The notes below the pieces were generated by a model that saw only the letters and a list, made by a program, of their open reading frames with translations, had not been told where the DNA came from and ran no database searches. The translations under genes were made by a program, and so were the position numbers. Of a stretch of DNA of 64,000 nucleotides, positions 1 through 64,000 are shown piece by piece (the first letter of the stretch is position 1; each line of letters begins with the position of its first letter). The stretch lies in the NCBI GenBank assembly GCA_934090935.1, contig CAKOKD010000002.1, positions 25,438 through 89,437 on the forward strand, written 5' to 3'. This stretch comes from an uncultured Bacilli bacterium. Its GTDB lineage: Bacteria > Bacillota_I > Bacilli_A > RF39 > UBA660.

Positions 1-2
1 AT

Positions 3-602
3 GAAAGCAAAAAAATAATCCTAACTGAAGGTGAATATAGTTTAAGTGAAACTATTGCACCAGATGGATATAAATTAAGCACAACTACAATTGAATTTAA
101 AGTTGATGCAAACGGAAGCGTTTATGTTAAAAACGAAAAAGGTAACTATGCTGCAGTAGACAAAGTAGTAATGATCAACGTTTTAAAAGATGTTGTAACA
201 ATAGCTAAAAAAGATTCAAAAACTGATGCTTTAGTAGCCGGAGCAACATTAGTTATTAAGGATAAAAATGGAAACGTTATAAAAGAATTCACTACAACAG
301 GCGAGTACTTCCAATTAACAATGGACGCTGGAACATACACAATAGAAGAAAAAAGTGCTCCAAAAGGTTACATCAAAAGTAACGAAGTAATCGAGTTTGA
401 ATTACTTGAAAACGGAACATTAAAAATCAAGAATAAAAATGGGGATTTTATCGAGAGCAATTTAGTAACATTCTATAACACTAAAGGTGAAGAAGTAGTA
501 GTTCCTGCAACATCTGCTTCAAGTACACTTTTAATTATTGGTGGTATAATGCTAATTATAGGTGGTACTTACTGTGTTAAAAAAACTATCAAAGAATGCT
601 AA
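3..602 (+). CDS. Cell-surface protein, C-terminal fragment (Cna-B/SpaA-type prealbumin-like repeats plus C-terminal sorting signal); the 5' end lies outside the window
   Basis: Frame 3 is open from base 3, so the Met at 171 in the ORF track is internal. Repeats such as GEYSLSETIAPDGYKL and GTYTIEEKSAPKGYIKS are typical of Gram-positive stalk domains. The tail (VVPATSASS, then hydrophobic TLLIIGGIMLIIGG, then basic KKTIKEC) has sorting-signal architecture. A sortase gene follows. Confidence 0.7.
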   Translation, partial: ESKKIILTEGEYSLSETIAPDGYKLSTTTIEFKVDANGSVYVKNEKGNYAAVDKVVMINVLKDVVTIAKKDSKTDALVAGATLVIKDKNGNVIKEFTTTGEYFQLTMDAGTYTIEEKSAPKGYIKSNEVIEFELLENGTLKIKNKNGDFIESNLVTFYNTKGEEVVVPATSASSTLLIIGGIMLIIGGTYCVKKTIKEC

Positions 603-1191
603 GGTAACCCTAGGCATTCTTTTGCTATTCTTCGGTATATTTTGTTTAACATTTACATACTTTAAAAGTATAAAATTAAATCTATTCAATCAAAAAAATC
701 TTGAGTATTTTGAGGAAATCGACATATCGGAAGATGTTGACGAAGTAGATGAAGTAAACGAGATAAAAGAAGAAACAACAACACCAATAATAAATTATAA
801 CTACATAGGTTACTTAGAAATCCCTAAAATTAATTTAAAAAGAGGATTTGTATCCTTAAACTCAAAATATAACAGTATTTCATACAATGTCATGCTTATA
901 AAAGGAAGCAGCATGCCAGATGTAAAAAACGGAAACTTAATTCTTGCAGCTCATAGAGGTAATTCATCGGTCTCATTTTTTGATAAATTATATAAACTTG
1001 ATATCGGTGATACTGCAAGTGTAACTTATAATGATAAAGTATATACATATAAACTTGTAAATACTTATCTTGAAGAAAAAGATGGAACTATCGCGATATA
1101 TCGTGATGAAACAAAAAACACACTTACACTTATAACATGTACAAGAAATGATAAAAAAACTCAAACAGTATTTATCTTTGAAATGATTTAG
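562..1191 (+). CDS. Sortase family transpeptidase
   Basis: N-terminal membrane anchor, LILAAHRG (catalytic His region) and TLTLITCT (TLxTC catalytic Cys motif). It sits directly downstream of a sorting-signal protein. The true start may be an internal GTG near 574, because 562 overlaps the upstream CDS by 41 nt. Confidence 0.85.
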   Translation: MVLTVLKKLSKNAKVTLGILLLFFGIFCLTFTYFKSIKLNLFNQKNLEYFEEIDISEDVDEVDEVNEIKEETTTPIINYNYIGYLEIPKINLKRGFVSLNSKYNSISYNVMLIKGSSMPDVKNGNLILAAHRGNSSVSFFDKLYKLDIGDTASVTYNDKVYTYKLVNTYLEEKDGTIAIYRDETKNTLTLITCTRNDKKTQTVFIFEMI

Positions 1192-1201
1192 GAGGGATAA
1201 T

Positions 1202-1867
1202 ATGCCAGAATTATCAATAATAGAAATAATTAAATATGCAATAAAATCACTTATGAGTTCTAAAGTATTTATTCTTATACTTCTTGAACTAGCGCTTCTT
1301 TTAGTATCGGGTATATTTTATAGATTAATGAATAAAAAGACTGTAAAATATACATCGATAATCGCGAGTATAATTATATTACTTTTCTATATTGTAAACT
1401 ATATAAGCACGATCAAAGTATTTTTAAATAATGTATCAACAAAGCTTCTAGAGTTTATCTATTTTCCAACAACTCTAGAGTTCATGATTATACTTTCTTT
1501 ATCTTGTCTTATTTGTATATATACGCTTATAAAACAAAAAAACAAATACATCAAGTTTATTAATACAGTTTTACCTATAAGTATATCATTTATATTTCTA
1601 TCTATAATCGAGTATATAAACAAAAACAATATTGCTTTTGATGAATTTAGTGTATTCTCAAATCCGATACTTATGAGTTTATATGAGCTTGCAACTGGTT
1701 TATTTATCTCATGGATTATCGGTTTAATAATATATAAAATTGATGTATTCATTATAAATAGAATCACGATTGTATCTGAAGAAGATTTACCAAAAGAAGA
1801 ATATTTCCTACCAAAGAAACGTGTTGAAGAGGAAATTGAACTTCCTAAATTAAAGAGCCAAATTTAA
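1202..1867 (+). CDS. Polytopic membrane protein, function unknown
   Basis: GGAGGG RBS 5 nt upstream of the ATG. Several hydrophobic helices. No recognisable catalytic motif. Confidence 0.5.
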   Translation: MPELSIIEIIKYAIKSLMSSKVFILILLELALLLVSGIFYRLMNKKTVKYTSIIASIIILLFYIVNYISTIKVFLNNVSTKLLEFIYFPTTLEFMIILSLSCLICIYTLIKQKNKYIKFINTVLPISISFIFLSIIEYINKNNIAFDEFSVFSNPILMSLYELATGLFISWIIGLIIYKIDVFIINRITIVSEEDLPKEEYFLPKKRVEEEIELPKLKSQI

Positions 1868-1921
1868 TAATTTTGGTTCTCTTTTTTTATGCTTATCATA
1901 CTATTAAAACAGGAGGATTAT

Positions 1922-3046
1922 ATGAAGAAAATACTATTTATGCTTATTTTATTAATTCCATTTAACGTTTTTGCTTTAGAAACAAGTGCTAAATCAAGCG
2001 TATTGATTGATTCCTCAACCGGTACCATTATAAGTGAAGAGGAAAGCCATAAACGTCTTCCACCTGCGAGTATGACTAAAATGATGACTCTTTTGATAGT
2101 TATGGAAAACATTGAAAAAGGAAATATTAAACTAGATGACTTAGTTCCTATAAGTGAAAATGCTGCTTCTATGGGAGGAAGTCAAGTTTATTTAGCCGCT
2201 GGTGAAAGTATGAAACTCGATACTCTTATAAAAGCGATATGCATAGCAAGTGCAAACGATGCAACATATGCGGTGGCAGAATATATTGCAGGTACAAGTG
2301 ATGCTTTCGTTAAACTAATGAATGAAAAAGCATCAGCCCTTGGACTTAAAGATACCAATTTTGAAAATGTTCATGGACTTGATTCCCAAAACCATTACTC
2401 ATCAGCATACGATATGGCAAGCATTGCTCGTGAGCTATTAAAACACGATAAAATATTAGAATATTCAAGCATCTATGAGGACTACATCGCTCATACAAAC
2501 GGAACAAACACTTGGATTGTAAATACCAATAAACTTTTAAACTATTATGATGGTCTTGATGGTTTAAAAACTGGTTATACATCCAACAGTGGATATTGCA
2601 TAACAGCAACTGCCAAAAGAAACAATCTTCGTTTAATAAGTGTTGTCATGGGTGAAGAAAACAACAAAATCCGTAATCAAGATACAATATCTCTTTTAAA
2701 CTATGGATTTTCAAACTTCAAACTTGAAACGATAAAGAAGAAAGAAGAAGTTTTAGGAAAAATAAAAATAAATTTTGGAAACATCGAATATGCTGATTTA
2801 AAACTAAAAGAAGATGCCGTTGATCTTGTCAATATTCTTGAACAAAACAAATATAATTACAAGATTGTTAAAAACAAAGTAAATGCTCCAATAAAGGTAG
2901 GGGATACTGTAGGAAGTTTAATAATATATGCTAACGATATCAAAGTAAAAGAAGTTGATTTAACAATTGATAAAGATATAAAGAAAGCTAATTACTTTGA
3001 TTATTTAAAAAGAAACTTTAAATACTTTATAAGAGGCTGCTACTAA
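1922..3046 (+). CDS. D-alanyl-D-alanine carboxypeptidase (S11, PBP5-like low-MW PBP)
   Basis: Motifs SMTKMMT (SxxK), SANDA (SxN) and LKTGYT (KTG), plus a signal peptide. I prefer the ATG at 1922, which follows a GGAGGA RBS, over the track start at 1889. Confidence 0.85.
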   Translation: MKKILFMLILLIPFNVFALETSAKSSVLIDSSTGTIISEEESHKRLPPASMTKMMTLLIVMENIEKGNIKLDDLVPISENAASMGGSQVYLAAGESMKLDTLIKAICIASANDATYAVAEYIAGTSDAFVKLMNEKASALGLKDTNFENVHGLDSQNHYSSAYDMASIARELLKHDKILEYSSIYEDYIAHTNGTNTWIVNTNKLLNYYDGLDGLKTGYTSNSGYCITATAKRNNLRLISVVMGEENNKIRNQDTISLLNYGFSNFKLETIKKKEEVLGKIKINFGNIEYADLKLKEDAVDLVNILEQNKYNYKIVKNKVNAPIKVGDTVGSLIIYANDIKVKEVDLTIDKDIKKANYFDYLKRNFKYFIRGCY

Positions 3047-3107
3047 TCTACATTTTTGTAGATTTTTTTTTATAAATACGTGATATAATTAACTTGAGGT
3101 GAAAACA

Positions 3108-3749
3108 ATGTATAGATACGTTTCAAGAAGAATATCGGCATTTTTAGTGGATATATGTTTAGTAACTTTTATTTCCTCTATTTTAGCATCAACAACTTAT
3201 ATGAATCCTTTTATAGACGATTATCGTGATGCTTATTCTAATTATCAAGAGATATATAAAGAGAACTCTCTTAGTTTTATAGAAAATCCAAGCATAAAAA
3301 GTATGAATGAATATTCTAAATTTTTAAGCAAATATATATATAAATTGGATTATTATCTTTTATTTAATAATCTATATTATTTATTGTTTTACTTTTTATA
3401 TTTTGTTATCTTCGCTTATTTTACAAAGGGACAAACTGTTGGGAAAAAGCTTTTTAAACTAAGAGTTTTAAGAAAAGATGGAGAAAATGTAACTATAAAA
3501 AATTTACTTTTAAGAGGACTTTTTGGAGGTTCAACCATTATTATGGGAATAAATTTAATCGTTATTGTCGAACTAATGCTTTTATTTATCAACAATGCTG
3601 ATGTTTATTTTTATATAACACTTATTCTTTCTTTTATATCATACATTATCGATATAATAGCTTTATGCTTACTTGCTACCAAAAGTAAACGTTCAATTGA
3701 TGACTATGTCGGTGGAACAAAAGTTATAGATGAGGTTAAATATGTATAG
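3108..3749 (+). CDS. RDD family membrane protein
   Basis: The pattern GQTVGKKLFKLRVLRKDG flanked by TM helices is typical of RDD domains. The ATG at 3108 follows a GAGGTG RBS. Confidence 0.65.
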   Translation: MYRYVSRRISAFLVDICLVTFISSILASTTYMNPFIDDYRDAYSNYQEIYKENSLSFIENPSIKSMNEYSKFLSKYIYKLDYYLLFNNLYYLLFYFLYFVIFAYFTKGQTVGKKLFKLRVLRKDGENVTIKNLLLRGLFGGSTIIMGINLIVIVELMLLFINNADVYFYITLILSFISYIIDIIALCLLATKSKRSIDDYVGGTKVIDEVKYV

Positions 3750-4578
3750 AATAATAAAAAATATTGAAATCAAAAAAAATATATTTGAATTGACTGTTGA
3801 AAACGAACATATTGCTAAAAATTTTAAACCAGGTCAATTTGTAGTTCTTATGCCTTCAATTGAAAGCGAAAAAATTCCTTTAACGATATACAAAGTGAGC
3901 GATAATCTAGTAACGATGATCTATCAAGTTGTTGGAGCTACGACTTATAGTCTTTCTAAAAGAAAAGATTATATATATTCCATTTTAGGACCATTGGGAA
4001 AACCAGCTCTTATATTAAATGTTCCCGTTAAAAAGGTGCTTTTTGTTGCTGGTGGAATAGGAATTGCTGCGATTTTACCACAAGTACGTGAACTAAAAAG
4101 TCGCGGGGTTAAATGTGATTTGATATATGGCATGAAAACAATCGATAACTATATTTTAAAAAAAGAGATAAAAGAGCTTTTTAGAAAACCTATAATTGTA
4201 ACCGAGGATAGTTCTGCGGATTTAATAGGATATCCAACCGATTACATTGAGGATAAAAGATATGACTATATCGTAACTATCGGCCCCCTTGTGATGATGA
4301 AACATGTAACGGAAATTGGTGAGAATTTAAAAATACCAACTATTGTTAGCCTAAATCCTATTATGGTTGATGGAACTGGTATGTGTGGTTCTTGTAGACT
4401 TCTTTATGATGGTCTTGTTCATTATGCCTGTGTGGATGGGCCTGAATTTGTGGGCGCGAAGGTTGATTTTGATTCATTAATTAAAAGAGCAGATATGTAT
4501 AAAACTTTCGAAGGAAAGAAATATTTAGAGAAAATCGAAGGGGATTCTCATCATGGAGGTTGTGGTAACTGTGAATAG
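3742..4578 (+). CDS. NfnA/PyrK-like FAD/NAD-binding electron-transfer subunit with C-terminal 2Fe-2S cluster (sulfide dehydrogenase-like)
   Basis: Ferredoxin-reductase-type fold pattern (FKPGQFVVLM, FVAGGIGIAA) and the cluster motif GMCGSCRL...YACVDGP. It overlaps the GltD/NfnB-like partner downstream. Confidence 0.8.
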   Translation: MYRIIKNIEIKKNIFELTVENEHIAKNFKPGQFVVLMPSIESEKIPLTIYKVSDNLVTMIYQVVGATTYSLSKRKDYIYSILGPLGKPALILNVPVKKVLFVAGGIGIAAILPQVRELKSRGVKCDLIYGMKTIDNYILKKEIKELFRKPIIVTEDSSADLIGYPTDYIEDKRYDYIVTIGPLVMMKHVTEIGENLKIPTIVSLNPIMVDGTGMCGSCRLLYDGLVHYACVDGPEFVGAKVDFDSLIKRADMYKTFEGKKYLEKIEGDSHHGGCGNCE

Positions 4579-5818
4579 ATTTGATTTTGAAGAAGTAAAA
4601 AAAGATATAACTGAAGAAAAAACTCATGAGTTGAGCAATTATTGTTTGAACTGTAAAAATCCTCTTTGTAAAACTGGTTGTCCACTAGAGATAGATATAC
4701 CGAGATTTATAAGCGTTTTAAAGGAAGGAAACTATGAACTTGCTTATACTATTATCAGTGAAAAAAGTGTTATGCCAGAAGTATGTGGACGTGTTTGCCC
4801 ACAAGAGCTTAACTGTGAAGCCAAATGTATTCGTGGCATTAAAGGAAAAAGTGTAAGTATTGGAGAGTTAGAGAGATTTGCAAGCAAATATAAAACAAAT
4901 CTAAGTGTGAATTCATCAAATGGTAAAAGTGTAGCTATTGTTGGATCAGGCCCCTTTGGATTGAGTGCAGCTTATCATTTAAAAAGATATGGCTTTGATG
5001 TAACAGTCTTTGAATCAAGTCATGTTTTAGGAGGAGTATTAGTATATGGTATTCCAGAATTTCGTCTCCCTAAAAAAATTGTCAGTGATATAATTGAAAA
5101 ACTAGAAGGACTTGGAATAAAGTTTCTAACCGATATATATGTTGGAAGAACTATTACTTTAGAGGAGTTAAAAGAAAAATATGATTATATATTTATTGGA
5201 ACTGGAGCAGGAGTTCCAAAAAGCTTAAAGGTACCAGGAATTATGGCTAAAAACGTCATGAGTGCTAATGAACTTCTTACAAGAATCAATTTGATGAAAT
5301 CTCCATTTAATGAAACTCCTTTAAATATTCCTAAAAAAGCTGCTGTTATTGGTGGAGGAAATGTTGCTTGTGATGCTGCAAGATGCCTTGTGCGTCTTGG
5401 AAGTGATGTAACTGTTTTCTATAGAAAAGGTGAGGAAAACTTAAAAATGCGTCTTGAGGAATATAATCATGCTAAAGAAGAAGGCGTAAAGTTTGTTTTC
5501 AATGCAACTCCGGTAAAAATGGAAACCACTGATGATTTTTGTGTAAATTCTTTAGTTTATAAAATAGATAATAAACGCCAAAGTGATAAAGTAGATGCTG
5601 TTATTATCGCGATTGGAACAACCCATAATGATTTGCTTTTAAAACTAGCTGATCTTGAAGTTGACTCAGATCATCGCATTATAACTCACGATTTTATCAC
5701 AAGTGATGCTTTTATTTTCGCTGGTGGAGACGCCACAAGAGGAAATGCGACTGTAATAGAAGCCTTAAGCGATGGATATCTCGCAGCAAAAAAACTACTG
5801 GAAATAGTAAATAAATAG
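4553..5818 (+). CDS. NfnB / glutamate synthase small-chain (GltD)-like NADPH-dependent FAD oxidoreductase with N-terminal 4Fe-4S sites
   Basis: CLNCKNPLCKTGCPLEIDIP and CGRVCPQE..CEAKC cluster motifs. Two Rossmann GxGxxG motifs (VGSGPFGLSAA, VIGGGNVACD). The start may instead be the GTG at 4571, which lies 9 nt after GGAGGT. Confidence 0.85.
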   Translation: MEVVVTVNRFDFEEVKKDITEEKTHELSNYCLNCKNPLCKTGCPLEIDIPRFISVLKEGNYELAYTIISEKSVMPEVCGRVCPQELNCEAKCIRGIKGKSVSIGELERFASKYKTNLSVNSSNGKSVAIVGSGPFGLSAAYHLKRYGFDVTVFESSHVLGGVLVYGIPEFRLPKKIVSDIIEKLEGLGIKFLTDIYVGRTITLEELKEKYDYIFIGTGAGVPKSLKVPGIMAKNVMSANELLTRINLMKSPFNETPLNIPKKAAVIGGGNVACDAARCLVRLGSDVTVFYRKGEENLKMRLEEYNHAKEEGVKFVFNATPVKMETTDDFCVNSLVYKIDNKRQSDKVDAVIIAIGTTHNDLLLKLADLEVDSDHRIITHDFITSDAFIFAGGDATRGNATVIEALSDGYLAAKKLLEIVNK

Positions 5819-5843
5819 TATAATATAGAAAAGGAAGTATAAC

Positions 5844-6425
5844 ATGAATAAAAAAAGTATATTGATTATTTTAGCAATTTTAGTTTTTATAATCGCATCT
5901 TGTTATCTAACAGGAAAAAATACTAAAGTAGAGGATTCCTATTTAAAAGGAAAATATAATATCGCGATAAAGATAAAAGATTATGGAGAGATTACAGCTG
6001 TTCTTGATGCTGATAATGCTCCTATAACGGTAACCAATTTTATAGATCTTGTTAAAAGTGGATACTATAATGGTTTAAAATTTCATAGAATTATCGATGG
6101 TTTTATGATGCAAGGCGGAAGTGGAGATGCAAGAAAAACTATAAAGGGTGAGTTTTTAAGCAATGGAATTGAAAACAATATAAGCCATGTCCGTGGAACT
6201 ATTTCTATGGCTAGAAGTTCCGATCCGGATTCCGCTTCAACTCAATTTTTCATTGTTCAAAGCGACTCAACATATTTAGATGGCTCATATGCTGCATTTG
6301 GAAGCGTTACGAATGGAATGGATGTTGTTGATAAGATATGCAAACACGTCAAAGTTACTGACGATAATGGAACAGTTGAAGAAGATGATCAACCTGTTAT
6401 AGAATATATTAAAGTAATCGAGTAG
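5844..6425 (+). CDS. Cyclophilin-type peptidyl-prolyl cis-trans isomerase, membrane-anchored or secreted
   Basis: FHRIIDGFMMQGG and STQFFIV cyclophilin signatures. N-terminal hydrophobic anchor. Confidence 0.9.
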   Translation: MNKKSILIILAILVFIIASCYLTGKNTKVEDSYLKGKYNIAIKIKDYGEITAVLDADNAPITVTNFIDLVKSGYYNGLKFHRIIDGFMMQGGSGDARKTIKGEFLSNGIENNISHVRGTISMARSSDPDSASTQFFIVQSDSTYLDGSYAAFGSVTNGMDVVDKICKHVKVTDDNGTVEEDDQPVIEYIKVIE

Positions 6426-6433
6426 GTAGAGTT

Positions 6434-8278
6434 ATGAAAAAAATAAAAAACGTTGAACTAATATCATATTTAATCATGTTTATCTCGTTTTTTTCCATTT
6501 GTATTTTTACAAATGTTTTTACTCATGACTTAATAAATTCTGATAGTTTTTTCTTTAAAGGTTTTCATTTCCATATATTATGGATTTTGTTCTCCTTATC
6601 TTGGATATCATTATTTATGCTCATTCTTTATATCATTCCTATGAAATATCGTTTAAACGTCTTTATAATAATGAATGTGTTATTTGACATAATCTTTTTT
6701 GCTCAAATATGTTATGTTCAGTCTCTAGGGAAATTCATGATATTTTCTGATCTATTTGTTGCTGGAGAAGGACTTCAATATGTTCATTCGATATTTGCTA
6801 ATATGAGTACAGGTATGATATTCACTATAATTTTTACGATTGTTTGTATGATTATCGTTAAAATCATAAATAAAGAGCCATTTGAAGAGAAAAAGCCAAA
6901 GCTCGTCATAATTCTTACTCTTATAGCTATAAGCCTTGCTTTTAAAGGGTGTGGATACTTCCTTCTTGGAAGCAATAAAAATGTTAGCACTTGGGAAGAA
7001 AACTACAACGCTAAAAGCATATATTTGAACTATACCAATCCCAATGCATCCATGTATATAAGCGGTTTTTATGAATATAATGCACGTGCTATATATAAAT
7101 ATTTCTATAATCTTTTAACTCTTGATAAAACGGCTTTAAAAAATAAGATTGATGAATACAATAAAATATATGGATTAGAGCCTAAAGACAACGATTACAC
7201 CGGAATTTTTAAGGGTAAAAATGTTATATATATAATGATGGAAAGCGTTGATAATTGGGTAATAGATGAAGAAACTGCTCCAACTTTATATAAACTAAGT
7301 CAAAACGGCTTAAATTTTACAAACAGATATTCACCATTCTTTAATGGGGGTCAAACCATAAATTCAGAATTTGCTTGTAATACCGGAATGTATGCAATAA
7401 GCGATAAAGAAACCATATACGATAAAGATGATATCACTTATCCTTATAGTATAGCTAATATGTTGAAAAAAAATGGCTATCGTGTAACCAGTTTCCATGC
7501 CAATACGAAAAACTTTTATAACAGAGGTAAATTTCATGAAAGACTTGGTTACGATATGCATTATTCAGCATTTGATTTGCAAGCATCAGGTCTTCTCGAT
7601 AAATCAGCGAATTACTACAGTGATTATAATTTTATAAATGATGATAATTTATATGATCTTATGGTAAGTGATAAACCATTTTTTACATTTTTTACAACAT
7701 ATTCTGCTCATCTAGAATACAATACAAATAATAAAGTATATAAATCGATAAAAAATAAAACCCTGTCTAAAAAGAAATATGGTGAAGAAGAATATGTCTA
7801 TAGAACTTTAGTGCATGATACGGATAATGCAATAAGCACTTTGATTGAGAAATTAGAAAAAAGTAGACTTTTGGATAAAACGGTTTTAGTTTTAGTAAGT
7901 GATCATTATGTATACGGATATTCAGACACTGATTATGTTGCTATGAAAAAAAACAAGCTTAATGATCGCAAGGAACTTCAAAATACACCATTCATAATCT
8001 GGTCTAAAGATATTGAAGCTAAAAGTATTGATACCATACTTGATACTGCTGATATTTTACCAACTCTTTTAAACATGCTTGATATAGAATATGACCCTAA
8101 AAACTATTTAGGCGATGATGTTTTCTCATCCAGTCATGACAATTTTGTATGGTTTTCTGATGGAACATTTATTAAAAGCTCCGACTGTGATTTAAGCGAC
8201 GAATCAATATTAACAAAAGTGAATTACAATATAAATAAAAATAGAGATATATTATTAACAAATTATTATGGAAAGTAG
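6434..8278 (+). CDS. LTA synthase (LtaS) family sulfatase-domain membrane protein
   Basis: About five N-terminal TM helices followed by an extracellular sulfatase-like domain (IMMESVDNW, GGQTINSEFACNTG, LVSDHY). Confidence 0.8.
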   Translation: MKKIKNVELISYLIMFISFFSICIFTNVFTHDLINSDSFFFKGFHFHILWILFSLSWISLFMLILYIIPMKYRLNVFIIMNVLFDIIFFAQICYVQSLGKFMIFSDLFVAGEGLQYVHSIFANMSTGMIFTIIFTIVCMIIVKIINKEPFEEKKPKLVIILTLIAISLAFKGCGYFLLGSNKNVSTWEENYNAKSIYLNYTNPNASMYISGFYEYNARAIYKYFYNLLTLDKTALKNKIDEYNKIYGLEPKDNDYTGIFKGKNVIYIMMESVDNWVIDEETAPTLYKLSQNGLNFTNRYSPFFNGGQTINSEFACNTGMYAISDKETIYDKDDITYPYSIANMLKKNGYRVTSFHANTKNFYNRGKFHERLGYDMHYSAFDLQASGLLDKSANYYSDYNFINDDNLYDLMVSDKPFFTFFTTYSAHLEYNTNNKVYKSIKNKTLSKKKYGEEEYVYRTLVHDTDNAISTLIEKLEKSRLLDKTVLVLVSDHYVYGYSDTDYVAMKKNKLNDRKELQNTPFIIWSKDIEAKSIDTILDTADILPTLLNMLDIEYDPKNYLGDDVFSSSHDNFVWFSDGTFIKSSDCDLSDESILTKVNYNINKNRDILLTNYYGK

Positions 8279-8285
8279 GAAAGTT

Positions 8286-8879
8286 ATGAAAAATACTAAA
8301 GAAGTAATTTTATTTTACAAAGGAACTGTAAACTATGATCTTGAAAGCATTTCAAAAGAGATAGAATCACGTTTTGAAGATTTAAAGAATCCAATAATAT
8401 CCAAAAGTGAAGGATTAATTGTTTTCAATAATAATGATAATTTTCAAATCGAGATAAACAATAAAAACGTTATTATAGTTATGAAATATCATTATTTTAA
8501 CGAATTAACGTCAATTGTTTTTGATGTAATTGATGCCTTTGAAACCTATGATGTTAAATTCTCTAGAATAGGCTATATCTCATCAAACTTTGAGTCTCCT
8601 CTAAAAATAGATGCAGCAAAGAAAAAATTCTTAAAAGAAGAGGAGTTTAATGATGTTTTAGAGTTGAACTTAAACTGGTATAGAAAACTAGATTTTGACT
8701 CTTCATACATAAACTGTTGGGAAAGAGTTATAACAGATTCAACTCATTTCAAGGATTTATTATTACAATATGACATTAACACTAGAAATGATGAAAATAT
8801 TGAATTTGATATGAAGTTTATAAAGAAGTTCTTTAAAACTGCTGATACTTTTGTGGAATCGAGAATCGACTCTCTATGA
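8286..8879 (+). CDS. Hypothetical cytoplasmic protein
   Basis: Long ORF with an AGGAAAG RBS before the ATG at 8286. Its stop overlaps the next start (ATGA). No recognisable motifs. Confidence 0.5.
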   Translation: MKNTKEVILFYKGTVNYDLESISKEIESRFEDLKNPIISKSEGLIVFNNNDNFQIEINNKNVIIVMKYHYFNELTSIVFDVIDAFETYDVKFSRIGYISSNFESPLKIDAAKKKFLKEEEFNDVLELNLNWYRKLDFDSSYINCWERVITDSTHFKDLLLQYDINTRNDENIEFDMKFIKKFFKTADTFVESRIDSL

Positions 8880-9313
8880 TAAGAAAAATTACATCGGTTT
8901 TTCTAGTTGTTGTTTGGAGTATGCTTATCTTTTCGTTTTCAAATCAAGACGGAAGTTCTTCAAAGAAGGAATCAGATACCTTGATTGATGGTATAAGTGC
9001 CATACTAAAAATCAAAGAGGAAAATCGTGAAAAAATGACTTTCCCGATAAGAAAATTTGCTCATTTTTTTGTATATTTTGTTTTAGGTTTTCTTATATTC
9101 AATATGCTCCACACTTTTAATCTTAAATGTTCATCTATATTTTATATTTCAATTGTAGTTTGCATACTTTTTGCAGGAAGTGATGAGTTGCATCAATACT
9201 TTATACAGGATAGAAGTGCTAAAATAAGTGATGCTTTACTTGATTCAAGTGCCGCATTAATAGGTATTTATACTTATTATATTTTGACAAGGAAAAAGTA
9301 TGAAAATAAGTAA
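8876..9313 (+). CDS. VanZ family membrane protein
   Basis: KFAHFFVYFVLGF and DELHQYFIQDRSAKISDALLDSSAALIG match the VanZ-like pattern. Confidence 0.75.
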   Translation: MIRKITSVFLVVVWSMLIFSFSNQDGSSSKKESDTLIDGISAILKIKEENREKMTFPIRKFAHFFVYFVLGFLIFNMLHTFNLKCSSIFYISIVVCILFAGSDELHQYFIQDRSAKISDALLDSSAALIGIYTYYILTRKKYENK

Positions 9314-9842
9314 CTTTTTACTAGCTATAATGCTAAGTATAACAATAATAATTTCATCTTTTACTTTAACTGTTTTATCAAAAAGATTTCAAATAAACAC
9401 CATAGAAAAAGAAGGTTATGTTGAGATTATCAGTTCAAATACAAATGTATCAAAAGAGATAGTAAAAAACGATTTAAAGGATTATATAAAAAATGGATAT
9501 GTAAATCAAAATTATGAGAATAAAGAATATGAAGATTACATTAATTACTTTCCAATAAAGAAAAGCGTGTATAAATATATTTATTCATTAACCATAATTT
9601 TATTAGTCATCTGTTATGTCGTGTTTTGTAAAACGAAGAAAAAACATAACATCTATTTGATTTTCTTTATAACTTCAATAATTCTTGTTTTATTTTATGG
9701 AACCATATATTTAACTATAGATACTAATATGATATTTGTAAGTTTAATTATGCGTTTTTTACATTTTATCCTCTTTATCGCAGATCTTCTTTTTATGGAA
9801 AGTATTATAAACAGAAAAACTCTTTTCTCATCTAACAACTGA
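9300..9842 (+). CDS. Membrane protein, function unknown
   Basis: It overlaps the end of vanZ by 14 nt, suggesting translational coupling. It has an N-terminal anchor and three C-terminal TM helices. Confidence 0.5.
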   Translation: MKISNFLLAIMLSITIIISSFTLTVLSKRFQINTIEKEGYVEIISSNTNVSKEIVKNDLKDYIKNGYVNQNYENKEYEDYINYFPIKKSVYKYIYSLTIILLVICYVVFCKTKKKHNIYLIFFITSIILVLFYGTIYLTIDTNMIFVSLIMRFLHFILFIADLLFMESIINRKTLFSSNN

Positions 9843-9888
9843 GGAATAAAATTAGTCCATTATGGGAAAATATAATTGTGGTGATTAT

Positions 9889-10125
9889 ATGACTGGAATG
9901 GACGAAAACTATGTTTACTATTTAGTTAGTAGGAATTTAAAAAGAATTAGAAAAGAAAAAGGATTAACTCAAGAACAACTTGCAGAATTAAGCACTTATT
10001 CACTAGGATTTATTATGAATATTGAAAGTGAAAAATATCATCAAACTTTTTCTTTGGGTACTTTATGGCAATTTGGTAAAGTCTTAAACGTAGATATTCG
10101 CGAATTCTTTAAACCACTAGATTAA
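9889..10125 (+). CDS. XRE-family helix-turn-helix transcriptional regulator
   Basis: LKRIRKEKGLTQEQLAELS is a classic Cro/C1 HTH. The ATG at 9889 has a better RBS (GTGGTGA) than the one at 9862. Confidence 0.7.
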   Translation: MTGMDENYVYYLVSRNLKRIRKEKGLTQEQLAELSTYSLGFIMNIESEKYHQTFSLGTLWQFGKVLNVDIREFFKPLD

Positions 10126-10137
10126 ACTAGTGGTTTT
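10110..10137. terminator. Bidirectional hairpin shared by the convergent XRE gene and sigK
   Basis: AAACCACTAG-attaa-CTAGTGGTTT inverted repeat spanning both stop codons. Confidence 0.5.
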
Positions 10138-10828
10138 ATAATTCAACATTTTTCTTTTTACATTCACGATATATTTTAGAAATTGCTCTTTTTTCAATTC
10201 TAGAAACATATGATCTCGAAATACCTAAATTCTCAGCAATCTCTTTTTGAGTAAGTTCATCCTGATTAAAAAGTCCATATCTTTTTATAATGATATCTTT
10301 TTCACGAGGATTAAGAATGCTTAAATACCATTCAATGCTATCAATATTTTGATGTTTGTGAATTGTATCAGCAATATCCTCATCGTTAGATTTTATTACA
10401 TCCATTAAACTAATTTCATTTCCTTCAGAATCATGTCCAATTGCATCATTTAAAGAAACATTATTTAAATTTTTTTTATTGCTTCTAAAATACATTAGAA
10501 TTTCATTTTCAATACAACGAGCTACATAGGTTGTTAATTTATTTTTCTTATCCGGTTTAAATGAGTCAATTCCTTTAATTAATCCAATTGTTCCTATGCT
10601 TATAAGATCATCATTTATTTTTTCTATTCTTTCAAATTTTTTTACAATATGGGCAACTAATCTCAAATTATGTTCAATTAATTTAGCACGAGCATCTTTA
10701 TTGCCAAGTTTCATTTCACCAATAAGTTTTTCTTCCTCTTCACTGGATAAAGGATTTGGAAAAACATTGATAGAATAAGAACCAGTAGAGAAGGATAAAA
10801 GATTAAATAAATGAATTAAAAATAACAT
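10136..10828 (-). CDS. sigK: Sporulation sigma factor SigK (pro-sigma-K), uninterrupted
   Basis: VFPNPLSSEEE..., IEHNLRLVAHIVKKFE, DLISIGTIGLIKGIDSF, YVARCIENEILMYFR and LGISRSYVSRIEKRA match B. subtilis SigK closely; SigE would read IERNLRLVVYIARKF. A hydrophobic pro-sequence is present. AGGTGA RBS. Confidence 0.85.
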   Translation of the reverse strand: MLFLIHLFNLLSFSTGSYSINVFPNPLSSEEEEKLIGEMKLGNKDARAKLIEHNLRLVAHIVKKFERIEKINDDLISIGTIGLIKGIDSFKPDKKNKLTTYVARCIENEILMYFRSNKKNLNNVSLNDAIGHDSEGNEISLMDVIKSNDEDIADTIHKHQNIDSIEWYLSILNPREKDIIIKRYGLFNQDELTQKEIAENLGISRSYVSRIEKRAISKIYRECKKKNVEL

Positions 10829-10936
10829 ACTATCACCTAATAAATTTAATGATTTTTTGTAAAATATTATGAATATAAAATGTAAATAACTTGATAAATA
10901 GTAGACAATAAATTATAATTTAAATAGGTGAGACGT

Positions 10937-12628
10937 ATGAAAAAAAGAGGATTATGTATATTATTAGTTTTTATGACTCTTATTTGCTTTAATGCAAACG
11001 TTAAAGCTGAGGGAAGTTGTAGCTGTTATTATGGAACTGATTCAGTTGGAATAATAGTAAATGTAAGTGATTCTGGCGCCCCTAGTGTAATAAAAACCGG
11101 AACTCAAGCAACGCACCTGAATTTATCAACTAATAATTTATCTGTTACCAATTTTAAAGATACCACAAATAAAGTATGGAAATGTCCAAACAATTTGTAT
11201 TACACAATAACTAGTTCAGGGAGAAGTGTTACGTATTCAAATATTGGTGTTACAAAACCATCAAGTGGTAATGTTGGAAATTCTTCATTAGTTTCAAGCA
11301 AAAGTAGTGAAGGTGCAAAGTATGAGTCTTCATCAAGTGGAAGTAATAATCAAAAAGATATCAATTGCGTTTATGGTAATTTTACTCTTACCATCGATAA
11401 TAATAATAAAAAAATTAGTGGAAGTAATGCTGGATGTTCAAGCATTAATATTCCATCATATAGTGATCTTGGGGATAAGACTCAGTGCCCAAAGGTAATA
11501 TATGGTTATAAATATTCAGTACCAAGAACGACTGGATTTACATGTTCTTATTCATTGAAACCAACTCCTTTATATTCAACAATTGAGTTAAATGGAAAAG
11601 AGCCCGTTTTTGATGCAAATGGTGACAACGTTAGTTCCGTTGAACCTGATTCTAATAACAACCAAACAAGTGAAACTGATTCTGAATATTATACAAGATG
11701 CCCTTTAGGAGTAGATGTAACTAAGGACTTATATGGAATATTGAAAATAGTCAAAATTGTTGCTCCACTTTTGGTAATCGCGCTTACTATTCTTGATCTA
11801 GTTCGTGCTTTAGCAAAAGGAGATATCCAAGGAGAATCAAAAAAATTAGTAAATCATTTTATTAGAAGATCAATACTTGCAGTTATATTATTCTTCTTAC
11901 CAGTGCTTATTAATCAAGCGATGATTTTAGCTGATATATGGGATGAAAATGGAACATGTGATTTTAGTAATTCTGTAACTATAAATGAAAATAATAAAAA
12001 CAATAACGAAGATAATAAAGATAAATGTTCATCAAGAAGCGCTAATCAAAGATATTGTGAAAATAAATCAGGATGTAAATGGAACTCTGTAACTAATACA
12101 TGTGGGGAAGCAACTACAACTGATTATCGAAAAGAAAATTGCGATGGATATTATGATGCAACAAGTGATGAATGTGTTAAAAAGAGCAATATAACATGTG
12201 CTACATTCAGTGGTGAAAAAGCCAAATGTAAAAATTTATCAAAGAGTTATGGATTAACTTGCTCATTCAATGAAGTAAGTTTTGAATGTAGTGAAGATAC
12301 AAGTACAACTATAACACAGCCATCTAATGGTAATAATAACAACAATAATAACAATAATAACAACAACAGTAATAATACTGTTGTAAGCGATATTTCAAAA
12401 TTTCCAAAAGATTCGCTAAACTGCTGGCAACACGGATATGATACTTGTAGTGGTGTTTGTAAATGGTCAGGAGAAAATGCTGGAACAGGTGGATGCCGTA
12501 GTGCTAGTGAAGTAAGTGAAAGTATTGTCAAAGATGTTTGCTCACTTGCAACGGACCGTGATCAATGTACATCTTTAGATTCTTATTGTTACTGGACAAC
12601 TTACAGCTGTGCTCCTTATAGTGAATAA
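10937..12628 (+). CDS. Secreted/membrane Cys-rich protein: signal peptide, N-domain, central TM hairpin, C-terminal repeated 4-Cys modules, poly-Asn run
   Basis: Signal peptide MKKRGLCILLVFMTLICFNANVKA. Two adjacent TM helices (VKIVAPLLVIALTILDLV and SILAVILFFLPVLINQAMIL). A module of form C-x(8-10)-C-x(3-5)-C-x-W-x(5-8)-C occurs three times. No family recognised. Confidence 0.6.
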   Translation: MKKRGLCILLVFMTLICFNANVKAEGSCSCYYGTDSVGIIVNVSDSGAPSVIKTGTQATHLNLSTNNLSVTNFKDTTNKVWKCPNNLYYTITSSGRSVTYSNIGVTKPSSGNVGNSSLVSSKSSEGAKYESSSSGSNNQKDINCVYGNFTLTIDNNNKKISGSNAGCSSINIPSYSDLGDKTQCPKVIYGYKYSVPRTTGFTCSYSLKPTPLYSTIELNGKEPVFDANGDNVSSVEPDSNNNQTSETDSEYYTRCPLGVDVTKDLYGILKIVKIVAPLLVIALTILDLVRALAKGDIQGESKKLVNHFIRRSILAVILFFLPVLINQAMILADIWDENGTCDFSNSVTINENNKNNNEDNKDKCSSRSANQRYCENKSGCKWNSVTNTCGEATTTDYRKENCDGYYDATSDECVKKSNITCATFSGEKAKCKNLSKSYGLTCSFNEVSFECSEDTSTTITQPSNGNNNNNNNNNNNNSNNTVVSDISKFPKDSLNCWQHGYDTCSGVCKWSGENAGTGGCRSASEVSESIVKDVCSLATDRDQCTSLDSYCYWTTYSCAPYSE

Positions 12629-12650
12629 TCAATAATAAAAGTATTAAATA

Positions 12651-12675
12651 AAAAGTGCATAAGCACTTTTTTTTT
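12651..12675 (+). terminator. Rho-independent terminator
   Basis: AAAGTGC-ataa-GCACTTT followed by a T-run. Confidence 0.7.
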
Positions 12676-12706
12676 GATATAATTAACATTAGTTAGGAAG
12701 ATAAAT

Positions 12707-13231
12707 ATGATAGATAAATTTGTGCCTGATAAATACTTTAAAAGTATCTATGACATTAACTATGATGCTTTAAAACAAAGTGGAGTAAAATGCTTAATAT
12801 TTGATGTTGCAAATACTTTAATGCCTGAAAGCAAAACTAAACCAAATAAAAAAGTAAAAGATTTGTTTGAAGATTTAAAAGACATGGGGTTTAAGATTAT
12901 TCTTATGAGCAATAGTTTTAAAAAAAATGTTGAGACATTTAAAGAAGAGCTATGTGTTGATTCAGCTTATCTTTCATTTAAACCTTTAAAAAATAAATAT
13001 AAGAAAATTATTAAACTTTTTAATTTTAAAGATACCGAAATAGCATGTATAGGTGATCAACTTTTATATGATATTCTAGGAGCAAATAGAATGGATTTTA
13101 CATCAATACTTGTAAATCCAATTAGCATCGATGAATATGCTGTTTCTAAACTGAATCGAAAATTAGAAAACTTAATTATAAAAAGAATAACGAAAAAAGA
13201 TTTGTTTAAAAAAGGAAGATATTATGAATAA
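12707..13231 (+). CDS. yqeG: YqeG-family HAD-IIIA phosphatase
   Basis: The size (174 aa), the motifs LIFDVANTL (DxD-type motif 1 variant) and ILMSNS, and the position directly upstream of yqeH all fit YqeG. Confidence 0.75.
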   Translation: MIDKFVPDKYFKSIYDINYDALKQSGVKCLIFDVANTLMPESKTKPNKKVKDLFEDLKDMGFKIILMSNSFKKNVETFKEELCVDSAYLSFKPLKNKYKKIIKLFNFKDTEIACIGDQLLYDILGANRMDFTSILVNPISIDEYAVSKLNRKLENLIIKRITKKDLFKKGRYYE

Positions 13232-14216
13232 AATATGTTTTGGATGTGGAGTTAAATTACAATCTACCGATAAAGAAAAACTTGGTTATGTACCAGAAGG
13301 AAAGTTGGATACATCAAAGTATTGTATGCGTTGTTTTAGAATGATGCATTATGGAGAAATGAAATCGGAGGAAACTCCTAAAGATAAAAAAGAGATAATT
13401 AACAAAATCAATAAGGATAATAAATTTGTTATATTCTTAGTTGACTTTTTAAATATAAATGAAAATACAATGGATTTATATAGAAGTATAAAACGAGACA
13501 AACTTCTTGTAATCAATAAGTGCGAGTTATTACCAAAACATGTTAACCGTGAAAACATAAGAAATTTCGTCAAGGAATATTATCACGTTAATGGAGAGAT
13601 AAGGCTTAAAGGTGGAAATAATTCTCATGGAGCTACGTCAATCTTAAATTATTTAGAAAAAAATAATATAAAAGAAACTTATATAGTTGGAATGACTAAT
13701 GCTGGTAAAAGTACTTTAATAAATGATCTAATAAAAGCAACAAATACAGATATTTCTAAAATTAATGTAAACAATAAAAAGAATACAACTCTTGATTTTA
13801 TTCGTGTAAAATTGAATAATGGTCTTCTTTTAATTGATTCTCCAGGAATTGTTTTTTGTGACTTTGTGTCATGTGATGTTGTTGATGATAGTGTTGGTGC
13901 TTATAGTTTTAACATGAAGTCAGGTGAGACTTTGGCTTTACTTGATAGAAAATATTATGTAAAAGTAGATTCGCCAACTCCAATAACTTTTTATACTAAT
14001 TTAAATGCAAAAAATGTTGCTAAGAAAGTTTATAAGAATCTTGAGAAATTGGACAATTCAATAGAAGTTTTGGGAAATACAGATATTATTATAAAAGGTA
14101 TTGGTTTTATATCTATAAAAAATAGAACAAAAATAAGTCTTAATATAGATCCTAAATATTTAGAAATTAGAAAGAGTATTTTTGGAGGTATTTATGAAAA
14201 TACAAGTAATGAGTGA
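13224..14216 (+). CDS. yqeH: Ribosome biogenesis GTPase YqeH (circularly permuted)
   Basis: N-terminal zinc knuckle CFGCGVKLQ...CMRC. The motif order is permuted: INKCELL (G4), then GMTNAGKSTLIN (G1), then IDSPG (G3). Confidence 0.8.
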   Translation: MNKICFGCGVKLQSTDKEKLGYVPEGKLDTSKYCMRCFRMMHYGEMKSEETPKDKKEIINKINKDNKFVIFLVDFLNINENTMDLYRSIKRDKLLVINKCELLPKHVNRENIRNFVKEYYHVNGEIRLKGGNNSHGATSILNYLEKNNIKETYIVGMTNAGKSTLINDLIKATNTDISKINVNNKKNTTLDFIRVKLNNGLLLIDSPGIVFCDFVSCDVVDDSVGAYSFNMKSGETLALLDRKYYVKVDSPTPITFYTNLNAKNVAKKVYKNLEKLDNSIEVLGNTDIIIKGIGFISIKNRTKISLNIDPKYLEIRKSIFGGIYENTSNE

Positions 14217-15969
14217 TGATTTAGCTAATAAAATTGCTGCTGGAGAAGTTGTTGAAAGAATTTCTTCAGTTGTCAAAGAATTAGTTGAAAATAGTATTGA
14301 TGCTGGTAGTAAAACTATAATAGTTGATTTAGTTGAAAGTGGAACTAAACAAATAAAAGTAACTGATGATGGAAGTGGAATGGATCATGATGATGCTCTT
14401 TTATCATTTAGAAGACATGCAACTAGTAAGATAAAAAAAGAAGATGATTTATTTTTTATTTCTACATTGGGATTTCGTGGTGAAGCATTACCAAGTATTG
14501 CGTCAGTTTCAAAGGTGGATCTTCGTACTTCAACTGGAGTAGGTGGAACCCATATCGTTATTAATGGAGGAACTTTAGTAACTGATGAAAATTCTCAAGA
14601 AAAGCGTGGAACAACTATAAGCGTCGATGATTTATTTTATAATACACCTGCTAGATTAAAATATTTAAAAAGTGATATTACAGAACTTTCTAATGTTACT
14701 ACTTATATTGAAAAACTAGCATTAAGTCATCCGAATATTTCTTTTACTTTAACCAATAATGATAAAAGAATTGTATTTACTTCGGGTAGTTCTGATCTTC
14801 TTAAAACTATTCATGAAATATATAGTTATCAAGTTAGTTCTAATATGCTTTCTTTTAAAGCTAGCAATGATGATTATGATATCTCTGGTTTTATTTGTAA
14901 ACCTAGCGTTTTAAAAAGCAATAGAAATCATATGACAACTATTGTTAATGGTAGATGTGTAAGAAATGCTGAAGTTAATGCAGCTATAAACGATGGATAT
15001 CATACTTTTAAGCCAGATATAAAGTATCCGGTTGTAGTAATGATGATTGATACTGATCCAACACTTATAGACGTTAATATCCATCCAACAAAACAAGATA
15101 TTAAATTCTCAAAAATTGAAGGACTTAAAACTCTTATTACAGAAACAGTTAATTCCACATTAAAAAAAGCTCTTTTAATTCCAAAGATAGATACTTATGA
15201 ATATCAAGAAATCAATGAATATCCAACAATATCTGACGTTGAAAAGATAGAAACTGAAGAGATTCAATTTGATTTTAAAACGACTCCAAAAGAGGATATA
15301 ACTAAGGAATCCACTTTTGAAGATATTAAGAAAATCGTCGATGAAACTAAAAATCCAGCATTAGTTGAAAATGAACAAATAAAAAAAGAAGAGTTATATG
15401 CTGTTGGAATTGCTTTAGGAACTTATATAATAGCTCAAAATGAAAAAGGAATGTATTTGATTGATCAACACGCTGCTCAAGAAAGAATTAATTATGAACG
15501 TGTTTTAAGAGGGCTTGAAAGTGCAACTATTTATACAACACCTTTACTTCTTCCAATTCCAATTGAACTTACTACATCGGAATTTTTAAAGATAAAAGAA
15601 AATATGAATGTATTAAACGATTTAGGTTTTAAAATAGAAGAATTTGGAATAAATACCTTTGTAGTTAAAGAGCATCCTACTTGGTTGATAAATGGATTAG
15701 AAACAGAAAGCATCAGACGTATTTTTGATATCATAATTGAAGGTAAAAATATGTTTGATCGCGTTAAATTTCATGATCATATAGCAGCAACTATGGCATG
15801 CAAAATGAGTGTTAAAGGGAATGAAGCGATAACACTTGAACAAGCTCAAAAACTTTTAGATGATTTGGTTTTATGCAATAATCCATATAACTGTCCACAT
15901 GGAAGACCAACAATAATTACATTTACTCGTTATGAACTTGAAAGAATGTTTAAAAGAGTTATGAATTAG
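14194..15969 (+). CDS. mutL: DNA mismatch repair protein MutL
   Basis: LANKIAAGEVVERISSVVKELVENSIDAG (GHKL ATPase) and C-terminal CPHGRP. The ATG at 14194 follows a GGAGG RBS and overlaps the end of yqeH. Confidence 0.9.
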   Translation: MKIQVMSDDLANKIAAGEVVERISSVVKELVENSIDAGSKTIIVDLVESGTKQIKVTDDGSGMDHDDALLSFRRHATSKIKKEDDLFFISTLGFRGEALPSIASVSKVDLRTSTGVGGTHIVINGGTLVTDENSQEKRGTTISVDDLFYNTPARLKYLKSDITELSNVTTYIEKLALSHPNISFTLTNNDKRIVFTSGSSDLLKTIHEIYSYQVSSNMLSFKASNDDYDISGFICKPSVLKSNRNHMTTIVNGRCVRNAEVNAAINDGYHTFKPDIKYPVVVMMIDTDPTLIDVNIHPTKQDIKFSKIEGLKTLITETVNSTLKKALLIPKIDTYEYQEINEYPTISDVEKIETEEIQFDFKTTPKEDITKESTFEDIKKIVDETKNPALVENEQIKKEELYAVGIALGTYIIAQNEKGMYLIDQHAAQERINYERVLRGLESATIYTTPLLLPIPIELTTSEFLKIKENMNVLNDLGFKIEEFGINTFVVKEHPTWLINGLETESIRRIFDIIIEGKNMFDRVKFHDHIAATMACKMSVKGNEAITLEQAQKLLDDLVLCNNPYNCPHGRPTIITFTRYELERMFKRVMN

Positions 15970-15977
15970 GAGGATTT

Positions 15978-16844
15978 ATGAAGAAAAAGATACTTATTGG
16001 TATTATTATTGCACTTGTTGTTTCAACTTCTATATTTATTATCTTCGTCCTTGGTAAAAAAGATGGAAAAACAATTACTCCAACTCCAAGTGATAAAGTT
16101 TCATCAACTTCACGAGAAACAAGTGAAGTTACAACTGAGGAAACCTTTTTAACAACAGAAGAAACAACAACTACAGTAACTACAACTATAAAAACGACTA
16201 AAAAGTCAGAAACAACTAAAAAAACTACTACTAAAAAGTCAACTACAACACTAGACTATAAAAAGGTTAAAGAAACTATAAGTGAAGAATCAACTAAATA
16301 TGGTGTAGTAATTAAAGATAATTATGAAGTGACTTATAAAGTCTATAACGATGGTAGAAAAGAAGAGATAAGCAAAAAGAAGAAAAATACAACTTATGAC
16401 TCTACCAATTTTAAAGCAACAACTGAAGAATTAAAGGCGGAAGCAACTACAGTAAGCAATGTTAATAAAAGCACATATGATGAAATGCTTACATATGTTA
16501 ACAACTATAGAAGCGAGGTAAATGTAGGTCCGTTAGCTATTGATAATGATTTAAATTTAGCAGCAACTATCCGTGCTTTAGAGATGGCTTATTCCAAAAA
16601 GTTTTCCCATACAAGACCAGATGGAAGCATGTGTTATACTGTACTAGATGATTTAAAGTTAAAAACATCTGCCTCAGGAGAAAACATTGCTTATGGTCAA
16701 AGAACCGTGGCTGCTGTAAGTGAAGATTGGAAAAACTCTAAAGGACATTATGGAAACATGATAAGCGCAAGTTACAATAAAGTTGGATTTGGTAAATTCA
16801 GTCTAAATGGAGTTAATTATTGGGTTCAATTGTTTGAAAACTAA
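15978..16844 (+). CDS. CAP/SCP (YkwD-like) domain protein with a Thr/Lys-rich linker, membrane-anchored
   Basis: N-terminal TM helix and a low-complexity TTEETTTTVTTTIKTTKK linker. The C-terminal CAP pattern is YRSEVNVGPL...FSHTRPDGS...GENIAYG...WKNSKGHYGNM. Confidence 0.75.
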   Translation: MKKKILIGIIIALVVSTSIFIIFVLGKKDGKTITPTPSDKVSSTSRETSEVTTEETFLTTEETTTTVTTTIKTTKKSETTKKTTTKKSTTTLDYKKVKETISEESTKYGVVIKDNYEVTYKVYNDGRKEEISKKKKNTTYDSTNFKATTEELKAEATTVSNVNKSTYDEMLTYVNNYRSEVNVGPLAIDNDLNLAATIRALEMAYSKKFSHTRPDGSMCYTVLDDLKLKTSASGENIAYGQRTVAAVSEDWKNSKGHYGNMISASYNKVGFGKFSLNGVNYWVQLFEN

Positions 16845-16860
16845 AATAAAAGGTAAAAAT

Positions 16861-16889
16861 TTGCAATTAATCCCTTTTCGGTGTATAAT
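16861..16889 (+). promoter_or_regulatory. Near-consensus sigma-A promoter (TTGCAA-17-TGTATAAT)
   Basis: TTGCAA at 16861-16866, a 17-nt spacer ending in gTG, and TATAAT at 16884-16889. In the downstream leader, CCCCC could pair with the GGAGGGG RBS. Confidence 0.6.
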
Positions 16890-16925
16890 ATCCCCCAAGT
16901 AAACGAATTCGGAGGGGTATTTTTT

Positions 16926-17705
16926 ATGGGATTTACTATTATTTTCTTACTTATTTTTTATGCTGGAACCGTTATATTTACTAAGAAAGCAAATCTAACT
17001 TTTGTCTCCTATTATGCATCTATATTTGCTCACAAGGGTAAAATTATCAAACTTTGTGAAGACCAAGATTTACAAATGAAAGTGTTTTCTAATAAACTTT
17101 CGTTTTATGCTAAATTCACACCCTACATACCAGTTGTTAACTTGATAATTAGTTTGTTTAATCCTTTTATTATTGGCATACTTTTTAAAAAGTTTTTTGC
17201 AAGTGGAAGTTCCAATATTGCACATCTAACAGCAGAGGAAATGAAAGCTTTAGAAAACGTAGAAACAGAGTTTGAAAACGATAGCCTTGTATATGATCTT
17301 GTCAAAAAATATAGTTATTCCAAGTCCGATAAATGTGCTTTGAATAGAGAAAATGAACTAATGCCTCTTGCATATACACTAGATGAAGTAAGAAATATTG
17401 CTGAAAAGATGGATAAAGAATGTGTAGTTGGAAAAATTGGAGGTCTAGTTGTTGCTTTAATTGGATTTTCTAAAGAAGATTTAAATAATTTAACTTATCT
17501 TGAATCAACAGAATGTTTTAAAATATGCGATGAAGAAGAACTATTAAATTGTCATTTTAAAGTATTTATAAATGGAATATCTTTAGAAGATGCGAATGAT
17601 GTTTCTGATTTTATAAGACTTTGTAGAAAAACACCAGATACTTGTGAATCTAAAGAAATAGATTATATTACTTCAAAACAAAGAGAATTAAAGAAAATTT
17701 TATAG
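16926..17705 (+). CDS. Membrane protein of unknown function (paralogue A of a tandem pair)
   Basis: GGAGGGG RBS. Its C-terminal ~110 aa align with the next gene (PLAYTLDEVRNIAEKMDKECVVGKIGGLVVALIGFSKEDL...FKVFINGISLED). Confidence 0.55.
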   Translation: MGFTIIFLLIFYAGTVIFTKKANLTFVSYYASIFAHKGKIIKLCEDQDLQMKVFSNKLSFYAKFTPYIPVVNLIISLFNPFIIGILFKKFFASGSSNIAHLTAEEMKALENVETEFENDSLVYDLVKKYSYSKSDKCALNRENELMPLAYTLDEVRNIAEKMDKECVVGKIGGLVVALIGFSKEDLNNLTYLESTECFKICDEEELLNCHFKVFINGISLEDANDVSDFIRLCRKTPDTCESKEIDYITSKQRELKKIL

Positions 17706-17714
17706 GAGAGTTTT

Positions 17715-18560
17715 ATGAAAATAATAATTATTTTGACGCTTTTAGTTATTTACTTGCCGCTTGAAAAACTATCGGTAGATTTATCCTTAAAAGTTTTTAC
17801 AAAAATTACCACTGACTTAATTATAGAAAAAATAAAAGAAGGCAGATTTCCTAAGACAAATGAATTTCTAAATGAATTGGTAAAATTAAACAATAATGGT
17901 CTTTTAAAGTTTTTCTTAAGCGTTGCATCACTTACTTTAAGCATGTTTGTTCCAGGTATGAATATCATCGCTTCAGCTATATTTTCATCGAAGACTAAGA
18001 AAATTATAGAAAATTTGGATAGTATAGAGCTATCTCCTGATTATGTTGCAGAATTTAAAAATCTAACAAAAGCTCAACAACTAGAAGAAATAAAGAAACT
18101 AGAAGAAAAACTTAATTTAGAAGAAGAAAAATCACAAGGAAGTCAATTGGAAGAAAAAGATGCTTTAACGCCACTAGCATATACATTGGAAGAAGTAAAA
18201 ACAATTTCATCATCTTTAAATAAAGATTATGCGGTTGGTAAAATAGATGGAGTTAATATTGCTTTGATTGGTTTTTCAAGCGAAGAAATAGATGATGTTT
18301 ATATTGAATTGATACAAGCATTTAAAGAAGGAGGAGCATCATTTATCAACTATCACTTCAACGCATCAACTGAAGAAGAAGTTGCTAATAATCGCTTTAA
18401 AGTATTTGTAAAAGGATTAAGTTCAGAAGAAAAAGACGATATTTCAGAATATATCATGATGAATAGAAGAAAAAACAGGGATGCTTACGACAATTCCTAT
18501 AGAAAAACTGAAGCTGATTTGATAAAGTATCATCCTGAATTAAAGAAAATAAGGAGTTAA
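17715..18560 (+). CDS. Membrane protein of unknown function (paralogue B)
   Basis: PLAYTLEEVKTISSSLNKDYAVGKIDGVNIALIGFSSEEI...FKVFVKGLSSEE aligns with paralogue A. AGGAGAG RBS. Confidence 0.55.
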   Translation: MKIIIILTLLVIYLPLEKLSVDLSLKVFTKITTDLIIEKIKEGRFPKTNEFLNELVKLNNNGLLKFFLSVASLTLSMFVPGMNIIASAIFSSKTKKIIENLDSIELSPDYVAEFKNLTKAQQLEEIKKLEEKLNLEEEKSQGSQLEEKDALTPLAYTLEEVKTISSSLNKDYAVGKIDGVNIALIGFSSEEIDDVYIELIQAFKEGGASFINYHFNASTEEEVANNRFKVFVKGLSSEEKDDISEYIMMNRRKNRDAYDNSYRKTEADLIKYHPELKKIRS

Positions 18561-18564
18561 TGAT

Positions 18565-19398
18565 ATGTTAGAATTCAAATGTAATGGATATATATACAGA
18601 TTCGATAATAATTTAGCTAATACAGATTTTATCTTAAAATTTAAAGATTCGCCTAAACTTCAAAGAAATTATCGAAAAATAGAAAGCACTTTTCCTGATA
18701 ATCAAGTATTTGTTCTTTATGAAAAAGAGTTATTATATGATGGTTTTATTGAAGCTTATTATGATTTTGATAATTACATAAGAGTGAAAGATTCTGATGA
18801 ACATATTGCTTTAATTGATCCTATCGCGAATCCATCATTAGTTGGATGCGACAATATTCTATGTTATGATTATAAATACGTGATAAAAAGTAAAGGAGTA
18901 GTTTTAGAGATGTTCTACGACTATCAGTCTCTTTTACAAAGTTTGCTTTTATATATCTATAAAACATATGGTAAAACGGGACTTGATAATGCAAGAAGCA
19001 TGGGCCTTGCAAATGGAATAAGCAATTCATCATATTTTTTTGAAAACTATGAAAAAACAACTGGTGAAGATAAAAACTCCAAAACTGAAACGTTTAATAG
19101 AAGCAATGTTGATATTATTAATAGAGTTTATCAAGCGATGAATTCCGAAATATTAAGAAACTGTGAAAACAGAAATCTTGCAGCCGCGATGTTTTACATA
19201 TCAGAATCTCTATTTAAAGATGGAACTATAAAAAGTGAAGAAGAAATCTCTTCTTTAATAACAGATGCTTCAATGCAACTTTACGAAGGTATTGATACCA
19301 ATCTAAATCAAAAAGATTTTGAGATAGCATGTTTCTTGATATGCGAACTTCTTATGAAAAACTCTAAACATAAAAATAGAGGAAAATATTTAATGTAG
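18565..19398 (+). CDS. Hypothetical cytoplasmic protein (third gene of the operon)
   Basis: AGGAG RBS 4 nt after the previous stop. No recognisable motif. Confidence 0.5.
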   Translation: MLEFKCNGYIYRFDNNLANTDFILKFKDSPKLQRNYRKIESTFPDNQVFVLYEKELLYDGFIEAYYDFDNYIRVKDSDEHIALIDPIANPSLVGCDNILCYDYKYVIKSKGVVLEMFYDYQSLLQSLLLYIYKTYGKTGLDNARSMGLANGISNSSYFFENYEKTTGEDKNSKTETFNRSNVDIINRVYQAMNSEILRNCENRNLAAAMFYISESLFKDGTIKSEEEISSLITDASMQLYEGIDTNLNQKDFEIACFLICELLMKNSKHKNRGKYLM

Positions 19399-19404
19399 TT
19401 TTTA

Positions 19405-19431
19405 AGCACGAAATATCGTGCTATTTTTTTT
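19405..19431 (+). terminator. Rho-independent terminator
   Basis: AGCACGA-aata-TCGTGCT followed by a T8 run. Confidence 0.75.
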
Positions 19432-19461
19432 GTATATTTTTGTAAAATAGTTAAAAACAGA

Positions 19462-19530
19462 TTGATTGAAGTGGGATTTTGGTGTATATTATATGTAGAC
19501 AGTGGCAGAAAGTGGAAGAAAGTGGGGAAA
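19462..19530 (+). promoter_or_regulatory. dcw-cluster promoter (TTGATT-17-TGTATATT) plus an MraZ-box array (3 x AGTGG at 10-bp phase)
   Basis: TTGATT at 19462-19467 and gTG-TATATT at 19485-19490. These are followed by AGTGGcagaa AGTGGaagaa AGTGGggaaa at 19501-19530, with a further GTGGG at 19471. Confidence 0.6.
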
Positions 19531-19533
19531 TTT

Positions 19534-19977
19534 ATGTTGATGGGTGAATATCATCATAATATTGATGATAAAAATCGACTAGTTCTTCCGAGTAAATTTA
19601 GAAACGAATTAGGAGAAAAAATCATTATTACTCGTGGACTAGATAAATGCTTATTCGTCTATTCGACCAGCGAATGGCAAAAAATTGTCGATAAATTAAA
19701 AACTTTACCATTTACACATAAAGACGCTCGTGACTTTGTTCGATTTTTCTTATCTGGCGCTATCGAAGCTGAATTCGACCGTAGTGGAAGAATCAGCATT
19801 ACCTCCCCATTGATCGGATATGCCGGTATTACACGTGAATGTGTTATTATCGGCGCAAACGATCGACTAGAAATTTGGGATAATGATTCATGGAATAATT
19901 TCCTAAATGAAAATGATGAAAAATTTGCAAGTATAGCAGAAAATTTATTTACTACAGGTGATTACAATGCATTATAG
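19534..19977 (+). CDS. mraZ: Transcriptional regulator MraZ
   Basis: MLMGEYHHNIDDKNRLVLPSKFR and a second DxxxR repeat (DRSGRISI). The longer N-terminal extension in the track lacks an RBS. Confidence 0.9.
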   Translation: MLMGEYHHNIDDKNRLVLPSKFRNELGEKIIITRGLDKCLFVYSTSEWQKIVDKLKTLPFTHKDARDFVRFFLSGAIEAEFDRSGRISITSPLIGYAGITRECVIIGANDRLEIWDNDSWNNFLNENDEKFASIAENLFTTGDYNAL

Positions 19978-20884
19978 TGTTTTGCTAAAAGAAAGTATTG
20001 ATTTACTAAATATAAAAGAAGATGGAATATATGTTGATTGCACATTAGGTTATGCCGGTCATAGTAAAGAAATTCTAAAAAGATTAAAAAATGGATTTCT
20101 TTATGCTTTTGATCAAGATTTAGAAGCAATTGACTATTCTAGAAAAGTTTTATCAGAGATTGGAGATAATTTTGAGATAATTCATTCCAACTTTTCTAAT
20201 TTGAAAAGTGAACTTATGGAAAGAGGAATTACTCATGTTGATGGAATTTTATTTGACTTAGGATTTTCTTCTCCTCAAATAGATAATGAATCTCGTGGTT
20301 TTTCTTTTATGAAAGATGCAGATCTTGATATGCGTATGGATCAAACAGCAAAGAAAAGCGCTTATGATGTAGTAAATAATTATAGTCAAGAAGAATTAAC
20401 TAATATATTTTATAAATATGCTGAAGAGAAATATTCGAGAATCATTGCTAAAAATATTGTATCTTCAAGACCTATAAAAAGAACTTTAGAACTTGTAGAT
20501 ATTATAAAAAGAAGTGTACCAGTTAGTTACTATAATACAAGACATCCTGAACGTGTTATATTTCAAGCAATAAGAATTGAAGTAAACAATGAACTTGGTG
20601 TCTTAGAAAGTGTTCTACCTGATGCTATAGATTTATTAAACTGTCAAGGAAGAATTGCTGTTATAACGTTCCATTCTTTAGAGGATAGAATAGTTAAGCA
20701 TATATTTAAAAATGCCAGTGAAGTTCCGGAAATAGTGAAAGGTATCCCTGATATACCTGATGAATATAAACCAAAAATAAAATTAATAAATAAAAAACCG
20801 ATTGTTGCATCAAATGATGAAATAAATGAAAACTCACGAAGCAAAAGTGCCAAACTTAGAGTAATAGAAAGGGTGATAATATGA
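19967..20884 (+). CDS. rsmH: 16S rRNA m4C1402 methyltransferase RsmH
   Basis: HYSVLLKESI, DCTLGYAGHS, DLGFSSPQID and ITFHSLEDR. Confidence 0.9.
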   Translation: MHYSVLLKESIDLLNIKEDGIYVDCTLGYAGHSKEILKRLKNGFLYAFDQDLEAIDYSRKVLSEIGDNFEIIHSNFSNLKSELMERGITHVDGILFDLGFSSPQIDNESRGFSFMKDADLDMRMDQTAKKSAYDVVNNYSQEELTNIFYKYAEEKYSRIIAKNIVSSRPIKRTLELVDIIKRSVPVSYYNTRHPERVIFQAIRIEVNNELGVLESVLPDAIDLLNCQGRIAVITFHSLEDRIVKHIFKNASEVPEIVKGIPDIPDEYKPKIKLINKKPIVASNDEINENSRSKSAKLRVIERVII

Positions 20885-21177
20885 AAAAATCAACTTCAAA
20901 AAAGGGAATTAAATTTAAAAAAGGAGAAAAATTAATTATTGCCGTTTTAGCTCTTCTTGCGCTTATGACACCTGTTATGATTGTTTATACAAGTGCTACT
21001 TTATCAAGTTCAAATATTGAAGTTGAAAAGATGAAAAAGAAGATTGAAAAACAAGAAAACGTTAATTCGAGTCTATCAATGCAAGTAGATGAACTTGCAA
21101 GTCTATCCACTATTCAAGATGTTGCAAAGAGTAATGGTTTAAGCTATAATAATGATAATATAATAGTTATTAAATAA
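20881..21177 (+). CDS. ftsL: Cell division protein FtsL
   Basis: A small bitopic protein (basic N-terminus, one TM helix, coiled coil) in the conserved position after rsmH. Confidence 0.7.
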   Translation: MKKSTSKKGIKFKKGEKLIIAVLALLALMTPVMIVYTSATLSSSNIEVEKMKKKIEKQENVNSSLSMQVDELASLSTIQDVAKSNGLSYNNDNIIVIK

Positions 21178-21193
21178 TAAGTGAGGTTAAAGC

Positions 21194-23356
21194 ATGAAAT
21201 ATACGAACAATACAATTAAAATCAATTTTGTTTTTATAATTTGTATTGTTCTTTTATTTGTGCTTTTTTTTGTTAAGCTTGCTTATGTTGCAACCAATGA
21301 TACTGTAGAAGGCTCTAACTTAAAGGAAATTGCTGAAGCTAGAAGTACAACAACTAAAACTCTTTATGCAACACGTGGTAATATTTATGATAATGCTAAT
21401 AATCTTTTAGCTCAAAACGTCAATTCATATACTTTAATTGCTTATCTTTCTTCCAGTAGAACTACTGATGAAAGATATCCTAAACATGTTGTTGATAAAG
21501 AAACTACGGCAAGAAAACTTGCAGAGGTTCTTGAACCAATTAATAAGACAATGACTTATGAATATATTTACAAAAGATTGAATGTAGAAAATAAGTATCA
21601 AGTAGAATTTGGCTCTGGCGGTAAAAATCTAAGTGAGCTTGACAAACAAAAGATAGAAGAACTTGATCTTCCAGGAATAGCGTTTGTTAAATCATCTAAA
21701 AGATATTATCAAAATGGAGATTTTGCATCATATTTAATTGGTTATGCTAAAAAGAATGAAGAAACTGATGAGATAACAGGTGAACTTGGAATTGAAAAGT
21801 TTTGTGATAGATATTTAAAAGGAAAAGATGGAAGTATTACATATCAACATGATGCTTATGGATATCAAATGGCAGATAAAGTAAGTCAAAATACACCAGC
21901 TGAGGATGGATATGATGTTTATCTTACATTGGATAAACAAGTTCAAATATTCCTTGATAATGCGGTAACTGAATTTAATGAATATAATCCTTCTTGGGTA
22001 ACTATAACGGTGGCTGATGCTAAAACGGGTGCAATAATTGGTTCTTCTACATCTCCAAGTTTTAATCCAAATAAGCTTGATTTACAAAATTATAATGATC
22101 CACTTATTTCATACACTTATGAACCTGGTAGTACAATGAAGATATTCTCGTTTGCATCTGCCATTGAAGAAGGTTTATATAAAGGAGACGAATTATATAA
22201 ATCAGGTACGGTTGAAGTCGCTGATTATAAGATAAAAGATTGGAATAAAGTAGGTTGGGGAAATATTACATATGATGTAGGATTTACGTATTCCTCTAAT
22301 GTTGCAGCCGTTAATCTATCAAAAAGATTAAAAAAGCAAGGTTTAACTAAATATTATACTAATCTAGGATTTGGGGAACAAACAGGAATTGAACTTGCTA
22401 ATGAATATAAAGGAGACATTGATTTTGAATACGAAACAGAGGTTGCTTCTGCTTCATATGGACAAGGTATAACGGTTACTCCAATCCAGATGATTCAAGC
22501 GCTTACAACATTAACAAATGATGGAACAGTTATGAAACCATATATAATTGAAAAAATTGTCGATCCAAACAAGAATGAAGTTGTTTACCAAGGTGGTAAA
22601 AAGGAACTTAATAAAGTATATTCAACATCGACAGTCAATAAAGTTAAAGAACTTATGGATTTAACGGTTAATGGATCTGATACAGGAGCAACAGGACGCG
22701 TATACCACACAGACTCGGTTAGACTTATCGGTAAAACAGGTACAGCAAACTATACAAATGGTGCCGGTAGCTATGTTGTAGGTAACTATAACGTTATTAG
22801 ATCATTTGCTGGAATATTTCCAAAGGATGACCCAGAATATATTTTATATGTTGCTGTAAAGGATTTTCATGGAACTAGTAAAAATATGGGAGCAATTGTC
22901 AAAAAAATGGTTGAAAGCGTTGCTAAATATAAAAACCTTGATACAAGAGTAAGCGATAAGGATGCAAGCAAAATTGTCAATATCGATGCTTATACAAATA
23001 AAACACTTACAAGTGTAGAACCAATTTTACAAAGCAAGGGCATAAGTCCAGTTGTAATCGGAGATGGAACACGTATAATAAAACAATATCCAGAAGCTGG
23101 ATTTAAAACAAGTCAAAGCTCAAAAGTTTTCTTGCTTACAAACAGTAACGTCATTACTATGCCAGATATAACAGGTTGGAGTGAAAGCGAAGTCATCAAT
23201 TTCTGTAATTTAATCGGACTTAAATACAGCTTTAATAATTATGGATATGTAAGCGGATATAACATCCCCACTGGAACACAGATTGATTTATCTATGACCC
23301 TTGAAGTTGAACTTCAAAACATTAATCCAAACACGTATTCAGAAACAGGAGAATAA
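21194..23356 (+). CDS. Class B penicillin-binding protein (PBP2B/SpoVD-type) with C-terminal PASTA domains
   Basis: Motifs STMK (PGSTMKIF), SSN and KTGTA. PASTA-like repeats occur near the C-terminus (MPDITGWSESEVINFCNLIGL). Confidence 0.85.
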   Translation: MKYTNNTIKINFVFIICIVLLFVLFFVKLAYVATNDTVEGSNLKEIAEARSTTTKTLYATRGNIYDNANNLLAQNVNSYTLIAYLSSSRTTDERYPKHVVDKETTARKLAEVLEPINKTMTYEYIYKRLNVENKYQVEFGSGGKNLSELDKQKIEELDLPGIAFVKSSKRYYQNGDFASYLIGYAKKNEETDEITGELGIEKFCDRYLKGKDGSITYQHDAYGYQMADKVSQNTPAEDGYDVYLTLDKQVQIFLDNAVTEFNEYNPSWVTITVADAKTGAIIGSSTSPSFNPNKLDLQNYNDPLISYTYEPGSTMKIFSFASAIEEGLYKGDELYKSGTVEVADYKIKDWNKVGWGNITYDVGFTYSSNVAAVNLSKRLKKQGLTKYYTNLGFGEQTGIELANEYKGDIDFEYETEVASASYGQGITVTPIQMIQALTTLTNDGTVMKPYIIEKIVDPNKNEVVYQGGKKELNKVYSTSTVNKVKELMDLTVNGSDTGATGRVYHTDSVRLIGKTGTANYTNGAGSYVVGNYNVIRSFAGIFPKDDPEYILYVAVKDFHGTSKNMGAIVKKMVESVAKYKNLDTRVSDKDASKIVNIDAYTNKTLTSVEPILQSKGISPVVIGDGTRIIKQYPEAGFKTSQSSKVFLLTNSNVITMPDITGWSESEVINFCNLIGLKYSFNNYGYVSGYNIPTGTQIDLSMTLEVELQNINPNTYSETGE

Positions 23357-23357
23357 T

Positions 23358-23876
23358 ATGGAAGAAATAAAGAAAATATTAAATAATCCCAAGACTTTGA
23401 TAACGTTTTTAACGATATTGCTTTTAATAAGCGTTATCATAATTTATAGATTAGGAACATCAAGTAAAATATATATATCATCTTTAAATGATGATGATGT
23501 AAGTATTTCCACGATACATGCTTTTATCAACAATGATATGCATATGTTTTATTCAACCCCAGCATCCTATAAAAAAGATGATTTTAAAGTATATGAAATA
23601 GAAGTAGGATACTACATAAAAAATGGAAATAAATTCACTGAATTATTAACTCAAAAGGATACATTTGATACTGCTGAATCATTTTCTAAAGTATTGGAGT
23701 TTTATTCATCATATAATTATATTGAAAGCAATAATCGAACAAAGAAGTTTACAAATGAAGTAAAATCCAATTTCAGTAAAAATCTATTCTTTATTATAAG
23801 AGTAAAAAAAGATAAAGGTGGTTCTTTAGAGAATATATATCAAAAAAATATAGAGATGAAAAAAATAACGAAATAA
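23358..23876 (+). CDS. Membrane-anchored hypothetical protein
   Basis: The ATG at 23358 follows an AGGAGAA RBS. One N-terminal TM helix. Confidence 0.5.
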   Translation: MEEIKKILNNPKTLITFLTILLLISVIIIYRLGTSSKIYISSLNDDDVSISTIHAFINNDMHMFYSTPASYKKDDFKVYEIEVGYYIKNGNKFTELLTQKDTFDTAESFSKVLEFYSSYNYIESNNRTKKFTNEVKSNFSKNLFFIIRVKKDKGGSLENIYQKNIEMKKITK

Positions 23877-23938
23877 GGCGTTATTTTTCTTTTGCTTTTA
23901 ATTTAATTTTGATATAATTACCATAGGGTAGGTGCGTT

Positions 23939-26068
23939 ATGAAGAAGTTCATGCTTTTTATTATTTCTTTAATTTTATTTATTCCAAGCGTTAAAGCTCT
24001 TAGTTTTTGTGAGGAATCAGAAGAGCATAAAAAATGGAGTATATTAAGTGAAGAAATGAAAAGTCAAGTGATTGAGCCAAAATATTGTGAAGAGACAGCC
24101 AAGAGCAGTGTGCACAGCCTGGTTGGTGCCAGCAATACCTTTTATTCATCTGTGGATTTAGGACTTATAACAAGTGTAAAAAATCAAGGTAATACCAATG
24201 CTTGTTGGGCTTTTGCTGGTGCATCTCTTATGGAAACATCAGCTATAATGAATGGTTTAACTTCTCTAGATTTATCCGAAAGACATATCAATATGATGTC
24301 TACTTATAAAGCTTATTTAAATGGAGAGGTTAATAAAAGTGGTTATAATCGAGATGCTAATGATGGAGGGAACTATTCTTATGTTGCTTCTTATCTTTTT
24401 AGAGGTGACGGACCGCTTCTTGAAAGCACATTTCCATATATTCTTCCATGGTCAAGCAATTATGCTCCAATAGATAAAAAAACTATGCCAGCAAATAATC
24501 CGATATTAACTATTGATGAATACATGAGTGATTATACATCGCTTACGTGTACAGATGATAGATTGACAACTATCAAAGGCTATATTAGAAAATATGGTGC
24601 GGTTGGAACTCTTATAAATTCTTCGTCTGGTACATCAAGTTTGGATGAAGTCTATTATATAAATACAACAAATGAATATTCTGATCATGCCGTAGTGATT
24701 GTTGGATATGATGATACAATCAGCAAGGATAATTTTAAAGGAGCAACTCGTGATGGAGCATTCTTAGTAAAAAATTCATGGGGAACTGATTTTGCCTTAA
24801 ATGGCTACTACTATATTTCATATGATGATATACGTATATGTAGAAATGTAGTTGCATTTAGTGGAACTAATATAAATGAATATGACCATACATATAATTC
24901 AAGCGACACGCTTGCAAACACTTCAATAAGAAGCAATGATTCTATAATGGTAAGCACTAAAATAAATATAACAGGAAGTCAAATTCTTGATAAAATAAGT
25001 ATTGAGGTTATAAAGGATACGCCTTATCAAATATATTTATCAAAAAATAATGACTTAAATACACCTTCATCTTGGAATATCCTTGGAAGTGGTATTTCAG
25101 CATCAGAAGGTGTCATAAGTATAAAAAATTTGAATATAAAACTATCAAGTTCAGCAACCATTATTGTTAAATTCAATAAATCAGGATATGTTGCACCGCT
25201 TATGTGTAAAAGCACGAATGAATTCAATCAACATCATTATATGGAGATAAGCAGTGGACTAAATTATATAAATAATGGTTCCGGTTGGGTTGATTTAAGT
25301 ACTGTTGGGTCTGGAACTCTTGTTTCATGTGAACCAGTAATCTATGCATATACTTATAATGAAAATAAGACCTTTGGTTCAATAGATAATATATATATTT
25401 CTAGTTCATCAAATAAAGTTTATACCAATTCAAAGGATTATTTTAATGTTGACTTTAAATCAAGCAATTTAAAAAGTAATGAACTTATAAGTGTTGATAT
25501 AACAAAAGATGGAAAAAGTGTCAAAAATGATTTTGATATCGATAGAAGCAAAGTAAACAACAACTATTTTGTTTTAAAACTAAAAAATTCTACTAAATCT
25601 GGACATTATACAGTTTACTTGAAATATAGTAATTCAACTAAATCAATAGATTTTGATATCTATGGTAGAATAAGTTCAAGTACATTTAACATAGATGGGG
25701 AATATATTAAAATATTGCCTAAAAAGGATATAACTTTAACGAAAGAATATATTTTGGATAATATTGTTTCTCAAACTGATATGAACGTTAAAAGAAATGA
25801 AGAAGAATTGGTGGATAAGGAAACGATAAAAAGTGGTGATAAACTTACAACTATCGTTAGTGAATATACTATTATCCTTATAGGAGACGCAAATATGGAT
25901 GGAAAAATATCCGCACTTGATTATGTGAGAATAAAAAATCATATTCTAGGAAACAAAGTCATGACGGATAAAATAAATTTATTAAGTGCAGATGCAAATG
26001 AAGATGGTAAAATAACTCCACTTGATTATGTAAGAATAAAAAATAGAATTTTAAGGAGTGAAGTATGA
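23939..26068 (+). CDS. Secreted papain-family (C1) cysteine peptidase with a C-terminal dockerin-like repeat pair
   Basis: Signal peptide. NQGNTNACWAFAGAS (catalytic Cys), DHAVVIVGYDD (His) and VKNSWG (Asn/Trp). The C-terminus has GDANMDGKISALDYVRIKNHILG and ADANEDGKITPLDYVRIKNRIL, which read as duplicated Ca-binding dockerin segments. Confidence 0.8.
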   Translation: MKKFMLFIISLILFIPSVKALSFCEESEEHKKWSILSEEMKSQVIEPKYCEETAKSSVHSLVGASNTFYSSVDLGLITSVKNQGNTNACWAFAGASLMETSAIMNGLTSLDLSERHINMMSTYKAYLNGEVNKSGYNRDANDGGNYSYVASYLFRGDGPLLESTFPYILPWSSNYAPIDKKTMPANNPILTIDEYMSDYTSLTCTDDRLTTIKGYIRKYGAVGTLINSSSGTSSLDEVYYINTTNEYSDHAVVIVGYDDTISKDNFKGATRDGAFLVKNSWGTDFALNGYYYISYDDIRICRNVVAFSGTNINEYDHTYNSSDTLANTSIRSNDSIMVSTKINITGSQILDKISIEVIKDTPYQIYLSKNNDLNTPSSWNILGSGISASEGVISIKNLNIKLSSSATIIVKFNKSGYVAPLMCKSTNEFNQHHYMEISSGLNYINNGSGWVDLSTVGSGTLVSCEPVIYAYTYNENKTFGSIDNIYISSSSNKVYTNSKDYFNVDFKSSNLKSNELISVDITKDGKSVKNDFDIDRSKVNNNYFVLKLKNSTKSGHYTVYLKYSNSTKSIDFDIYGRISSSTFNIDGEYIKILPKKDITLTKEYILDNIVSQTDMNVKRNEEELVDKETIKSGDKLTTIVSEYTIILIGDANMDGKISALDYVRIKNHILGNKVMTDKINLLSADANEDGKITPLDYVRIKNRILRSEV

Positions 26069-27036
26069 TGAAAAAATATCTAAATTTTTTAATCTTTATA
26101 TTGCTTTTATTTCCAGTATCGGTTTTAGCAAGTGGAAGTATAAAAGTAAATAAATATAATGTTACTCTAACTCCAGGTTCAAGTGAAAGCATAAAGATAA
26201 CTGCCAACAATGCAACAGGAGTATATAGAATAAGCAGTTCTAATCCAAGTGTTGCAAGCGTAGATGTAAATCAAGATTGGGTTGATAATGAAACTAAAAC
26301 ATTTAATATAAAAGGATTATCTGTAGGTACTACAACCATATCAGTAAGTGTAGATGGTTCCGATTATGATGAAGTAGAAATTATTACGACTTATAAAATA
26401 GTTGTCTATGTAAATAATCCAACTACAACAACAACTAAGACAGTAGAAGAAAAGCAAACAACTACTAAATCTTCTACTAAAATAACTACTGCTTCAAAAA
26501 ATCAAACCACTTTAAAAACTACCGCGAAAACTACAACAACAACTACGACAAACATAATCGAAGAGACAACTCAAATTGTAGAACCAACAACAGAGTTATC
26601 ATCATCATCAACACCTATGTTGAAAAATTTAAAAATAGTTGGATATGATATTGACTTCAAAAGCAATCAAACCAATTATAAAATCACGATTCCTTCATCC
26701 TTAAGAGAACTATATCTAATAACTGAAAAGGATGGATCAATTACATGTAATGATGGCTTAATAGATATAACTGATAAAGACTATATTGTTTTAACATCTA
26801 TTGATAATAATTCTAATGAAAAAAAAGAATATAAAATAGATTTAATTAGAAAAGCTTACAAAGAACAAAATAAAAACTATAAAAATTTAGTTTATACAAT
26901 ATTAATATTTGTTGCATTTACATTAGTAGTTATAACTATTATATTTACATTAAGAAAAATGATAAACAACAAAAAAATAAAATATCAAGAACCTAAAGAA
27001 GATGAATTAACTTTTAAAAATGATTATTTTGAATAG
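26065..27036 (+). CDS. Surface protein: Big_2-like Ig domain, Thr-rich linker, cadherin-like beta-sandwich, C-terminal TM anchor
   Basis: Its start overlaps the peptidase stop (ATGATG). VTLTPGSSESIKITANNA...SSSNPSVASVD is Big_2-like. LKNLKIVGYDIDFKSNQTNYKITIPSS is cadherin-like. The C-terminal helix is LVYTILIFVAFTLVVITIIF. Confidence 0.65.
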   Translation: MMKKYLNFLIFILLLFPVSVLASGSIKVNKYNVTLTPGSSESIKITANNATGVYRISSSNPSVASVDVNQDWVDNETKTFNIKGLSVGTTTISVSVDGSDYDEVEIITTYKIVVYVNNPTTTTTKTVEEKQTTTKSSTKITTASKNQTTLKTTAKTTTTTTTNIIEETTQIVEPTTELSSSSTPMLKNLKIVGYDIDFKSNQTNYKITIPSSLRELYLITEKDGSITCNDGLIDITDKDYIVLTSIDNNSNEKKEYKIDLIRKAYKEQNKNYKNLVYTILIFVAFTLVVITIIFTLRKMINNKKIKYQEPKEDELTFKNDYFE

Positions 27037-27181
27037 AAGACTTATTTCAATAAAGAAATAAGTCTTCTTTTTATAAAAACAAACTATTTACACATAATAA
27101 AAATGAATATACAAAATACAATAAAAATGTTGTATAATATAAGAAACAATAGGAGAGCAAAATAAAAAAGACGACAAAAGT

Positions 27182-27231
27182 AATGTAAAACAGAATAATG
27201 CCCTTGAAAATCGGGGGGGTATTATAAAATA
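27182..27231 (+). promoter_or_regulatory. Family promoter copy 1: AATGTAAA-N14-TTGAAAATC-G7-TATTATAAAAT
   Basis: AATGTAAA at 27182-27189, TTGAAA at 27204-27209, G7 at 27213-27219 and TAAAAT at 27225-27230. The same architecture precedes the 36820 and 47518 genes. Confidence 0.6.
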
Positions 27232-27255
27232 AAAAATAGATGAGGTGTATTTAAA

Positions 27256-28548
27256 ATGAAGAAAAGGAGTGCAATAATAGTTGCAATAGTTTTTATGATG
27301 ATTGGATTTGCAGCAGTAAGTACATCATTAATAATAAATGGAAATACAAAAGTATCCGAAAACAATGAAGATTTTTCAGTAATATTTACTGCAGCTTCAT
27401 TAGATGGAGAAGATGTGTATTCATCAGTAGTAGATGATACAAAAAAGACAATTACATTTACAAGTAAAGATCTAAAGAAAATCGGAGACACATCAACCCT
27501 AACATATGAAGTAACAAATAATTCAGCAAACTATGATGCAGATGTTAAAGTAACATGTGTACCGAAGACTGGAACAACAGCAAAATATACAAGTATAAAA
27601 AACAAGTTAGACAATGATGCCACAGTAGTAAAAGCCAAAGAAACATTAAATGGAACATTAACAGTAACGCTTGATAAAACATCAATAGAAGAAGTAAGTG
27701 AAGAATATACATGTAAACTAGAGTTCAATGCAGTAGAAAGAGAAGAACTGGGTTATAATGGACCTACAGAGTGGACATTTGATTACACTGGAGGAGAACA
27801 AACCTTTATAGCACCAATGTCTGGAACGTACAAATTAGAAACATGGGGAGCACAAGGCGGAAGCAGAAATGGATATAAAGGCGGATACGGTGGATATTCA
27901 TATGGTAATATAATATTGAAGCGTAGTGACGAAGTATATATTAACGTTGGTGGTAGTGGATCTAATCTAAATGGAGGATACAACGGAGGTGGATCCAGAT
28001 CTGACGATAGTAGTAGCTGGGTTGCTGGAAGCGGAGGTGGAGCCACTCACATAGCAACAAAATCCGGAACACTTACAACTTTTGGAAATAATAAAAATAA
28101 TATTTTAATAGTTTCTGGCGGAGGCGGCGGAAGTTCGATGAGTACTGGTGGTGTATTTAGTGCCAATGGTGGCTCCGGCGGAGGCTATGTAGGAGTAAGT
28201 ATCCAAAAATCTACTGGTGGAAGTCAAACAAGTGGCGGTTTAGATGCGAAAGGAGTAATTAATTCTTCTTTTGGCAAGGGAGCATCTTGTTATAATGAAG
28301 GAGCTGGCGGAGGCGGATTTTATGGCGGTGGTTCTGGATCCCATTCTGAAATTGGATATTCAGGAGCTGGTGGCTCCGGTTATATTGGAAACACCCTTTT
28401 AACTGAAAAATCAATGTATTGTTATAACTGTGCTACATCTGCTGAAGAGTCAACTAAAACAATTTCAACTACATGTACAAGTGCTACACCAACAGCTAAT
28501 TGTGCTAAACAAGGAAATGGATACGCTCGAATTACTTTAATAAAATAA
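27256..28548 (+). CDS. Family member 1: shared signal peptide and N-module fused to an ALK/LTK-type glycine-rich domain
   Basis: N-terminus MKKRSAIIVAIVFMMIGFAAVSTSLIING...EEYTCKLEFNAVER. It continues with WTFDYTGGEQTFIAPMSGTYKLETWGAQGG..GGYGGYSYG..VGGSG..GGYNGGG..GSGGGATHIA, the hallmark of Pfam Gly_rich (PF12810) as I recall it. Confidence 0.75.
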   Translation: MKKRSAIIVAIVFMMIGFAAVSTSLIINGNTKVSENNEDFSVIFTAASLDGEDVYSSVVDDTKKTITFTSKDLKKIGDTSTLTYEVTNNSANYDADVKVTCVPKTGTTAKYTSIKNKLDNDATVVKAKETLNGTLTVTLDKTSIEEVSEEYTCKLEFNAVEREELGYNGPTEWTFDYTGGEQTFIAPMSGTYKLETWGAQGGSRNGYKGGYGGYSYGNIILKRSDEVYINVGGSGSNLNGGYNGGGSRSDDSSSWVAGSGGGATHIATKSGTLTTFGNNKNNILIVSGGGGGSSMSTGGVFSANGGSGGGYVGVSIQKSTGGSQTSGGLDAKGVINSSFGKGASCYNEGAGGGGFYGGGSGSHSEIGYSGAGGSGYIGNTLLTEKSMYCYNCATSAEESTKTISTTCTSATPTANCAKQGNGYARITLIK

Positions 28549-28569
28549 TCGCAAAAACGCGATTTTTTT
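28548..28569 (+). terminator. Rho-independent terminator
   Basis: ATCGC-aaaaac-GCGAT followed by T6. Confidence 0.65.
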
Positions 28570-28615
28570 CTTTCACGCATAAAAAAACGACTAAAAAGTC
28601 GCTTAATTTCTTTAT

Positions 28616-28692
28616 TGGTGACCCGTACGGGATTTGAACCCATGAATGCATGCGTGAAAGGCATGTGTGTTAAACCACTTCACCAACGGGCC
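28616..28692 (-). tRNA. tRNA-Glu (anticodon UUC), CCA encoded
   Basis: The reverse complement reads GGCCCGTTGGTGAAGTGGTTTAACACACATGCCTTTCACGCATGCATTCATGGGTTCAAATCCCGTACGGGTCACCA. It folds as a cloverleaf with anticodon loop CTTTCAC. A TTGACA-18-TATTAT promoter lies at 28703-28732 (-) and a terminator hairpin at 28581-28603 (-). Confidence 0.9.
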
Positions 28693-28807
28693 ATGCAAAT
28701 AGATAATACTATATTTTCTATAATGATGTCAATAGAAAAAAATATAAATTAAAAAAATATATACTTTTTGCACAACGTGATATAATAAATATATAGAAGG
28801 TGTAAGT

Positions 28808-30274
28808 ATGAGGAGAGTTAAAAAAAAGTTTATTAAATTTAACAATTTATACATTGAAATAACAAGAATAACTTTGTCTTTATTCATATTCATAATAAGC
28901 ATGATTTTATCAAAAAATATCTTTGCTCCTAAAAAGATCTATTCTCTAGTTTTAAACGGAGAAGAAAAGACAGAGGTAACGATAAAAAATGAGTATAAGG
29001 ATGCTGGTTTTGAGTTCTTTGAAAATGATGAAGTAATTGAACCTGATAAATTAAATATCAAAGTAAAAAATGATGTTGATACTAATAATTTAGGTCAATA
29101 TTCATATCTATATGAGATAACTTATAATAATAAAACTTATACAACAAAAAGAATTGTTAACGTTATAGATGATGTTCCTCCAGTAATAAAAACTGACATC
29201 GAAAACGTTGAGATATATTCCTGTCAAAAGGATAGTAAACTTAATCTAACATTTACTGCTGAAGATAATTATGATGGTGTAATCACGGATAAAGTAACGG
29301 AGAAAATTGAAGAAAATAAAGTTATTTTAAGTGTCGTTGATTCATCTGGAAATCAAACTATAAAAGAAATACCTTTAGTTGAAACTGAGGAACCAAGTCC
29401 AAAGATAAATCTTAATGGAAAAGAAATCGTTTATGTTAAATTAAATGATAATTACACCGAAGAAGGAGCAACTGCTTTTGATGCTTGTGATAAGCCTCTT
29501 GATGATGAAGTTGTTATTGAAGGCACAGTTGATACAACTAAAATAGGTTCTTATGAAGTAAAATATTCAGTAACAAGCAATGAAAAAACTAGTTCTAAAA
29601 CGAGAACGGTTATTGTTTATGATGGAACCAATAGCGACATTATAGCTGAAAATCGGGAAAAGGTCGTTTATTTAACATTTGATGATGGACCTGGAAGATA
29701 TACTGAAGAACTTTTGGATATTCTAAAAAAATATAACGTAAAAGCAACATTCTTTGTAACCAATCAATTTAAATCCTATGTACCTTTAATCAAAAGGGAA
29801 AGTGAAGAAGGGCATACAATCGCGGTTCATACCTTGACTCATAAATGGAGCATATATGATTCAGTTGAAACATATATCAAGGATTTTAACGACATGAATA
29901 ATATTGTAGAAGAATATACAGGAGCGAAAACTAATCTATTTAGATTCCCTGGAGGAAGTTCTAATACCATCAGTAGAGGACATTCAAAAGGAGTTGTTTC
30001 TGCAATAGCAAGTGAAATGACTAAAAGAGGATACGTTTATTTCGATTGGAATGTTGATTCTTGTGATGCAGCTGGAGCAACTTCAAGTCAAATATATAAA
30101 AATGTAACAACAGGAATAGGAAGAAAAAAGGAATCAGTTGTTCTTATGCATGACATAAAAAGAAATACAATCGATGTAATAGAGGATATAATTGTATATG
30201 GATTAAACAATGGTTACACGTTTGATACTTTAAATGTGTCATCTCCGACTGTACACCATCACATAAATAATTGA
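28808..30274 (+). CDS. Polysaccharide deacetylase (NodB homology domain) with N-terminal anchor and Ig-like domains
   Basis: VYLTFDDGPG and HTLTHKW NodB motifs. Two repeats of the type DAG/ATAFDA...DD..V... resemble Ig-like (DUF5011-type) domains. Confidence 0.85.
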   Translation: MRRVKKKFIKFNNLYIEITRITLSLFIFIISMILSKNIFAPKKIYSLVLNGEEKTEVTIKNEYKDAGFEFFENDEVIEPDKLNIKVKNDVDTNNLGQYSYLYEITYNNKTYTTKRIVNVIDDVPPVIKTDIENVEIYSCQKDSKLNLTFTAEDNYDGVITDKVTEKIEENKVILSVVDSSGNQTIKEIPLVETEEPSPKINLNGKEIVYVKLNDNYTEEGATAFDACDKPLDDEVVIEGTVDTTKIGSYEVKYSVTSNEKTSSKTRTVIVYDGTNSDIIAENREKVVYLTFDDGPGRYTEELLDILKKYNVKATFFVTNQFKSYVPLIKRESEEGHTIAVHTLTHKWSIYDSVETYIKDFNDMNNIVEEYTGAKTNLFRFPGGSSNTISRGHSKGVVSAIASEMTKRGYVYFDWNVDSCDAAGATSSQIYKNVTTGIGRKKESVVLMHDIKRNTIDVIEDIIVYGLNNGYTFDTLNVSSPTVHHHINN

Positions 30275-30319
30275 TTTATAACAATATTTAATTTATAATT
30301 AACATGTGAGGTGTTGTAA

Positions 30320-31297
30320 ATGGATAGTAAAAAGGATGTAAACAACAAACAAAAAAATTATTTAACTAAAAAAGAGAAAGAAAATATTAGAAAAGGTGTA
30401 CTAGAAGAAATAAATGATGAAATGCGTTCTAACTTATGCGAAAATGTGATGAATGATATAAATGAACGTATCAATGATGAATATAAGGAAACTTTGAAAG
30501 AGACTATATCAAATGAACTTATTTCTGATATAAAAGAAAATATTAAAGCTGACGAAAAAAGAATGACAAGGAGAAAAAGTTTTAAAATTGTAAGACTTTA
30601 CATTTACATTATATTGCTTATGGCTTGTTCAATCTTTTTGGTATATAAACTTTATATAACAGGTAATTTGGACATTGCAAAAGAGATTAAAGTATCTACA
30701 ACTTCTACAACAACAGCCGTAGTTAAAGATTTAAAATGGTACATGAACAAATATGGCAATATTTTAAACAATATAAAAATTGACAATCTATCTCTTCTTA
30801 ATGGAACTTATGATATAAGTAAAATCGATATAAAGGATAAACTTGCACTAGCATATAATAATCTTTCAAGTGATGCTACTCTTAAAGATGGAATGATCTA
30901 TAAGGTTGATGAAAATAGCTTAAAGGAATCATATAAAAACCTATTTGGAACTGAAGATGGTTATGCTCCCTCATCATTTCAAGTAGGGAAAACGTCATTT
31001 GCTTATTCTTCATCGTCTTTATCGTATATAGCAGTAACTAGCGAGGATGTTAAACCAAATGATGTTGTTATGGAAATAACTAACATAGAAGAAGTGGATG
31101 AAACACTAGTGGTTGAATGCATAACTGCACTTGTTAAAGATAATAAGATATATAATATCAATAATTTAGAAACTGAAGTAAAAGAATATATATCAGGAGA
31201 ATCATTAAAAGGAATCGAAGCATCCTTAACTAAAAATAAAATAACATTCACAAAAACTAATGATAATTATTATATAAGTTCAATATCTCGTATTTAA
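30320..31297 (+). CDS. Bitopic membrane protein, function unknown
   Basis: GAGGTG RBS. A charged N-terminus, one TM helix (IVRLYIYIILLMACSIFLVYKLY) and an extracytoplasmic domain. Confidence 0.5.
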   Translation: MDSKKDVNNKQKNYLTKKEKENIRKGVLEEINDEMRSNLCENVMNDINERINDEYKETLKETISNELISDIKENIKADEKRMTRRKSFKIVRLYIYIILLMACSIFLVYKLYITGNLDIAKEIKVSTTSTTTAVVKDLKWYMNKYGNILNNIKIDNLSLLNGTYDISKIDIKDKLALAYNNLSSDATLKDGMIYKVDENSLKESYKNLFGTEDGYAPSSFQVGKTSFAYSSSSLSYIAVTSEDVKPNDVVMEITNIEEVDETLVVECITALVKDNKIYNINNLETEVKEYISGESLKGIEASLTKNKITFTKTNDNYYISSISRI

Positions 31298-31322
31298 TAT
31301 GCAATTTTGCATATTTTTTTTT
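31297..31322 (+). terminator. Rho-independent terminator
   Basis: ATATGCAA..TTGCATAT followed by T9. Confidence 0.6.
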
Positions 31323-31379
31323 GTTTTAGAAGAAAAATGCATATTTATCGGTAAAGATATTTATGAGGAGGTATATGTT

Positions 31380-31790
31380 ATGGGATATGAAAGCGAACTT
31401 AATGATTTATTTGTAGATGATGAACTTTTTTCTTATGCTATAAACGATATTACCAATCAACATGAAATAAATTCATCTATTAGACTTGGTAGTATATTAA
31501 ATCGTATAAAAATCGATTATGGTTTGCAAGGAATAAGACAAACAGTTAGTTTTATAAATAAAATATCAGCGACTAAAGTGGTGTTCAATGATTTGAGAAA
31601 AACCATGAAATTCTTTGAATACATATCAAAAGGTATGCGTATTTCTTATAAGATAACTATGGACCATTACAAAATGTTGCTTAAATTAAATGATACTAAA
31701 GAAATCAATGATTATATCGATATATGCGCTGCAAACAAGTTCAATGTTGATGATTTATCGGTTATGTTAAATGATAAAAATAAAAGTTGA
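31380..31790 (+). CDS. Hypothetical protein
   Basis: The ATG at 31380 follows a GAGGAGG RBS. The longer track ORF would run through the upstream terminator. Confidence 0.45.
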   Translation: MGYESELNDLFVDDELFSYAINDITNQHEINSSIRLGSILNRIKIDYGLQGIRQTVSFINKISATKVVFNDLRKTMKFFEYISKGMRISYKITMDHYKMLLKLNDTKEINDYIDICAANKFNVDDLSVMLNDKNKS

Positions 31791-31866
31791 TTAGTTTACA
31801 TTTATTAAAAGTATTTTATATATTTACTTTTTTCTTATGTTATAATGGTTGTATAAGGTGAGAATT

Positions 31867-32568
31867 ATGGAATTTATAGAATTAAAAAATGTTTTTAAGG
31901 TTTATAAAAATGGTGTAACCGCACTTGCAGATGTAAGTGTTTCGATAAGCGCTGGAGAATTTGTGTTTATCATTGGTGAATCCGGATCTGGTAAATCGAC
32001 ACTTACAAAGCTTCTATATCGTGAAGAAAAACCAAATAAAGGTAGTGTCTTTGTTGGAGGAGTAAACGTATCAAGTCTTAGAAACAGCAATGTATATAAA
32101 TTGAGAAGAAAGATTGGAGTTGTTTTTCAAGACTTTAAATTGCTTCCAAAATTGACTGTATATGAAAATGTTGCATATCCTCTTGAGAGCTATGGTATGG
32201 ATAAAACAGAGATAAAGGAAAAAGTTTTAAAGGCGATTGAAAGGGTAGGATTAAAAAACAAACTAAGAAGTTATCCTAATCAATTATCCGGAGGAGAACA
32301 ACAAAGAGTTTGTATAGCTCGTGCTATTGTAAATGAACCTAAACTCATTATATGTGATGAGCCAACAGGAGATTTAGACCCTAAGATGAGTAAAGAGATA
32401 ATGGATGTTATCAATAATATCAATAAAGAACTTGCATCGACTGTAATTATGGCAACGCATGATAAAGAGATCGTAAACAGAATGAAAAAACGTGTTATCG
32501 CGATTCATAATGGAGTTTTAGTATCTGATAAGAAGAAAGGAAGTTATATTGAAGATGAGAATATTTAG
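31867..32568 (+). CDS. ftsE: Cell division ATP-binding protein FtsE
   Basis: Walker A GESGSGKST, signature LSGGEQQR and Walker B LIICDEPTG. ftsX follows. Confidence 0.9.
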   Translation: MEFIELKNVFKVYKNGVTALADVSVSISAGEFVFIIGESGSGKSTLTKLLYREEKPNKGSVFVGGVNVSSLRNSNVYKLRRKIGVVFQDFKLLPKLTVYENVAYPLESYGMDKTEIKEKVLKAIERVGLKNKLRSYPNQLSGGEQQRVCIARAIVNEPKLIICDEPTGDLDPKMSKEIMDVINNINKELASTVIMATHDKEIVNRMKKRVIAIHNGVLVSDKKKGSYIEDENI

Positions 32569-33451
32569 AATATTAGGAAAAAGTTTTACTAATGCATTTA
32601 AAAGTATATTCCGTAATTTTTCTCTTAGTTTAGCTTCTATATCTTGTACTGCAATTACTCTAATCTTAGTGTCGATTGCCTTACTTACAACCTATAACGT
32701 CAATTCTATGACTAAAAACATTGAAGGTACACTTACTATAATCGCATTTATAGATGATAAATCAACTGATGAGGAAATAGAAAACATTAAAGCAAGTGTT
32801 GTTGCAATAGATAATATTGATGAAAATAAAACGATTTATCGCAGTAAAGACGAGATAAAAAATGAGCTTCTTCAAGATGAAGATATGAAGGAGTCTTTGG
32901 AAATATTGGATGATAATCCACTAAGTCCAACGCTTGTATTAAGTGTAAAAAACGTAAGAAAAATAACATCCACTGCAAATGAAATCAAAGCAATAGATAA
33001 AATTACTGCTGTAAAGTATGGCGAAACAGTAGTAAATAAAGTTTTAAATGTATTTGAAGTTGCTAGAAATTCATGTGTTATAGCTGTAATAGCTTTAGTA
33101 ATTGTTACAATGTTCTTAAATGAAAATACAATTAAAATAACTATTTTTTCAAGGAAAAACGAAATTGAAATTATGCGTTTAGTTGGTACAAGCAACACAG
33201 TAATCAAACTACCATTTATATTTGAAGGATTTATTCTTGGACTTGTTGGATCGATTTTGCCAATCGTGATTACAATATTTGGATATTTTTACTTTTATGA
33301 TGTATCAGGAGGAAAGCTATATACGGATTTATTGATGTTAGTAAAACCTAGTGATATTGTTTATGTTTCAAGTTTTGTTTTAGCAATTATCGGATCATTA
33401 GTTGGTATATTTGGATCGACAAAAGCAGTAAGGAGATATTTAAAAATATGA
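32555..33451 (+). CDS. ftsX: Cell division permease-like protein FtsX
   Basis: One TM helix, a large extracellular loop and three C-terminal TM helices. It overlaps ftsE. Confidence 0.85.
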   Translation: MRIFRILGKSFTNAFKSIFRNFSLSLASISCTAITLILVSIALLTTYNVNSMTKNIEGTLTIIAFIDDKSTDEEIENIKASVVAIDNIDENKTIYRSKDEIKNELLQDEDMKESLEILDDNPLSPTLVLSVKNVRKITSTANEIKAIDKITAVKYGETVVNKVLNVFEVARNSCVIAVIALVIVTMFLNENTIKITIFSRKNEIEIMRLVGTSNTVIKLPFIFEGFILGLVGSILPIVITIFGYFYFYDVSGGKLYTDLLMLVKPSDIVYVSSFVLAIIGSLVGIFGSTKAVRRYLKI

Positions 33452-34647
33452 TGAAAAAAGTCTTAATCGTGATATGTACAGCTTTAATTCTTGTTACAGG
33501 AACAACAGCTTATGCGGCTAGTAAAGCTCGTACATTAAAAGAATTACGTGCAGAACTTGCTTCATGGAAAAAAGAACAAGCTGCTAATGAATCGAAGAAA
33601 ACTGCTACAAAAAATGAGATTAGCAGTGCTAAAGCTTCTGTTTCGAGCAAACAAACAGAGATATCTAACAATCAACAAAAAATAGCTGATTCACTTAAAG
33701 AATCTGAACAGTTAGAAAAGGATATAGCTAGTGGTAAAACAGAACTTGAAAAGATAATAAAAAATTATCAGATATCTAAAGGGGATAATGTATACTTAGA
33801 GTACATATTTAAAGCTACTAGTTATGAAGATTTAATCTATAGATATGCTATTATGGAACAGCTTATGAACTATCAAAAGGATAAAATAGATGAGTGGAAA
33901 GGAAAAATAGAATATAACACTCAATTGAAAATTGATCTTGAAAATAGGGAAGTTGAATTAAACAATCAAATAGACAGTCTTGCTAATGATATAAAATCTC
34001 TTAACAATAAACTTGCTGATTATCTTGATGTAACTATGGATATTAAAGATGAGATTTCTTCAACTCAAGAACTTATCAATTATTATGAAAAAATTGGATG
34101 TAAAGAGGACGAAGACTTGGAAAAATGTGTAAGTGTTAGAGGAGATACCGGATTTTTAAGACCTCTTAATAGAGGAGTTACAACTTCATATTTTGGTTAT
34201 AGAACACATCCTGTAACTGGAGTTAAAAATAAATTCCATTCAGGAATTGATATTGGTGGTAATAAAGAAGGTACTAGTGTTTATAGTGTTGCTAATGGAA
34301 TGGTTTCTAAAATCGTTAGAAAGGCTAGCTGTGGAGGTAATCAAGTTTATATTCAACATTTGATAAATGGTAAACAATATACTTCATGTTATATGCACCT
34401 TTTGACAATAAATGTAAGTGTTGGTGATAAAGTAACTAATCAAACCATTGTTGGAACTGTTGGTGGAGGATCGGGTACTCCATGGGATTCATGTTCAACT
34501 GGGGCACACCTACATTTTGGACTTGGAACAGGTTGGTATGGAACAACTTATACATCCTATGCCAAATGGGTTGCTAATTTGATTGATCCAAAGAGTTATT
34601 TAAAATTCCCGGATTTAAGAAAATACTTCTATAGTAGAGTATTATAA
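33448..34647 (+). CDS. Coiled-coil M23 (LytM) peptidoglycan endopeptidase, FtsEX-associated type
   Basis: Signal peptide and a long coiled coil. M23 motifs HSGIDIGG and GAHLHFG. Its start overlaps the ftsX stop. Confidence 0.85.
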   Translation: MMKKVLIVICTALILVTGTTAYAASKARTLKELRAELASWKKEQAANESKKTATKNEISSAKASVSSKQTEISNNQQKIADSLKESEQLEKDIASGKTELEKIIKNYQISKGDNVYLEYIFKATSYEDLIYRYAIMEQLMNYQKDKIDEWKGKIEYNTQLKIDLENREVELNNQIDSLANDIKSLNNKLADYLDVTMDIKDEISSTQELINYYEKIGCKEDEDLEKCVSVRGDTGFLRPLNRGVTTSYFGYRTHPVTGVKNKFHSGIDIGGNKEGTSVYSVANGMVSKIVRKASCGGNQVYIQHLINGKQYTSCYMHLLTINVSVGDKVTNQTIVGTVGGGSGTPWDSCSTGAHLHFGLGTGWYGTTYTSYAKWVANLIDPKSYLKFPDLRKYFYSRVL

Positions 34648-34700
34648 GTATATAAAAGTTATTAAATGGCATATTATTATTAGAACTTAGGAGGAAGACA

Positions 34701-35912
34701 ATGAAAAAAGAAACTTTAAAAAATATATTGATTTTACTTGGTATAGTTATTGGTATTGTTTTAGTGCTAACACTTTTACCAAATACGCCAATTTGGAATA
34801 TAGTTGTGTTATTGCTGATTTTAAGCTTGCTTATATTTGTACATGAAGGAGGACATTTCTTAGTTGCTAAAAAATGTGGTGTTCATGTCTACGAGTTTGC
34901 TTTAGGAATGGGACCAAAAGTATTATCGTTAAAAAGAAAAAATGATCCAACAGAGTATACTTTAAGGGCTTTCCCAATCGGAGGCTTTTGCGCTATGGCC
35001 GGTGAAGAAGGCGAGGATGATGAAAATCTTCCTAAAGATAAATTTATGTGCAATAAATCAAAAATAAAAAGAATTTTGATTTTGGTTGCCGGTGTTACAA
35101 TGAACTTCATCACTGCCATTGTGCTTCTATTCATAATTGGTCTTTGCTATGGAAGTACTGACCAATCAAGTGTCATTGGTTCTGTTTCAGAAGGAACTCC
35201 TGCATATAATGCTGGTTTAAAAGAAAATGATACAATTATAGAATGCAATGGATATAAAATAAAAACTTGGGATAAACTAACTATTGTTACCAATTTAAAA
35301 AACAAAAATGATTATTATGAATATAAGATAAAACATGAGGATGGATCGATTGATACATACAAGATTGTTCCTGATAAGTATGTTGTATTTGATGGAAAAA
35401 CAATAAAAATTGATGAAACAAATACATTGGAAAGTATTTTAAAAGAATATGATAAAAAAGAAAAAGATGTTACAATATCTAATCTTGTAGGTATTCAAGC
35501 TAAAAGTAAAGTAAATAAAGGCTTTGTTTCAGCCATAAAATATGCATTTTCTAAATTTGGTAGCATTGTATCAACGATGATTCTTATAATTGGTTCATTG
35601 TTTACTGGAAAGTTAGGCCTTTCAGCTTTATCTGGACCTGTTGGAATGTATTCGGTTGTTGGTACAGTTGCATCTTTAGGTTTTGCTAATATCATATATC
35701 TAACGGCATACCTTTCAATAAATCTAGGAGTATTAAATATTTTACCATTCCCAGCTTTTGATGGAGGGAGAGTATTATTTGTTTTGATAGAAGCAGTTAC
35801 AAGAAAGAAAGTTGATCCTAAAATAGAAGGATATTTCCATACAGTTGGTTTTGCTCTTATAATGCTTCTTATGATATATATAACATTCCAAGATGTACTT
35901 AGATTATTCTAA
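34701..35912 (+). CDS. rseP: RIP site-2 metalloprotease RseP/RasP
   Basis: HEGGHFLVAK (HExxH), a PDZ-like insert, and NILPFPAFDGGR (LDG motif). Confidence 0.85.
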   Translation: MKKETLKNILILLGIVIGIVLVLTLLPNTPIWNIVVLLLILSLLIFVHEGGHFLVAKKCGVHVYEFALGMGPKVLSLKRKNDPTEYTLRAFPIGGFCAMAGEEGEDDENLPKDKFMCNKSKIKRILILVAGVTMNFITAIVLLFIIGLCYGSTDQSSVIGSVSEGTPAYNAGLKENDTIIECNGYKIKTWDKLTIVTNLKNKNDYYEYKIKHEDGSIDTYKIVPDKYVVFDGKTIKIDETNTLESILKEYDKKEKDVTISNLVGIQAKSKVNKGFVSAIKYAFSKFGSIVSTMILIIGSLFTGKLGLSALSGPVGMYSVVGTVASLGFANIIYLTAYLSINLGVLNILPFPAFDGGRVLFVLIEAVTRKKVDPKIEGYFHTVGFALIMLLMIYITFQDVLRLF

Positions 35913-35987
35913 TACATCTTTTTTCTTGTCTATAAATTTATTATGTGATAATATTAATATTGTAGAGTAATGATAAGGGGAGTATTT

Positions 35988-36572
35988 ATGAATGCTTTTG
36001 ATGAATTTATAATGAGTGATGCTTTTTTTCCTGTTTTGGTTTTTTTACTGATATTATTGGTAGTCGTGTTCATTCTTATAATATTAAATAATAGAAAAAA
36101 ATTTGGACCAATTAAAAAGACAAAAACTCAAAATCTAAATGCAATTAATAAAAGTGAAGAAGTGCATGTAGTAGGTGAACCACTTACAGAAGTAGAAACT
36201 ATAACTACAGATGAGTTTGAAAATATACTTTTAGATGATGAAAAAAATAAAATTGAAGATATACCTGTTGAAGAAGATAAAAGCGAAGAAAATATTATAA
36301 AAGTAGAGGAAAATCCAATATCAACTCAAGAACAAAACGATATTGATATTCCTAAATTTATAAATGAGAACGTTGAAATTAATGATAATAATGATGAAAA
36401 CGTAACTGAAGAAAAAGAAAATGCTTTTGATTTAGGTATAAATGATTTCCCTGATTTTTCTTCAATTGAAGATGCAACAAAAAAGGAAGAACATGAAAAT
36501 AGCCAAATAGAGGATGATATAATGCAAGCAGCAAATAAATATATTGAATCTATTATGTCTAAGAATAAATAG
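35988..36572 (+). CDS. Acidic bitopic membrane protein, function unknown
   Basis: The ATG at 35988 follows a GGGGAG RBS. One TM helix and a highly acidic E/D/N-rich tail. Confidence 0.5.
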   Translation: MNAFDEFIMSDAFFPVLVFLLILLVVVFILIILNNRKKFGPIKKTKTQNLNAINKSEEVHVVGEPLTEVETITTDEFENILLDDEKNKIEDIPVEEDKSEENIIKVEENPISTQEQNDIDIPKFINENVEINDNNDENVTEEKENAFDLGINDFPDFSSIEDATKKEEHENSQIEDDIMQAANKYIESIMSKNK

Positions 36573-36579
36573 GTGAATT

Positions 36580-36708
36580 ATGAAAAAAGAATTTGAAAAT
36601 GTTTATTTAGAATACGTTGATGAACTACCAAAGGTAGAAGAAACTCAAAAGATGAGCAAAGAAGAACTTTTAAGAAAATTAGAGGAAACTCAAAAGATAA
36701 ATTTATAG
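36580..36708 (+). CDS. Possible small charged protein (42 aa)
   Basis: It is not in the ORF track because it is shorter than 60 aa. AGGTGA RBS 4 nt before the ATG. It translates as MKKEFENVYLEYVDELPKVEETQKMSKEELLRKLEETQKINL. Confidence 0.3.
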   Translation: MKKEFENVYLEYVDELPKVEETQKMSKEELLRKLEETQKINL

Positions 36709-36745
36709 ATGATTTGCAATAATTTGCAAATTTTTTTGTGAAATA

Positions 36746-36795
36746 AATGTAAACACATAAAATGTCCTTGAAAATCGGGGGGGGTATTATAAAAT
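36746..36795 (+). promoter_or_regulatory. Family promoter copy 2: AATGTAAA-N14-TTGAAAATC-G8-TATTATAAAAT
   Basis: AATGTAAA at 36746-36753, TTGAAA at 36768-36773, G8 at 36777-36784 and TAAAAT at 36790-36795. Confidence 0.6.
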
Positions 36796-36819
36796 AAAAA
36801 ATAGATGAGGTGTGTTTAA

Positions 36820-39120
36820 ATGAAGAAAAGTGCAATAATAGTTGCAATAGTTTTTATGATGATTGGATTTGCAGCAGTAAGTACATCATTGATAATAAAT
36901 AGTAATATAAAAGTATCAGAGAATGAAACAGATTTTGATGTATATTTTAGTAAAGCAAGATTGGATACAATAGATGTATATGAAAGTGTAATAAGTCAAG
37001 ATAAAAAGACAATAACATTTAATACTAATAATTTAAGTAAAGTAGGAGATAAATCAGTACTTACATATGAAGTAACAAATAATTCAAATAACTATGATGC
37101 AGAAGTGCGTGTTACATGTACACCAGAAAACAATAAATATACAAGTATAACAAATACAATAGATGTAGAAAATGACATAGTACCAGCAAGAAATACAGCA
37201 AAAGGGAGAGTAACAATAACATTAAATAAAACATCATTAGAAGAAGTGAGTGAAGAATATACATGTTCGTTAGAGTTTAATGCAGTAGAAAGAGAAAGTA
37301 TAGGAATATCTAGTAATAAACCAGCAGAACCAGAATTAACTAATGATTTAGTTCCAGTAATAATAGCAGACAATGGAACTGTAAAAAAGGCGGATACAAC
37401 AACTGAATGGTATAATTATGAAAACAAAGTTTGGGCAAATGCCGTAATATTAAAAGATGATTACGATGATTTAAATGAAAATGGAAAAATAAATGGGGCA
37501 ACAAAAGAAGATAATCAAGTAACCTTAGATGGAGTAGACGATTATATTAATTTAGGATTAGAAAACTATGATTTTAAAGATAGTATGACATTGGCGATAA
37601 AATTAAGATTTAATAAAGATGACTCTGTTCAAGAATTCTTTGGGAATTGGGAAGTTGGTGGAATGGGAATTGGATATGGTGGGTATAATAATAAAAAACT
37701 TGTTGCCGCTATGTATGATAAATCATCATCAAGTTACGTATCATTTTTTTCTAATCAAACAATCAAAAAAAATAAGGAATATTTAATTGCTATTAGCTAT
37801 GATGGAAAAAATTTAAAATTATATATTGACGGCAAATTAGATAAAAGTGTTGCAACAACTGGAAATATTGGTTTAAGTAGTCAACCGATATTTATTGGTG
37901 CAAATCCAAGTCCAAGTGGAACACATGTTAATTATTCAAATATATCAGTGAAAAAAGCAGCGATATATGATCGAGCATTAAGTGAAGAAGAAATAACTAA
38001 ATATTATAAAAATGACATAATAATCAATGATGATACAGATTTACTAAAATATGTTAATTTTGAAAAAACAACTGCAAATGATGAGATAATACCAGAAAAT
38101 AATATTGAATCATATTTTGTATGGATACCAAGATACAAATATAAATTATTTAATGTAGACAATTATAGTTTAACAACAGTAGCAAGTGCATCCGAAGTAG
38201 AAAGTAAAGCGCAAGAGATAGAAATAGAGTTTGAAAGTAGATATGATAAAGTATCAAATGGAAGCAAAAATGGAGAGTGGTTGACTCACCCAGCATTTAC
38301 AAGTTTTGATACAAATGGATTCTGGGTAGGAAAGTTTGAAACCGGATATAAAGGAGCAACAACAACAACTGCTGCTCAAGTAAATGAATCAGATTTTACA
38401 AAAGTAATAATAAAACCGAATGTATATAGTTGGAGAAATATAACAGTAAAGAATATATTTGAAACGAGTTATAACTATAATAGAGATGCAGATTCACATA
38501 TGATAAAGAATACAGAATGGGGAGCAGTAGCATATCTTTCACATTCCAAATATGGAATAGATAAAGAAATAAATATAAATAATAATTCATCATATAAAAC
38601 AGGATATTCATCTTTACCAACATTAGACCAAAGCTCATATCCAGGGACCTATGGAGATGGAGAAAATTATAATCAACCATACAATACTAGTATTGGTTAT
38701 CTTGCCTCAACAACAAGAAATATAAGTGGAGTATACGATATGTCCGGTGGAGCATGGGAATATACAGCTGGCTATATGTCAGGTCAATTAGGAAATAGTG
38801 AAATAACACCAACAAGTTACGATTCAAAATATATTGATGTTTATAGTTCATCAAGTACAATTATATCTTTTAATTATAGAATATTAGGGGATGCAACCGG
38901 AGAAATGGGACCTTTTAATAATTATTTAGAAAAAAATGGGACTTCTTATTATCACGGTAGCTGGTATAATGAAGAAGCTCATTTTATTAATTCATCTTTC
39001 CCATGGTTTTTTCGAGGCGGTTATTGGGATCGTGGAGTGTTGGCTGGAATTTTCTATTTTGATAGATTTACAGGGGGAGTGCATGTAAATGTCTCTTTCC
39101 GTCTAGTATTAACACCATAA
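36820..39120 (+). CDS. Family member 2: shared N-module, LamG/concanavalin-like domain and FGE-sulfatase (C-type-lectin-fold)-like C-terminal domain
   Basis: N-terminus MKKSAIIVAIVFMMIGFAAVSTSLIINS...EEYTCSLEFNAVER. LamG_3 pattern VTLDGVDDYINLG...YLIAISYDGKNLKLYIDGKL...IFIGANPS. SUMF1-like pattern HPAFTSF..GFWVGKFE, NTEWGAVAYL, GVYDMSGGAWEYTAG, FRGGYW and SFRLVL. Confidence 0.75.
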   Translation: MKKSAIIVAIVFMMIGFAAVSTSLIINSNIKVSENETDFDVYFSKARLDTIDVYESVISQDKKTITFNTNNLSKVGDKSVLTYEVTNNSNNYDAEVRVTCTPENNKYTSITNTIDVENDIVPARNTAKGRVTITLNKTSLEEVSEEYTCSLEFNAVERESIGISSNKPAEPELTNDLVPVIIADNGTVKKADTTTEWYNYENKVWANAVILKDDYDDLNENGKINGATKEDNQVTLDGVDDYINLGLENYDFKDSMTLAIKLRFNKDDSVQEFFGNWEVGGMGIGYGGYNNKKLVAAMYDKSSSSYVSFFSNQTIKKNKEYLIAISYDGKNLKLYIDGKLDKSVATTGNIGLSSQPIFIGANPSPSGTHVNYSNISVKKAAIYDRALSEEEITKYYKNDIIINDDTDLLKYVNFEKTTANDEIIPENNIESYFVWIPRYKYKLFNVDNYSLTTVASASEVESKAQEIEIEFESRYDKVSNGSKNGEWLTHPAFTSFDTNGFWVGKFETGYKGATTTTAAQVNESDFTKVIIKPNVYSWRNITVKNIFETSYNYNRDADSHMIKNTEWGAVAYLSHSKYGIDKEININNNSSYKTGYSSLPTLDQSSYPGTYGDGENYNQPYNTSIGYLASTTRNISGVYDMSGGAWEYTAGYMSGQLGNSEITPTSYDSKYIDVYSSSSTIISFNYRILGDATGEMGPFNNYLEKNGTSYYHGSWYNEEAHFINSSFPWFFRGGYWDRGVLAGIFYFDRFTGGVHVNVSFRLVLTP

Positions 39121-39132
39121 CTTTACATTTAT

Positions 39133-39160
39133 AAGACACATTTTGTTGTCTTTTTTTTTT
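39133..39160 (+). terminator. Rho-independent terminator
   Basis: AAGACA-cattttgt-TGTCTT followed by a long T-run. Confidence 0.7.
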
Positions 39161-39192
39161 ATTTATGCTAAATTTTATTAAGGTGATACTTT

Positions 39193-41109
39193 ATGGCAAC
39201 AACAAAAAAATATGATGCTTCATCGATAAAAATACTTGAAGGTTTAGAAGCAGTAAGAAAAAGACCTGGTATGTATATTGGTTCAACTGATAAAAGAGGT
39301 CTTCACCATTTAGCTTGGGAAATAATTGACAACTGTATTGATGAGATAATAAATGGATACGGAGATACGGTTAAAATACGTCTTAATGGAGATGGATCTA
39401 TCACTATTGCGGATAATGGCCGTGGAGTTCCAATTGGAATGCACGAAAGTGGTAAATCAACTCCTGAAGTAATCTATACAGTGCTTCATGCCGGTGGAAA
39501 ATTTGAAGAAGGAAACTATAAGGTTTCTGGAGGTCTACATGGAGTAGGCGCCAGTGTAGTTAATGCTTTATCATCTTGGATGGATGTAACAATCTATACT
39601 GATGGTGTTATTTCTAATATTCGTTTTAAAAACGGAGGAGAAGTATCAAGTCCACTTAAAAAAATTGGTGAGTCTAAAAAAACGGGTACATGTGTAACGT
39701 TTATGCCTGATTATGAAATATTTAAAAATTGTCAATTTTCTTTTTCAACGATATGTGAAAGAATGCAAGAAAGTGCATTTTTATTGCCTAGATTAACTGT
39801 TGAACTTGAAAATGCATCCGAAAACAAAAAAGTAACTTATCATTATGAAAATGGATTAACATCATTTGTAGAATATATGAATGAAGACAAAAAAACTTTA
39901 AACAATGTAGTTCCAATACATGGTGTAAAAAATCATATAGAGGTTGATATTGCCTTACAATATACTGATTCTTACAACGAACAAATTGTTTCCTTTGTAA
40001 ATAATGTAAAAACGACCGATGGAGGATCTCATGAGGTTGGATTTAAAACTGGTTTAACAAAAGTATTCAATGACTATGCTAGAGGAAATGGAATACTAAA
40101 AGCCAAGGATACCAATTTTGATGGAAGCGATGCCAGAGAAGGTTTAACGGCTGTAATAAACTTAAAGATTCCTGAAAATCTACTTCAATTTGAAGGGCAA
40201 ACTAAGGGAAAACTTGGAACTCCTGAGGCTCGTCCTGTTGTAGAACAAATCGTTTATGATTCGCTTAAGTTTTATCTTGAAGAAAATAAGGGTGAAGCAA
40301 CTATTATCCTTGATAAGATGAGTAAAAGCAAATTCGCTCGTGAAGCAGCAAGAAAGGCAAGAGAAGAAGCTAGAGCAGGAAAAAGCAAAAGAGATGAAAA
40401 GAGAAGCTTATCGGATAAGTTAACACCTCCTCAAGCAAGAAATCCTAAAATTAATGAACTATTTATTGTAGAAGGTCAATCTGCCGGTGGTACAGCTAAA
40501 TCAAGTCGAGATAGAAAATTCCAAGGTGTGTTACCTTTAAGAGGAAAAGTTTTAAATACTGAAAAAGCAAGCATAGCTGATGCTTTTAAAAATGAAGAGA
40601 TAAACACTTTGATACACTGTATAGGTGCAGGATGTGGAGCTGAATTTGATGTTAAAGATATCAATTATGATAAAGTTATTATCATGACCGATGCCGATGA
40701 TGATGGTGCTCATATTCAATGTTTGCTTTTAACTTTCTTTTATAGATTCATGCGTCCTTTAATTGAGGAAGGACATCTTTATATCGCGATGCCACCTTTA
40801 TTTAAAGTTGAAGAAGGTAAAAAAGTTACTTACTTCTATACAAATGAAGAACTTAAAGACTATGTACGTGATAAAGACAATTCAAACTATAAAGTACAAA
40901 GATACAAAGGTTTAGGAGAGATGGATGCAGAACCTTTAAGAATAACTACAATGAATCCGGAGACAAGAAACTTGATAAAAGTAAATATTGGGGATGCTGC
41001 AATGGCTGAAAAAAGAGTGTCCGTGTTAATGGGAGATGCTGTTGAACCAAGAAAAGAATGGATCAACGAAAATGTAGATTTCACATTAGAAGATGACTTC
41101 AAAATTTAA
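39193..41109 (+). CDS. parE: Type IIA topoisomerase subunit B, most likely topoisomerase IV ParE
   Basis: LEGLEAVRKRPGMYIGSTDKRGLHHL, an EGQSAGG Toprim domain and PLRGKVLN. The C-terminus (LMGDAVEPRKEWINENVDF) resembles ParE rather than GyrB, which ends ...NLDI. No partner A-subunit gene is adjacent. Confidence 0.8.
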   Translation: MATTKKYDASSIKILEGLEAVRKRPGMYIGSTDKRGLHHLAWEIIDNCIDEIINGYGDTVKIRLNGDGSITIADNGRGVPIGMHESGKSTPEVIYTVLHAGGKFEEGNYKVSGGLHGVGASVVNALSSWMDVTIYTDGVISNIRFKNGGEVSSPLKKIGESKKTGTCVTFMPDYEIFKNCQFSFSTICERMQESAFLLPRLTVELENASENKKVTYHYENGLTSFVEYMNEDKKTLNNVVPIHGVKNHIEVDIALQYTDSYNEQIVSFVNNVKTTDGGSHEVGFKTGLTKVFNDYARGNGILKAKDTNFDGSDAREGLTAVINLKIPENLLQFEGQTKGKLGTPEARPVVEQIVYDSLKFYLEENKGEATIILDKMSKSKFAREAARKAREEARAGKSKRDEKRSLSDKLTPPQARNPKINELFIVEGQSAGGTAKSSRDRKFQGVLPLRGKVLNTEKASIADAFKNEEINTLIHCIGAGCGAEFDVKDINYDKVIIMTDADDDGAHIQCLLLTFFYRFMRPLIEEGHLYIAMPPLFKVEEGKKVTYFYTNEELKDYVRDKDNSNYKVQRYKGLGEMDAEPLRITTMNPETRNLIKVNIGDAAMAEKRVSVLMGDAVEPRKEWINENVDFTLEDDFKI

Positions 41110-41135
41110 GGTAGACAAAACTACCTTTTTATTTT
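41108..41135 (+). terminator. Rho-independent terminator
   Basis: AAGGTAG-acaaaa-CTACCTT followed by a T-run. Confidence 0.7.
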
Positions 41136-41165
41136 ATAATACAAGCATTTAAAGGAGGCCTTTTT

Positions 41166-42080
41166 ATGTACCTATATAGAGTTCTAAATAAAAATGATGA
41201 AGCTTTTGATGTTGAAAAAAACGGAATTGCATCAAAGAAATTGATCGATGATACTATGGAAAAATATCATATTCAACCTGATTACAATGGTTTAAGTGAA
41301 GATGAAAAATTAAGAGTTATATCTTCAAAACAAGCATATATTTTAGATTCAGCACGATACATAATGGATAGAATAAATCAAGAATATAGCAGTTTATTTC
41401 TTAATTCATCATCTTCAGCAAGATTTTTTAAAAACATTGTTTCAACGGTAAATGAACACTTGATTCATGGAAGTCGAGTTGATACGAAATGGATATCTTT
41501 TTCTAAAGAACCAACCGCGATTCAAGAGTATTATTGTTCTCAAGAATACAATAAAGTAGCTGTTATAAATGGTAACTATCGTGAGATATTTGAGAATTTT
41601 GAAGATGATATTTTAGTGGCTGTTGATTTTAGCAATAAATACGCTATTCAATCAAATCCATATATATCAACACTAGCTAATAAGCATATCGATTTAAACT
41701 CCAGAGCTTGTGAAAATGCCATGAAAAGTAAAGAAGTATGTTACTATAACTTGGTGCCTGCTAAAAAGATATTATCTATTTTGGATGCTCTTTTATATGA
41801 ATTAATTTTATTTGGAGTTTATAATCCATCTCAAATAATATCTATGAGTGATTATCAAAAGCAAAATTTTAGAAAAAATCTAATAGATTATTTAAAAATC
41901 AAATATGCAAATGATCCAATAAGTCTTTATATCATCACAGAACACTTTGAAAAAAATAGATCTTTTCTTAGTATTCAAAACGGAAATAGAAATGCTTATT
42001 TAAATGATCCATGGGGAAAAATCTTCATACAGCTTAAAACTGACAGCAAAGCACTAAAATTGATTCAAAAATGCAACTAG
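41166..42080 (+). CDS. Hypothetical protein (304 aa)
   Basis: AGGAGG RBS and a long ORF. No confidently recognisable motif. Confidence 0.5.
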   Translation: MYLYRVLNKNDEAFDVEKNGIASKKLIDDTMEKYHIQPDYNGLSEDEKLRVISSKQAYILDSARYIMDRINQEYSSLFLNSSSSARFFKNIVSTVNEHLIHGSRVDTKWISFSKEPTAIQEYYCSQEYNKVAVINGNYREIFENFEDDILVAVDFSNKYAIQSNPYISTLANKHIDLNSRACENAMKSKEVCYYNLVPAKKILSILDALLYELILFGVYNPSQIISMSDYQKQNFRKNLIDYLKIKYANDPISLYIITEHFEKNRSFLSIQNGNRNAYLNDPWGKIFIQLKTDSKALKLIQKCN

Positions 42081-42180
42081 TTTAGACTCAGTTGTTTTTT
42101 TATTATGAAAATAGAATATATTAATTTTATTGATTTAGTATGTATTATTATGATAAAATCTTATTGTTAGAGGTGAAGTT

Positions 42181-42423
42181 ATGGATAAGACAACTCTATT
42201 TGAACTTGATGATATAACAAATGCATTAATTGAAACTACTTTAGACGAGATATATGATGCTTTAAAGGAAAAAGGATATAATCCCGTTAGTCAAATAGTT
42301 GGATATTTAGTATCTGGGGATCCTGGATATATTACAAACTATAAAAATGCTCGTGATAAAATGCTTAATCTTGATCGAAATAAAGTGTTAGAGCTTATGG
42401 TGAAAGCGTACTTAGAGAACTGA
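42181..42423 (+). CDS. ireB: IreB-family regulatory phosphoprotein (UPF0297/YrzL)
   Basis: ALKEKGYNPVSQIVGYLVSGDPGYIT. The size (80 aa) and the position upstream of ruvX also fit. Confidence 0.8.
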   Translation: MDKTTLFELDDITNALIETTLDEIYDALKEKGYNPVSQIVGYLVSGDPGYITNYKNARDKMLNLDRNKVLELMVKAYLEN

Positions 42424-42851
42424 TGAGAACTTTAGGAATGGATTTAGGAACTAAGACTTTAGGTCTTGCTGTTTCCGATAAACTAGGGATAATTGCAAAT
42501 CCTTATAAAACTTTGAGGTATACAGACGTTGATGAACTTGTTTCAGAGGTTGTTTCTTTGATAGATGAGTTAAAAATTGAATCTCTTGTGCTTGGTTTTC
42601 CAAAGAATATGAACAACTCTTTAGGAGAAGCTGTTTCAAGAACAAACATATTTAAGGAAAAACTCGAAAGTAAAACGGATTTAAAGATAAATCTAGTGGA
42701 TGAGCGATTAAGCACTGTTGAAGCTGAAAAGTATCTTATCGGGGCTGATATGAGCAGAAAAAACCGTAAAGAAGTAATTGATGCTGTAGCAGCAAGTATC
42801 ATACTTGATACTTATTTAAAAAGAATGGGAAGTGGAAATAATGTTAGATAA
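42423..42851 (+). CDS. ruvX: Holliday-junction resolvase-like nuclease RuvX (YqgF)
   Basis: LGMDLGTKTLGLAVSD and DERLSTVEAE motifs. Confidence 0.85.
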   Translation: MRTLGMDLGTKTLGLAVSDKLGIIANPYKTLRYTDVDELVSEVVSLIDELKIESLVLGFPKNMNNSLGEAVSRTNIFKEKLESKTDLKINLVDERLSTVEAEKYLIGADMSRKNRKEVIDAVAASIILDTYLKRMGSGNNVR

Positions 42852-43134
42852 TGGAAAAATAGTTATAAAAAATGATAAAGGTGAAGAACTTACATGTGAT
42901 GTTTTATTCACATTTGATTCTGATGAAACTGGAAAAAGCTATATAGCTTACACAGACAATACTAAAGATAGCAAAGGAAATACTAAAGTATATGCAAGCA
43001 CTTATGATAAGAATGGTGATGATATGCAATTAAATCCTTTAACTAGTGAAAAAGAATGGAAAATCATTGATAATATCTTATCCAGTGTATTAGATATGGT
43101 TAAAGAACAAGCAAGCGGTGAAAACCATGAATAA
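42841..43134 (+). CDS. DUF1292 (YrzB) family protein
   Basis: ELTCDVLFTFDSDETGKSYIAYTD is typical. Syntenic with B. subtilis yrzB. Confidence 0.7.
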   Translation: MLDNGKIVIKNDKGEELTCDVLFTFDSDETGKSYIAYTDNTKDSKGNTKVYASTYDKNGDDMQLNPLTSEKEWKIIDNILSSVLDMVKEQASGENHE

Positions 43135-44215
43135 CGATATTGATAAGTTTAATAAAAAGATAAAAAAAGCTTTTTTTATTACTATGATTGTCGCTTTTTC
43201 TTTACTTGTAGTAGCTGGTGGAATAATGTTTTATAATATGTTACCAGTATCAAGTACGTCAAGAGAAGAGATTAGTTTTAAAGTAGAACCAGGTTCTAGC
43301 AAAAACCAAATAATAAATAATTTGAAAAAAGAAGGTTTAATTAAAAGCAAAAACATAACAAAAATAATAGTTAAATTAGGATATCAAAAGGGATTTTTAG
43401 CCGGTAATTATAAATTAAGCAAAAGCATGCCCTTGATGGATATTCTTGATAATTTAACAAATGGAACTAATATCGAAAAAAACGAAATAGCTGTTACTTT
43501 TATAGAGGGTAAACGTTTTACAGAATATATCGATGTAATGGTTAAAAATTTTAACTTTAATAAAGAAGCGGCTATTGAAACTTTAAGTGATAAAACTTAT
43601 TTACAAGAACTTATCAATAAATACTGGTTCTTAACAGATGACATTTTAAAAGATGGAGTATATTATCCTTTAGAAGGATACTTATTTCCAGATACATATT
43701 TCATAAAAAAAGATGCTACTATAAAAGAAGTAGTTGAAGTTCTTTTAAATGGAATGAACACTAAATTAGCTCCATATAAAGAATATTTAGAAACCAACAA
43801 CTTAAATATTACTAGTTTACTTACTCTTGCGAGTGTGATAGAATTAGAAGCAGCACTTGACACAGACAGAAAAGAAATATCCGGTGTATTTCAAAACCGA
43901 ATAAATAAAAATATGTCTATTGGAAGTGATGTAACCACGTATTATGCAGTAAAAAAAGAATTGGGTACTGCTTTAACTCAAAGTGATATTTCTTCATGTA
44001 ATGCATATAATACTAGGGGATCTTGTACTACAGGAATACCAGTCGGTCCGATATGTAGTCCGTCTCTTACATCAATTGATGCAGCAATATATCCAAATAA
44101 AAATGAATATTTATATTTTGTTGCAGACTCAAGTGGAAAAGTTTATTATAGTAAAACAGAAATTGAGCATATTAATACTATAAATGAACTTAAAAGTAAA
44201 GGACTTTGGTCTTAA
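43127..44215 (+). CDS. mltG: Endolytic peptidoglycan transglycosylase MltG (YceG-like)
   Basis: An N-terminal TM helix and a YceG pattern (LASVIELEA, YNTRG...GIPVGPICSP). Confidence 0.85.
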   Translation: MNNDIDKFNKKIKKAFFITMIVAFSLLVVAGGIMFYNMLPVSSTSREEISFKVEPGSSKNQIINNLKKEGLIKSKNITKIIVKLGYQKGFLAGNYKLSKSMPLMDILDNLTNGTNIEKNEIAVTFIEGKRFTEYIDVMVKNFNFNKEAAIETLSDKTYLQELINKYWFLTDDILKDGVYYPLEGYLFPDTYFIKKDATIKEVVEVLLNGMNTKLAPYKEYLETNNLNITSLLTLASVIELEAALDTDRKEISGVFQNRINKNMSIGSDVTTYYAVKKELGTALTQSDISSCNAYNTRGSCTTGIPVGPICSPSLTSIDAAIYPNKNEYLYFVADSSGKVYYSKTEIEHINTINELKSKGLWS

Positions 44216-44229
44216 AGAGGTGTAAAAAA

Positions 44230-44841
44230 ATGAATGATGTTATAAAGGAAATGGAAAGGTATGCTGAGGCAAACAATGTGCCTATAATCGAGCATGATTC
44301 CATAAAATTTATACAAAAATATATTAAACTCAATAATGTTAAAAAAATTCTTGAATTAGGAACTGCTATAGGTTATTCAGCAATTCTTATGGCAAGTGTT
44401 GATGAAGATGTTGAAGTTACTACTATCGAAAGAGATGATAAACGCTACAGAGAAGCTGTAAAAAACGTAAATCGTACAGGAATGGATAAAAGAATTGAAA
44501 TTGTATTTAATGATGCTTTAGACGTTAATCTAGTTGATCATGAATATGATTTAATATTTATTGATGCCGCTAAAGGTCAATATATAAAATTTTTTGAAAA
44601 GTTCCAAAACTATCTATCTAAAGGTGGTGTAATCATCACTGATAACTTAAAATTTCACGGTTTAGTAGCTGATAAGGAAAAAATAGAGTCGAGAAACGTT
44701 TTAGGATTAGTAACTAAAATCGAAAAATATATTGAGTTTTTACGTACTAATGAGGATTTTGTCACTAAATTCTATGATATAGGTGATGGATTATCAGTTA
44801 GTTTTAGGAAGTCTGATGAAGATGGAAAAAATATTGATTAA
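44230..44841 (+). CDS. SAM-dependent O-methyltransferase, YrrM/TrmR-like
   Basis: ILELGTAIGYSA (SAM motif I) and IFIDAAKGQY. It lies upstream of two U32 genes, as in B. subtilis yrrMNO. Confidence 0.75.
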   Translation: MNDVIKEMERYAEANNVPIIEHDSIKFIQKYIKLNNVKKILELGTAIGYSAILMASVDEDVEVTTIERDDKRYREAVKNVNRTGMDKRIEIVFNDALDVNLVDHEYDLIFIDAAKGQYIKFFEKFQNYLSKGGVIITDNLKFHGLVADKEKIESRNVLGLVTKIEKYIEFLRTNEDFVTKFYDIGDGLSVSFRKSDEDGKNID

Positions 44842-45598
44842 TATAAACGATTTAAAAGAAATAGAAGAATATAAGAAAGTTGGAATCACCAATTTTCTTT
44901 TTGCTGTTAAGAATTTTTCTATCGGATATAATTCCTTTGACTTGTGTGATATTCCGGATGATGCATACGTTTATTTAAATAGAGTTATGGACACAGTTGC
45001 AATTGATGAGTTAAAAAGTATTAAGGATGAATTTTTAAGATTTAAAGGAATTATTTTTGAAGATCTAGGCGTTTTCAATATATTTAAAGATACCGGTATT
45101 CCTCTTATTTGGAATCAAGCTCATTTTGCAGTAAATTATAATTCAATTAATTTTCATTTGAAAAATGGATGTACAAGTGCTGTTATTTCAAATGAAATCA
45201 CTAAAGAAGAAATAGATGAAATAATTAATAATTCTACTAAACCACTTATACTTCCAATATTTGGAAAAAACAATATCATGTATTCAAGAAGAACTTTGCT
45301 TACAAATTTTAATAAACATGCAGGACTAAGGGATTATAATGATATGGTTTTAAACGAAAAAATAACTGGTAATGAATTTTTAGCAAGAGAAAGTGAGTAT
45401 GGAACATATATATTTAATAATACTTATTTTAATTATGTTTCTTTAATGCCTAAATATGAGGATATAGTAATGTATTTCTTAATGTTAAATCTTGATTTAA
45501 GTGCAAGTGAAATTAAAAATATACTTGATGGTAAGAATTATGGCGATGATGGCTTCTTAAATAAAAAAACTGTATTTAAATTGGAGGACTATAAATAA
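44822..45598 (+). CDS. Peptidase U32 family protein, YrrN-like
   Basis: Called from position and size in the yrrMNO arrangement. It shows U32-like N-terminal barrel patterns. Its start overlaps the upstream gene. Confidence 0.65.
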   Translation: MEKILININDLKEIEEYKKVGITNFLFAVKNFSIGYNSFDLCDIPDDAYVYLNRVMDTVAIDELKSIKDEFLRFKGIIFEDLGVFNIFKDTGIPLIWNQAHFAVNYNSINFHLKNGCTSAVISNEITKEEIDEIINNSTKPLILPIFGKNNIMYSRRTLLTNFNKHAGLRDYNDMVLNEKITGNEFLARESEYGTYIFNNTYFNYVSLMPKYEDIVMYFLMLNLDLSASEIKNILDGKNYGDDGFLNKKTVFKLEDYK

Positions 45599-46794
45599 TG
45601 GAAAATATTGAATTACTAGCTCCAGCTGGTTCTTTAGAAAAAATAAAATATGCTTTTATGTATGGAGCCGATGCTGTATATTTTGGTTATAAAAACTATT
45701 CTTTAAGAGCTAATGCTAAGAATTTAGATTTGGATGAAATAAAAATGGCTGTTGATTATGCTCATTCTTTAGGAAAAAAAGTATATGTTACAGTTAATAT
45801 AGTGTTTCATAATGAGGATTTTAAAGGTTTAAAAGATTATTTGATTTATTTAAGTAAAATTCAAGTTGATGCGATAATTACAAGTGATGTAGCCGTTATG
45901 AATATGATTCGTGAAAATAACATAGATTTATGTATACATGTATCAACTCAAGCATCAATTTTAAATTATGAAGCTGCTTTATTCTATAAGGATTTAGGAG
46001 CAACTAGAGTAGTTTTAGCACGTGAAGCAAATAAAGAAGATATAAAAAGAATAAAAAGGGAAACTGGATTAGAAATTGAATGCTTTGTTCATGGAGCGAT
46101 GTGTACAAGTATAAGTGGTAGATGTGTGCTTTCTAATTATTGTACCAACAGGGATTCCAACAGAGGCGGATGTGCTCAAATATGTCGCTGGACTTTTGAC
46201 TATGAAAAAGATGGTGAAAAAGTAAGTGAAGAACCATTTTCAATGACTCCAAAGGATTTAAATATGGTACCTTTTATTAAAGATATGGTTGATACTGGAG
46301 TTAATTCATTTAAAATTGAGGGAAGAATGCGTAGCATTTATTATGTATCTACTGTAATACTTATTTATAGAAGATTAATTGATAAAATTTTAAATAATAC
46401 TTTAACTCCTGAATATTCAACATATGCTTTAAATATTTTAAACCGTGTAGCTAATCGTGAATCAACTCCACAATTCTTTGATAAACTTCCTGGAGTAGAT
46501 GAACAATATTATTTAGGAAGATGTGAATATTCTAATCAAGATTTCTTAGGTTTAGTCATAGACTATAAAGACGGAATTGCAACAATAGAGGAAAGAAATT
46601 ATTTCAAAATAGGTGACGAAGTTCAATTCTTTGGACCATCAACAGAAACTAAAAATTTTCGTATAGAAGAAATCCTAGATGAAGACGGAAAAACAATGGA
46701 AGAAGCTAATCATCCTCAAATGATTGTTAAGATTCGTGTGCCATTTGAATTAAAAAAATATGATATGATGCGTTTAAAAGTGTTTGACTTTTAG
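45598..46794 (+). CDS. Peptidase U32 family protein, YrrO-like
   Basis: ELLAPAGSLEKIKYAFMYGADAVYFG, the Cys cluster HGAMCTSISGRC...C..C, and KIEGRMRS. Confidence 0.85.
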   Translation: MENIELLAPAGSLEKIKYAFMYGADAVYFGYKNYSLRANAKNLDLDEIKMAVDYAHSLGKKVYVTVNIVFHNEDFKGLKDYLIYLSKIQVDAIITSDVAVMNMIRENNIDLCIHVSTQASILNYEAALFYKDLGATRVVLAREANKEDIKRIKRETGLEIECFVHGAMCTSISGRCVLSNYCTNRDSNRGGCAQICRWTFDYEKDGEKVSEEPFSMTPKDLNMVPFIKDMVDTGVNSFKIEGRMRSIYYVSTVILIYRRLIDKILNNTLTPEYSTYALNILNRVANRESTPQFFDKLPGVDEQYYLGRCEYSNQDFLGLVIDYKDGIATIEERNYFKIGDEVQFFGPSTETKNFRIEEILDEDGKTMEEANHPQMIVKIRVPFELKKYDMMRLKVFDF

Positions 46795-46864
46795 ACCATT
46801 ATGTAGTAATCTTATGAAAGTAGTTTTGATAAACAAAAATTTATTTAAAGAAGGGTGACTAATT

Positions 46865-47335
46865 ATGCCAGGAAAAAAAGAAATTAAATTGACTGCTAAT
46901 GGTTATTTAGAAGTTGAAAATGAACTAAATAAATTAAGAGAAGAAGACAGACCAAGAATTATTCAAGCTATTAAAGAAGCAAGAGCTCAAGGTGACTTAT
47001 CTGAAAATGCCGACTACGATGCAGCTAGAAATGAACAAGCTCAAGTAGAAGCAAGAATTAAAGAACTTGAATATATGATTGAACATGCTGTTATCATAGA
47101 AGAAGCTCCAAAAGATGTTGTTGGTCTAGGTTCAACTGTTGAAATAGAATATGTTGATGATGGAGATACTGAAGAATATAAAATAGTAGGTTCTCTAGAA
47201 GCTGATCCGTTTGAAAATAAGATCAGTGATGAATCACCAATAGGTGCTGCTTTATCTGGTAAGAAAGTAGGAGACATAGTTAAAGTTCCAAGTCCAAACG
47301 GAGATTACGATGTTAAAATTGTTAAGATATCTTAA
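46865..47335 (+). CDS. greA: Transcription elongation factor GreA
   Basis: ARAQGDLSENADYDAARNEQA and the C-terminal pattern SPIGAALSGKKVGD. Confidence 0.9.
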   Translation: MPGKKEIKLTANGYLEVENELNKLREEDRPRIIQAIKEARAQGDLSENADYDAARNEQAQVEARIKELEYMIEHAVIIEEAPKDVVGLGSTVEIEYVDDGDTEEYKIVGSLEADPFENKISDESPIGAALSGKKVGDIVKVPSPNGDYDVKIVKIS

Positions 47336-47442
47336 CAATTTTTTTATGGATTTTTTTACTTTACACATAAAAAAACAAAATAATTAAAATACAACAAATA
47401 TGTAGTATAATAAAACTATACAGTAGGATATTTACAGGAAGT

Positions 47443-47492
47443 AATGTAAACTCTCCAAAATGACTTGAAAATCGGGGGGGGTATTATAAAAT
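47443..47492 (+). promoter_or_regulatory. Family promoter copy 3: AATGTAAA-N14-TTGAAAATC-G8-TATTATAAAAT
   Basis: AATGTAAA at 47443-47450, TTGAAA at 47465-47470, G8 at 47474-47481 and TAAAAT at 47487-47492. Confidence 0.6.
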
Positions 47493-47517
47493 AAAATAGT
47501 AGAAAGTAGGGAATAAT

Positions 47518-48369
47518 ATGAAGAAGAAAAGTATGCTTATAGTAGCAATATTACTAATGAGTATTGGATTTGCAGCAATTTCAACAACATTAATAATAAA
47601 CGGGTCTGCTAAGGTAAGTGAAAATCAAGATGACTTCTCAGTTATCTTCACAGCTGCAACATTAGATGGAAAGGATGTATATTCATCAGTAGTAGATGAT
47701 ACAAAGAAGATAATTAATTTCACAACAAGTGATTTAAAAACACTTAATCAAACAAGTATATTAAATTATGAAGTAACAAATAACTCAAGTAACTATGATG
47801 CAGAAGTAAATGTAACGTGTGTACCAAAGACTGGAACAACAGCAAAATATACAAGTATCAAAAATAAACTAGATAATGATGCAACAGTAGTTAAAGCAAA
47901 AAGTTCAGTAAATGGAACATTAACAGTAACACTAGATAAGGTAGCAACAGAAAGTGTAACCGAAGAATATACATGCAAATTAGAATTCAATGCAGTAGAA
48001 AGAGATACATTAGGAGTAACAAAATTAACATACTATTATGCATTTGGAACACCAACAACAGCAAGTGCAACAGATTATACAACATTAGGAAAAAATGTAT
48101 TTGTAAGATTGGGGTCTGATGATTCAAAAGCAGTATGTATAAATGATAATGGATTATTTTGTATCAAACCAAATGATTATGACAATTCAGTTTTAGCATT
48201 AAAAAATCATTTTGGAGAATCGGCTTGTAGTGACGATGGTTCTAACTTCAACTGCAACTCTGATGCATTCAGTTGCAATGCTAATTCATATGGCAACGTG
48301 AATTGCGACGATAACTCGACTAATGAGTACTGCATTGTGTACCAGGATGGTCGTGTTGCGTGCCGCTAG
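47518..48369 (+). CDS. Family member 3: shared N-module fused to a short Cys-rich C-terminal domain
   Basis: N-terminus MKKKSMLIVAILLMSIGFAAISTTLIING...EEYTCKLEFNAVER. The tail has 10 Cys (CINDNGLFC...CSDDGSNFNCNSDAFSCNANSYGNVNCDDNSTNEYCIVYQDGRVAC). Confidence 0.75.
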   Translation: MKKKSMLIVAILLMSIGFAAISTTLIINGSAKVSENQDDFSVIFTAATLDGKDVYSSVVDDTKKIINFTTSDLKTLNQTSILNYEVTNNSSNYDAEVNVTCVPKTGTTAKYTSIKNKLDNDATVVKAKSSVNGTLTVTLDKVATESVTEEYTCKLEFNAVERDTLGVTKLTYYYAFGTPTTASATDYTTLGKNVFVRLGSDDSKAVCINDNGLFCIKPNDYDNSVLALKNHFGESACSDDGSNFNCNSDAFSCNANSYGNVNCDDNSTNEYCIVYQDGRVACR

Positions 48370-48455
48370 TCTTGCCTCCCTGGATTATATCTAAAAATCT
48401 AAAATCTATCTTTTGATTTATCAAAAGATGTTGAGGAGTATAAGAATATTTAAAA

Positions 48456-48487
48456 TAAGATGTGTGAATTACATATCTTATTTTTTT
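48456..48487 (+). terminator. Rho-independent terminator
   Basis: TAAGATGTGT-gaatt-ACATATCTTA followed by T7. Confidence 0.7.
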
Positions 48488-48569
48488 ATAAAATTAGTGA
48501 TAATGTCCAAATATTGCTTGAGTTAGATTGTATAATTTGGTATAATTTTATCTATCAAAGGGGAATCTT

Positions 48570-49166
48570 ATGGAACATTACTTTACTAATAATAGTAAAT
48601 TAAAAAGTGAATTTAGAAACGTTTATTTACATATTTTTGATGATTCTTTAGAGTTTACAAGTGATTTAGGTGTGTTTTCTAAAGATAAAGTTGATTATGG
48701 TTCTAAATTATTAATCGAAACTTTTTTAAAAGAAGATATATCATATTCAAGTGTTCTTGATTTGGGATGCGGATATGGTGTAATTGGTTTAACGGTTTGC
48801 AAGTATAAAAATACATCCGTTACTCTTGCGGATGTTAACAAACGGGCTCTTCATTTAACAGAGATGAATGCTAAAAAGTTTGGTTTGAAAGTTAATATTG
48901 TTGAATCAAATATTTATTCTAATATAGATGGGTGTTTTGATGTAATATTAACTAATCCTCCTATTCGTGCAGGAAAGACGGTTATTACTGAATTTATAAT
49001 GGGAGCGAGTAAACACTTAAATAAATCCGGTTATCTTTATATCGTAATGCGCAAAGATCAAGGCGCTAAAAGCATGATTGAAACCATGAAAAGTATATAC
49101 GATGTAAATATAATTGAAAAAAGCAAAGGTTTTTATATAATTAAAGCAAAACTTATTGACAAGTAA
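48570..49166 (+). CDS. Small-domain SAM methyltransferase (YbxB/RsmC-like)
   Basis: LDLGCGYGVIG (motif I) and LTNPPIRAGK. It sits upstream of rpoB, as B. subtilis ybxB does. Confidence 0.8.
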   Translation: MEHYFTNNSKLKSEFRNVYLHIFDDSLEFTSDLGVFSKDKVDYGSKLLIETFLKEDISYSSVLDLGCGYGVIGLTVCKYKNTSVTLADVNKRALHLTEMNAKKFGLKVNIVESNIYSNIDGCFDVILTNPPIRAGKTVITEFIMGASKHLNKSGYLYIVMRKDQGAKSMIETMKSIYDVNIIEKSKGFYIIKAKLIDK

Positions 49167-49253
49167 ATAATTTACTGATAAAATTTTAAATTGGTGGCGA
49201 ATACTCCTTTTTGCGTGGAGAAGCTCAAAAAATTACTATAGTATTGGGGTGAA

Positions 49254-52200
49254 ATGATGGCATACAAAGTTCAAAAATTTGGTGACCATAGAGAAAGAAG
49301 ATCTTTCTCAAAAACTACTAACGCCTTGGCATTGACTGACTTGTTAGAAATTCAAAAGAAAAGTTATGATTGGTTCTTAACTGAAGGAATTGACGAAGTA
49401 TTTAAAGATATATTCCCAGTAGAATCATTCACAGGAAAGGTATCACTTGAATTTGATTCATATTCATTTGATGAACCTAGATATGGAGTAAAGGAATCTA
49501 AAGAAAGAATGGTTACTTACTCAGCACCTTTAAAGGTTCAAGCAAGAGTATTCATTCATGAAACTGGAGAAGTTAAAGAACAAGAAATCTTCTTGGGTGA
49601 CATGCCAATGATGACTGATGCAGGAACATTCATTATTAATGGTGTAGAAAGAGTAATCGTATCTCAATTAGTAAGAAGTCCATCAATCTATTTCAAAAGA
49701 GAGATTGATAAAAATGGACGTCCAGTTGTTTCTGGAGAAATTATTCCAAATAGAGGTACGTGGTTAGAATTTGAACTTGATGCTCGTGATGTTGTATATG
49801 TTCGTATTGATAGAACTAGAAAAGTTACTATTACAACATTATTACGTGCTTTAGGTTTATCTGGTGATGAAGAAATTCTAGAGGTATTTGGTGAAGATAA
49901 TCAATTCATTAAAAATACTTTAGAAAAAGATTCAACTAAGAATACTGATGAAGCCTTAATTGAAATATATGAAAAATTACGTCCAGGAGAACCTGCAACA
50001 CTTGAATCTGCAAAGAACCAAATGATTACAAGATTCTTCGATAAATTCCGTTATGACTTAGCAAAAGTTGGACGTTATAAATTTAATAAAAAACTAAATG
50101 TCTTAGATAGACTTTTAGGAATGAAACTAGCAGAAGATATTAAAGTCGATAAACAAGTTATATGTGAAAAAGGTACAATAGTAGATAAAACAATTCTTGA
50201 AACATTAAGACCAATATTTGCCGATGGTTACAATGTAAAAGAAATTAGAATTAATGATGAACTTGATCAATATAATAAAGTTCAAACAGTAAAAGTATAT
50301 GATAAAAAGAATGAAAACAGAGTAATTACTATAATCGGTAATGATCAATCAATCGATTCTAGAAGACTTACTATAAGCGATGTTTATGGTGCAGTAAGTT
50401 ATTATTTAGACTTACTTGATGGATTCGGAAACGTTGATGAAATTGACCATTTAGGAAACAGACGTGTAAGACAAGTTGGAGAATTAATCCAAAATCAATT
50501 CAAAACTGGTATTGCTCGTATGGAAAGAGTTATTCGTGAAAGAATGACTACTCAAGAATTAGATCAAATTACTCCAAAAACATTAATCAACATAAGACCA
50601 GTTACAGCAGCTATGAAAGAATTCTTTGGTTCAAGTCAATTGTCGAAATTCATGGATCAAATTAATCCAATAGCTGAGTTAACAGATAAACGTCGTTTAA
50701 GTTCTTTAGGACCTGGTGGTTTATCTCGTGATAGAGCTGGAATGGATGTTCGTGACGTTAACGTATCTCACTACGGAAGAATTTGTCCAATCGAATCTCC
50801 AGAAGGTGCAAACATCGGTCTTATCACATCTTTAGCAAGCTATGCTAAGATTAATGAGTATGGATTTATAATGACTCCATATAGAAAAGTTATTGATAAA
50901 CATGTTACTGATGAAATAGTTTATTTAACTGCTGATGAAGAAGCAGACTATTACATCGGACAAGCAACTATTGAAATGGATGAAAATAATAATTTAACAA
51001 GTGATGAAAATGCATGCCGTTTAAATGGTGATAACGTTTATGCTAAAGCAAGTCAAATTAACTTCATTGATGTTGCCCCAAGTCAAATTGTTTCAATCAC
51101 TACAAGTATTATTCCATTCTTGGATCACGATGATGCAACTCGTGCCCTAATGGGTTCAAACATGCAACGTCAAGCTGTTCCACTACTTAGAACTGAAGCT
51201 CCTTTAATTGGAACAGGAGTTGAGTATATAGCAGCAAGAGATTCAGGATCTACAATAGTTTGTAAAGCAGATGGTGTAGTTGAATATGCTGATGCTAAAA
51301 AAATAGTTGTTAAAACTCAAAAAGACAAAGATGTATATTACTTAGCAAACTTTGAAAGAAGTAATGCTGAAAGTTGTATAAATCATTCTCCAATTGTTGT
51401 TGCTGGTGAAAAGGTACACAAAGGAGAAGTTATAGCTGATGGACCTTCAACTGATAAAGGTGAATTGGCTTTAGGTAAAAACATGGTTGTAGCATTCATG
51501 ACATGTAATGGATATAACTATGAGGATGCCGTTGTATTAAATGAAAGATTAGTTAAAGATGATGTTTATACATCTCTACATATTGAACATTATGATATAG
51601 ATTGTCGTGATACTAAACTTGGACCTGAAGAGATTACTCGTGATATACCAAATGTTGGTGAAGATGCAAGACGTAATCTTGATGCTGAAGGTATTATTAG
51701 AATTGGTACTGAAGTACATGAAGGAGATATCCTAGTTGGTAAAGTTACTCCAAAAGGTGTTCAAGAATTAACTTCAGAAGAAAAATTATTACATGCAATA
51801 TTTGGAGAAAAAACTCGTGAAGTTAGAGATACTTCATTAAGAGTTGCTCATGGAGCTGATGGTATTGTTCATGATGTTAAAGTATATACTAAAGAAAACA
51901 GCGATGAACTTCCTGCTGGTGTATCTAAAGTTGTAAGAATTTACATAGTTCAAAAACGTAAGATTCAAGTAGGAGATAAGATGTCTGGACGTCATGGTAA
52001 TAAAGGTGTTGTTTCATTGATATTACCAGAAGAGGATATGCCTTATATGCCAGATGGAAGACCTGTAGATGTAGTATTAAATCCACAAGGTGTTCCAAGC
52101 CGTATGAACCTAGGACAAATTCTAGAATTACACTTAGGTATGGCTGCCAAGAAACTTGGCGTACATGTTGCAACTCCTGTATTCGATGGTGCAACAATTG

Positions 52201-52883
52201 ATGAAATTTATGAAATGATGGATGAAGCCGGAATGGATCATGATGGTAAAACTGTTTTATATGATGGTAAAACTGGTGAACCATTCGAAAACAGAGTATC
52301 TGTTGGTGTCATGTATATGATAAAACTTCACCACATGGTAGATGATAAACTTCATGCTCGTTCAACTGGACCATACAGTTTAGTTACTCAACAACCTTTA
52401 GGCGGTAAAGCTCAATTTGGTGGTCAAAGATTTGGAGAAATGGAAGTTTGGGCACTATATGCATATGGTGCAAGTCATGTTCTACAAGAAATTATGACAG
52501 TTAAATCGGATGATGTAACTGGACGTGTTAAAGTATATGAAGCTTTAGTTAAAGGTAAACCAATTTCAACTGCTGGTGTTCCAGAAAGTTTCAGAGTATT
52601 AATTAAAGAGTTCCAAGCTCTAGGATTAAATATTGAAATGATTGATTATGACGATAAAGTTCATGATTTAAGAGAACTTGAAGCAGATGAAGATGACGGA
52701 GATGCATTAACTATTGATGAAATAGATATCAATACTGGAGAGGTAAAGGGTAAACCTGCTGTAGAAGAAACTCCAGTAGAAGAAACGGATGAATTCGATA
52801 GTGAAGATGAAGAATTCGAAGATGAACCAAGCATAGACGATATAATGGCTTTGGAAAATGGTTTTGAAGGAGGGGAAGAATAA
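49254..52883 (+). CDS. rpoB: DNA-directed RNA polymerase subunit beta
   Basis: Canonical beta-subunit motifs ([23 protein letters not shown]-type, [14 protein letters not shown]). It has an acidic C-terminal tail. Confidence 0.95.
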
Positions 52884-55800
52884 TGTTAGAAGTTAACAAC
52901 ATTAAAGGTATAAGAATTAGTATTGCTAGCCCTGAGAAAATAAGAGAATGGTCTTATGGTGAAGTAAAAAAACCAGAAACTATCAACTATCGTACTTTAA
53001 AACCAGAAAGAGATGGACTATTCTGTGAAAAAATCTTTGGACCAAGTAAAGATTATGAATGTTCATGTGGTAAATATAAAAGATTAAGATATAAAAATGT
53101 AATATGTGATAGATGTGGAGTAGAAGTTACTAAGTCTAAAGTACGTCGTGAACGTATGGGACATATAGAGCTTGCTTCTCCTTGCTCTCATATTTGGTTT
53201 TTTAAGGGTGTACCTTCAAAAATGGGCCTTGTTCTAGATATGTCTCCAAGAGACCTAGAAGAAGTATTATATTTCGTAAGTTATGTAGTAATCAATCCAG
53301 GAAATGCACCTCTTGAAAAGAAACAAACTTTATCTGATAAAGAATACCGTGCTTACTATGAAAAATATGGAAATGGTTTTGAAGTAGGTATGGGTGCTGA
53401 AGCTATCAAAAAACTTCTACAAGAAGTAGATGTTGATAAAGAAGTTGAAGCATTAAAAGAAGAATTAAATGGGGCAACAGGTCAAAAGAGAATTCGTTTA
53501 GGTAAACGTCTTGATTGTTTAGTTGCATTCCAAGAAAGTGGTAATAAACCTGAATGGATGATACTAGATGCTATTCCAGTTATTCCACCAGATTTAAGAC
53601 CAATGATTCAACTTGATGGTGGTAGATTTGCTACATCTGATTTAAATGATTTATATAGAAGAATTATTAATAGAAATAATCGTTTGAAAAAATTACTTGA
53701 ATTAGGTGCTCCATCAATAATCGTTCAAAACGAAAAACGTATGTTACAAGAGGCTGTAGATACATTATTTGATAATGGTAGACGTGGTAGAAGTGTTACA
53801 GCTGCATCAAGTCGTCCATTAAAATCATTATCTAGTATGCTTAAAGGTAAACAAGGACGTTTCCGTCAAAACTTATTAGGTAAACGTGTTGACTACTCAG
53901 GTCGTTCAGTTATCGTTGTTGGACCAAGCTTAAAGATGTATCAATGTGGTATACCTAAAGAGATGGCTCTTGAATTATTTAAACCACATGTAATTAATGG
54001 TTTAGTTAATGCCGGACTTGCTCACAATATTAAAGGCGCTAAGAAATTAATTGATAATAGAGATGACTGTGTTTGGGATATCGTTGAAGATGTTATCACT
54101 GAACATCCAGTAATGTTAAACCGTGCTCCAACTCTACATAGATTAGGTATCCAAGCATTTGAACCTAAGCTAGTAGGTGGTAAAGCTATTCGTCTACATC
54201 CACTTGTTTGTACAGCATTCAACGCAGACTTCGATGGAGACCAAATGGCAGTACACGTTCCACTTTCAGAAGAAGCTAAAGCTGAAGCTAGAATTCTTAT
54301 GTTAGGTGCTAACAATATTTTAAAACCATCTGATGGAAAACCAATCGTTACTCCAGGACAAGATATGGTTTTAGGTAACTATTATCTAACAATGGAAAAA
54401 GCTGGAGAAGAACATGAAGGTAAAGTATATAAAAATGAAGATGAAGCTTTAATGGCTTATGAAAGAAAAGAAGTTACTTTACATACAAGAATTGCTATTC
54501 CAGTTAGAAGCTTTAAATATAAATTATTCTTAGATGATGTTCAAGATAAGTATTTAGTAACTACTGTAGGTAAGATTAAGTTTAACCAAATTTTACCAGA
54601 TACTTTCCAATACTTAGCTGAACCAACTAAGGAAAACATTGAAGGAATTACTCCAATGAACTATTTCTTAGATCAAGGAGTAAATATTCCTGAAGAAATA
54701 AGTAAGATGCCACTTGCTAAACCATTTGGTAAAAAAGACTTACAAAAAGTAATTGCTCAAGTATTTAAACGTTTCAAAACAACTGAAACATCAATAATGC
54801 TTGATAAATTAAAAGACTTAGGATTTAAGTTCTCTACTATAGCAGGTATTACATTCTCAATGTCTGATATCGTTGTATCTGCTCATAAGCAAGAATACTT
54901 AAAAGAAGGTCATGATAAAGTTGAACAAATCAACAAACAATATAAACGTGGTTTAATTACTGATGAAGAAAGACATAATTCAGTATGTGACGTATGGAAT
55001 GGCGTACAAGATAAGGTTCATGGTGAACTTGCTAGTGTTGCCAAAGAACAAATTGATAACCCAATCTTCATGATGATGAACTCTGGTGCCCGTGGTTCTG
55101 TTGGACAATTCGGTCAAATGGCAGGAATGTCAGGATTAATGGCAAAACCAGATGGAACAGTTTCTGAAGTTCCAATAACTTCATCACTTGTTGAAGGACG
55201 TAAAGTTAATGAGTTCTTCTTAAATACACATGGTGCTCGTAAAGGATCTGCCGATACAGCATTACGTACTGCTGATTCAGGTTACTTAACAAGAAGACTT
55301 GTAGATGTTGCTCAAGATATTATTGTTAAAGAAGCTGATTGTGGATGTTTATCTGGTTTAGTTGTATCTGATTTGGTTGACGATAAAGATGGATCTGTAA
55401 TTGAAGGTTTAATCGATCGTATAACTGGAAGATATACTGCTAAGAAGGTAATTAATCCAGAAACAAAAGAAACAATTATTGATAAAAACGAACTTATTAC
55501 TGAATCAATTGCTGCTAAAATTGTTAAAGCAGGAATTAAAGAAGTTGAAATTCGTAGTGCTCTAACATGTACAGCTGAAAATGGTGTATGTCAAAAATGT
55601 TATGGTATTAACTTAGCTACTGGTAACTTAGTTGAAACTGGTGAAGCTGTAGGTATTATGGCTGCTCAATCAATTGGTGAACCAGGTACTCAGTTAACAA
55701 TGCGTACATTCCACTCAGGTGGTGCTGCCCATGGTGGAGATGCCGATATCACTCAAGGTCTTCCAAGAGTTGAAGAGTTGTTTGAAGCTCGTAATCCAAA

Positions 55801-56587
55801 AGGTAAATCTACTATTGCTGAAATCAATGGTAAAGTTACAAACATTGAAGATGCTAATGGTAAATGGAAAGTTACTATTACAAATGATGTTGAATCTAGA
55901 GAACATACAACAACTTATGAAGCTAAATTAGTTGTAGAAGTTGGTAGTGAAGTAGTTGCCGGACAAAAACTTACTCAAGGAGCTATTAGTCCAAAAGAAT
56001 TACTTGCTGTTACTGACCCAATTACAACTCAAAATTATATCTTAAAAGAAATCTTAAAAGTTTATAAATCTCAAGGTGTTGATATCTCTGATAAACACGT
56101 TGAAATTATAGCTAGTAGAATGATTAATAAGATGAGAGTAGTAGATGAAGGAGATTCTGATTTAGTTGCAGGATTAACAGTATCAATGAAAGAATTTGCT
56201 GATAGAAATAAACCAGTTATCTTATCTGGTGGTGTACCAGCTACTGGTAGACCAGTAATCTTAGGTATAACTAAGAGTGCTCTTGAAACTGATTCATTCT
56301 TATCTGCTGCATCATTCCAAGAGACTACAAGAGTATTGACTGACGCTGCTATTAAAGGTAAAGTTGATTACTTAAAGGGATTAAAAGAAAATGTTATCCT
56401 TGGTAAACTTATACCAGCAGGAACTGGTGCTAAACAATATTCAGATATTGAAATTCAACTTGAAAAAGATTTCTTATCTGATGATGCTAGCGAAGTATTA
56501 GAAGATCAATTCTTAGATGATGACACTGATGATATTAAAGAAGAGTTAGTCGTTGTTGATGAAGAAACTAACGAAGAAGCTGAATAG
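52883..56587 (+). CDS. rpoC: DNA-directed RNA polymerase subunit beta'
   Basis: Zn finger CSCGKYK..C..CG, the catalytic motif [12 protein letters not shown] and the trigger-loop region. Its start overlaps the rpoB stop. Confidence 0.95.
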
Positions 56588-56600
56588 TTTCTTCTTTTTT
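56573..56600 (+). terminator. Weak rpoC terminator
   Basis: GAAGAA-10 nt-TTCTTC followed by T6. The stem is short and AT-rich. Confidence 0.4.
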
Positions 56601-56702
56601 CTTGCAAAATAAAAACATATGTAGTAATATGTATTTAGAGATGCAACATTGCATACAATAAAAAAGGGAACATTCAGTTTTTGCTAGTTGAATGTCTACC
56701 TA
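56589..56702 (+). repeat. Direct repeat copy 1 (~114 bp, one mismatch versus copy 2)
   Basis: TTTCTT..TTTTCTTGCAAAATAAAAACATATGTAGTAATATGTATTTAGAGATGCAACATTGCATACAATAAAAAAGGGAACATTCAGTTTTTGCTAGTTGAATGTCTACCTA recurs 390 bp downstream. Confidence 0.9.
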
Positions 56703-56745
56703 ACGATTTGTAGACACTTATCTTTGCAGATGAGTGTCGTTTTTA
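56637..56745 (+). ncRNA. Candidate small RNA 1, a putative antitoxin RNA convergent with the small peptide gene
   Basis: Promoter TTGCAA (56602-56607), 17-nt spacer, TAATAT (56625-56630). Internal hairpins ATGCAA/TTGCAT and ACATTCA/TGAATGT. Terminator GACACTTA-loop-TGAGTGTC followed by T5 at 56713-56745. No ORF with an RBS. Confidence 0.45.
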
Positions 56746-56758
56746 TTCATAGGTGATA

Positions 56759-56842
56759 CTACTTCAAGATAATGAAGAGTAAGGCTATTAATAAGTTGAT
56801 AATAATGATTAAGCTTAAAATTAAAAAATCTTTCTTTCCCAT
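56759..56842 (-). CDS. 27-aa hydrophobic peptide MGKKDFLILSLIIIINLLIALLFIILK (type I toxin-like)
   Basis: It is not in the ORF track because it is shorter than 60 aa. It has its own promoter (see next feature) and a GAGAGGA Shine-Dalgarno sequence upstream. The 5' UTR can fold (GAACATC/GATGTTC and CCTCT/AGAGG) over the SD region. Confidence 0.45.
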   Translation of the reverse strand: MGKKDFLILSLIIIINLLIALLFIILK

Positions 56843-56910
56843 ATATATCAAGAACATCCTCTCTATAAAGATTAGAGGCAGACACTCAACAACTGATGTT
56901 CCTAAACCTA

Positions 56911-56939
56911 ATTGTAGCAGCATAGTGAAATAAAATCAA
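56911..56939 (-). promoter_or_regulatory. Promoter for the small peptide gene: TTGATT-17-TGcTACAAT
   Basis: On the - strand, TTGATT is at 56939-56934, followed by a 17-nt spacer, then an extended -10 TGC-TACAAT with TACAAT at 56916-56911. Confidence 0.5.
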
Positions 56940-56979
56940 GATAAAAAATACAAATGTTCGATTTTGAAAATCTGTAATA

Positions 56980-57092
56980 TTTCTTTTTTTCTTGCAAAAT
57001 AAAAACATATGTAGTAATACGTATTTAGAGATGCAACATTGCATACAATAAAAAAGGGAACATTCAGTTTTTGCTAGTTGAATGTCTACCTA
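56980..57092 (+). repeat. Direct repeat copy 2
   Basis: It is identical to 56589-56702 except for a T-to-C change in the -10 box (TAATAC) and a small poly-T length difference. Confidence 0.9.
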
Positions 57093-57143
57093 TTATTATT
57101 TTGGTTGGACATTTAATTCTAATGAATTAAGTGTCATTTTTTT
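57027..57143 (+). ncRNA. Candidate small RNA 2, a paralogue of sRNA 1 with a diverged 3' terminator
   Basis: Promoter TTGCAA (56992-56997), 17-nt spacer, TAATAC (57015-57020). Its first ~65 nt match sRNA 1. Terminator GACATTTAATTC-taat-GAATTAAGTGTC followed by T7 at 57108-57143. Confidence 0.4.
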
Positions 57144-57316
57144 ATTGCTAGTACCAATAATTTGATAGCGATGCGTTTAAGGAACTTTATAACAAAGTTT
57201 CTTTTTTTGATATTAAGTTTTTCATTACATAAAAAATACTATTAAAAAGTTGATAAATCGGTTTAGTTTTAATGATATTTAGTGTATAATAATTCATATA
57301 GGTAGGATGTGGCTTC

Positions 57317-60300
57317 ATGGATGAAAAACTAATAAACTTTTTTAAATTAATCAATTATAATGATGTACTTGCGTTTGAAAATGCCAAGTTTAAAGAAATG
57401 GCTATAAGGGATAATGGAACAACTTGGATTATTAGAATTAATGCAAAAGAACTTATTCCTGTAAAATCAATGATGAACTTGATTACTTTGTGTAAAGATG
57501 GAATAAATGACGTTAAATCTATTATTATCGAGATGAATTATGAGGTATTACCAAGTCAATTAATTCTTGAATATTTCTTATATTTTTTAGATGAGGTAAT
57601 AAACAATTATCCAAGTTTGAGTGGAATAAATAAAGACTCAATCGATATTGATGATGATATTATTTTAATAGAAGTTACAAGTAAAAATGAAGAGGCAACT
57701 TTAAAAAAAGAAGTGAAGAAAATTTTAAATCGCATGGATACTCTTGGTATACATGGAATAGATGCTTCTTTTAAAATAAATGAAGAAGAGAAAAAGAATA
57801 TTAAAGAAAAAATAGAAGCTGCTAAAGAAAATGTTATTATTCCAACAAAAGTAGTTGTTGAAGATAAACCAAAATGGACACCTAAGAAAAAAGTTGAATA
57901 TCAAAGAGAAGGTATTGTTTCTATTGCTTCAATTGAAAAAGAAGAAAATGCAGTAAATTTGGAAGCTTATATCTTTTCTACTGACTTCAGTGTTTTAAAG
58001 AAAAAAGATGGCAATCCATTATATTTAGTAACTTTGAAAATAAGCGATAATACATCAAGTATACTTGCTAAAACTTTTGCTGGTGATGAAGAAGAGTTTA
58101 ATAAATATGGAAAAGAATTAAAATCTGGTAAATGGTATCATTTTATTGGTCAAGTTAGAGATGATTCTTTTGCACATGATTTGGTTTTCCAATTTAGAAG
58201 TTATGAAGAAATTGATGATCCTACTATTAAGCGAAAAGATGAAGAAATTGAAAAAAGATGTGAACTTCATGCACATACAATGATGAGCCAAATGGATGGT
58301 GTTTGTGATGAAGTTGCTCTAGTGAAGCGTGCAATGGAATATGGTCATAAAGGTATTGCTATAACTGATCATGATTGCTGTCAATCATTTCCCCATGTAT
58401 TTGATACAGTTACAAAATTTAATAAGGGAAGAAAAAAAGATCTTGATTCTAAGATTAAAGAAAATGAAGAAACTCTTGAAAATATTAAAAGTTCAGGAAA
58501 TCAAGAAGGAATAGAAGAGTTAGAAAAGTTTATTGAAAGTTTAAAAGAAGAGAAGAAAAATTTTGTTCCATTTAAAGCTGGATATGGTGTAGAACTTGAG
58601 ATGACTGAAAGCAAACTTAACGTTGTTTTCAATCCAAATGATGAACTAATTGAAGATAATACATTTGTTATATTCGATACAGAAACAACAGGTTTTAACC
58701 CTGGTTTAAGTGATTCTATGATTGAAATTGGTGCAGTAAAACTTAAAAATGGTGAAGTTGTTGATAGATTTGATGAACTTATTAATCCTGGACGTCATAT
58801 AGATGAATCAATTACAAGAGTTACTAATATAAGTGATGATGACGTTAAAGATGCTGATAATGAAGAAAATGTCATAAAACGTTTTAAAGAATGGATTGGT
58901 TCTTTACCTTTAGTAGCCCACAATGCTAGATTCGATAAAAACATGTTAGATATGGCATATTATAAATATAATTTAGGAAAATTAGAAAATCCAATTATTG
59001 ATACCTTGATGTTATCAAGGGTAATAAATCGTGAACTTAAGAAACATAGTTTGAAGGCTTTAGGTAAATTTTATGGTATTGATACTGGTGAGGCAGAAGA
59101 CGAAGAACAAAGCGATTCATCACTTCCTACTGGAAGCTTCAAATTTGATGATGAAGATGGAGAAAAGATTGAAGATGTTTTAGTTGATTCTGAATCTATT
59201 TTGAAAGTTCAAAGTGAAGAATATTTAGATAATGATATTACAACTGAAAGTAAAGTAACTAAGGTTAGAAATACTTATTATCTTCCAACAATTTATAAAA
59301 AGAGTAAAACGGAAAAGTGTGAAATTGAAGTTAAATTTAAGGATGGAAGTGTAATAAAACGTGCTTTTACACTTCATCCAGCAGAAAATGCTTGTGTCAT
59401 AAATTATGCTAGTACATTTGGGGAAAAAGAAATACCAATAACTATTTATGTTGGACAACACCATGGTGCCGATGTCGACTCAGAAAATACTGGATATATA
59501 TTCAATAAGATGTTAAAACAAATTGAAGGTTTAACTAAAATATCTGAATTAAATGATCTTTATAAACTTGAAGATGTTGCTTTTAGAAATGACCATAAGA
59601 AACTTGGCAATATTGCTGAATTATGCTCATATAAAAACTATGTAATTCCAGCTGAAGAAGATAAAATTTATGAAGATAAAGATTATCCTTTCTTGAAATA
59701 TGATAATAAAGATTATGTATGGAAATTTCCTTGGTGTAAAGATGATTTCTTACAAATGTATGAAAATATTCCTGGTAAAACATTTACAGAAAATCTTGCT
59801 AATATTTATGATTTTACAAAGCACGTTACTTTCATTGCTAAAAATAAAGTTGGATTGAAAAATATGTTTAAACTTATCAGTTTTGCTAATACAAACTTTA
59901 TTGAAAGAAATGCTAAAATACCAAGAAAACTAATAAATGAATATCGCGAAGGAATTTTGGTTGGTTCAGCTTGTTTAAATGGTGAAATTTTTAATCTTGC
60001 TTTAACAAGATGCGAAGAAGATTTGATTGAAGCAATGAAATTCTATGATTATATTGAAATTCAACCAATCGATAACTATAAACATTTGCTTAAAAATCAT
60101 GATATATCTAATTTGGATGATTTAAAACTTGCAATAAGAAAAATTATTAAATGTGCAAAAAGTCTTGGAAAAATGATTGTTGCAACTTCAGATGTACATA
60201 ATATTGATCCACAAGATTTAATCAGTAGAGAAATAATTGTTAACCAAAATGTTCCTGGAAAAGGAAGACATCCATTGGCTAGATATTTAAAGGGCGATTA

Positions 60301-63061
60301 TAAAGTTAATGTTAATAAAGAAAACATTGAACATGCTATTAAGCAAGCACACGATAAAGGACATGATTTAACAAGTGTAGATATAAAAGTTTTAAAATAT
60401 ATTTATGCATTAACCAATGTAAGAAATGTGGAGATTACATCCAATAATTTGGCTTTAGTTTATGCCGTTGACAAAAATAATCAAGATGAAGCTCCTGCTA
60501 AAACTAGTTTTGAAGAAAAGAAGTATATGATAGATTCTTCTTTAAGAAAATTACAAATAGCTGGTTTAGTAAGCGTTAATTATGTTAATGGAACTTATTC
60601 ACTTTTATGCAAATATACTAAAAGTGAAATTCCTAAAATGGGGCATATTCCTAATCAATTCTTTAGAACTACAAGAGAAATGTTAGATGAATTTGCGTGG
60701 TTAAATGATCGAGACTTAATTCATGAAATAGTTATTGAGAATCCAAATAAAATAATTGATATGTTGGAGGAGATTGAAGTAGTAGTTTATCCTGATAAAC
60801 CATATTCTCCAATTATTGAACATTCTCAAGAAACATGTCGTGATCTTGTATTTAATAAAGCTCATAGTATGTATGGAGATCCACTTCCTGCTAATATTGA
60901 GGAACGTATTGCTCAAGAATTCTATGGAGATAAAATCAATGTGTTAGTTCAAGAAAAAATTGATATTGAACATCCAGAAATGAGTGAAGAAGAGAAAAAG
61001 GCGATATTTACTCCAACGCTTCATGATGTAATAATGAGTGGATATGATGGAGTAGTTAATTTAAAAAAAGAACAAGTTAAAAGACTTAGTGATAAAGAAT
61101 TAACTGATGAAGAGGCTATAGAAGAGGCAAAAGCTCAGCTAACAGGAATTATTGGTGGAGGATTTGACGTTATTTATTTGATTGCTCAAAAACTTGTTAA
61201 ACACTCAAATGATGATGGATATTTAGTTGGATCACGTGGTTCAGTTGGTTCTTCATTTGTTGCAAGTATGATGGGTATTACAGAATGTAATGGTCTTCCA
61301 GCGCATTATTATTGCCCAAATTGTCAATATAGTGAATTCAATGACAAAGATGGACATCCTTATTCTGAAAATTATCCAAGTGGATTCGATTTGCCAGAAA
61401 CCAATTGCCCAAAATGTGGAGCTCAAATGATTCATCAAGGAAATGACATGCCATTTGCAACATTCTTAGGATTTGCTGGAGAAAAAGTTCCAGATATAGA
61501 CCTTAACTTCTCAGGAGATAATCAAGCAAGTGCACATGAATATACAAAAGTTTTATTTGGTACAGATAATGTTTATCGTGCTGGAACTATTGGTACGGTT
61601 GCTGATAAGACAGCATTTGGTTATGTTCAAGGTTATTATGAAGATGTAATGTATAATGAGTTAACTATTGAATGTGCGTGTTTTGGTCTTTCAGTAACAA
61701 GCAAAGATGAACTTAGAAAAAAAGGTTTAGTTAAATCGTTTATTCGTATACCAGAGGTCGAGAGAATGGCAGTAGGATGTACGGGAGTTAAAAGAACAAC
61801 TGGACAACATCCAGGTGGAATCGTAGTTGTTCCCGGATATAAAGATATTTGGGATTTTACGCCATTTCAATATCCAGCTGATGATCCAACAGTTGCTTGG
61901 AGAACTACACACTTTGATTACCATGCAATTGATGCTGACCTTTTAAAACTGGATATACTTGGACACGATGATCCAACCGTATTAAAAATGTTACAAGACC
62001 TTTCGGGTATAGATGTTACTAAAATCGATTTAGGTGACCGTGATACTATGAAAATATTTACAGGTCCAGAAGTTTTAGGTGTTGAGAAAACTCGTCTTAG
62101 AGGTTTAACGAGTAAAGATGGAGTTAAATATTGTCCAACAGGAACTCTTGGAGTACCTGAATTTGGAACATCTTTCTTACTTGGAATGCTAGAAGAAACA
62201 AAACCAACAACGTTTGCCGAACTTATTAAAATATCAGGTCTTTCACATGGTACTGATGTATGGCTAGGTAATGCCAGAGACTTGTGTACACCGGATGAAT
62301 TTGGAAATATTCAAGTACCATTTAAAAATGTTATTGGGTGTCGTGACGATATCATGGTTAACTTAATTCAATGGGGAGTTCCAGCAGGAAAAGCCTTCAA
62401 AATAATGGAATTTGTTCGTAAAGGAAAACCTAGTAAAGATCCTGCAACTTGGGCAGAACATGCCGCTTTCTTAAGAGAATATAATATTCCAGAATGGTAT
62501 ATTGAATCATGTAGAAAAATAAAATACATGTTTCCAAAAGCACATGCCACTGCATATGTTACAAGTGCTTTTAGAATTGCTTGGTTCAAAGTTCATTATC
62601 CAATTTGGTATTATTGTGCATACCTTTCTATAAGAAGAGATGCTTTTGATATACCTTCAATGATTAGAGGAGAAAACGCTATACGTGAAAAAATTGATGA
62701 AATCGATGCAAAAGGAAATTTAGCAAGTAACAAGGAAACTGATACGCGTGATACTTTGTGTATCTGCCTTGAAGCAGCAGCAAGAGGCATATACTTTAAA
62801 AATATTGATATTGAAAAAAGTGATGCTAAAAAGTTTGTGATTACGGAAGATGGAAAAGGGTTAATTATTCCTTTCTGTGCATTAGATGGACTTGGAGAAA
62901 ACGTTGCAAAGGAAATTATCAAAGCAAGAAAAGAAGCTCCATTTATTTCTCAAGAAGATTTACAAAAACGTGGAAAAGTAAATGGTTCTTCAATAGAAAA
63001 ACTTAAAGCTTTAGGTTGTTTAGATGGCTTAAGCGAATCTAATCAATTATCATTATTTTAA
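57317..63061 (+). CDS. polC: DNA polymerase III PolC-type, unusually long (1914 aa)
   Basis: PHP motif ELHAHTMMSQMDG. Exonuclease motifs FDTETTG, AHNARFD and HHGADVD. GYLVGSRGSVGSS, Zn motif YYCPNC...CPKCG, GVKRTTGQHPGG, KLDILGHDDP and C-terminal NQLSLF. Several insertions relative to B. subtilis PolC as I recall it. Confidence 0.95.
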   Translation: MDEKLINFFKLINYNDVLAFENAKFKEMAIRDNGTTWIIRINAKELIPVKSMMNLITLCKDGINDVKSIIIEMNYEVLPSQLILEYFLYFLDEVINNYPSLSGINKDSIDIDDDIILIEVTSKNEEATLKKEVKKILNRMDTLGIHGIDASFKINEEEKKNIKEKIEAAKENVIIPTKVVVEDKPKWTPKKKVEYQREGIVSIASIEKEENAVNLEAYIFSTDFSVLKKKDGNPLYLVTLKISDNTSSILAKTFAGDEEEFNKYGKELKSGKWYHFIGQVRDDSFAHDLVFQFRSYEEIDDPTIKRKDEEIEKRCELHAHTMMSQMDGVCDEVALVKRAMEYGHKGIAITDHDCCQSFPHVFDTVTKFNKGRKKDLDSKIKENEETLENIKSSGNQEGIEELEKFIESLKEEKKNFVPFKAGYGVELEMTESKLNVVFNPNDELIEDNTFVIFDTETTGFNPGLSDSMIEIGAVKLKNGEVVDRFDELINPGRHIDESITRVTNISDDDVKDADNEENVIKRFKEWIGSLPLVAHNARFDKNMLDMAYYKYNLGKLENPIIDTLMLSRVINRELKKHSLKALGKFYGIDTGEAEDEEQSDSSLPTGSFKFDDEDGEKIEDVLVDSESILKVQSEEYLDNDITTESKVTKVRNTYYLPTIYKKSKTEKCEIEVKFKDGSVIKRAFTLHPAENACVINYASTFGEKEIPITIYVGQHHGADVDSENTGYIFNKMLKQIEGLTKISELNDLYKLEDVAFRNDHKKLGNIAELCSYKNYVIPAEEDKIYEDKDYPFLKYDNKDYVWKFPWCKDDFLQMYENIPGKTFTENLANIYDFTKHVTFIAKNKVGLKNMFKLISFANTNFIERNAKIPRKLINEYREGILVGSACLNGEIFNLALTRCEEDLIEAMKFYDYIEIQPIDNYKHLLKNHDISNLDDLKLAIRKIIKCAKSLGKMIVATSDVHNIDPQDLISREIIVNQNVPGKGRHPLARYLKGDYKVNVNKENIEHAIKQAHDKGHDLTSVDIKVLKYIYALTNVRNVEITSNNLALVYAVDKNNQDEAPAKTSFEEKKYMIDSSLRKLQIAGLVSVNYVNGTYSLLCKYTKSEIPKMGHIPNQFFRTTREMLDEFAWLNDRDLIHEIVIENPNKIIDMLEEIEVVVYPDKPYSPIIEHSQETCRDLVFNKAHSMYGDPLPANIEERIAQEFYGDKINVLVQEKIDIEHPEMSEEEKKAIFTPTLHDVIMSGYDGVVNLKKEQVKRLSDKELTDEEAIEEAKAQLTGIIGGGFDVIYLIAQKLVKHSNDDGYLVGSRGSVGSSFVASMMGITECNGLPAHYYCPNCQYSEFNDKDGHPYSENYPSGFDLPETNCPKCGAQMIHQGNDMPFATFLGFAGEKVPDIDLNFSGDNQASAHEYTKVLFGTDNVYRAGTIGTVADKTAFGYVQGYYEDVMYNELTIECACFGLSVTSKDELRKKGLVKSFIRIPEVERMAVGCTGVKRTTGQHPGGIVVVPGYKDIWDFTPFQYPADDPTVAWRTTHFDYHAIDADLLKLDILGHDDPTVLKMLQDLSGIDVTKIDLGDRDTMKIFTGPEVLGVEKTRLRGLTSKDGVKYCPTGTLGVPEFGTSFLLGMLEETKPTTFAELIKISGLSHGTDVWLGNARDLCTPDEFGNIQVPFKNVIGCRDDIMVNLIQWGVPAGKAFKIMEFVRKGKPSKDPATWAEHAAFLREYNIPEWYIESCRKIKYMFPKAHATAYVTSAFRIAWFKVHYPIWYYCAYLSIRRDAFDIPSMIRGENAIREKIDEIDAKGNLASNKETDTRDTLCICLEAAARGIYFKNIDIEKSDAKKFVITEDGKGLIIPFCALDGLGENVAKEIIKARKEAPFISQEDLQKRGKVNGSSIEKLKALGCLDGLSESNQLSLF

Positions 63062-63088
63062 AATAAAAAAAGAAAAGAAGTTGATCAA

Positions 63089-64000
63089 ATGAAAATTGCA
63101 ATAGCTGGAACAGGTTATGTTGGCTTATCTTTAGCTACACTTCTTAGTCAATATAATGAAGTAGTCGCTTTAGATATTGTTCTTGAAAAGGTTGAAATGA
63201 TTAATAATCGAATAAGTCCAATAAAAGATGAGTATATTGAAAAATATTTTAAAGAAAAAAAATTAAATTTACATGCTACTTTAGATTATAAAGAAGCTTT
63301 TTCGGGAGCAAAATTTGTTATTATAAGTACTCCAACTAATTATGATGAAAAAACTAATTATTTTGATACGTCATCCGTTGAAGATGTAATAAAAAAAGTT
63401 ATTTCTATGTATGATGATAATATTGTGATGATTGTTAAAAGTACTATACCTGTTGGTTTTATAAATAATATGAAAGAAAAATATCATATAGACAATATTA
63501 TTTTTAGCCCCGAATTTCTAAGAGAAGGAAAAGCTTTATATGATAATTTATATCCATCAAGAATAATCATTGGAGAAAAAAGCAAAAGAGCAGAGGAGTT
63601 TGGTGAGTTATTAAAAAGTGCTTCACTTAAAGATGATGTTGTAGTTAAATATATGGATTCGACTGAAGCTGAAGCTGTTAAATTATTTGCCAATACTTAC
63701 TTGGCTCTTAGAGTAGCTTATTTTAATGAACTTGATACTTATGCAGAGTTAAAAAACCTGAATACTAGGGACATTATAGAAGGTGTATGTTTAGATCCGC
63801 GTATTGGAAATTTTTATAATAATCCAAGTTTTGGTTATGGAGGATATTGTTTACCTAAAGATACTAAACAATTAAAAGCAAATTATAAAAATATCCCTGA
63901 AAATTTAATAAGTGCAATAGTTGAAAGTAATAATACAAGAAAAGAACATATAGCAAAAGAAATCATTAATAAAAGTCCTAAAATAGTTGGTATATATAAA
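63089..64000 (+). CDS. ugd: UDP-glucose 6-dehydrogenase, 3' end outside the window
   Basis: It is not in the ORF track because it is open-ended. It translates as [19 protein letters not shown] (Rossmann)...[23 protein letters not shown]...[10 protein letters not shown] (catalytic Cys region). The frame is open to base 64000. Confidence 0.85.

Follow-up and report, generated by a model that had tools for sequence, protein, structure and literature searches.

A candidate phase-variable family of modular surface proteins with poly-G promoter tracts in uncultured gut Bacilli

Three genes in the 64 kb window (the whole stretch of DNA analysed here) encode proteins with a common N-terminal module (N-module) and unrelated C-terminal heads, and each is preceded by a promoter that carries a run of seven or eight G residues. 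We consider it probable (roughly 0.6) from sequence comparison that they belong to a family of modular secreted or surface-anchored proteins that undergo slipped-strand phase variation through a promoter tract of eight G residues (G8). The anatomy of the genes, the size of the family, the conservation of the promoter and of its spacer length, the differences in tract length between assemblies and the mosaicism of the paralogs were all directly observed.

The three ORFs, all on the + strand, are m1 (27256-28548, 430 aa), m2 (36820-39120, 766 aa) and m3 (47518-48369, 283 aa). Over residues 1 to approximately 166, m2 and m3 are 66% and 77% identical to m1, respectively (alignment with m1 as reference), and tblastn E-values among the three N-modules range from 1e-55 to 1e-84. 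The N-modules were placed at 27256..27753 in m1 by alignment, and at 36820..37311 in m2 and 47518..48015 in m3 by tblastn and alignment; a tblastn search of the 64 kb window revealed no further copy. Similarity stops right after the sequence EEYTC(K/S)LEFNAVER, which confirms the sequence-only reading of a constant N-module joined to unrelated heads. The head of m1 (27754..28548, including the stop codon) is an ALK/LTK-type glycine-rich domain as proposed, matching Pfam family PF12810 (ALK_LTK_GRD) over aa 189-429 with an E-value of 2.7e-32 and a score of 113.1 bits, above the gathering threshold of 24.5; aa 171-429 also match PHROG families of unknown function. The head of m2 (37312..39120) consists of a Laminin_G_3 domain (aa 237-392, E 2.8e-14 in Pfam) followed by a C-terminal domain of approximately 340 aa. 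The LamG assignment therefore held, but the proposed FGE-sulfatase/C-lectin-like fold was matched only weakly, over some 30 residues, at E 0.02 and 14.9-15.9 bits against a Pfam cut-off of 23.3, and the domain had no match among PDB sequences. Relatives also encode the m2-type C-terminal domain on its own, in secreted paralogs of 468 aa. The head of m3 (48016..48369) is, as noted before, a Cys-rich tail, with 8 Cys counted in about 115 aa; it matched no family in a Pfam search, but 35 family ORFs among the fetched loci have a head of this type, as does a 1717-aa relative (P0182) at its C-terminus.

The motif LPXTG occurs nowhere in the three proteins, which terminate in ...GYARITLIK, ...SFRLVLTP and ...DGRVACR, and their identity as sortase-anchored LPXTG adhesins was rejected for this reason. 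Their N-termini, MKK(R/K)S..IVAI..IGFAA(V/I)ST(S/T)LIIN, contain no lipobox Cys and the proteins are thus not lipoproteins. A type IV pilin-like (class III) signal was likewise rejected, since the hydrophobic stretch (aa 6-27) extends on both sides of the conserved GFA and no Glu occupies +5.

Each gene is flanked by terminator-like hairpins on the + strand. The hairpin of the preceding 323-aa gene (27035..27068), identified by scan as a 14-bp stem followed by a T-run, insulates m1 against upstream transcription, and a hairpin read by eye just 5′ of the m2 promoter (ATTTGCAA-TAAT-TTGCAAAT plus T-run, 36712..36737) is an insulating terminator. Downstream, the scan called a terminator-like hairpin for m1 (28547..28564); those 3′ of m2 (AT-rich, AAGACA/TGTCTT plus T-run, 39133..39160) and 3′ of m3 (imperfect, AT-rich, plus T-run, 48454..48487) were not called and were read by eye. 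The earlier description of three monocistronic genes with their own terminators is supported, with the qualification that only the m1 terminator was called by the scan. The neighbours named in that description were recovered (tRNA-Glu, an M50/RseP peptidase, a GyrB/ParE-type protein, GreA, an MTS methyltransferase and RpoB), except for the "cadherin-like" gene, which encodes a dockerin-bearing protease of the papain family and precedes the 323-aa ORF without known function.

Upstream of m1, m2 and m3 we found the motif GTAAA(A/C)..CTTGAAAATC-Gn-TATTATAAAATAAAA, and the promoter common to the three genes reads TTGAAA-ATC-G(7/8)-TATTA-TAAAAT, with both hexamers predicted. The promoters of m2 (36768..36795, +) and m3 (47465..47492, +) each have a 16-bp spacer with G8 (36777-36784 and 47474-47481, respectively) between TTGAAA and TAAAAT, and scored 10/12 matches in the promoter scan. 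In contrast, the proximal promoter of m1 (27204..27230, +), composed of the −35 hexamer TTGAAA (27204-27209), ATC, G7 (27213-27219), TATTA and the −10 hexamer TAAAAT (27225-27230), has a spacer of 15 bp and is therefore predicted to be weak or OFF; the scan, which accepts spacers of 16-18 bp, did not call it. The three tracts are the only runs of six or more G residues in the 64 kb window, where G hexamers were hit 8 times compared with a mean of 1.9 in shuffled sequences. A homopolymer of at least about 7 nt between predicted −35 and −10 hexamers, as found at all three genes, is a layout shared with phase-variable genes of the spacer-SSR type (porA, vlp, tp0126). Sequence comparison also identified a second, distal promoter-like block on the + strand upstream of m1 (TTTACACATAAT ... 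TTGTATAAT, 27087..27138) and of m3 (TTTACACATAA ... GTATAAT, 47358..47411), so that the G-tract of these two genes might sit in the 5′UTR of a longer transcript. In related genomes the m1-type distal block is the sole promoter of many paralogs.

The sequence-only reading had described three dispersed cassettes; these genes turn out to represent a much larger family, present in at least 20-27 copies (about 25 or more) in each of the related gut MAGs ("uncultured Bacilli" and Firmicutes bacterium CAG:582), with at least seven head types. The host lineage comprises uncultured human-gut Bacilli (Hadza MAGs, HGM10793 and Firmicutes bacterium CAG:582). A genome scan yielded 79 loci from approximately 8 MAGs, in which hmmsearch identified 95 full-length members, several of them in tandem; contigs that bear family genes are up to 1.0-1.35 Mb long. 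The N-module is represented by 1184 representative clusters at 50% identity (E≤1e-3). It invariably occupies the N-terminus, with Flg_new, ALK_LTK_GRD, DUF285, LRR, DUF6273 or CarboxypepD_reg as fusion partner. Standalone N-module proteins of 140-200 aa also exist, and one of these, of 200 aa, is encoded in relatives in a conserved operon beside mraZ, between two 468-aa paralogs of the m2 head. The paralogs are mosaic, with m1 resembling m2 (85-98% nucleotide identity) over the 5′UTR and signal peptide and then m3 (85-88%) in the Ig-like sandwich of the N-module, and syntenic positions occasionally hold different head types in different genomes.

Conservation upstream of the family genes is limited to approximately 35 nt before and 30 nt after the tract. 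The promoter proposed for the three genes is common to them and conserved in related genomes, with a tract that is one G shorter in m1. A divergent lineage carries the perfect promoter TTGACA-ATC-G8-TATTA-TATACT, with a spacer that is again 16 bp. About one third of the family genes in relatives (approximately 48) have no G-tract promoter and are either operonic or served by another promoter type. Seven intact paralogs have interrupted, non-slippery tracts, with replacements that include AGTGGCAG, GGTTGGTG and AAAGATAAAG; their spacers retain 16 bp (L061, L073, L074), 17 bp (L036) or 18 bp (L018, L033, L026), which indicates that spacer length is a constrained feature.

Tracts of G6, G7, G8 and G9 were found between consensus assemblies. 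Of the promoter tracts, 44 of 47 at the genome loci and 52 of 63 at the metagenome loci are G8 (approximately 88% overall); G9 was seen once, and no tract of G10 or longer was present among the genome and metagenome loci. Homopolymer noise exists in the consensus assemblies of sample VOFC01, and outside this sample about 9 of 107 tracts in consensus assemblies deviate from G8. The m1 locus (G7) and L146 (G8), from two near-identical strains, encode an identical protein and otherwise differ by 1 SNP in 4.3 kb, a single-base tract difference that could be an assembly or sequencing error; the m3 locus has G8 in three other assemblies. One related genome encodes MutL, so slippage rates may be modest. 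We also noted that classical contingency loci vary more than the G8 tracts of this family.

In the phase-variation reading, most members would be transcribed from a sigma-70-type promoter, TTGA(A/C)A-ATC-G8-TAtTA-TA(A/T)A(A/C)T, where the G residues account for half of the 16 bp between the hexamers. Slipped-strand mispairing at replication would add or remove G residues and so shift the spacing between the −35 and −10 hexamers, with G8-G10 (16-18 bp) predicted to be ON and G7 or fewer (15 bp or less) predicted to be weak or OFF. On this basis m2 and m3 are predicted to be ON and m1 down or OFF from its G-tract promoter, although the distal promoter-like blocks of m1 and m3 could provide basal expression. 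The N-module would export the protein and hold the variable head away from the cell, and the heads (C-type-lectin-like DUF6273 variants, ALK-type Gly-rich, LamG plus FGE-like, and Cys-rich) are putative ligand binders, a surface location and function suggested by their domain types. Independent switching of many paralogs would then create combinatorial variation of surface heads within a clonal population, possibly under selection by IgA, phage or niche pressure, and recombination between paralogs may reshuffle 5′ regions and heads over evolutionary time. The description of the promoter as switchable is plausible given the place of the tract in the spacer, the length differences between assemblies and the interrupted paralogs that keep their spacer. 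If every spacer of 16-18 bp is ON, a further assumption is required to account for how seldom G9 and G10 occur, for instance slippage biased towards contraction or selection that favours a spacer of exactly 16 bp.

The near-constancy of the tract could alternatively reflect a fixed cis-regulatory element, such as a regulator or sigma factor site or a structural spacer that works only as G8, which would make the family a regulon. This idea fits the predominance of exactly G8, which was seen in at least 8 MAGs and dozens of metagenomes, among them a lineage with different flanks; it also fits the conserved flanking AATC and TAT and a conserved GTAAAC box approximately 20 nt upstream of the −35 hexamer. 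However, the GTAAAC box is not a conserved feature in the divergent lineage, G6, G7 and G9 variants occur, and some intact paralogs carry an unrelated stretch of equal or similar length in place of the G-run. A gene can thus work without the G residues as such, whereas its spacer length is kept, and we regard a fixed element as rather unlikely. A further explanation is that the genes are ordinary, constitutively expressed paralogous adhesins whose shared 5′ region, G8 included, has no regulatory role and arose as a by-product of concerted evolution through duplication and gene conversion, with length differences that are assembly errors. Mosaicism and gene conversion among the paralogs are indeed clear, many contigs end at the repeated promoter, the VOFC01 assemblies are noisy in homopolymers, and a large share of the family genes work without a tract. 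Yet G8 is intact in a genome of approximately 29% GC and in two promoter sub-lineages that have otherwise diverged, and 47 of the 51 runs of six or more G residues in the approximately 0.4 Mb of fetched genomic sequence (L001-L079) lie in family promoters. The promoter core is also more conserved than the protein, since G8 was kept while the coding N-module fell to 55-65% amino acid identity, and a by-product origin appears distinctly improbable.

A separate question is whether the N-module builds a fibre. As the sequence-only reading had supposed, it belongs to no named family in Pfam, NCBIfam or among PDB sequences. The AF2 model of the m1 N-module (pLDDT 90.9) consists of a Lys-rich N-terminus, a hydrophobic helix (aa 3-20), a conserved linker (GFAAVSTSLIING..DF, aa 17-41) and a 7-strand Ig-like sandwich (aa 42-160) ending in EFNAVER. 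An N-terminal, signal-like hydrophobic segment ahead of a beta-sandwich, in a member of the Firmicutes, recalls TasA/camelysin, and the N-module could be a TasA-like or donor-strand polymerising subunit in which the linker (aa 21-41) acts as donor strand and the heads decorate a fibre or pili. The most conserved residues (G17, F18, A19, L25, G29, D39, F40 and F44) do fall in the helix end and the linker, the latter being coil with the lowest confidence in the monomer model, and standalone N-module proteins occur, one of them in the conserved operon. The resemblance itself was not borne out: Pfam searches of the three proteins and 52 N-modules at E≤1 gave no Peptidase_M73/camelysin match, the A3 profile found no TasA among PDB sequences at E≤10, and the TasA fibre (8aur_A) ranked 43 in Foldseek (E 0.059, TMq 0.35). 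The best Foldseek matches were Ig-like sandwiches of the adaptin-ear, MSP and WSSV VP28 types, all with E≥1e-3, so that the topology is that of generic Ig-like folds; no SipW-like peptidase or assembly gene adjoins m1, m2 or m3, and sipW/tapA-type neighbours are missing. A TasA-like polymer is accordingly very doubtful. It is a long shot, too, that the N-module is the handle of an undescribed Gram-positive surface-display or fibre system, with the linker GFAAVSTTLxING..DF recognised by dedicated machinery or acting as donor strand, independently phase-variable heads on a common scaffold, and the mraZ-adjoining operon as its core.

The suggestion that this architecture was undescribed proved too strong, as mycoplasmas, Neisseria and the syphilis spirochaete are already known to switch genes by a homopolymer in the promoter spacer. 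In the genes for the Vlp lipoproteins of Mycoplasma hyorhinis, the promoter spacer reportedly contains a poly(A) tract. This homopolymer between the −35 and −10 hexamers alters their spacing, and each member of the family switches on its own, so that expression is combinatorial. Both systems are multigene families of a small-genome, low-GC Bacilli/Mollicutes-type organism with a conserved 5′ region (promoter and signal peptide) and divergent surface-exposed C-terminal parts. The present family differs in having poly-G rather than poly-A, a tract length nearly fixed at 8, no lipobox Cys, a folded Ig-like domain of about 120 aa within the conserved part, and globular unrelated heads (PF12810, Laminin_G_3, DUF6273, Cys-rich) in place of size-varying tandem repeats. 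In Treponema pallidum, poly-G tracts control transcription of tp0126, through the length of the −35/−10 spacer, and of the tpr genes (E, G, J, F, I, L), with about 8 G permissive; the tprL tract is found immediately 5′ of the TSS and not in the spacer, and populations contain one dominant tract length plus minority variants (PMC7864442). There, too, paralogous genes for putative surface proteins have poly-G promoters, but the proteins are outer-membrane beta-barrels of a spirochaete with a GC-rich genome, and tpr/tp0126 lack a shared N-terminal domain bearing exchangeable heads. Expression of Neisseria meningitidis porA is graded or switched by deviation of the spacing from its optimum. Its homopolymeric G tract is likewise in the −35/−10 spacer (PMC7864442). 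This is a single gene of a Gram-negative organism, and its tract has 9-11 G with frequent strain-to-strain variation.

The three paralogous genes of the window, designated m1, m2 and m3, were found exactly where the sequence-only reading had placed them, as ORFs of 430 aa (27256-28548), 766 aa (36820-39120) and 283 aa (47518-48369) in DNA of ~29% GC. Their first ~166 residues, the N-module, align to m1 with 66% (m2) and 77% (m3) identity; tblastn recovered these copies at E 1e-55 to 1e-84 and no fourth copy in the 64-kb window. The likeness breaks off directly past EEYTC(K/S)LEFNAVER, and Pfam searches confirmed that the C-terminal heads beyond this point are mutually unrelated. The m1 head is an ALK_LTK_GRD domain (E 2.7e-32), the m2 head is Laminin_G_3 (E 2.8e-14) followed by a second domain, and the 115-aa tail of m3 contains 8 Cys and had no family match in Pfam. 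The proposed LamG plus FGE-sulfatase/C-lectin-like composition of m2 thus held for LamG, the FGE-sulfatase match being sub-threshold (E 0.02). A phmmer search of the PDB found no relatives of the m1 and m2 heads, and an exact-match look-up of the m2 protein returned no record.

As the same reading had described, each gene is wedged between housekeeping or otherwise unrelated genes: a papain-family protease with dockerin, a 323-aa ORF of unknown function, tRNA-Glu(-) and a polysaccharide deacetylase around m1; an M50/RseP peptidase, a 200-aa ORF of unknown function and a GyrB/ParE-type protein around m2; and a U32 peptidase, GreA, an MTS methyltransferase and RpoB around m3. Hairpin and T-run elements occur on both sides of each gene, those at 27035-27068 and 28547-28564 being called by a terminator scan and AT-rich examples at 36712-36737, 39133-39160 and 48454-48487 being read from the sequence by eye. 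A short ORF of 42 aa (MKKEFENVYLEYVDELPKVEETQKMSKEELLRKLEETQKINL, 36581-36709), a possible gene, separates the 200-aa gene from the m2 promoter, and a terminator hairpin comes after it. The gene at 23939-26068, first labelled cadherin-like, instead encodes a papain-family cysteine protease whose C-terminus bears a type I dockerin, a hint of surface assemblies of the cohesin-dockerin kind in this small-genome gut Bacilli lineage.

The N-module matched no family in Pfam, NCBIfam, PHROGs or PDB sequences, with weak Ig-like noise only and nothing meaningful from a profile search of PDB sequences, in line with the initial failure to recognise a named family; no source, cluster look-ups included, names any family member. 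When 1.84 billion cluster representatives (50% identity clusters) were searched exhaustively with an HMM, 1184 proteins matched at E<=1e-3, of which 659 reached E<=1e-10; the module invariably begins at residue 1, and the proteins span 83 to 2446 aa. Partner domains in 87 diverse members included Flg_new (Listeria-Bacteroides repeat), ALK_LTK_GRD, DUF285 (a Mycoplasma domain), LRRs, CarboxypepD_reg, DUF6273 and Lcl_C; bacterial proteins annotated as adhesins or surface proteins commonly contain such domains. An AlphaFold2 model built from a 52-sequence alignment (pLDDT 90.9) consists of a helix (aa 3-20), a coil linker (aa 21-41) and a seven-strand beta-sandwich (aa 42-160); the single-sequence model of m3 was unusable (pLDDT 41). 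The loose resemblance to TasA/camelysin fibre subunits that had been mentioned as an impression was rejected because Foldseek searches of PDB and BFVD gave only generic Ig-like sandwiches (E>=1e-3, TM 0.3-0.5) of the adaptin/GGA ear, MSP and WSSV VP28 types, with a TasA fibre only at rank 43. The nearly invariant residues G17, F18, A19, L25, G29, D39, F40 and F44 all fall in the helix end and linker, a degree of conservation not typical of a signal peptide that is discarded. No lipobox, LPXTG or class III pilin signal was found in the three proteins, and the N-terminus could possibly be an uncleaved anchor or be cleaved near AVS|T.

A scan that took a single genome for each species yielded 79 loci in ~8 MAGs, every one of them from the human gut and labelled 'uncultured Bacilli bacterium' (Hadza), HGM10793 or Firmicutes bacterium CAG:582. 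These loci contain 95 full-length members by hmmsearch; a single locus often has several, in some cases as tandem copies, and the two MAGs most similar to the window contribute ≥23 and ≥27 copies, so that the three dispersed cassettes are not a set in themselves. Genomes of these organisms are suggested to be small, since family genes lie on contigs of 1.06 and 1.35 Mb. Tail clustering separated at least seven head types: the DUF6273 form of ~400 aa, which is commonest (58 ORFs), the Cys-rich tail of m3 (35), a ~505-aa type with weak DUF6273 similarity (26), the Gly-rich ALK-type domain (18), a ~375-aa type with weak Lcl_C/DUF6273 similarity (5), the m2 type (3) and a 436-aa type (1). Across genomes a given syntenic slot usually holds one head type, with few swaps (GRD vs the 375-aa type behind the 323-aa gene; Cys-rich vs DUF6273 elsewhere). 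In sliding-window comparisons m1 and m2 are 85-98% identical over the 5′UTR and signal peptide, whereas in the sandwich region m1 shares 85-88% with m3 and only 57-60% with m2, showing m1 as a mosaic of an m2-like 5′ part and an m3-like sandwich. Giant members (P0182, 1717 aa; P0195, 1917 aa; and the gene at 5294-11768 of locus L124) join the N-module to a CarboxypepD_reg-like domain and many Flg_new repeats and also carry one or two heads of the window family, in the order DUF6273 then m3 Cys-rich tail in P0182. The Gly-rich head of m1 (27766-28545, aa 171-429) matches several PHROG phage families of unknown function (E ~1e-31 to 1e-33), and DUF6273 heads are described (PMC10743442) as DGR targets and as receptor-binding domains of phages. 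Exchange of heads with phages is possible.

Alignment of the three upstream regions revealed a conserved block, GTAAA(A/C)-N-CTTGAAAATC-Gn-TATTATAAAATAAAA, followed by an RBS and ATG, in which a run of n G's separates a predicted -35 (TTGAAA) from a predicted -10 (TAAAAT). The tract is G7 in m1 (27213-27219) and G8 in m2 (36777-36784) and m3 (47474-47481), and these are the only G or C runs of at least 6 in the 64-kb window. A promoter scan called TTGAAA-16 nt-TAAAAT with 10/12 matches at m2 (36768-36795) and m3 (47465-47492), the G-run making up 8 of the 16 spacer nucleotides; it missed m1 because the identical hexamers there are 15 nt apart. In most paralogs 36-38 nt lie between the end of the tract and the ATG, room enough for a ~20-nt 5′UTR with an RBS. 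Rfam matched only tRNA-Glu in the window, and the conserved block is thus no known RNA element.

Two other placements of the -10 were rejected. TATTAT directly past the tract has no conserved hexamer 17 bp upstream, and GAAAAT, which would put the TSS inside the tract, would be paired with TGTAAA, a poor -35; a diverged sub-lineage (TTGACA-ATC-G8-TATTA-TATACT) in which the flanks differ, the layout is kept and the assigned -35 is perfect also speaks against the latter. In seven intact paralogs the homopolymer is interrupted or replaced (e.g. GGGGAGGC, GGTTGGTG, AGTGGCAG, GGGGAGGAG, AAAGATAAAG), and in all seven the spacer is 16, 17 or 18 nt, which supports the assigned hexamers as the real -35 and -10, a requirement for spacer length rather than G identity in a working promoter, and G8 (16-nt spacer) as an ON-compatible state. 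Such 'locked' derivatives would be expected around contingency loci. A further G8 run with promoter-like flanks (TTGAGAAAATC-G8-TAAC, ~770 of L045, CAKOJJ010000025) sits within an apparent RNase R/II-type coding region (...LEKIGGGNYILYVSIADVSHY...) and may be either coincidental or a site prone to frameshifting.

The sequence-only reading had allowed that the genes might be ordinary members of a large family lacking the shared regulatory region; the large family is real, but the G-tract promoter is common in relatives, alongside ~48 non-redundant family genes without it in the fetched loci. Some of these lie downstream in tandem arrays and lack a promoter of their own, and others (L054, L057, L049, L075 and other loci) have a second conserved block, TTTACACATAAT...TTGTATAAT...AGAATGGTGTGTG-ATG, a predicted promoter that would drive many tract-less members. 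This block also stands in tandem upstream of the G-tract promoter of m1 (27087-27138) and m3 (47358-47411), so that these two genes may also be transcribed independently of the tract; the sole promoter of m2 is the G8 one, directly behind a terminator.

Slipped-strand mispairing in the promoter spacer fits these data as a candidate switch. Tract lengths were read from consensus sequences of assemblies, in which G8 accounts for 44 of 47 tracts in genome loci and 52 of 63 in metagenome loci, the other lengths being G7, G6 and one G9. Every family promoter in the VOFC01 sample is G6 or G7 (five G6 and one G7 among L089, L090, L096, L100, L111 and L140), and these were discounted as length variants: start-codon A-runs adjacent to the promoters are expanded on the same contigs and family ORFs are broken, suggesting homopolymer errors in assembly rather than biology. 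The cleanest case of a length difference is m1 itself, for which an independent assembly (L146) encodes an identical protein with 1 SNP over 4.3 kb and has G8 where the window has G7; the m3 tract is G8 in three other assemblies. The near-fixation of G8 and the rarity of G9/G10 are less typical of a slippage switch, and would be accounted for if tracts were held at the shortest ON length by contraction-biased slippage and selection for expression. Contigs ending a few to ~150 nt from the promoter motif (L002, L003, L012, L016, L021, L088, L093, L115, L130, L132 and L139) were considered as signs of length heterogeneity and are read instead as repeat-induced breaks, with the shared promoter and N-module as the assembly-breaking repeat; family copy numbers in MAGs are for that reason probably underestimates.

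The functionally closest systems are the vlp genes of M. hyorhinis, tpr/tp0126 of T. pallidum and porA of N. meningitidis. The vlp genes combine a conserved promoter and signal region with a spacer homopolymer and combinatorial switching, and the window family resembles them in the first two features, switching here being predicted; it is not a Vlp member, because it lacks lipobox and repeats. In porA the likeness is the poly-G in the promoter spacer. In T. pallidum, poly-G between the -35 and -10 of tp0126, found also in tpr promoters, controls transcription, and populations are ~80% of one tract length (PMC7864442); the likeness lies in poly-G promoters of a putative surface-protein family. 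The window family is not TasA-like, LPXTG-anchored or pilin-like. The anatomy of these unannotated genes and their promoters is solid, and we file them as a candidate SSR-controlled variable surface-protein family on an undescribed N-terminal domain in uncultured gut Bacilli; spacer homopolymer switching is a classical mechanism, and we propose its operation here.

Documented phase variation in human-gut commensals mostly involves invertible promoters, in Bacteroidota and some Firmicutes. Our literature search found nothing relevant on CAG-582 and, for phase variation and RF39, no paper on this lineage. If the proposal is true, an abundant, still uncultured Bacilli lineage with small genomes instead controls at least 20 modular surface proteins by homopolymer switches like those of mycoplasmas or treponemes, which would imply strong diversifying pressure at the cell surface from IgA, phage or host/dietary glycans. 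The N-terminal family, which has no Pfam/NCBIfam model (1184 clusters at 50% identity), would mark the probable surface proteome of these organisms, and G8 promoters are simple markers whose tract-length spectra can be read in existing metagenomic reads to test in-vivo switching.

Standalone 200-aa N-module proteins occur in more distant relatives. In L147 (2560-6009; also L148-L153) a 468-aa secreted paralog of the m2 C-terminal domain is encoded on either side of one such protein, in a conserved operon that adjoins mraZ-rsmH-ftsL-pbp; a ...NVQDAIEEIYNK / ...IQDCLDKLAEVIG-like motif is common to the end of the 200-aa protein and the starts of the 468-aa proteins, and the G-tract is absent from these operons. 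A relative with this operon encodes MutL and a PASTA-domain PBP, so the lineage has a cell wall, and its mismatch repair may be functional.

Follow-up and report, generated by a model that had tools for sequence, protein, structure and literature searches.

Do runs of guanine residues between the −35 and −10 boxes of bacterial promoters act as slippage-driven switches for the genes behind them, or are they fixed parts of those promoters? The question is raised by three paralogous genes for secreted proteins in a 64-kb stretch of DNA (the window; GC content, 29.7%) from an uncultured Bacilli bacterium, each preceded by the same short element with a run of seven or eight G residues. A first-pass annotation of the window had proposed that these runs lie in promoter spacers and may change in length by slipped-strand mispairing.

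The G-tract promoter at three window sites

Runs of six or more G residues occur three times in the whole 64-kb window, each inside TTGAAAATC-G(7/8/8)-TATTATAAAAT, and the longest C runs are ≤5 nt; from the base composition of the window, 0.28 runs of G≥7 and 0.05 runs of G≥8 would be expected. The first-pass annotation had described G/C runs as otherwise almost absent and had placed one element before all three paralogues, with tracts of G7, G8, and G8; both descriptions agreed with the sequences and G-run coordinates obtained here. Direct reading put the TTGAAAATC-G7-TATTATAAAAT of copy 1 at 27204-27230 (27 nt) and the TTGAAAATC-G8-TATTATAAAAT of copies 2 and 3 at 36768-36795 and 47465-47492. 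The coordinates previously given for the latter two were right, whereas the end of copy 1 had been set at 27231, one base too far. The element common to all three sites can also be written CTTGAAAATC-G(n)-TATTATAAAAT. The promoter cores and a terminator-like structure ahead of copy 1 are located as follows.

27204..27230, plus strand: promoter core of copy 1, with −35 TTGAAA (27204-27209), ATC (27210-27212), G7 (27213-27219), TATTA (27220-27224), and −10 TAAAAT (27225-27230); spacer of 15 nt
36768..36795, plus strand: promoter core of copy 2, with −35 TTGAAA (36768-36773), G8 (36777-36784), and −10 TAAAAT (36790-36795); spacer of 16 nt
47465..47492, plus strand: promoter core of copy 3, with −35 TTGAAA (47465-47470), G8 (47474-47481), and −10 TAAAAT (47487-47492); spacer of 16 nt
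27035..27068, plus strand: terminator-like hairpin (14-pair stem) and T run at the end of the gene upstream of copy 1; 0.1 such sites expected by chance

When the window was scanned with the flanks, allowing at most three mismatches and any filler of 8 nt, the two G8 copies alone were matched (chance expectation, 0.02). The end of the element lies 24 to 26 nt from the ATG of the downstream paralogue in all three copies. As the terminator-like hairpin at 27035-27068 cuts off the upstream gene, copy 1 would form a separate transcription unit.

The interpretation of each site as a sigma-A-type promoter, with the G run filling the middle of the spacer between −35 and −10, is well supported by sequence comparison. 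The boxes named in the first-pass annotation (TTGAAA as −35 and TAAAAT as −10, with a spacer of 15 nt for G7 and 16 nt for G8) were upheld by a consensus scan and by the register seen in more distant species. The scan called TTGAAA-16-TAAAAT at copies 2 and 3, with 10 of 12 consensus positions matched; it covered spacers of 16 to 18 nt only, and the G7 copy, with its 15 nt, was not called. The more distant species carry TTGACA-ATC-G8-TATTA-TATACT, in which the −35 is canonical and the −10 stands in the exact register of the window TAAAAT, and the hexamer pair conserved across lineages is TTGAMA-16-TAnAnT. Homologues that lack the homopolymer still have an 8-nt filler (GGGGAGGC, GGTTGGTG, AGTGGCAG, or GGGGGGGA), and decayed homologues read TATGATATACT, which places the TG of an extended −10 before TATACT (TGnTATACT). 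The register in the distant species and the retention of an 8-nt filler after decay thus indicate that G8 serves as a conserved 16-bp spacer in a sigma-A-type promoter. In the set of homologues recovered through their protein sequences (see below), ATC was found in 41 of 42 copies and TATTA in 38 of 42, a tighter conservation than that of positions 4 and 5 of the −35 or of the −10 hexamer.

Other assignments were inspected by eye and set aside. GGGTAT at the 3′ end of the tract resembles part of a SigB promoter, but no GTTTAA lies 12 to 15 nt upstream; TGTAAAC...CGAC, which would suggest an ECF-type promoter, is spaced by ∼9 nt and not 16 to 17; a catabolite-control cre site is off by one; and the SigF/SigG −10 patterns show mismatches and no −35. 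Use of TATTAT as the −10 was also rejected: it would leave a spacer of 11 nt with no conserved −35 upstream. An Rfam scan of the whole window returned a single tRNA and no RNA family at the three promoter sites.

Two further elements lie upstream of the G-tract promoter.

27182..27189, 36746-36753, and 47443-47450, plus strand: upstream box AATGTAAA, separated from each TTGAAA by 14 nt and at about −55 from the predicted start
27087..27138 (copy 1) and 47360-47411 (copy 3), plus strand: second promoter-like element, here termed type B (TTTACACATAA ... TATAAT), within the homology shared by copies 1 and 3

Both had been noticed in the first-pass annotation, the first as a conserved box exactly 14 nt before the −35 and the second as extra upstream homology of copies 1 and 3 with TATAAT at 27133-27138 and 47406-47411, and both were confirmed. 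The box is kept as (G/A)TGTAAAC in related cassettes. Type B follows the pattern TTTACACATAAT, ∼33 nt, TTGTATAAT. At copies 1 and 3 it forms a tandem with the G-tract promoter, lying on its upstream side, and in copy 3 the consensus scan called TTAAAA-16-TATAAT at 47384-47411; copy 2 and most related cassettes are without it. In related genomes, type B alone, with no G tract, directly precedes at least 14 family members, from which it appears that the family uses two interchangeable promoter cassettes. Loci of this standalone kind include L117, L121, L122, L124, L126, L127, L131, L142, L147, and L149.

The TTTACA of type B (27087-27092 and 47360-47365) is the reverse complement of the TGTAAA of the upstream box (27184-27189 and 47445-47450), ∼90 bp away, and each lies ∼55 nt upstream of its own predicted start. 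The two may be putative binding sites of one common factor. When copy 3 was compared with L073 and L245, six substitutions were found within 19 nt of the type B element (47371-47389) and the remaining ∼3.8 kb was identical; the cluster looks like a small recombination patch.

The downstream family and the spread of the cassette

The three genes behind the G-tract promoters encode paralogues that share an N-terminal domain.

27256..28548, plus strand: paralogue 1 (430 aa), with a signal peptide, the common N-terminal domain, and a glycine-rich C-terminal domain (Pfam ALK_LTK_GRD, 2.7e−32)
36820..39120, plus strand: paralogue 2 (766 aa), with the common N-terminal domain followed by Laminin_G_3 and a long C-terminal region
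47518..48369, plus strand: paralogue 3 (283 aa), with the common N-terminal domain and a small cysteine-rich C-terminal domain

All three proteins have a signal peptide and are 67 to 78% identical to one another over their N-terminal ∼165 residues; the C-terminal parts are unrelated. The N termini (MKKKSxxIVAIxxMxIGFAA|VST...) hold no cysteine and resemble an ordinary type I signal-peptidase site. A parallel previously drawn with the vlp lipoprotein genes of Mycoplasma hyorhinis is therefore apt for the conserved promoter and 5′ cassette joined to variable C termini of secreted proteins, but does not extend to a lipoprotein with a lipobox cysteine. The common N-terminal domain had no match in Pfam or NCBIfam, none of 580 homologue clusters of the family carried a name or Pfam domain, and a PDB sequence search found nothing. 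The AlphaFold2 model of paralogue 3 was confident only in the C-terminal ∼95 residues, with low confidence for the N-terminal domain (mean pLDDT, 59.8); Foldseek gave no match in the PDB at an E value of <0.01.

In loci L266 to L269, a 283-aa family member with a G8 promoter (601-1452) is followed by bAvd (1641-2036) and by RVT_1 from position 2020, a context that, judged from these genes, is a diversity-generating retroelement signature (bAvd plus reverse transcriptase). In an alignment of the 283-aa members, conserved and variable positions alternate over the C-terminal ∼50 residues; no template or variable repeats were found within the 1.45 kb of L266 that was searched. A retroelement of this type inside the window was considered and rejected, the open reading frames at 42181-44215 being those of IreB, RuvX, DUF1292, and YceG. 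By eye, the C terminus of paralogue 2 (...GVYDMSGGAWEY...RGGYWDRGVLAGIFYFDRFTGGVHVNVSFRLVLTP), which is also present in L061, is like a C-type-lectin or FGE-like fold; Pfam gives only Laminin_G_3, further upstream. Such folds are typical of the variable regions of diversity-generating retroelements.

The neighbors of the three paralogues are core genes (mraZ, mraW, ftsL, gyrB, greA, rpoB, rpoC, polC, mutL, and a penicillin-binding protein gene), which indicates that the host is a walled Firmicute and that the locus is not a mobile element. One of these genes bears on the tracts, since mismatch repair lowers slippage rates.

14182..15969, plus strand: mutL (Pfam MutL_C and DNA_mis_repair; NCBIfam TIGR00585, 528 bits against a cutoff of 180)

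The gene upstream of mutL encodes an RsgA-like GTPase, not MutS. Several other features of the window were observed. PolC (57317-63061) has 1,914 aa, ∼470 residues more than the 1,445-position NCBIfam model, and aligns with it in five separate segments, a pattern suggestive of a large insertion that may be an intein or an additional domain. A sigma factor gene at 10136-10828 (minus strand) matches the NCBIfam sporulation SigK subfamily at 301 bits (cutoff, 252), a hint that the lineage may form spores or at least retains sporulation sigma factors. A protein with a SpaA-fold domain is encoded beside a sortase at the start of the window (171-1191), and a papain-family protease with a dockerin domain (23939-26068) two genes upstream of copy 1; these are further cell-surface machinery nearby. 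A tRNA-Glu gene (anticodon TTC; 28616-28692, minus strand) lies 68 nt past the stop codon of paralogue 1.

A scan of one genome per species with the pattern CTTGAAAATC-N5-12-TATTATAAAAT gave ∼42 true matches, confined to three genomes: CAKOPW and CAKOJJ, which are "uncultured Bacilli" genomes from Hadza gut metagenomes, and Firmicutes bacterium CAG:582. The fillers of these matches were G8 (n = 36), G7 (n = 1), G6 (n = 2), GTGGGGGGGG (n = 2), and GGGGAGGGGG (n = 1). A search anchored on the protein N-terminal domain, which is unbiased as to the promoter, returned 79 loci from ∼8 related species. Among the 74 assessable genes of this set, 40 had a pure G tract, 6 to 8 an interrupted or decayed one, and 14 only type B, with the rest having other promoters or lying inside operons. 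The earlier statement that a G tract stands before every family member thus applies to the three window paralogues but not to the wider family, where pure G-tract promoters account for 40/74 assessable genes (∼54%). A scan of human-gut metagenome assemblies added 90 loci, and pooling of all sources gave 155 distinct copies from at least eight uncultured gut "Bacilli" species, a lower bound on the taxonomic range, and from many human-gut metagenomes. Most of the matches listed by a further broad genome scan were unrelated.

The cassette is reused heavily within single genomes. One related metagenome-assembled genome has at least 30 cassette promoters (26 with G8, 1 with G7, 2 with G6, and 1 interrupted), and another related genome has at least 19, with G8 in 19/19. 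Other families of secreted or membrane proteins, and one or two cytoplasmic-looking proteins, are also preceded by it. No G run of ≥6 was found outside this promoter context in the window or in ∼200 kb of related loci. When all pattern matches were subjected to strict orthologue clustering, few clusters resulted, because many contigs end inside the cassette. Outside the clade, isolated promoters that combine TTGACA with a run of seven or eight G residues and a −10-like box were seen in other registers in Coprococcus eutactus (L287) and in an uncultured Clostridia bacterium (L317); in the latter, G8 abuts TATTAT and the spacer is also 16 nt. These two promoters may be chance matches or independent examples.

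Tract length and its variation

Across the 155 pooled copies, the tract was G8 in 125, G6 in 9, G7 in 8, and G9 in 2, with ∼11 interrupted or other. In the protein-anchored set, 39/42 pure G tracts were G8, and over the different sets G8 made up ∼81 to 93% of copies. The first-pass annotation had reasoned that the gain of one G would give an optimal 17-nt spacer; the counts run against G9 as the favored state (2/155, versus 125/155 for G8). It had also proposed a comparison of tract lengths across strains; between samples, length differences are rare, with 28 of 30 consensus sequences at five orthologous loci carrying G8. The loci compared are listed below.

Copy 1 locus: G8 in seven other samples; the G7 of the window is a singleton
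Copy 3 locus: G8 in every other sample examined (three loci in one comparison; five orthologous loci plus L249, whose contig ends just after G8, in another)
Locus P0003: G8 in four samples, with no other length
Locus P0098: G8 in four samples, with no other length
Locus P0039: G8 in six samples and G7 in one (L274)

Over 4,293 bp, the window and L072 differ by one single-nucleotide polymorphism and one indel (99.95% identity), and the indel is the G tract of copy 1. A G9/G8 difference was also found between L214 (G9) and L238 (G8). As a control, runs of A or T of ≥6 were scored in the same alignments; 4/214 of these were variant compared with 2/30 for the G tract, a difference that is not significant. 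The tract variant of the copy 1 locus is matched in frequency by an A6/A5 polymorphism that lies 12 nt farther downstream. Interrupted fillers of 9 to 10 nt also occur (GGGGAGGGGG, GTGGGGGGGG, and GGGGGTGGG), which suggests that longer tracts may have existed earlier.

Assembly errors account for part of the variation. In assembly VOFC01, all seven cassette loci (L166, L167, L173, L177, L194, L199, and L240) depart from G8, with four G6 tracts, one G7 tract, one GGGGAGGGGG filler, and L240. As every copy is off G8 and several of the contigs also carry A-run indels or frameshifted genes, these variants were ascribed to systematic homopolymer error and discounted. The G7 of copy 1 in the window could likewise be an assembly error. 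Perfect G8 in more than 100 promoters, across species in which the hexamers and upstream boxes have diverged, is best read from these comparisons as being under selection.

Switch or fixed spacer

Two of the features that define repeat-driven phase-variable promoters can be recognized here: a slippable repeat (∼7 or more G/C residues) and, as judged by sequence comparison, the location of that repeat between −35 and −10. The explanation given the best chance, just short of even, is a promoter that would be on by default, in which slippage would occasionally alter the spacer length, so that individual family members are dimmed or silenced. The ∼60-bp cassette that a clade of uncultured human-gut Bacilli reuses before dozens of secreted-protein genes consists of the TGTAAA box, N14, TTGAAA, ATC, G8, TATTA, TAAAAT, a ∼20-nt leader that includes a ribosome-binding site, and the ATG. 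Paralogues and species alike keep the 16-bp geometry, which makes G8 the most likely active state. Replication slippage in the perfect homopolymer would give rise to occasional G7, G6, or G9 alleles, of which copy 1 of the window (G7; 15-bp spacer) may be one, and each off-length allele would weaken or silence only its own promoter. At copies 1 and 3, the type B promoter upstream would remain available when the G-tract promoter was weakened. Overall, a family that is on by default would have a slow and reversible dimmer, or off switch, that acts on one gene at a time. That G8 is on, that G7 is off or low, that the change can be reversed, and that the homopolymer is retained because its mutability is useful are all steps that we infer.

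Several observations fit the switch reading: the position of the tract, the single-unit variants, and the apparently free drift of the filler after interruption; the secreted products with variable C termini, one member lying beside bAvd and a reverse transcriptase gene; and the retention of the homopolymer despite diverged flanks (G8 in 39/42, 125/155, 26/30, and 19/19 copies in the respective sets). G/C tracts of this length are also known substrates for slippage. A classical contingency system is disfavored by the uniformity of the loci, nearly all of the 20 to 30 per genome being in the one G8 state, and by consensus-level variation that is no greater than that of A/T runs. With MutL encoded in the window, slippage is expected to be slower than in Campylobacter or Mycoplasma. 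Switching by tract length is plausible, with a tract much more stable in length than those of classical phase-variable loci.

The conservation of ATC and TATTA beyond that of the hexamers hints at a sequence-specific role and tells against the switch. It also points to a fixed cis element, in which G8 with ATC/TATTA would be read by its sequence or DNA shape, by RNA polymerase or a dedicated regulator, to coordinate a secreted-protein regulon, the length variants being damaged promoters or errors. This alternative, the main rival, is somewhat unlikely, with several points in its favor: the predominance of G8 (81 to 93%) holds over at least eight species, the cassette stands before several unrelated secreted or membrane families as in a regulon, the TGTAAA/TTTACA box at about −55 is conserved in both promoter types, and variation in the tract does not exceed that of A/T runs. 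It sits less well with the decayed non-G tracts that still precede intact genes at unchanged spacing, and with the filler, which seems to drift freely once interrupted (from GGGGAGGC to GGTTGGTG to AGTGGCAG), where a base-specific site should stay partly conserved. The element also has no dyad symmetry, and recognition of a poly-G spacer by a Firmicute factor is not known to us. A fixed element and slippage switching are not mutually exclusive. A combined form, rated lower again as unlikely, would make ATC-G8-TATTA a new kind of sequence-specific spacer element that is read by RNA polymerase or a clade-specific factor and coordinates a secreted-protein regulon of at least 30 genes, with slippage dropping single genes out.

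The uniformity of the tract might instead reflect recent spread of the cassette by duplication, with gene conversion keeping the copies alike, G8 as a mere 8-nt spacer, and the G7 of the window as an error. The high similarity of cassette and N-terminal coding region among 20 to 30 paralogues per genome, the frequent breaking of contigs at the cassette, as happens at repeats, and the singleton status of the window G7 against G8 in seven samples are what such spread would leave. Recent spread alone is insufficient, however, where G8 is kept although the −35, −10, and upstream boxes have diverged (TTGAAA/TAAAAT versus TTGACA/TATACT). Over such distances, a neutral G8 should drift in length and composition, and no G run of ≥6 lies outside the promoter context in the window and ∼200 kb of related loci; this explanation is consequently held to be improbable. 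Very improbable is a transcribed tract, which would have the start upstream, at type B or at a weak TGTAAA-N16-GAAAAT promoter, and the G run acting in the leader or first transcribed bases, for example, through reiterative transcription or leader structure. Transcripts from type B at copies 1 and 3 would indeed read through the G run, and TGTAAA-16-GAAAAT can be drawn by eye in related cassettes. Yet copy 2 and most related cassettes lack type B, TTGAMA/TAnAnT is a much better promoter match and is the pair conserved across lineages, and the sites show neither an Rfam match nor a conserved pairing partner for the G run.

Return to the default-on promoter with slippage invites comparison with known systems, of which the vlp genes of M. 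hyorhinis come closest in architecture. These reportedly carry a poly(A) tract of ∼17 to 20 nt in the −35/−10 spacer, whose length varies between genes and clones. Both systems place a homopolymer in the spacer, both are multigene families in which a conserved promoter and signal-peptide cassette is joined to variable external regions, both hosts belong to the Bacilli/Mollicutes branch, and in both each gene would be independently switchable. They differ in that the vlp tract is poly(A) and variable, whereas the one described here consists of G residues and has a length of G8 in more than 80% of copies. The vlp genes encode lipoproteins, whereas this family has no lipobox cysteine. The present host is walled (penicillin-binding protein, MraZ, MraW) and encodes MutL, and the family in its clade is much larger, a single genome carrying at least 30 of the promoters.

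In Neisseria meningitidis, porA and opc are said to have poly-G and poly-C tracts, respectively, in their promoter spacers. As here, the −35 and −10 are separated by a G/C homopolymer, and there the spacer length sets promoter strength stepwise. Those are single genes of a Gram-negative pathogen, with tracts of 9 to 15 nt that differ widely between strains, in contrast to the shorter, near-invariant tracts of a large commensal family. The porA, opc, and vlp contingency promoters all have broad length distributions between strains and genes. The fim2/fim3/fimX promoters of Bordetella pertussis reportedly have poly-C tracts of ∼13 to 15 C. They too serve a small family of surface-structure genes with a common promoter whose C/G homopolymer determines how far the upstream activator/−35 region stands from the −10; their tracts are longer (∼13 to 15 C) and BvgA dependent, whereas the cassette has a conserved box at about −55 and no known activator.

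Repeat-driven phase variation is well known in pathogens of the genera Neisseria, Campylobacter, Haemophilus, and Mycoplasma, and in gut bacteria invertible promoters have been the main subject of phase-variation studies. To our knowledge, repeat-driven switching has rarely been described in commensal gut Firmicutes. In Campylobacter jejuni, which has no mismatch repair, simple-repeat indel rates are 1e−4 to 1.6e−3 per division, G8 tracts included (PMC8355987). The contingency loci of that species resemble the present family in having many poly-G tracts in a small AT-rich genome, with combinations of on and off states, and G8 is within the mutating range there; they are unlike it in that the tracts are mostly intragenic, mainly G9 to G10, and fast to mutate (PMC8355987), whereas here all are in promoter spacers, G8, and accompanied by MutL.

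A literature search found nothing on this element or lineage, and the G8 promoter element is, as far as was found, undescribed. It is probably a further case of repeat-driven phase-variable promoters, although the chance that the G8 block has a more specific nature is notable. A practical lesson is that assemblies with homopolymer errors, VOFC01 among them, can give the appearance of phase variation. The clade, with its small AT-rich genomes, keeps a perfect G8 in at least 30 promoters per genome before a large uncharacterized secreted family. If the tracts switch, a Gram-positive commensal would possess promoter switches in large number; if they do not, their near-perfect conservation points to a promoter element of a kind that has not been described.

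Follow-up and report, generated by a model that had tools for sequence, protein, structure and literature searches.

A predicted tandem peptide-antisense RNA locus of type I toxin-antitoxin-like kind between rpoC and polC in an uncultured gut Bacilli bacterium

The spacer between rpoC and polC in an uncultured gut Bacilli bacterium carries two near-identical direct repeats and a short hydrophobic open reading frame (ORF), which raises the question of whether a peptide gene and its antisense RNA are encoded there. The stretch of DNA analysed, hereafter the window, comprises 64,000 nt (contig CAKOKD010000002.1 of assembly GCA_934090935.1), and all coordinates refer to it. The locus is quite probably an array of tandem type I toxin-antitoxin-like modules, one intact (pepA/sRNA 1) and one decayed (psi-pepB/sRNA 2), with a switch resembling that of bsrG/SR4. 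In each module, a membrane peptide of 27-30 aa with a single helix would be encoded on the - strand, and a convergent + strand gene would specify an sRNA of ~110-120 nt. The evidence comprises sequence anatomy, family-wide co-conservation, coding-type ORF evolution, RNA covariation and thermodynamic predictions; the reading further presupposes a toxic peptide, a working switch and the production of both RNAs.

The direct repeat spans 108 nt (56595-56702 and 56985-57092; 99% identical, one mismatch), and for its core 0 matches are expected by chance. The preliminary description of this DNA had set the bounds at 56589-56702 and 56980-57092; the repeat itself stands, but those edges include a few partly matching flanking bases. 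The sole mismatch is the last base of the -10 box in copy 2 (TAATAT>TAATAC, 57020). Judged by sequence alone, each copy is a predicted + strand sRNA gene of ~110-120 nt in which a promoter is followed by a 5' hairpin (SL1), an A-rich linker, a long hairpin (SL2), a variable hairpin and an intrinsic terminator. Promoters and terminators were sought by a consensus scan of the region, which returned three terminators (0.3 expected) and 6 promoter-like sites (7.8 in shuffles).

The peptide gene, pepA, occupies 56759..56842 on the - strand, and the 27-aa hydrophobic ORF first noticed there (56842..56759) translates as MGKKDFLILSLIIIINLLIALLFIILK, predicted to be a type I toxin that spans the membrane with one helix and is charged at both ends (Kyte-Doolittle mean 2.07). 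The pepB types found in relatives have 30-32 aa. Both pepA and the pepB types place a hydrophobic run of ~20 residues between charged N- and C-termini and are small (<60 aa) hydrophobic proteins with a predicted transmembrane helix, as is usual for the class. The gene is identical in relative L003 and differs by six synonymous and two non-synonymous codons in L004; more intact pepA alleles occur in L125, L194 (two copies) and L111. Its promoter (56911..56939, - strand) comprises a -35 element TTGATT (56939..56934), 17 nt and an extended -10 element TGcTACAAT (56919..56911), with a predicted transcription start at ~56903. This promoter had been proposed at the outset and was recovered by the consensus scan; its position is conserved across the family, in which the toxin promoter consensus (TTGatt / TAtAaT) lies 27 +/- 1 nt from a GTCTACC motif. 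A 54-aa extended ORF starts at 56923, upstream of the -10 box, and was therefore rejected as the product.

The pepA mRNA leader (56843..56903, - strand) is conserved family-wide and pairs with the 3' UTR in the minimum free energy (MFE) fold. It contains a first hairpin that is also the long-range-pairing arm (56902..56876), an anti-Shine-Dalgarno (anti-SD) segment CCTCT (56878..56874) and the SD sequence GAGAGGA (56863..56857). Two pairings across the SD had been suggested, of which CCTCT/AGAGG is conserved throughout the family; the outer GAACATC/GATGTTC pairing does not hold as a general feature and is confined to the window, because the SD has changed there from GGAGG to GGATG, whereas relatives carry GAGGTTC. 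The mRNA would be ~250 nt long, starting ~60 nt upstream of the ATG, running through the ORF and ending inside the sRNA gene at a - strand intrinsic terminator (56657..56701). A terminator had been placed here (~56660-56700) with the stem ACATTCA/TGAATGT; the terminator is upheld, with a better stem, GGTAGACATTCA-loop-TGAATGTTCCC then TTTTTTATT, in which 11/12 positions are paired on the - strand. This element, whose sequence is the reverse complement of SL2 in the sRNA, doubles as the leader's 3' partner in the long-range helix. The full-length mRNA folds at -71.5 kcal/mol (z -6.8).

The sRNA 1 promoter (56602..56630, + strand), read directly in the sequence as previously described, consists of a -35 element TTGCAA (56602-56607), a 17-nt spacer and a -10 element TAATAT (56625-56630). 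The predicted pepA antitoxin, sRNA 1 (56637..56745, + strand; ~109 nt; fold -30.5 kcal/mol, z -3.8), begins with SL1 (56641-56654) and the A-rich linker, continues with SL2 (56666-56700) and the variable hairpin (GTCTAC/GTAGAC), and ends with a terminator hairpin (56713-56738) and T-run (56740-56744). Since the pepA mRNA ends at the reverse complement of SL2, the two RNAs would be perfectly complementary at their 3' ends over ~88 nt (56658-56745), a figure from predicted ends that agrees with the earlier estimate of roughly 85 nt. The convergent 3'-overlap arrangement that had been likened to txpA/RatA and bsrG/SR4 is thus present, and the sequence predicts, as expected, an antisense RNA that is complementary to the toxin mRNA and whose gene carries a promoter and a terminator of its own.

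In copy 2, the sRNA 2 promoter (56992..57020, + strand), also read directly, has the same -35 element (TTGCAA, 56992-56997) and 17-nt spacing and the -10 element TAATAC (57015-57020); homologues of this unit with intact partners in L003 and L004 carry TAATAT. The predicted sRNA 2 (57027..57144, + strand; ~118 nt; fold -29 kcal/mol, z -3.8) matches sRNA 1 over its first 66 nt (~65 nt had been claimed) and has a variable hairpin unlike that of sRNA 1. Its terminator (57108-57135, + strand, T-run 57137-57143), found by the scan as was that of sRNA 1, is of 'type B', which accompanies pepB in relatives, and in L003 and L004 an intact pepB gene lies opposite the counterpart unit. At the corresponding place in the window, a toxin-module HMM (E 2e-6) detected a decayed second toxin gene, psi-pepB (57134..57211, - strand), which reads (ATC)IKKRNFVIKFLKRIAIK^LLVLAIKK*. 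It has no start codon, leader or promoter and carries a deletion of ~5 codons in the transmembrane segment, and its stop codon falls within the T-run of sRNA 2. The intact pepB of L003 is MRTRTFILKFLRLIAIILLLTTLLVLAIKK, and a consensus pepB example is MKKRNFVIKVLRYITIILFLLIIMIVVIKK. The idea of sRNA 2 as a free second unit was accordingly dropped: its sequence context identifies it as cognate to a toxin gene that has decayed, not as a spare. The pairing segment shared with sRNA 1 was upheld, and action of sRNA 2 in trans on the pepA mRNA is plausible.

Searches of gut and rumen metagenomes returned 114 sRNA units on 99 contigs. Among 105 units from genomes and metagenomes, some 80 lie opposite a convergent hydrophobic ORF of 27-32 aa whose end coincides with the sRNA terminator, while 0/105 and 1/86 were seen in controls; the co-conservation of peptide and repeat proposed as a check is thereby strongly borne out. 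A strict hydropathy and ATG filter paired 66/105 units, to which the module HMM added ~15 intact ORFs and ~10 remnants. About 45 distinct peptide ORFs share length and frame and show substitutions of coding type (codon-position entropy 19.1 / 14.0 / 23.8 in 37 distinct pepB ORFs); by these measures the peptide ORFs evolve as coding sequence, with purifying selection in many relatives. Across the family, the sRNA promoter (consensus TTGaaA / TAttAT) keeps a fixed distance to SL1 while its spacer sequences vary, and the pairs of the sRNA terminator covary.

Near-identical strains have 1-3 units and 0-2 intact peptide genes, as counted in relatives that all derive from metagenome-assembled genomes (MAGs) or metagenome assemblies, where 390-bp tandem repeats are prone to mis-assembly. 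Two units and two peptide genes are present in L004, with one unit at the 3' end of each gene, three units and two peptide genes in L003, and one unit with no peptide gene in L001 and L002; L032 has kept a unit although the peptide gene is gone. The module also occurs at a separate locus in the L047 genome, whose PolC N-terminus is only 48% identical, and there the anti-SD/SD helix is CCTCC/GGAGG instead of CCTCT/AGAGG. Disruption of the peptide while the repeats persist, which the preliminary description would have counted against its proposal, occurs in L001, L002 and L170, whereas many others keep an intact ORF. Given that many other relatives preserve the ORF under purifying selection, these cases are interpreted as loss of the toxin while the antitoxin was kept, and they are not taken as a refutation. 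On sequence and modelling together, the toxin-antitoxin reading holds up: the observation is confirmed and the interpretation supported.

The toxin mRNAs were then considered as folded molecules. The SD is paired in 52/62 leaders (21% in shuffled controls), with an unpaired probability of <=0.17 in all modelled states, so that mRNA structure is predicted to restrain translation by SD sequestration. The leader pairs with the sRNA-targeted 3' UTR segment in 62/64 toxin mRNAs, as against 5/64 with shuffled leaders, for a mean gain of -24 kcal/mol. When this segment was modelled as occupied, SD accessibility fell in 56/64 mRNAs (median 23-fold, p = 2e-6), in MFE and partition-function predictions that ignore co-transcriptional folding; an exception is the window's own pepA allele, which has a weakened SD (GGATG) and no predicted switch (accessibility 0.21 to 0.29). 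Covariation in the long-range helix is modest, the helix being mostly invariant or altered on one side in wobble-compatible ways with only 7 double-sided cases, and the substitutions are equally neutral for the leader's local hairpin.

These predictions suggest the following course of events. As long as no sRNA is bound, about 27 nt at the 5' end of the leader would pair with the 3' UTR, a fit explained by the leader's resemblance to sRNA SL2 in the same sense, and this pairing would keep part of the anti-SD (CCUCU) off the SD; with the anti-SD partly held away, the mRNA would therefore be weakly translatable. The sRNA would pair perfectly with the same 3' UTR segment and displace the leader, after which the anti-SD would close fully on the SD and block translation. 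The ~88-bp sRNA/mRNA duplex would in addition be a substrate for RNase III, which would promote decay.

Modelled in this way, the pepA/sRNA 1 family probably works like bsrG/SR4 of the B. subtilis SPbeta prophage, with which it shares a gene for a small hydrophobic peptide and a convergent sRNA overlapping it at the 3' ends. In the bsrG mRNA, whose fold has been established by experiment, helix P1 joins 5' nt 1-35 with 3' nt 232-262 and is melted by SR4, whose binding lengthens the SD helix from 4 to 8 bp (PMC3834814), and RNase III cuts such toxin mRNA/antitoxin duplexes (PMC6562991). Here, likewise, the mRNA 5' end is predicted to pair with a 3' region that the sRNA targets, and neither system includes the first sRNA stem-loop in its region of complementarity. 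Displacement of a 5'-3' helix by the antitoxin, with tighter SD sequestration, is thus reproduced as a thermodynamic prediction for the family, the window allele excepted. The two systems differ in several respects. They have no detectable peptide or RNA sequence relationship; the peptides here have 27-32 aa and the sRNA ~110-120 nt, as against 183 nt for SR4; the leader here copies SL2 in the same sense and has the terminator hairpin itself as its pairing partner; and the modules lie as tandem arrays in chromosomal intergenic regions of uncultured gut Bacilli, whereas bsrG/SR4 is prophage-borne. As no homology to BsrG, SR4 or the bsrG RNA was found, the locus is a functional analogue and not a demonstrated member of that family.

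The systems txpA/RatA, bsrE/SR5 and yonT/SR6 are similarly convergent with 3'-end complementarity, but their toxins are unrelated in sequence to the present peptides (TxpA and YonT are also longer) and lie in prophage or skin-element locations. In all three the antitoxin promotes toxin mRNA decay via RNase III (PMC6562991). RatA acts by degradation only, without translation-inhibiting refolding (PMC6562991), and in this txpA/RatA differs from the present family, for which a refolding switch is predicted.

Long-distance 5'-3' interactions also close the full-length toxin mRNAs of hok (plasmid R1; fbi/tac) and aapA1 (Helicobacter pylori), a likeness to the fold predicted here. In hok/Sok and aapA1/IsoA1, the closed mRNA is inert until its 3' end is trimmed, and the antitoxin targets the 5' region. 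Here, by contrast, the antitoxin would bind the 3' partner of the closure, and modelled opening by sRNA or trimming lowers SD accessibility instead of raising it. Related work on aapA has been published (PMC6733600). The SprA1/SprA1AS pair of Staphylococcus aureus is comparable in its small membrane peptide, its convergent 3'-overlapping antisense RNA and its possible trans action; in the present family any unit could pair with any family mRNA because the SL2 domain is invariant. Repression by SprA1AS works through imperfect base-pairing between the toxin ribosome-binding site and the antitoxin's 5' domain, which lies outside the overlap. Complementarity of this type between the 5' domain of the units and the pepA or pepB translation start was not found (by eye only a 4-nt match), and such pairing in trans was rejected.

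Database searches were carried out with the RNAs and the peptides. A permissive Rfam 15 search of 56000-57800 gave psm_mec as its best match, at noise level (21.7 bits against a gathering threshold of 85, E 4.9), and a gathering-threshold search of the whole window returned one tRNA only. Pfam and NCBIfam scans (E <= 10) of pepA, pepB and the 54-aa ORF yielded noise only, at the low power that 27-30 aa allow, and PADLOC defence models likewise matched none of the three beyond noise. None of 10 peptide sequences was present in an exact look-up among 15 billion predicted proteins. On viral contigs, the unit HMM dismissed all three matches to the unit pattern as fortuitous; plasmids searched by tblastn with pepB and a phage collection searched by blastn with the locus gave no match. 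A non-exhaustive literature search found no description of this peptide/sRNA family. Two other explanations of the repeats were discarded: a MITE-like element, considered for the inverted similarity of leader and SL2, because both promoters and SL1 fall outside the leader/SL2 repeats, and a leader or attenuator for polC, because the units occupy unrelated loci, paired with peptide genes.

Among the alternatives, the one that survives best, although unlikely, is that the peptides are small regulatory or structural membrane proteins (MgtR, KdpF or SpoVM-like) tuned by a cis-antisense RNA without addiction or killing. The weak match of pepB to NCBIfam small_MgtR (E 0.035, 14 bits, cutoff 35) could be taken in its favour but is low-complexity transmembrane similarity far below the cutoff. 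That the peptides belong to no known toxin family in the Pfam, NCBIfam and PADLOC scans would fit it as well, as would the placement of modules in core-genome intergenic regions such as rpoC-polC and on none of the phages or plasmids searched; the modules, however, sit at unrelated loci in different genomes, vary in presence between strains at 99% identity and form tandem multi-copy arrays. The peptide genes have also decayed repeatedly (lost starts, transmembrane deletions, promoterless fusions) with the sRNA kept, and their expression is predicted to be heavily locked by SD sequestration and the long-range helix. Such strain variation, arrays, peptide decay, scattered loci and locked expression are typical of type I toxins and not of a housekeeping peptide, and the repeated decay with sRNA retention, together with strain-level gain and loss, provides indirect hints of toxicity.

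It is considerably less probable that the repeated unit encodes no antisense RNA and represents no more than the peptide gene's 3' UTR and terminator (together with an insulator for neighbouring genes), copied along with that gene. The unit does contain a good - strand terminator, whose U-run could explain the A-rich linker. Against this reading, a sigma-70-type promoter is kept at fixed distance on the + strand (17-nt spacer in 83/100 units, TGn in 76/100), terminators made up of a hairpin and a T-run are found on that strand only, and the + strand folds more stably than the - strand in 89/98 units. SL1, which lies beyond the - strand terminator, still forms a hairpin in 95/98 units, built from 28 different arm pairs, and its GAAA loops are tetraloops on the + strand only; SL1 was assessed by per-sequence folding, as the MAFFT alignment shifted registers and RNAalifold missed SL1. 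In 60/98 units the sRNA terminator contains a U.G pair, for which the - strand would have a C.A mismatch, and units have outlasted the peptide gene (L001, L032). The remaining alternative, a chance ORF in an AT-rich spacer that was recently duplicated in tandem without function or was mis-assembled, is effectively refuted by sequence comparison. AT-rich DNA does give many short hydrophobic ORFs, promoter-like sites are no more numerous than in shuffles and the source assembly is probably metagenome-derived; but the unit recurs on more than 100 independent contigs from many samples and hosts, the ORFs keep length, frame and coding-type substitutions, and the orientation controls are nearly empty.

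Within the type I toxin-antitoxin-like reading, a more speculative extension, which is rather doubtful at present, is that the leader is a mimic of its own antitoxin, that the shared 3' site lets all sRNAs switch all toxin mRNAs while decay stays private, and that the modules make up a lineage-wide type I family. As the SL2-complement site is nearly invariant, every sRNA, including orphans like sRNA 2, could switch every toxin mRNA. If so, the variable hairpin and terminator alone would give module-specific duplexes for degradation, and the arrays would be cross-regulating networks in which translational control is shared and decay control private.

The modules appear to represent a previously unreported family of type I toxin-antitoxin-like kind that is widespread and missed by gene callers. 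Type I systems are thought to be narrow in phylogenetic range, largely because searches begin from known families (PMC12390103); the present peptide/sRNA family was found from raw sequence and is common in poorly known uncultured gut and rumen Bacilli. The absence of the peptides from predicted proteins and of the RNA from Rfam marks a concrete gap in MAG annotation. The family would further offer about 100 naturally occurring versions of a 5'-3' switch of bsrG/SR4 type, whose mechanism has until now been studied in a single system. Compact modular RNA switches of such type are being repurposed as regulatory devices (PMC12721322). Since the arrays differ among strains that are 99% identical, the rpoC-polC spacer could also serve as a strain marker.

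The rpoC-polC spacer of the window (56588-57316, 729 nt), bordered by rpoC (TIGR02386, 1789 bits) and polC (NF001688, 1532 bits), is predicted from its sequence to be an array of two modules, one of them decayed, each module being a - strand peptide gene and a convergent + strand sRNA gene (the unit). The repeat, terminators, - strand promoter and peptide ORF of the preliminary description, which had proposed a type I toxin-antitoxin-like locus here, were all recovered, and its coordinates agreed with the sequence on direct reading. The direct repeat occupies 56595-56702 and 56985-57092 (108 nt, one mismatch), and its 38-nt core has no other occurrence in the window and zero matches in shuffles. 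Consensus scans placed terminator-like hairpins with T-runs on the + strand in unit 1 (56713-56738) and unit 2 (57108-57135) and the rpoC terminator at 56573-56594; such sites numbered three versus 0.3 expected. The same type of scan placed the promoter of pepA (TTGATT-17-TGcTACAAT, 56939..56911, - strand), whose ORF (56842..56759, - strand) encodes the 27-aa hydrophobic peptide MGKKDFLILSLIIIINLLIALLFIILK. The window has a G+C content of ~29% and almost all of its long ORFs on the + strand; its only other sizeable - strand features are a tRNA gene (28619-28692, 61.8 bits) and a 230-aa ORF (10136-10828), so pepA is among very few genes opposing the prevailing direction.

Downstream of unit 2, a decayed copy of a second peptide gene, psi-pepB, was read on the - strand (57211..57134) as (ATC)IKKRNFVIKFLKRIAIK^LLVLAIKK*. 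It has lost its start codon, ~5 transmembrane codons, its leader and its promoter, and the space of the latter two is taken by the polC promoter (TGTATAAT, 57283-57290). The sole mismatch between the repeat copies lies in the -10 box of unit 2 (TAATAT to TAATAC, 57020). These losses and the -10 change indicate one intact and one decayed module in the window.

Relatives were collected by searching species-representative genomes with the PolC N-terminus as query, which returned 80 loci, only 12 of them with rpoC-polC synteny. The nearest was 'Firmicutes bacterium CAG:582' (99% identity); the remainder were uncultured gut and rumen 'Bacilli' MAGs with identities down to 38%, some labelled Candidatus Coprovivens and placed by NCBI in Bacilli incertae sedis. 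Near-identical strains had strikingly different rpoC-polC spacers, as read from short-read MAG or metagenome assemblies throughout, in which 390-bp tandem repeats may collapse or mis-join. At 99% PolC N-terminus identity, locus L001 carries one unit and no peptide gene, L002 one unit and no intact peptide gene, and L003 three units and two - strand peptide genes, namely a pepA identical to that of the window and pepB, which encodes a distinct 30-aa peptide (MRTRTFILKFLRLIAIILLLTTLLVLAIKK). L004 (88%) carries two units and two peptide genes, each gene with a convergent unit at its 3' end, and between its pepA and the window allele there are 8 codon differences (6 synonymous, 2 non-synonymous). 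The units of these spacers have near-identical transcripts over the first ~66 nt, and the terminator part matches the adjoining peptide ('type A' with pepA, 'type B' with pepB). The pepA and pepB modules of L003 have 78/87 nt of promoter and leader in common versus only 58/93 nt of ORF. A second, 'type C' terminator-like hairpin (GGACACTCTATGTTAGATTGTC) with a T-run, having no associated peptide type, lies between the single unit and a psi-pepB remnant in L001 (5750-5830) and recurs in unit 3 of L003. Recombinant decay products were seen in L002 (5636-6000), where the N-terminal part of psi-pepB is fused to the 3' half of pepA, and at another related locus, L170 (~10530-10650), where an intact pepA ORF has no promoter and psi-pepB sequence replaces its leader and promoter.

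The same arrangement was found at an unrelated locus of a relative with 48% PolC identity (L047), with the pepB homologue MKTKTFILKVLKLITIILLLSTLLVLAIKK and with anti-SD and SD altered on both sides (CCTCT/AGAGG to CCTCC/GGAGG). A pattern built from the invariant core (GGAACATTCRG-loop-TGAATGTC) matched at least 120 metagenome contigs, and a unit profile confirmed at least 114 units, in 99 of the matches listed, mostly at E < 1e-15; none of three core-pattern matches in viral contigs was confirmed by this profile. Convergent ORFs were defined as opposite-strand, SD-preceded, hydrophobic ORFs of 15-70 aa with a stop codon -30 to +80 nt from the unit 3' end. Such an ORF faced 66 of the 105 units with enough downstream sequence among the matches listed, versus 0/105 and 1/86 in orientation and position controls. 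A peptide-module profile added ~15 units with an intact ORF, whose TTG start or lower hydropathy had failed the filter, and ~10 more with decayed remnants. The common peptide type is the 30-aa pepB (consensus M-k-k-R-x-F-i-i-K-v-L-r-x-I-x-I-I-L-l-L-L-i-i-m-i-i-V-I-K-K); the pepA variant is less common and occurs only among close relatives of the window organism. Variability among 37 distinct pepB-type ORFs ranked codon position 3 > 1 > 2 (23.8, 19.1 and 14.0 bits), a coding pattern. On these sequence comparisons the modules form a large, unannotated family. In a distant MAG (L074, 3380-3720; 38% PolC N-terminus identity), a module directly follows a tRNA gene; its pepB-type ORF and leader are intact and its convergent unit is internally deleted between two TGAA repeats, with loss of the SL2 3' arm, the variable hairpin and the terminator 5' arm.

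The unit is predicted to be an sRNA gene and not merely a 3' UTR of the peptide mRNA. A + strand promoter (consensus TTGaaA / TAttAT) holds a fixed position in 100 distinct units, with a 17-nt spacer in 83 and TGn in 76, while the spacer sequence varies. The predicted RNA fold comprises stem-loop SL1, an A-rich linker, stem-loop SL2, a variable hairpin and the terminator (z = -3.8 for both window copies). Double-sided compensatory changes occur at five terminator pairs (13, 9, 23, 30 and 19 sequences), and one terminator pair is U·G in 60/98 units, which can pair on the + strand only. SL1, located past the end of the peptide mRNA, forms a hairpin in 95/98 units through 28 different arm pairs, with a GAAA loop in 33. 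The + strand fold beats its complement in 89/98 units, by a mean of 4.7 kcal/mol.

On the peptide side, the - strand promoter (TTGatt / TAtAaT) is conserved across the family 27 ± 1 nt from a leader motif. Conservation is also high in the leader (AGGAACAUUUAGUUGUUGAGUGUCUACC-UCUAAUCUUUAUAGAGAGGAGGUUUGAUAAA-AUG), and the SD is paired in the minimum-energy fold of 52/62 distinct leaders versus 21% with the upstream part shuffled. No terminator was found between the end of the pepA ORF and the unit; the nearest good terminator downstream on the - strand (GGUAGACAUUCA-loop-UGAAUGUUCCC then UUUUUUAUU, 56700..56657) is the reverse complement of SL2, giving a predicted pepA mRNA of ~250 nt that overlaps sRNA 1, the unit 1 transcript, by ~88 nt. 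Over its first ~27 nt the leader resembles SL2 in the same sense, apart from a shorter loop, and this makes it complementary to the 3' UTR of the same mRNA. Folded at full length, the mRNA of the window forms exactly this 5'-3' helix (-71.5 versus -42.8 ± 4.2 kcal/mol in shuffles, z = -6.8). This helix formed in 62/64 distinct family mRNAs versus 5/64 with shuffled leaders, pairing a median of 26 of the first 32 nt with the last 60 nt and gaining a mean of 24 kcal/mol over purely local folding. Covariation supports the helix modestly: its 12-bp core is near-invariant, one-sided changes almost always keep a wobble pair, and double-sided changes were seen in few sequences (7, at 4 pairs).

The sRNA-bound state was modelled by setting the 3' UTR unavailable, in folding predictions that leave co-transcriptional kinetics out. 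The unpaired probability of the SD was then lower in 56/64 mRNAs (means 0.166 versus 0.069; median ratio 23; Wilcoxon p = 2e-6), and modelled trimming of the 3' end had the same effect. The sRNA is predicted to take the 3' UTR and displace the leader, whose anti-SD would then close on the SD, and the long sRNA-mRNA duplex would be open to RNase III. The window pepA is an exception to this switch. Its SD region (56857-56863, - strand) reads GAGAGGATG versus GAGAGGAGG in all relatives, so that GGATG replaces GGAGG, weakening the SD and creating an upstream in-frame ATG (MFLIYMGKK...). The GAACATC/GATGTTC leader pairing noted earlier is present in the window but is specific to it, a product of this change, which makes the stem longer and is possibly a toxin-attenuating mutation.

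In the determined structure of bsrG mRNA, nt 1-35 pair with nt 232-262 as helix P1; with SR4 bound at the 3' region, nt 1-33 are single-stranded and the SD helix grows from 4 to 8 bp, and SL1 of SR4 lies outside the complementary region (PMC3834814). RNase III cuts the duplexes of txpA/RatA, bsrG/SR4, bsrE/SR5 and yonT/SR6 (PMC6562991). Given these precedents, the present family looks bsrG/SR4-like in architecture and modelled mechanism, although homology is undetectable. The locus RNA had no match in Rfam, nor the peptides in Pfam, NCBIfam or PADLOC; 9 peptide variants and a 54-aa extended ORF were absent from ~15 billion predicted proteins, short peptides giving little power for homology detection. 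Plasmid and phage collections held nothing matching, and literature searches found no description of the family. Family-wide unit-peptide pairing, the coding pattern, sRNA covariation and SD pairing support the type I toxin-antitoxin interpretation and a predicted new family within that known class, and the preliminary description now extends to a second, decayed module, to a large family that has escaped annotation and to a specific switch model of the bsrG/SR4 type.

A further related spacer, without a unit (L012, 1164-1544), holds another - strand hydrophobic ORF of 33 aa (MGQIIISCCKNLKLFASCCLVFVALYISIFLAA, spacer 277..176), which may be a chance ORF or a further small-peptide gene. In Firmicutes, the rpsL-rpsG-fusA-tuf genes usually follow rpoC; in the window polC comes directly after rpoC (52883-57316), without these genes between. 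PolC itself (57317-63061) has 1914 aa versus 1445 positions in the NCBIfam model, and the 5 separate stretches of its match imply large insertions; the related MAGs used for comparison have the long form too.
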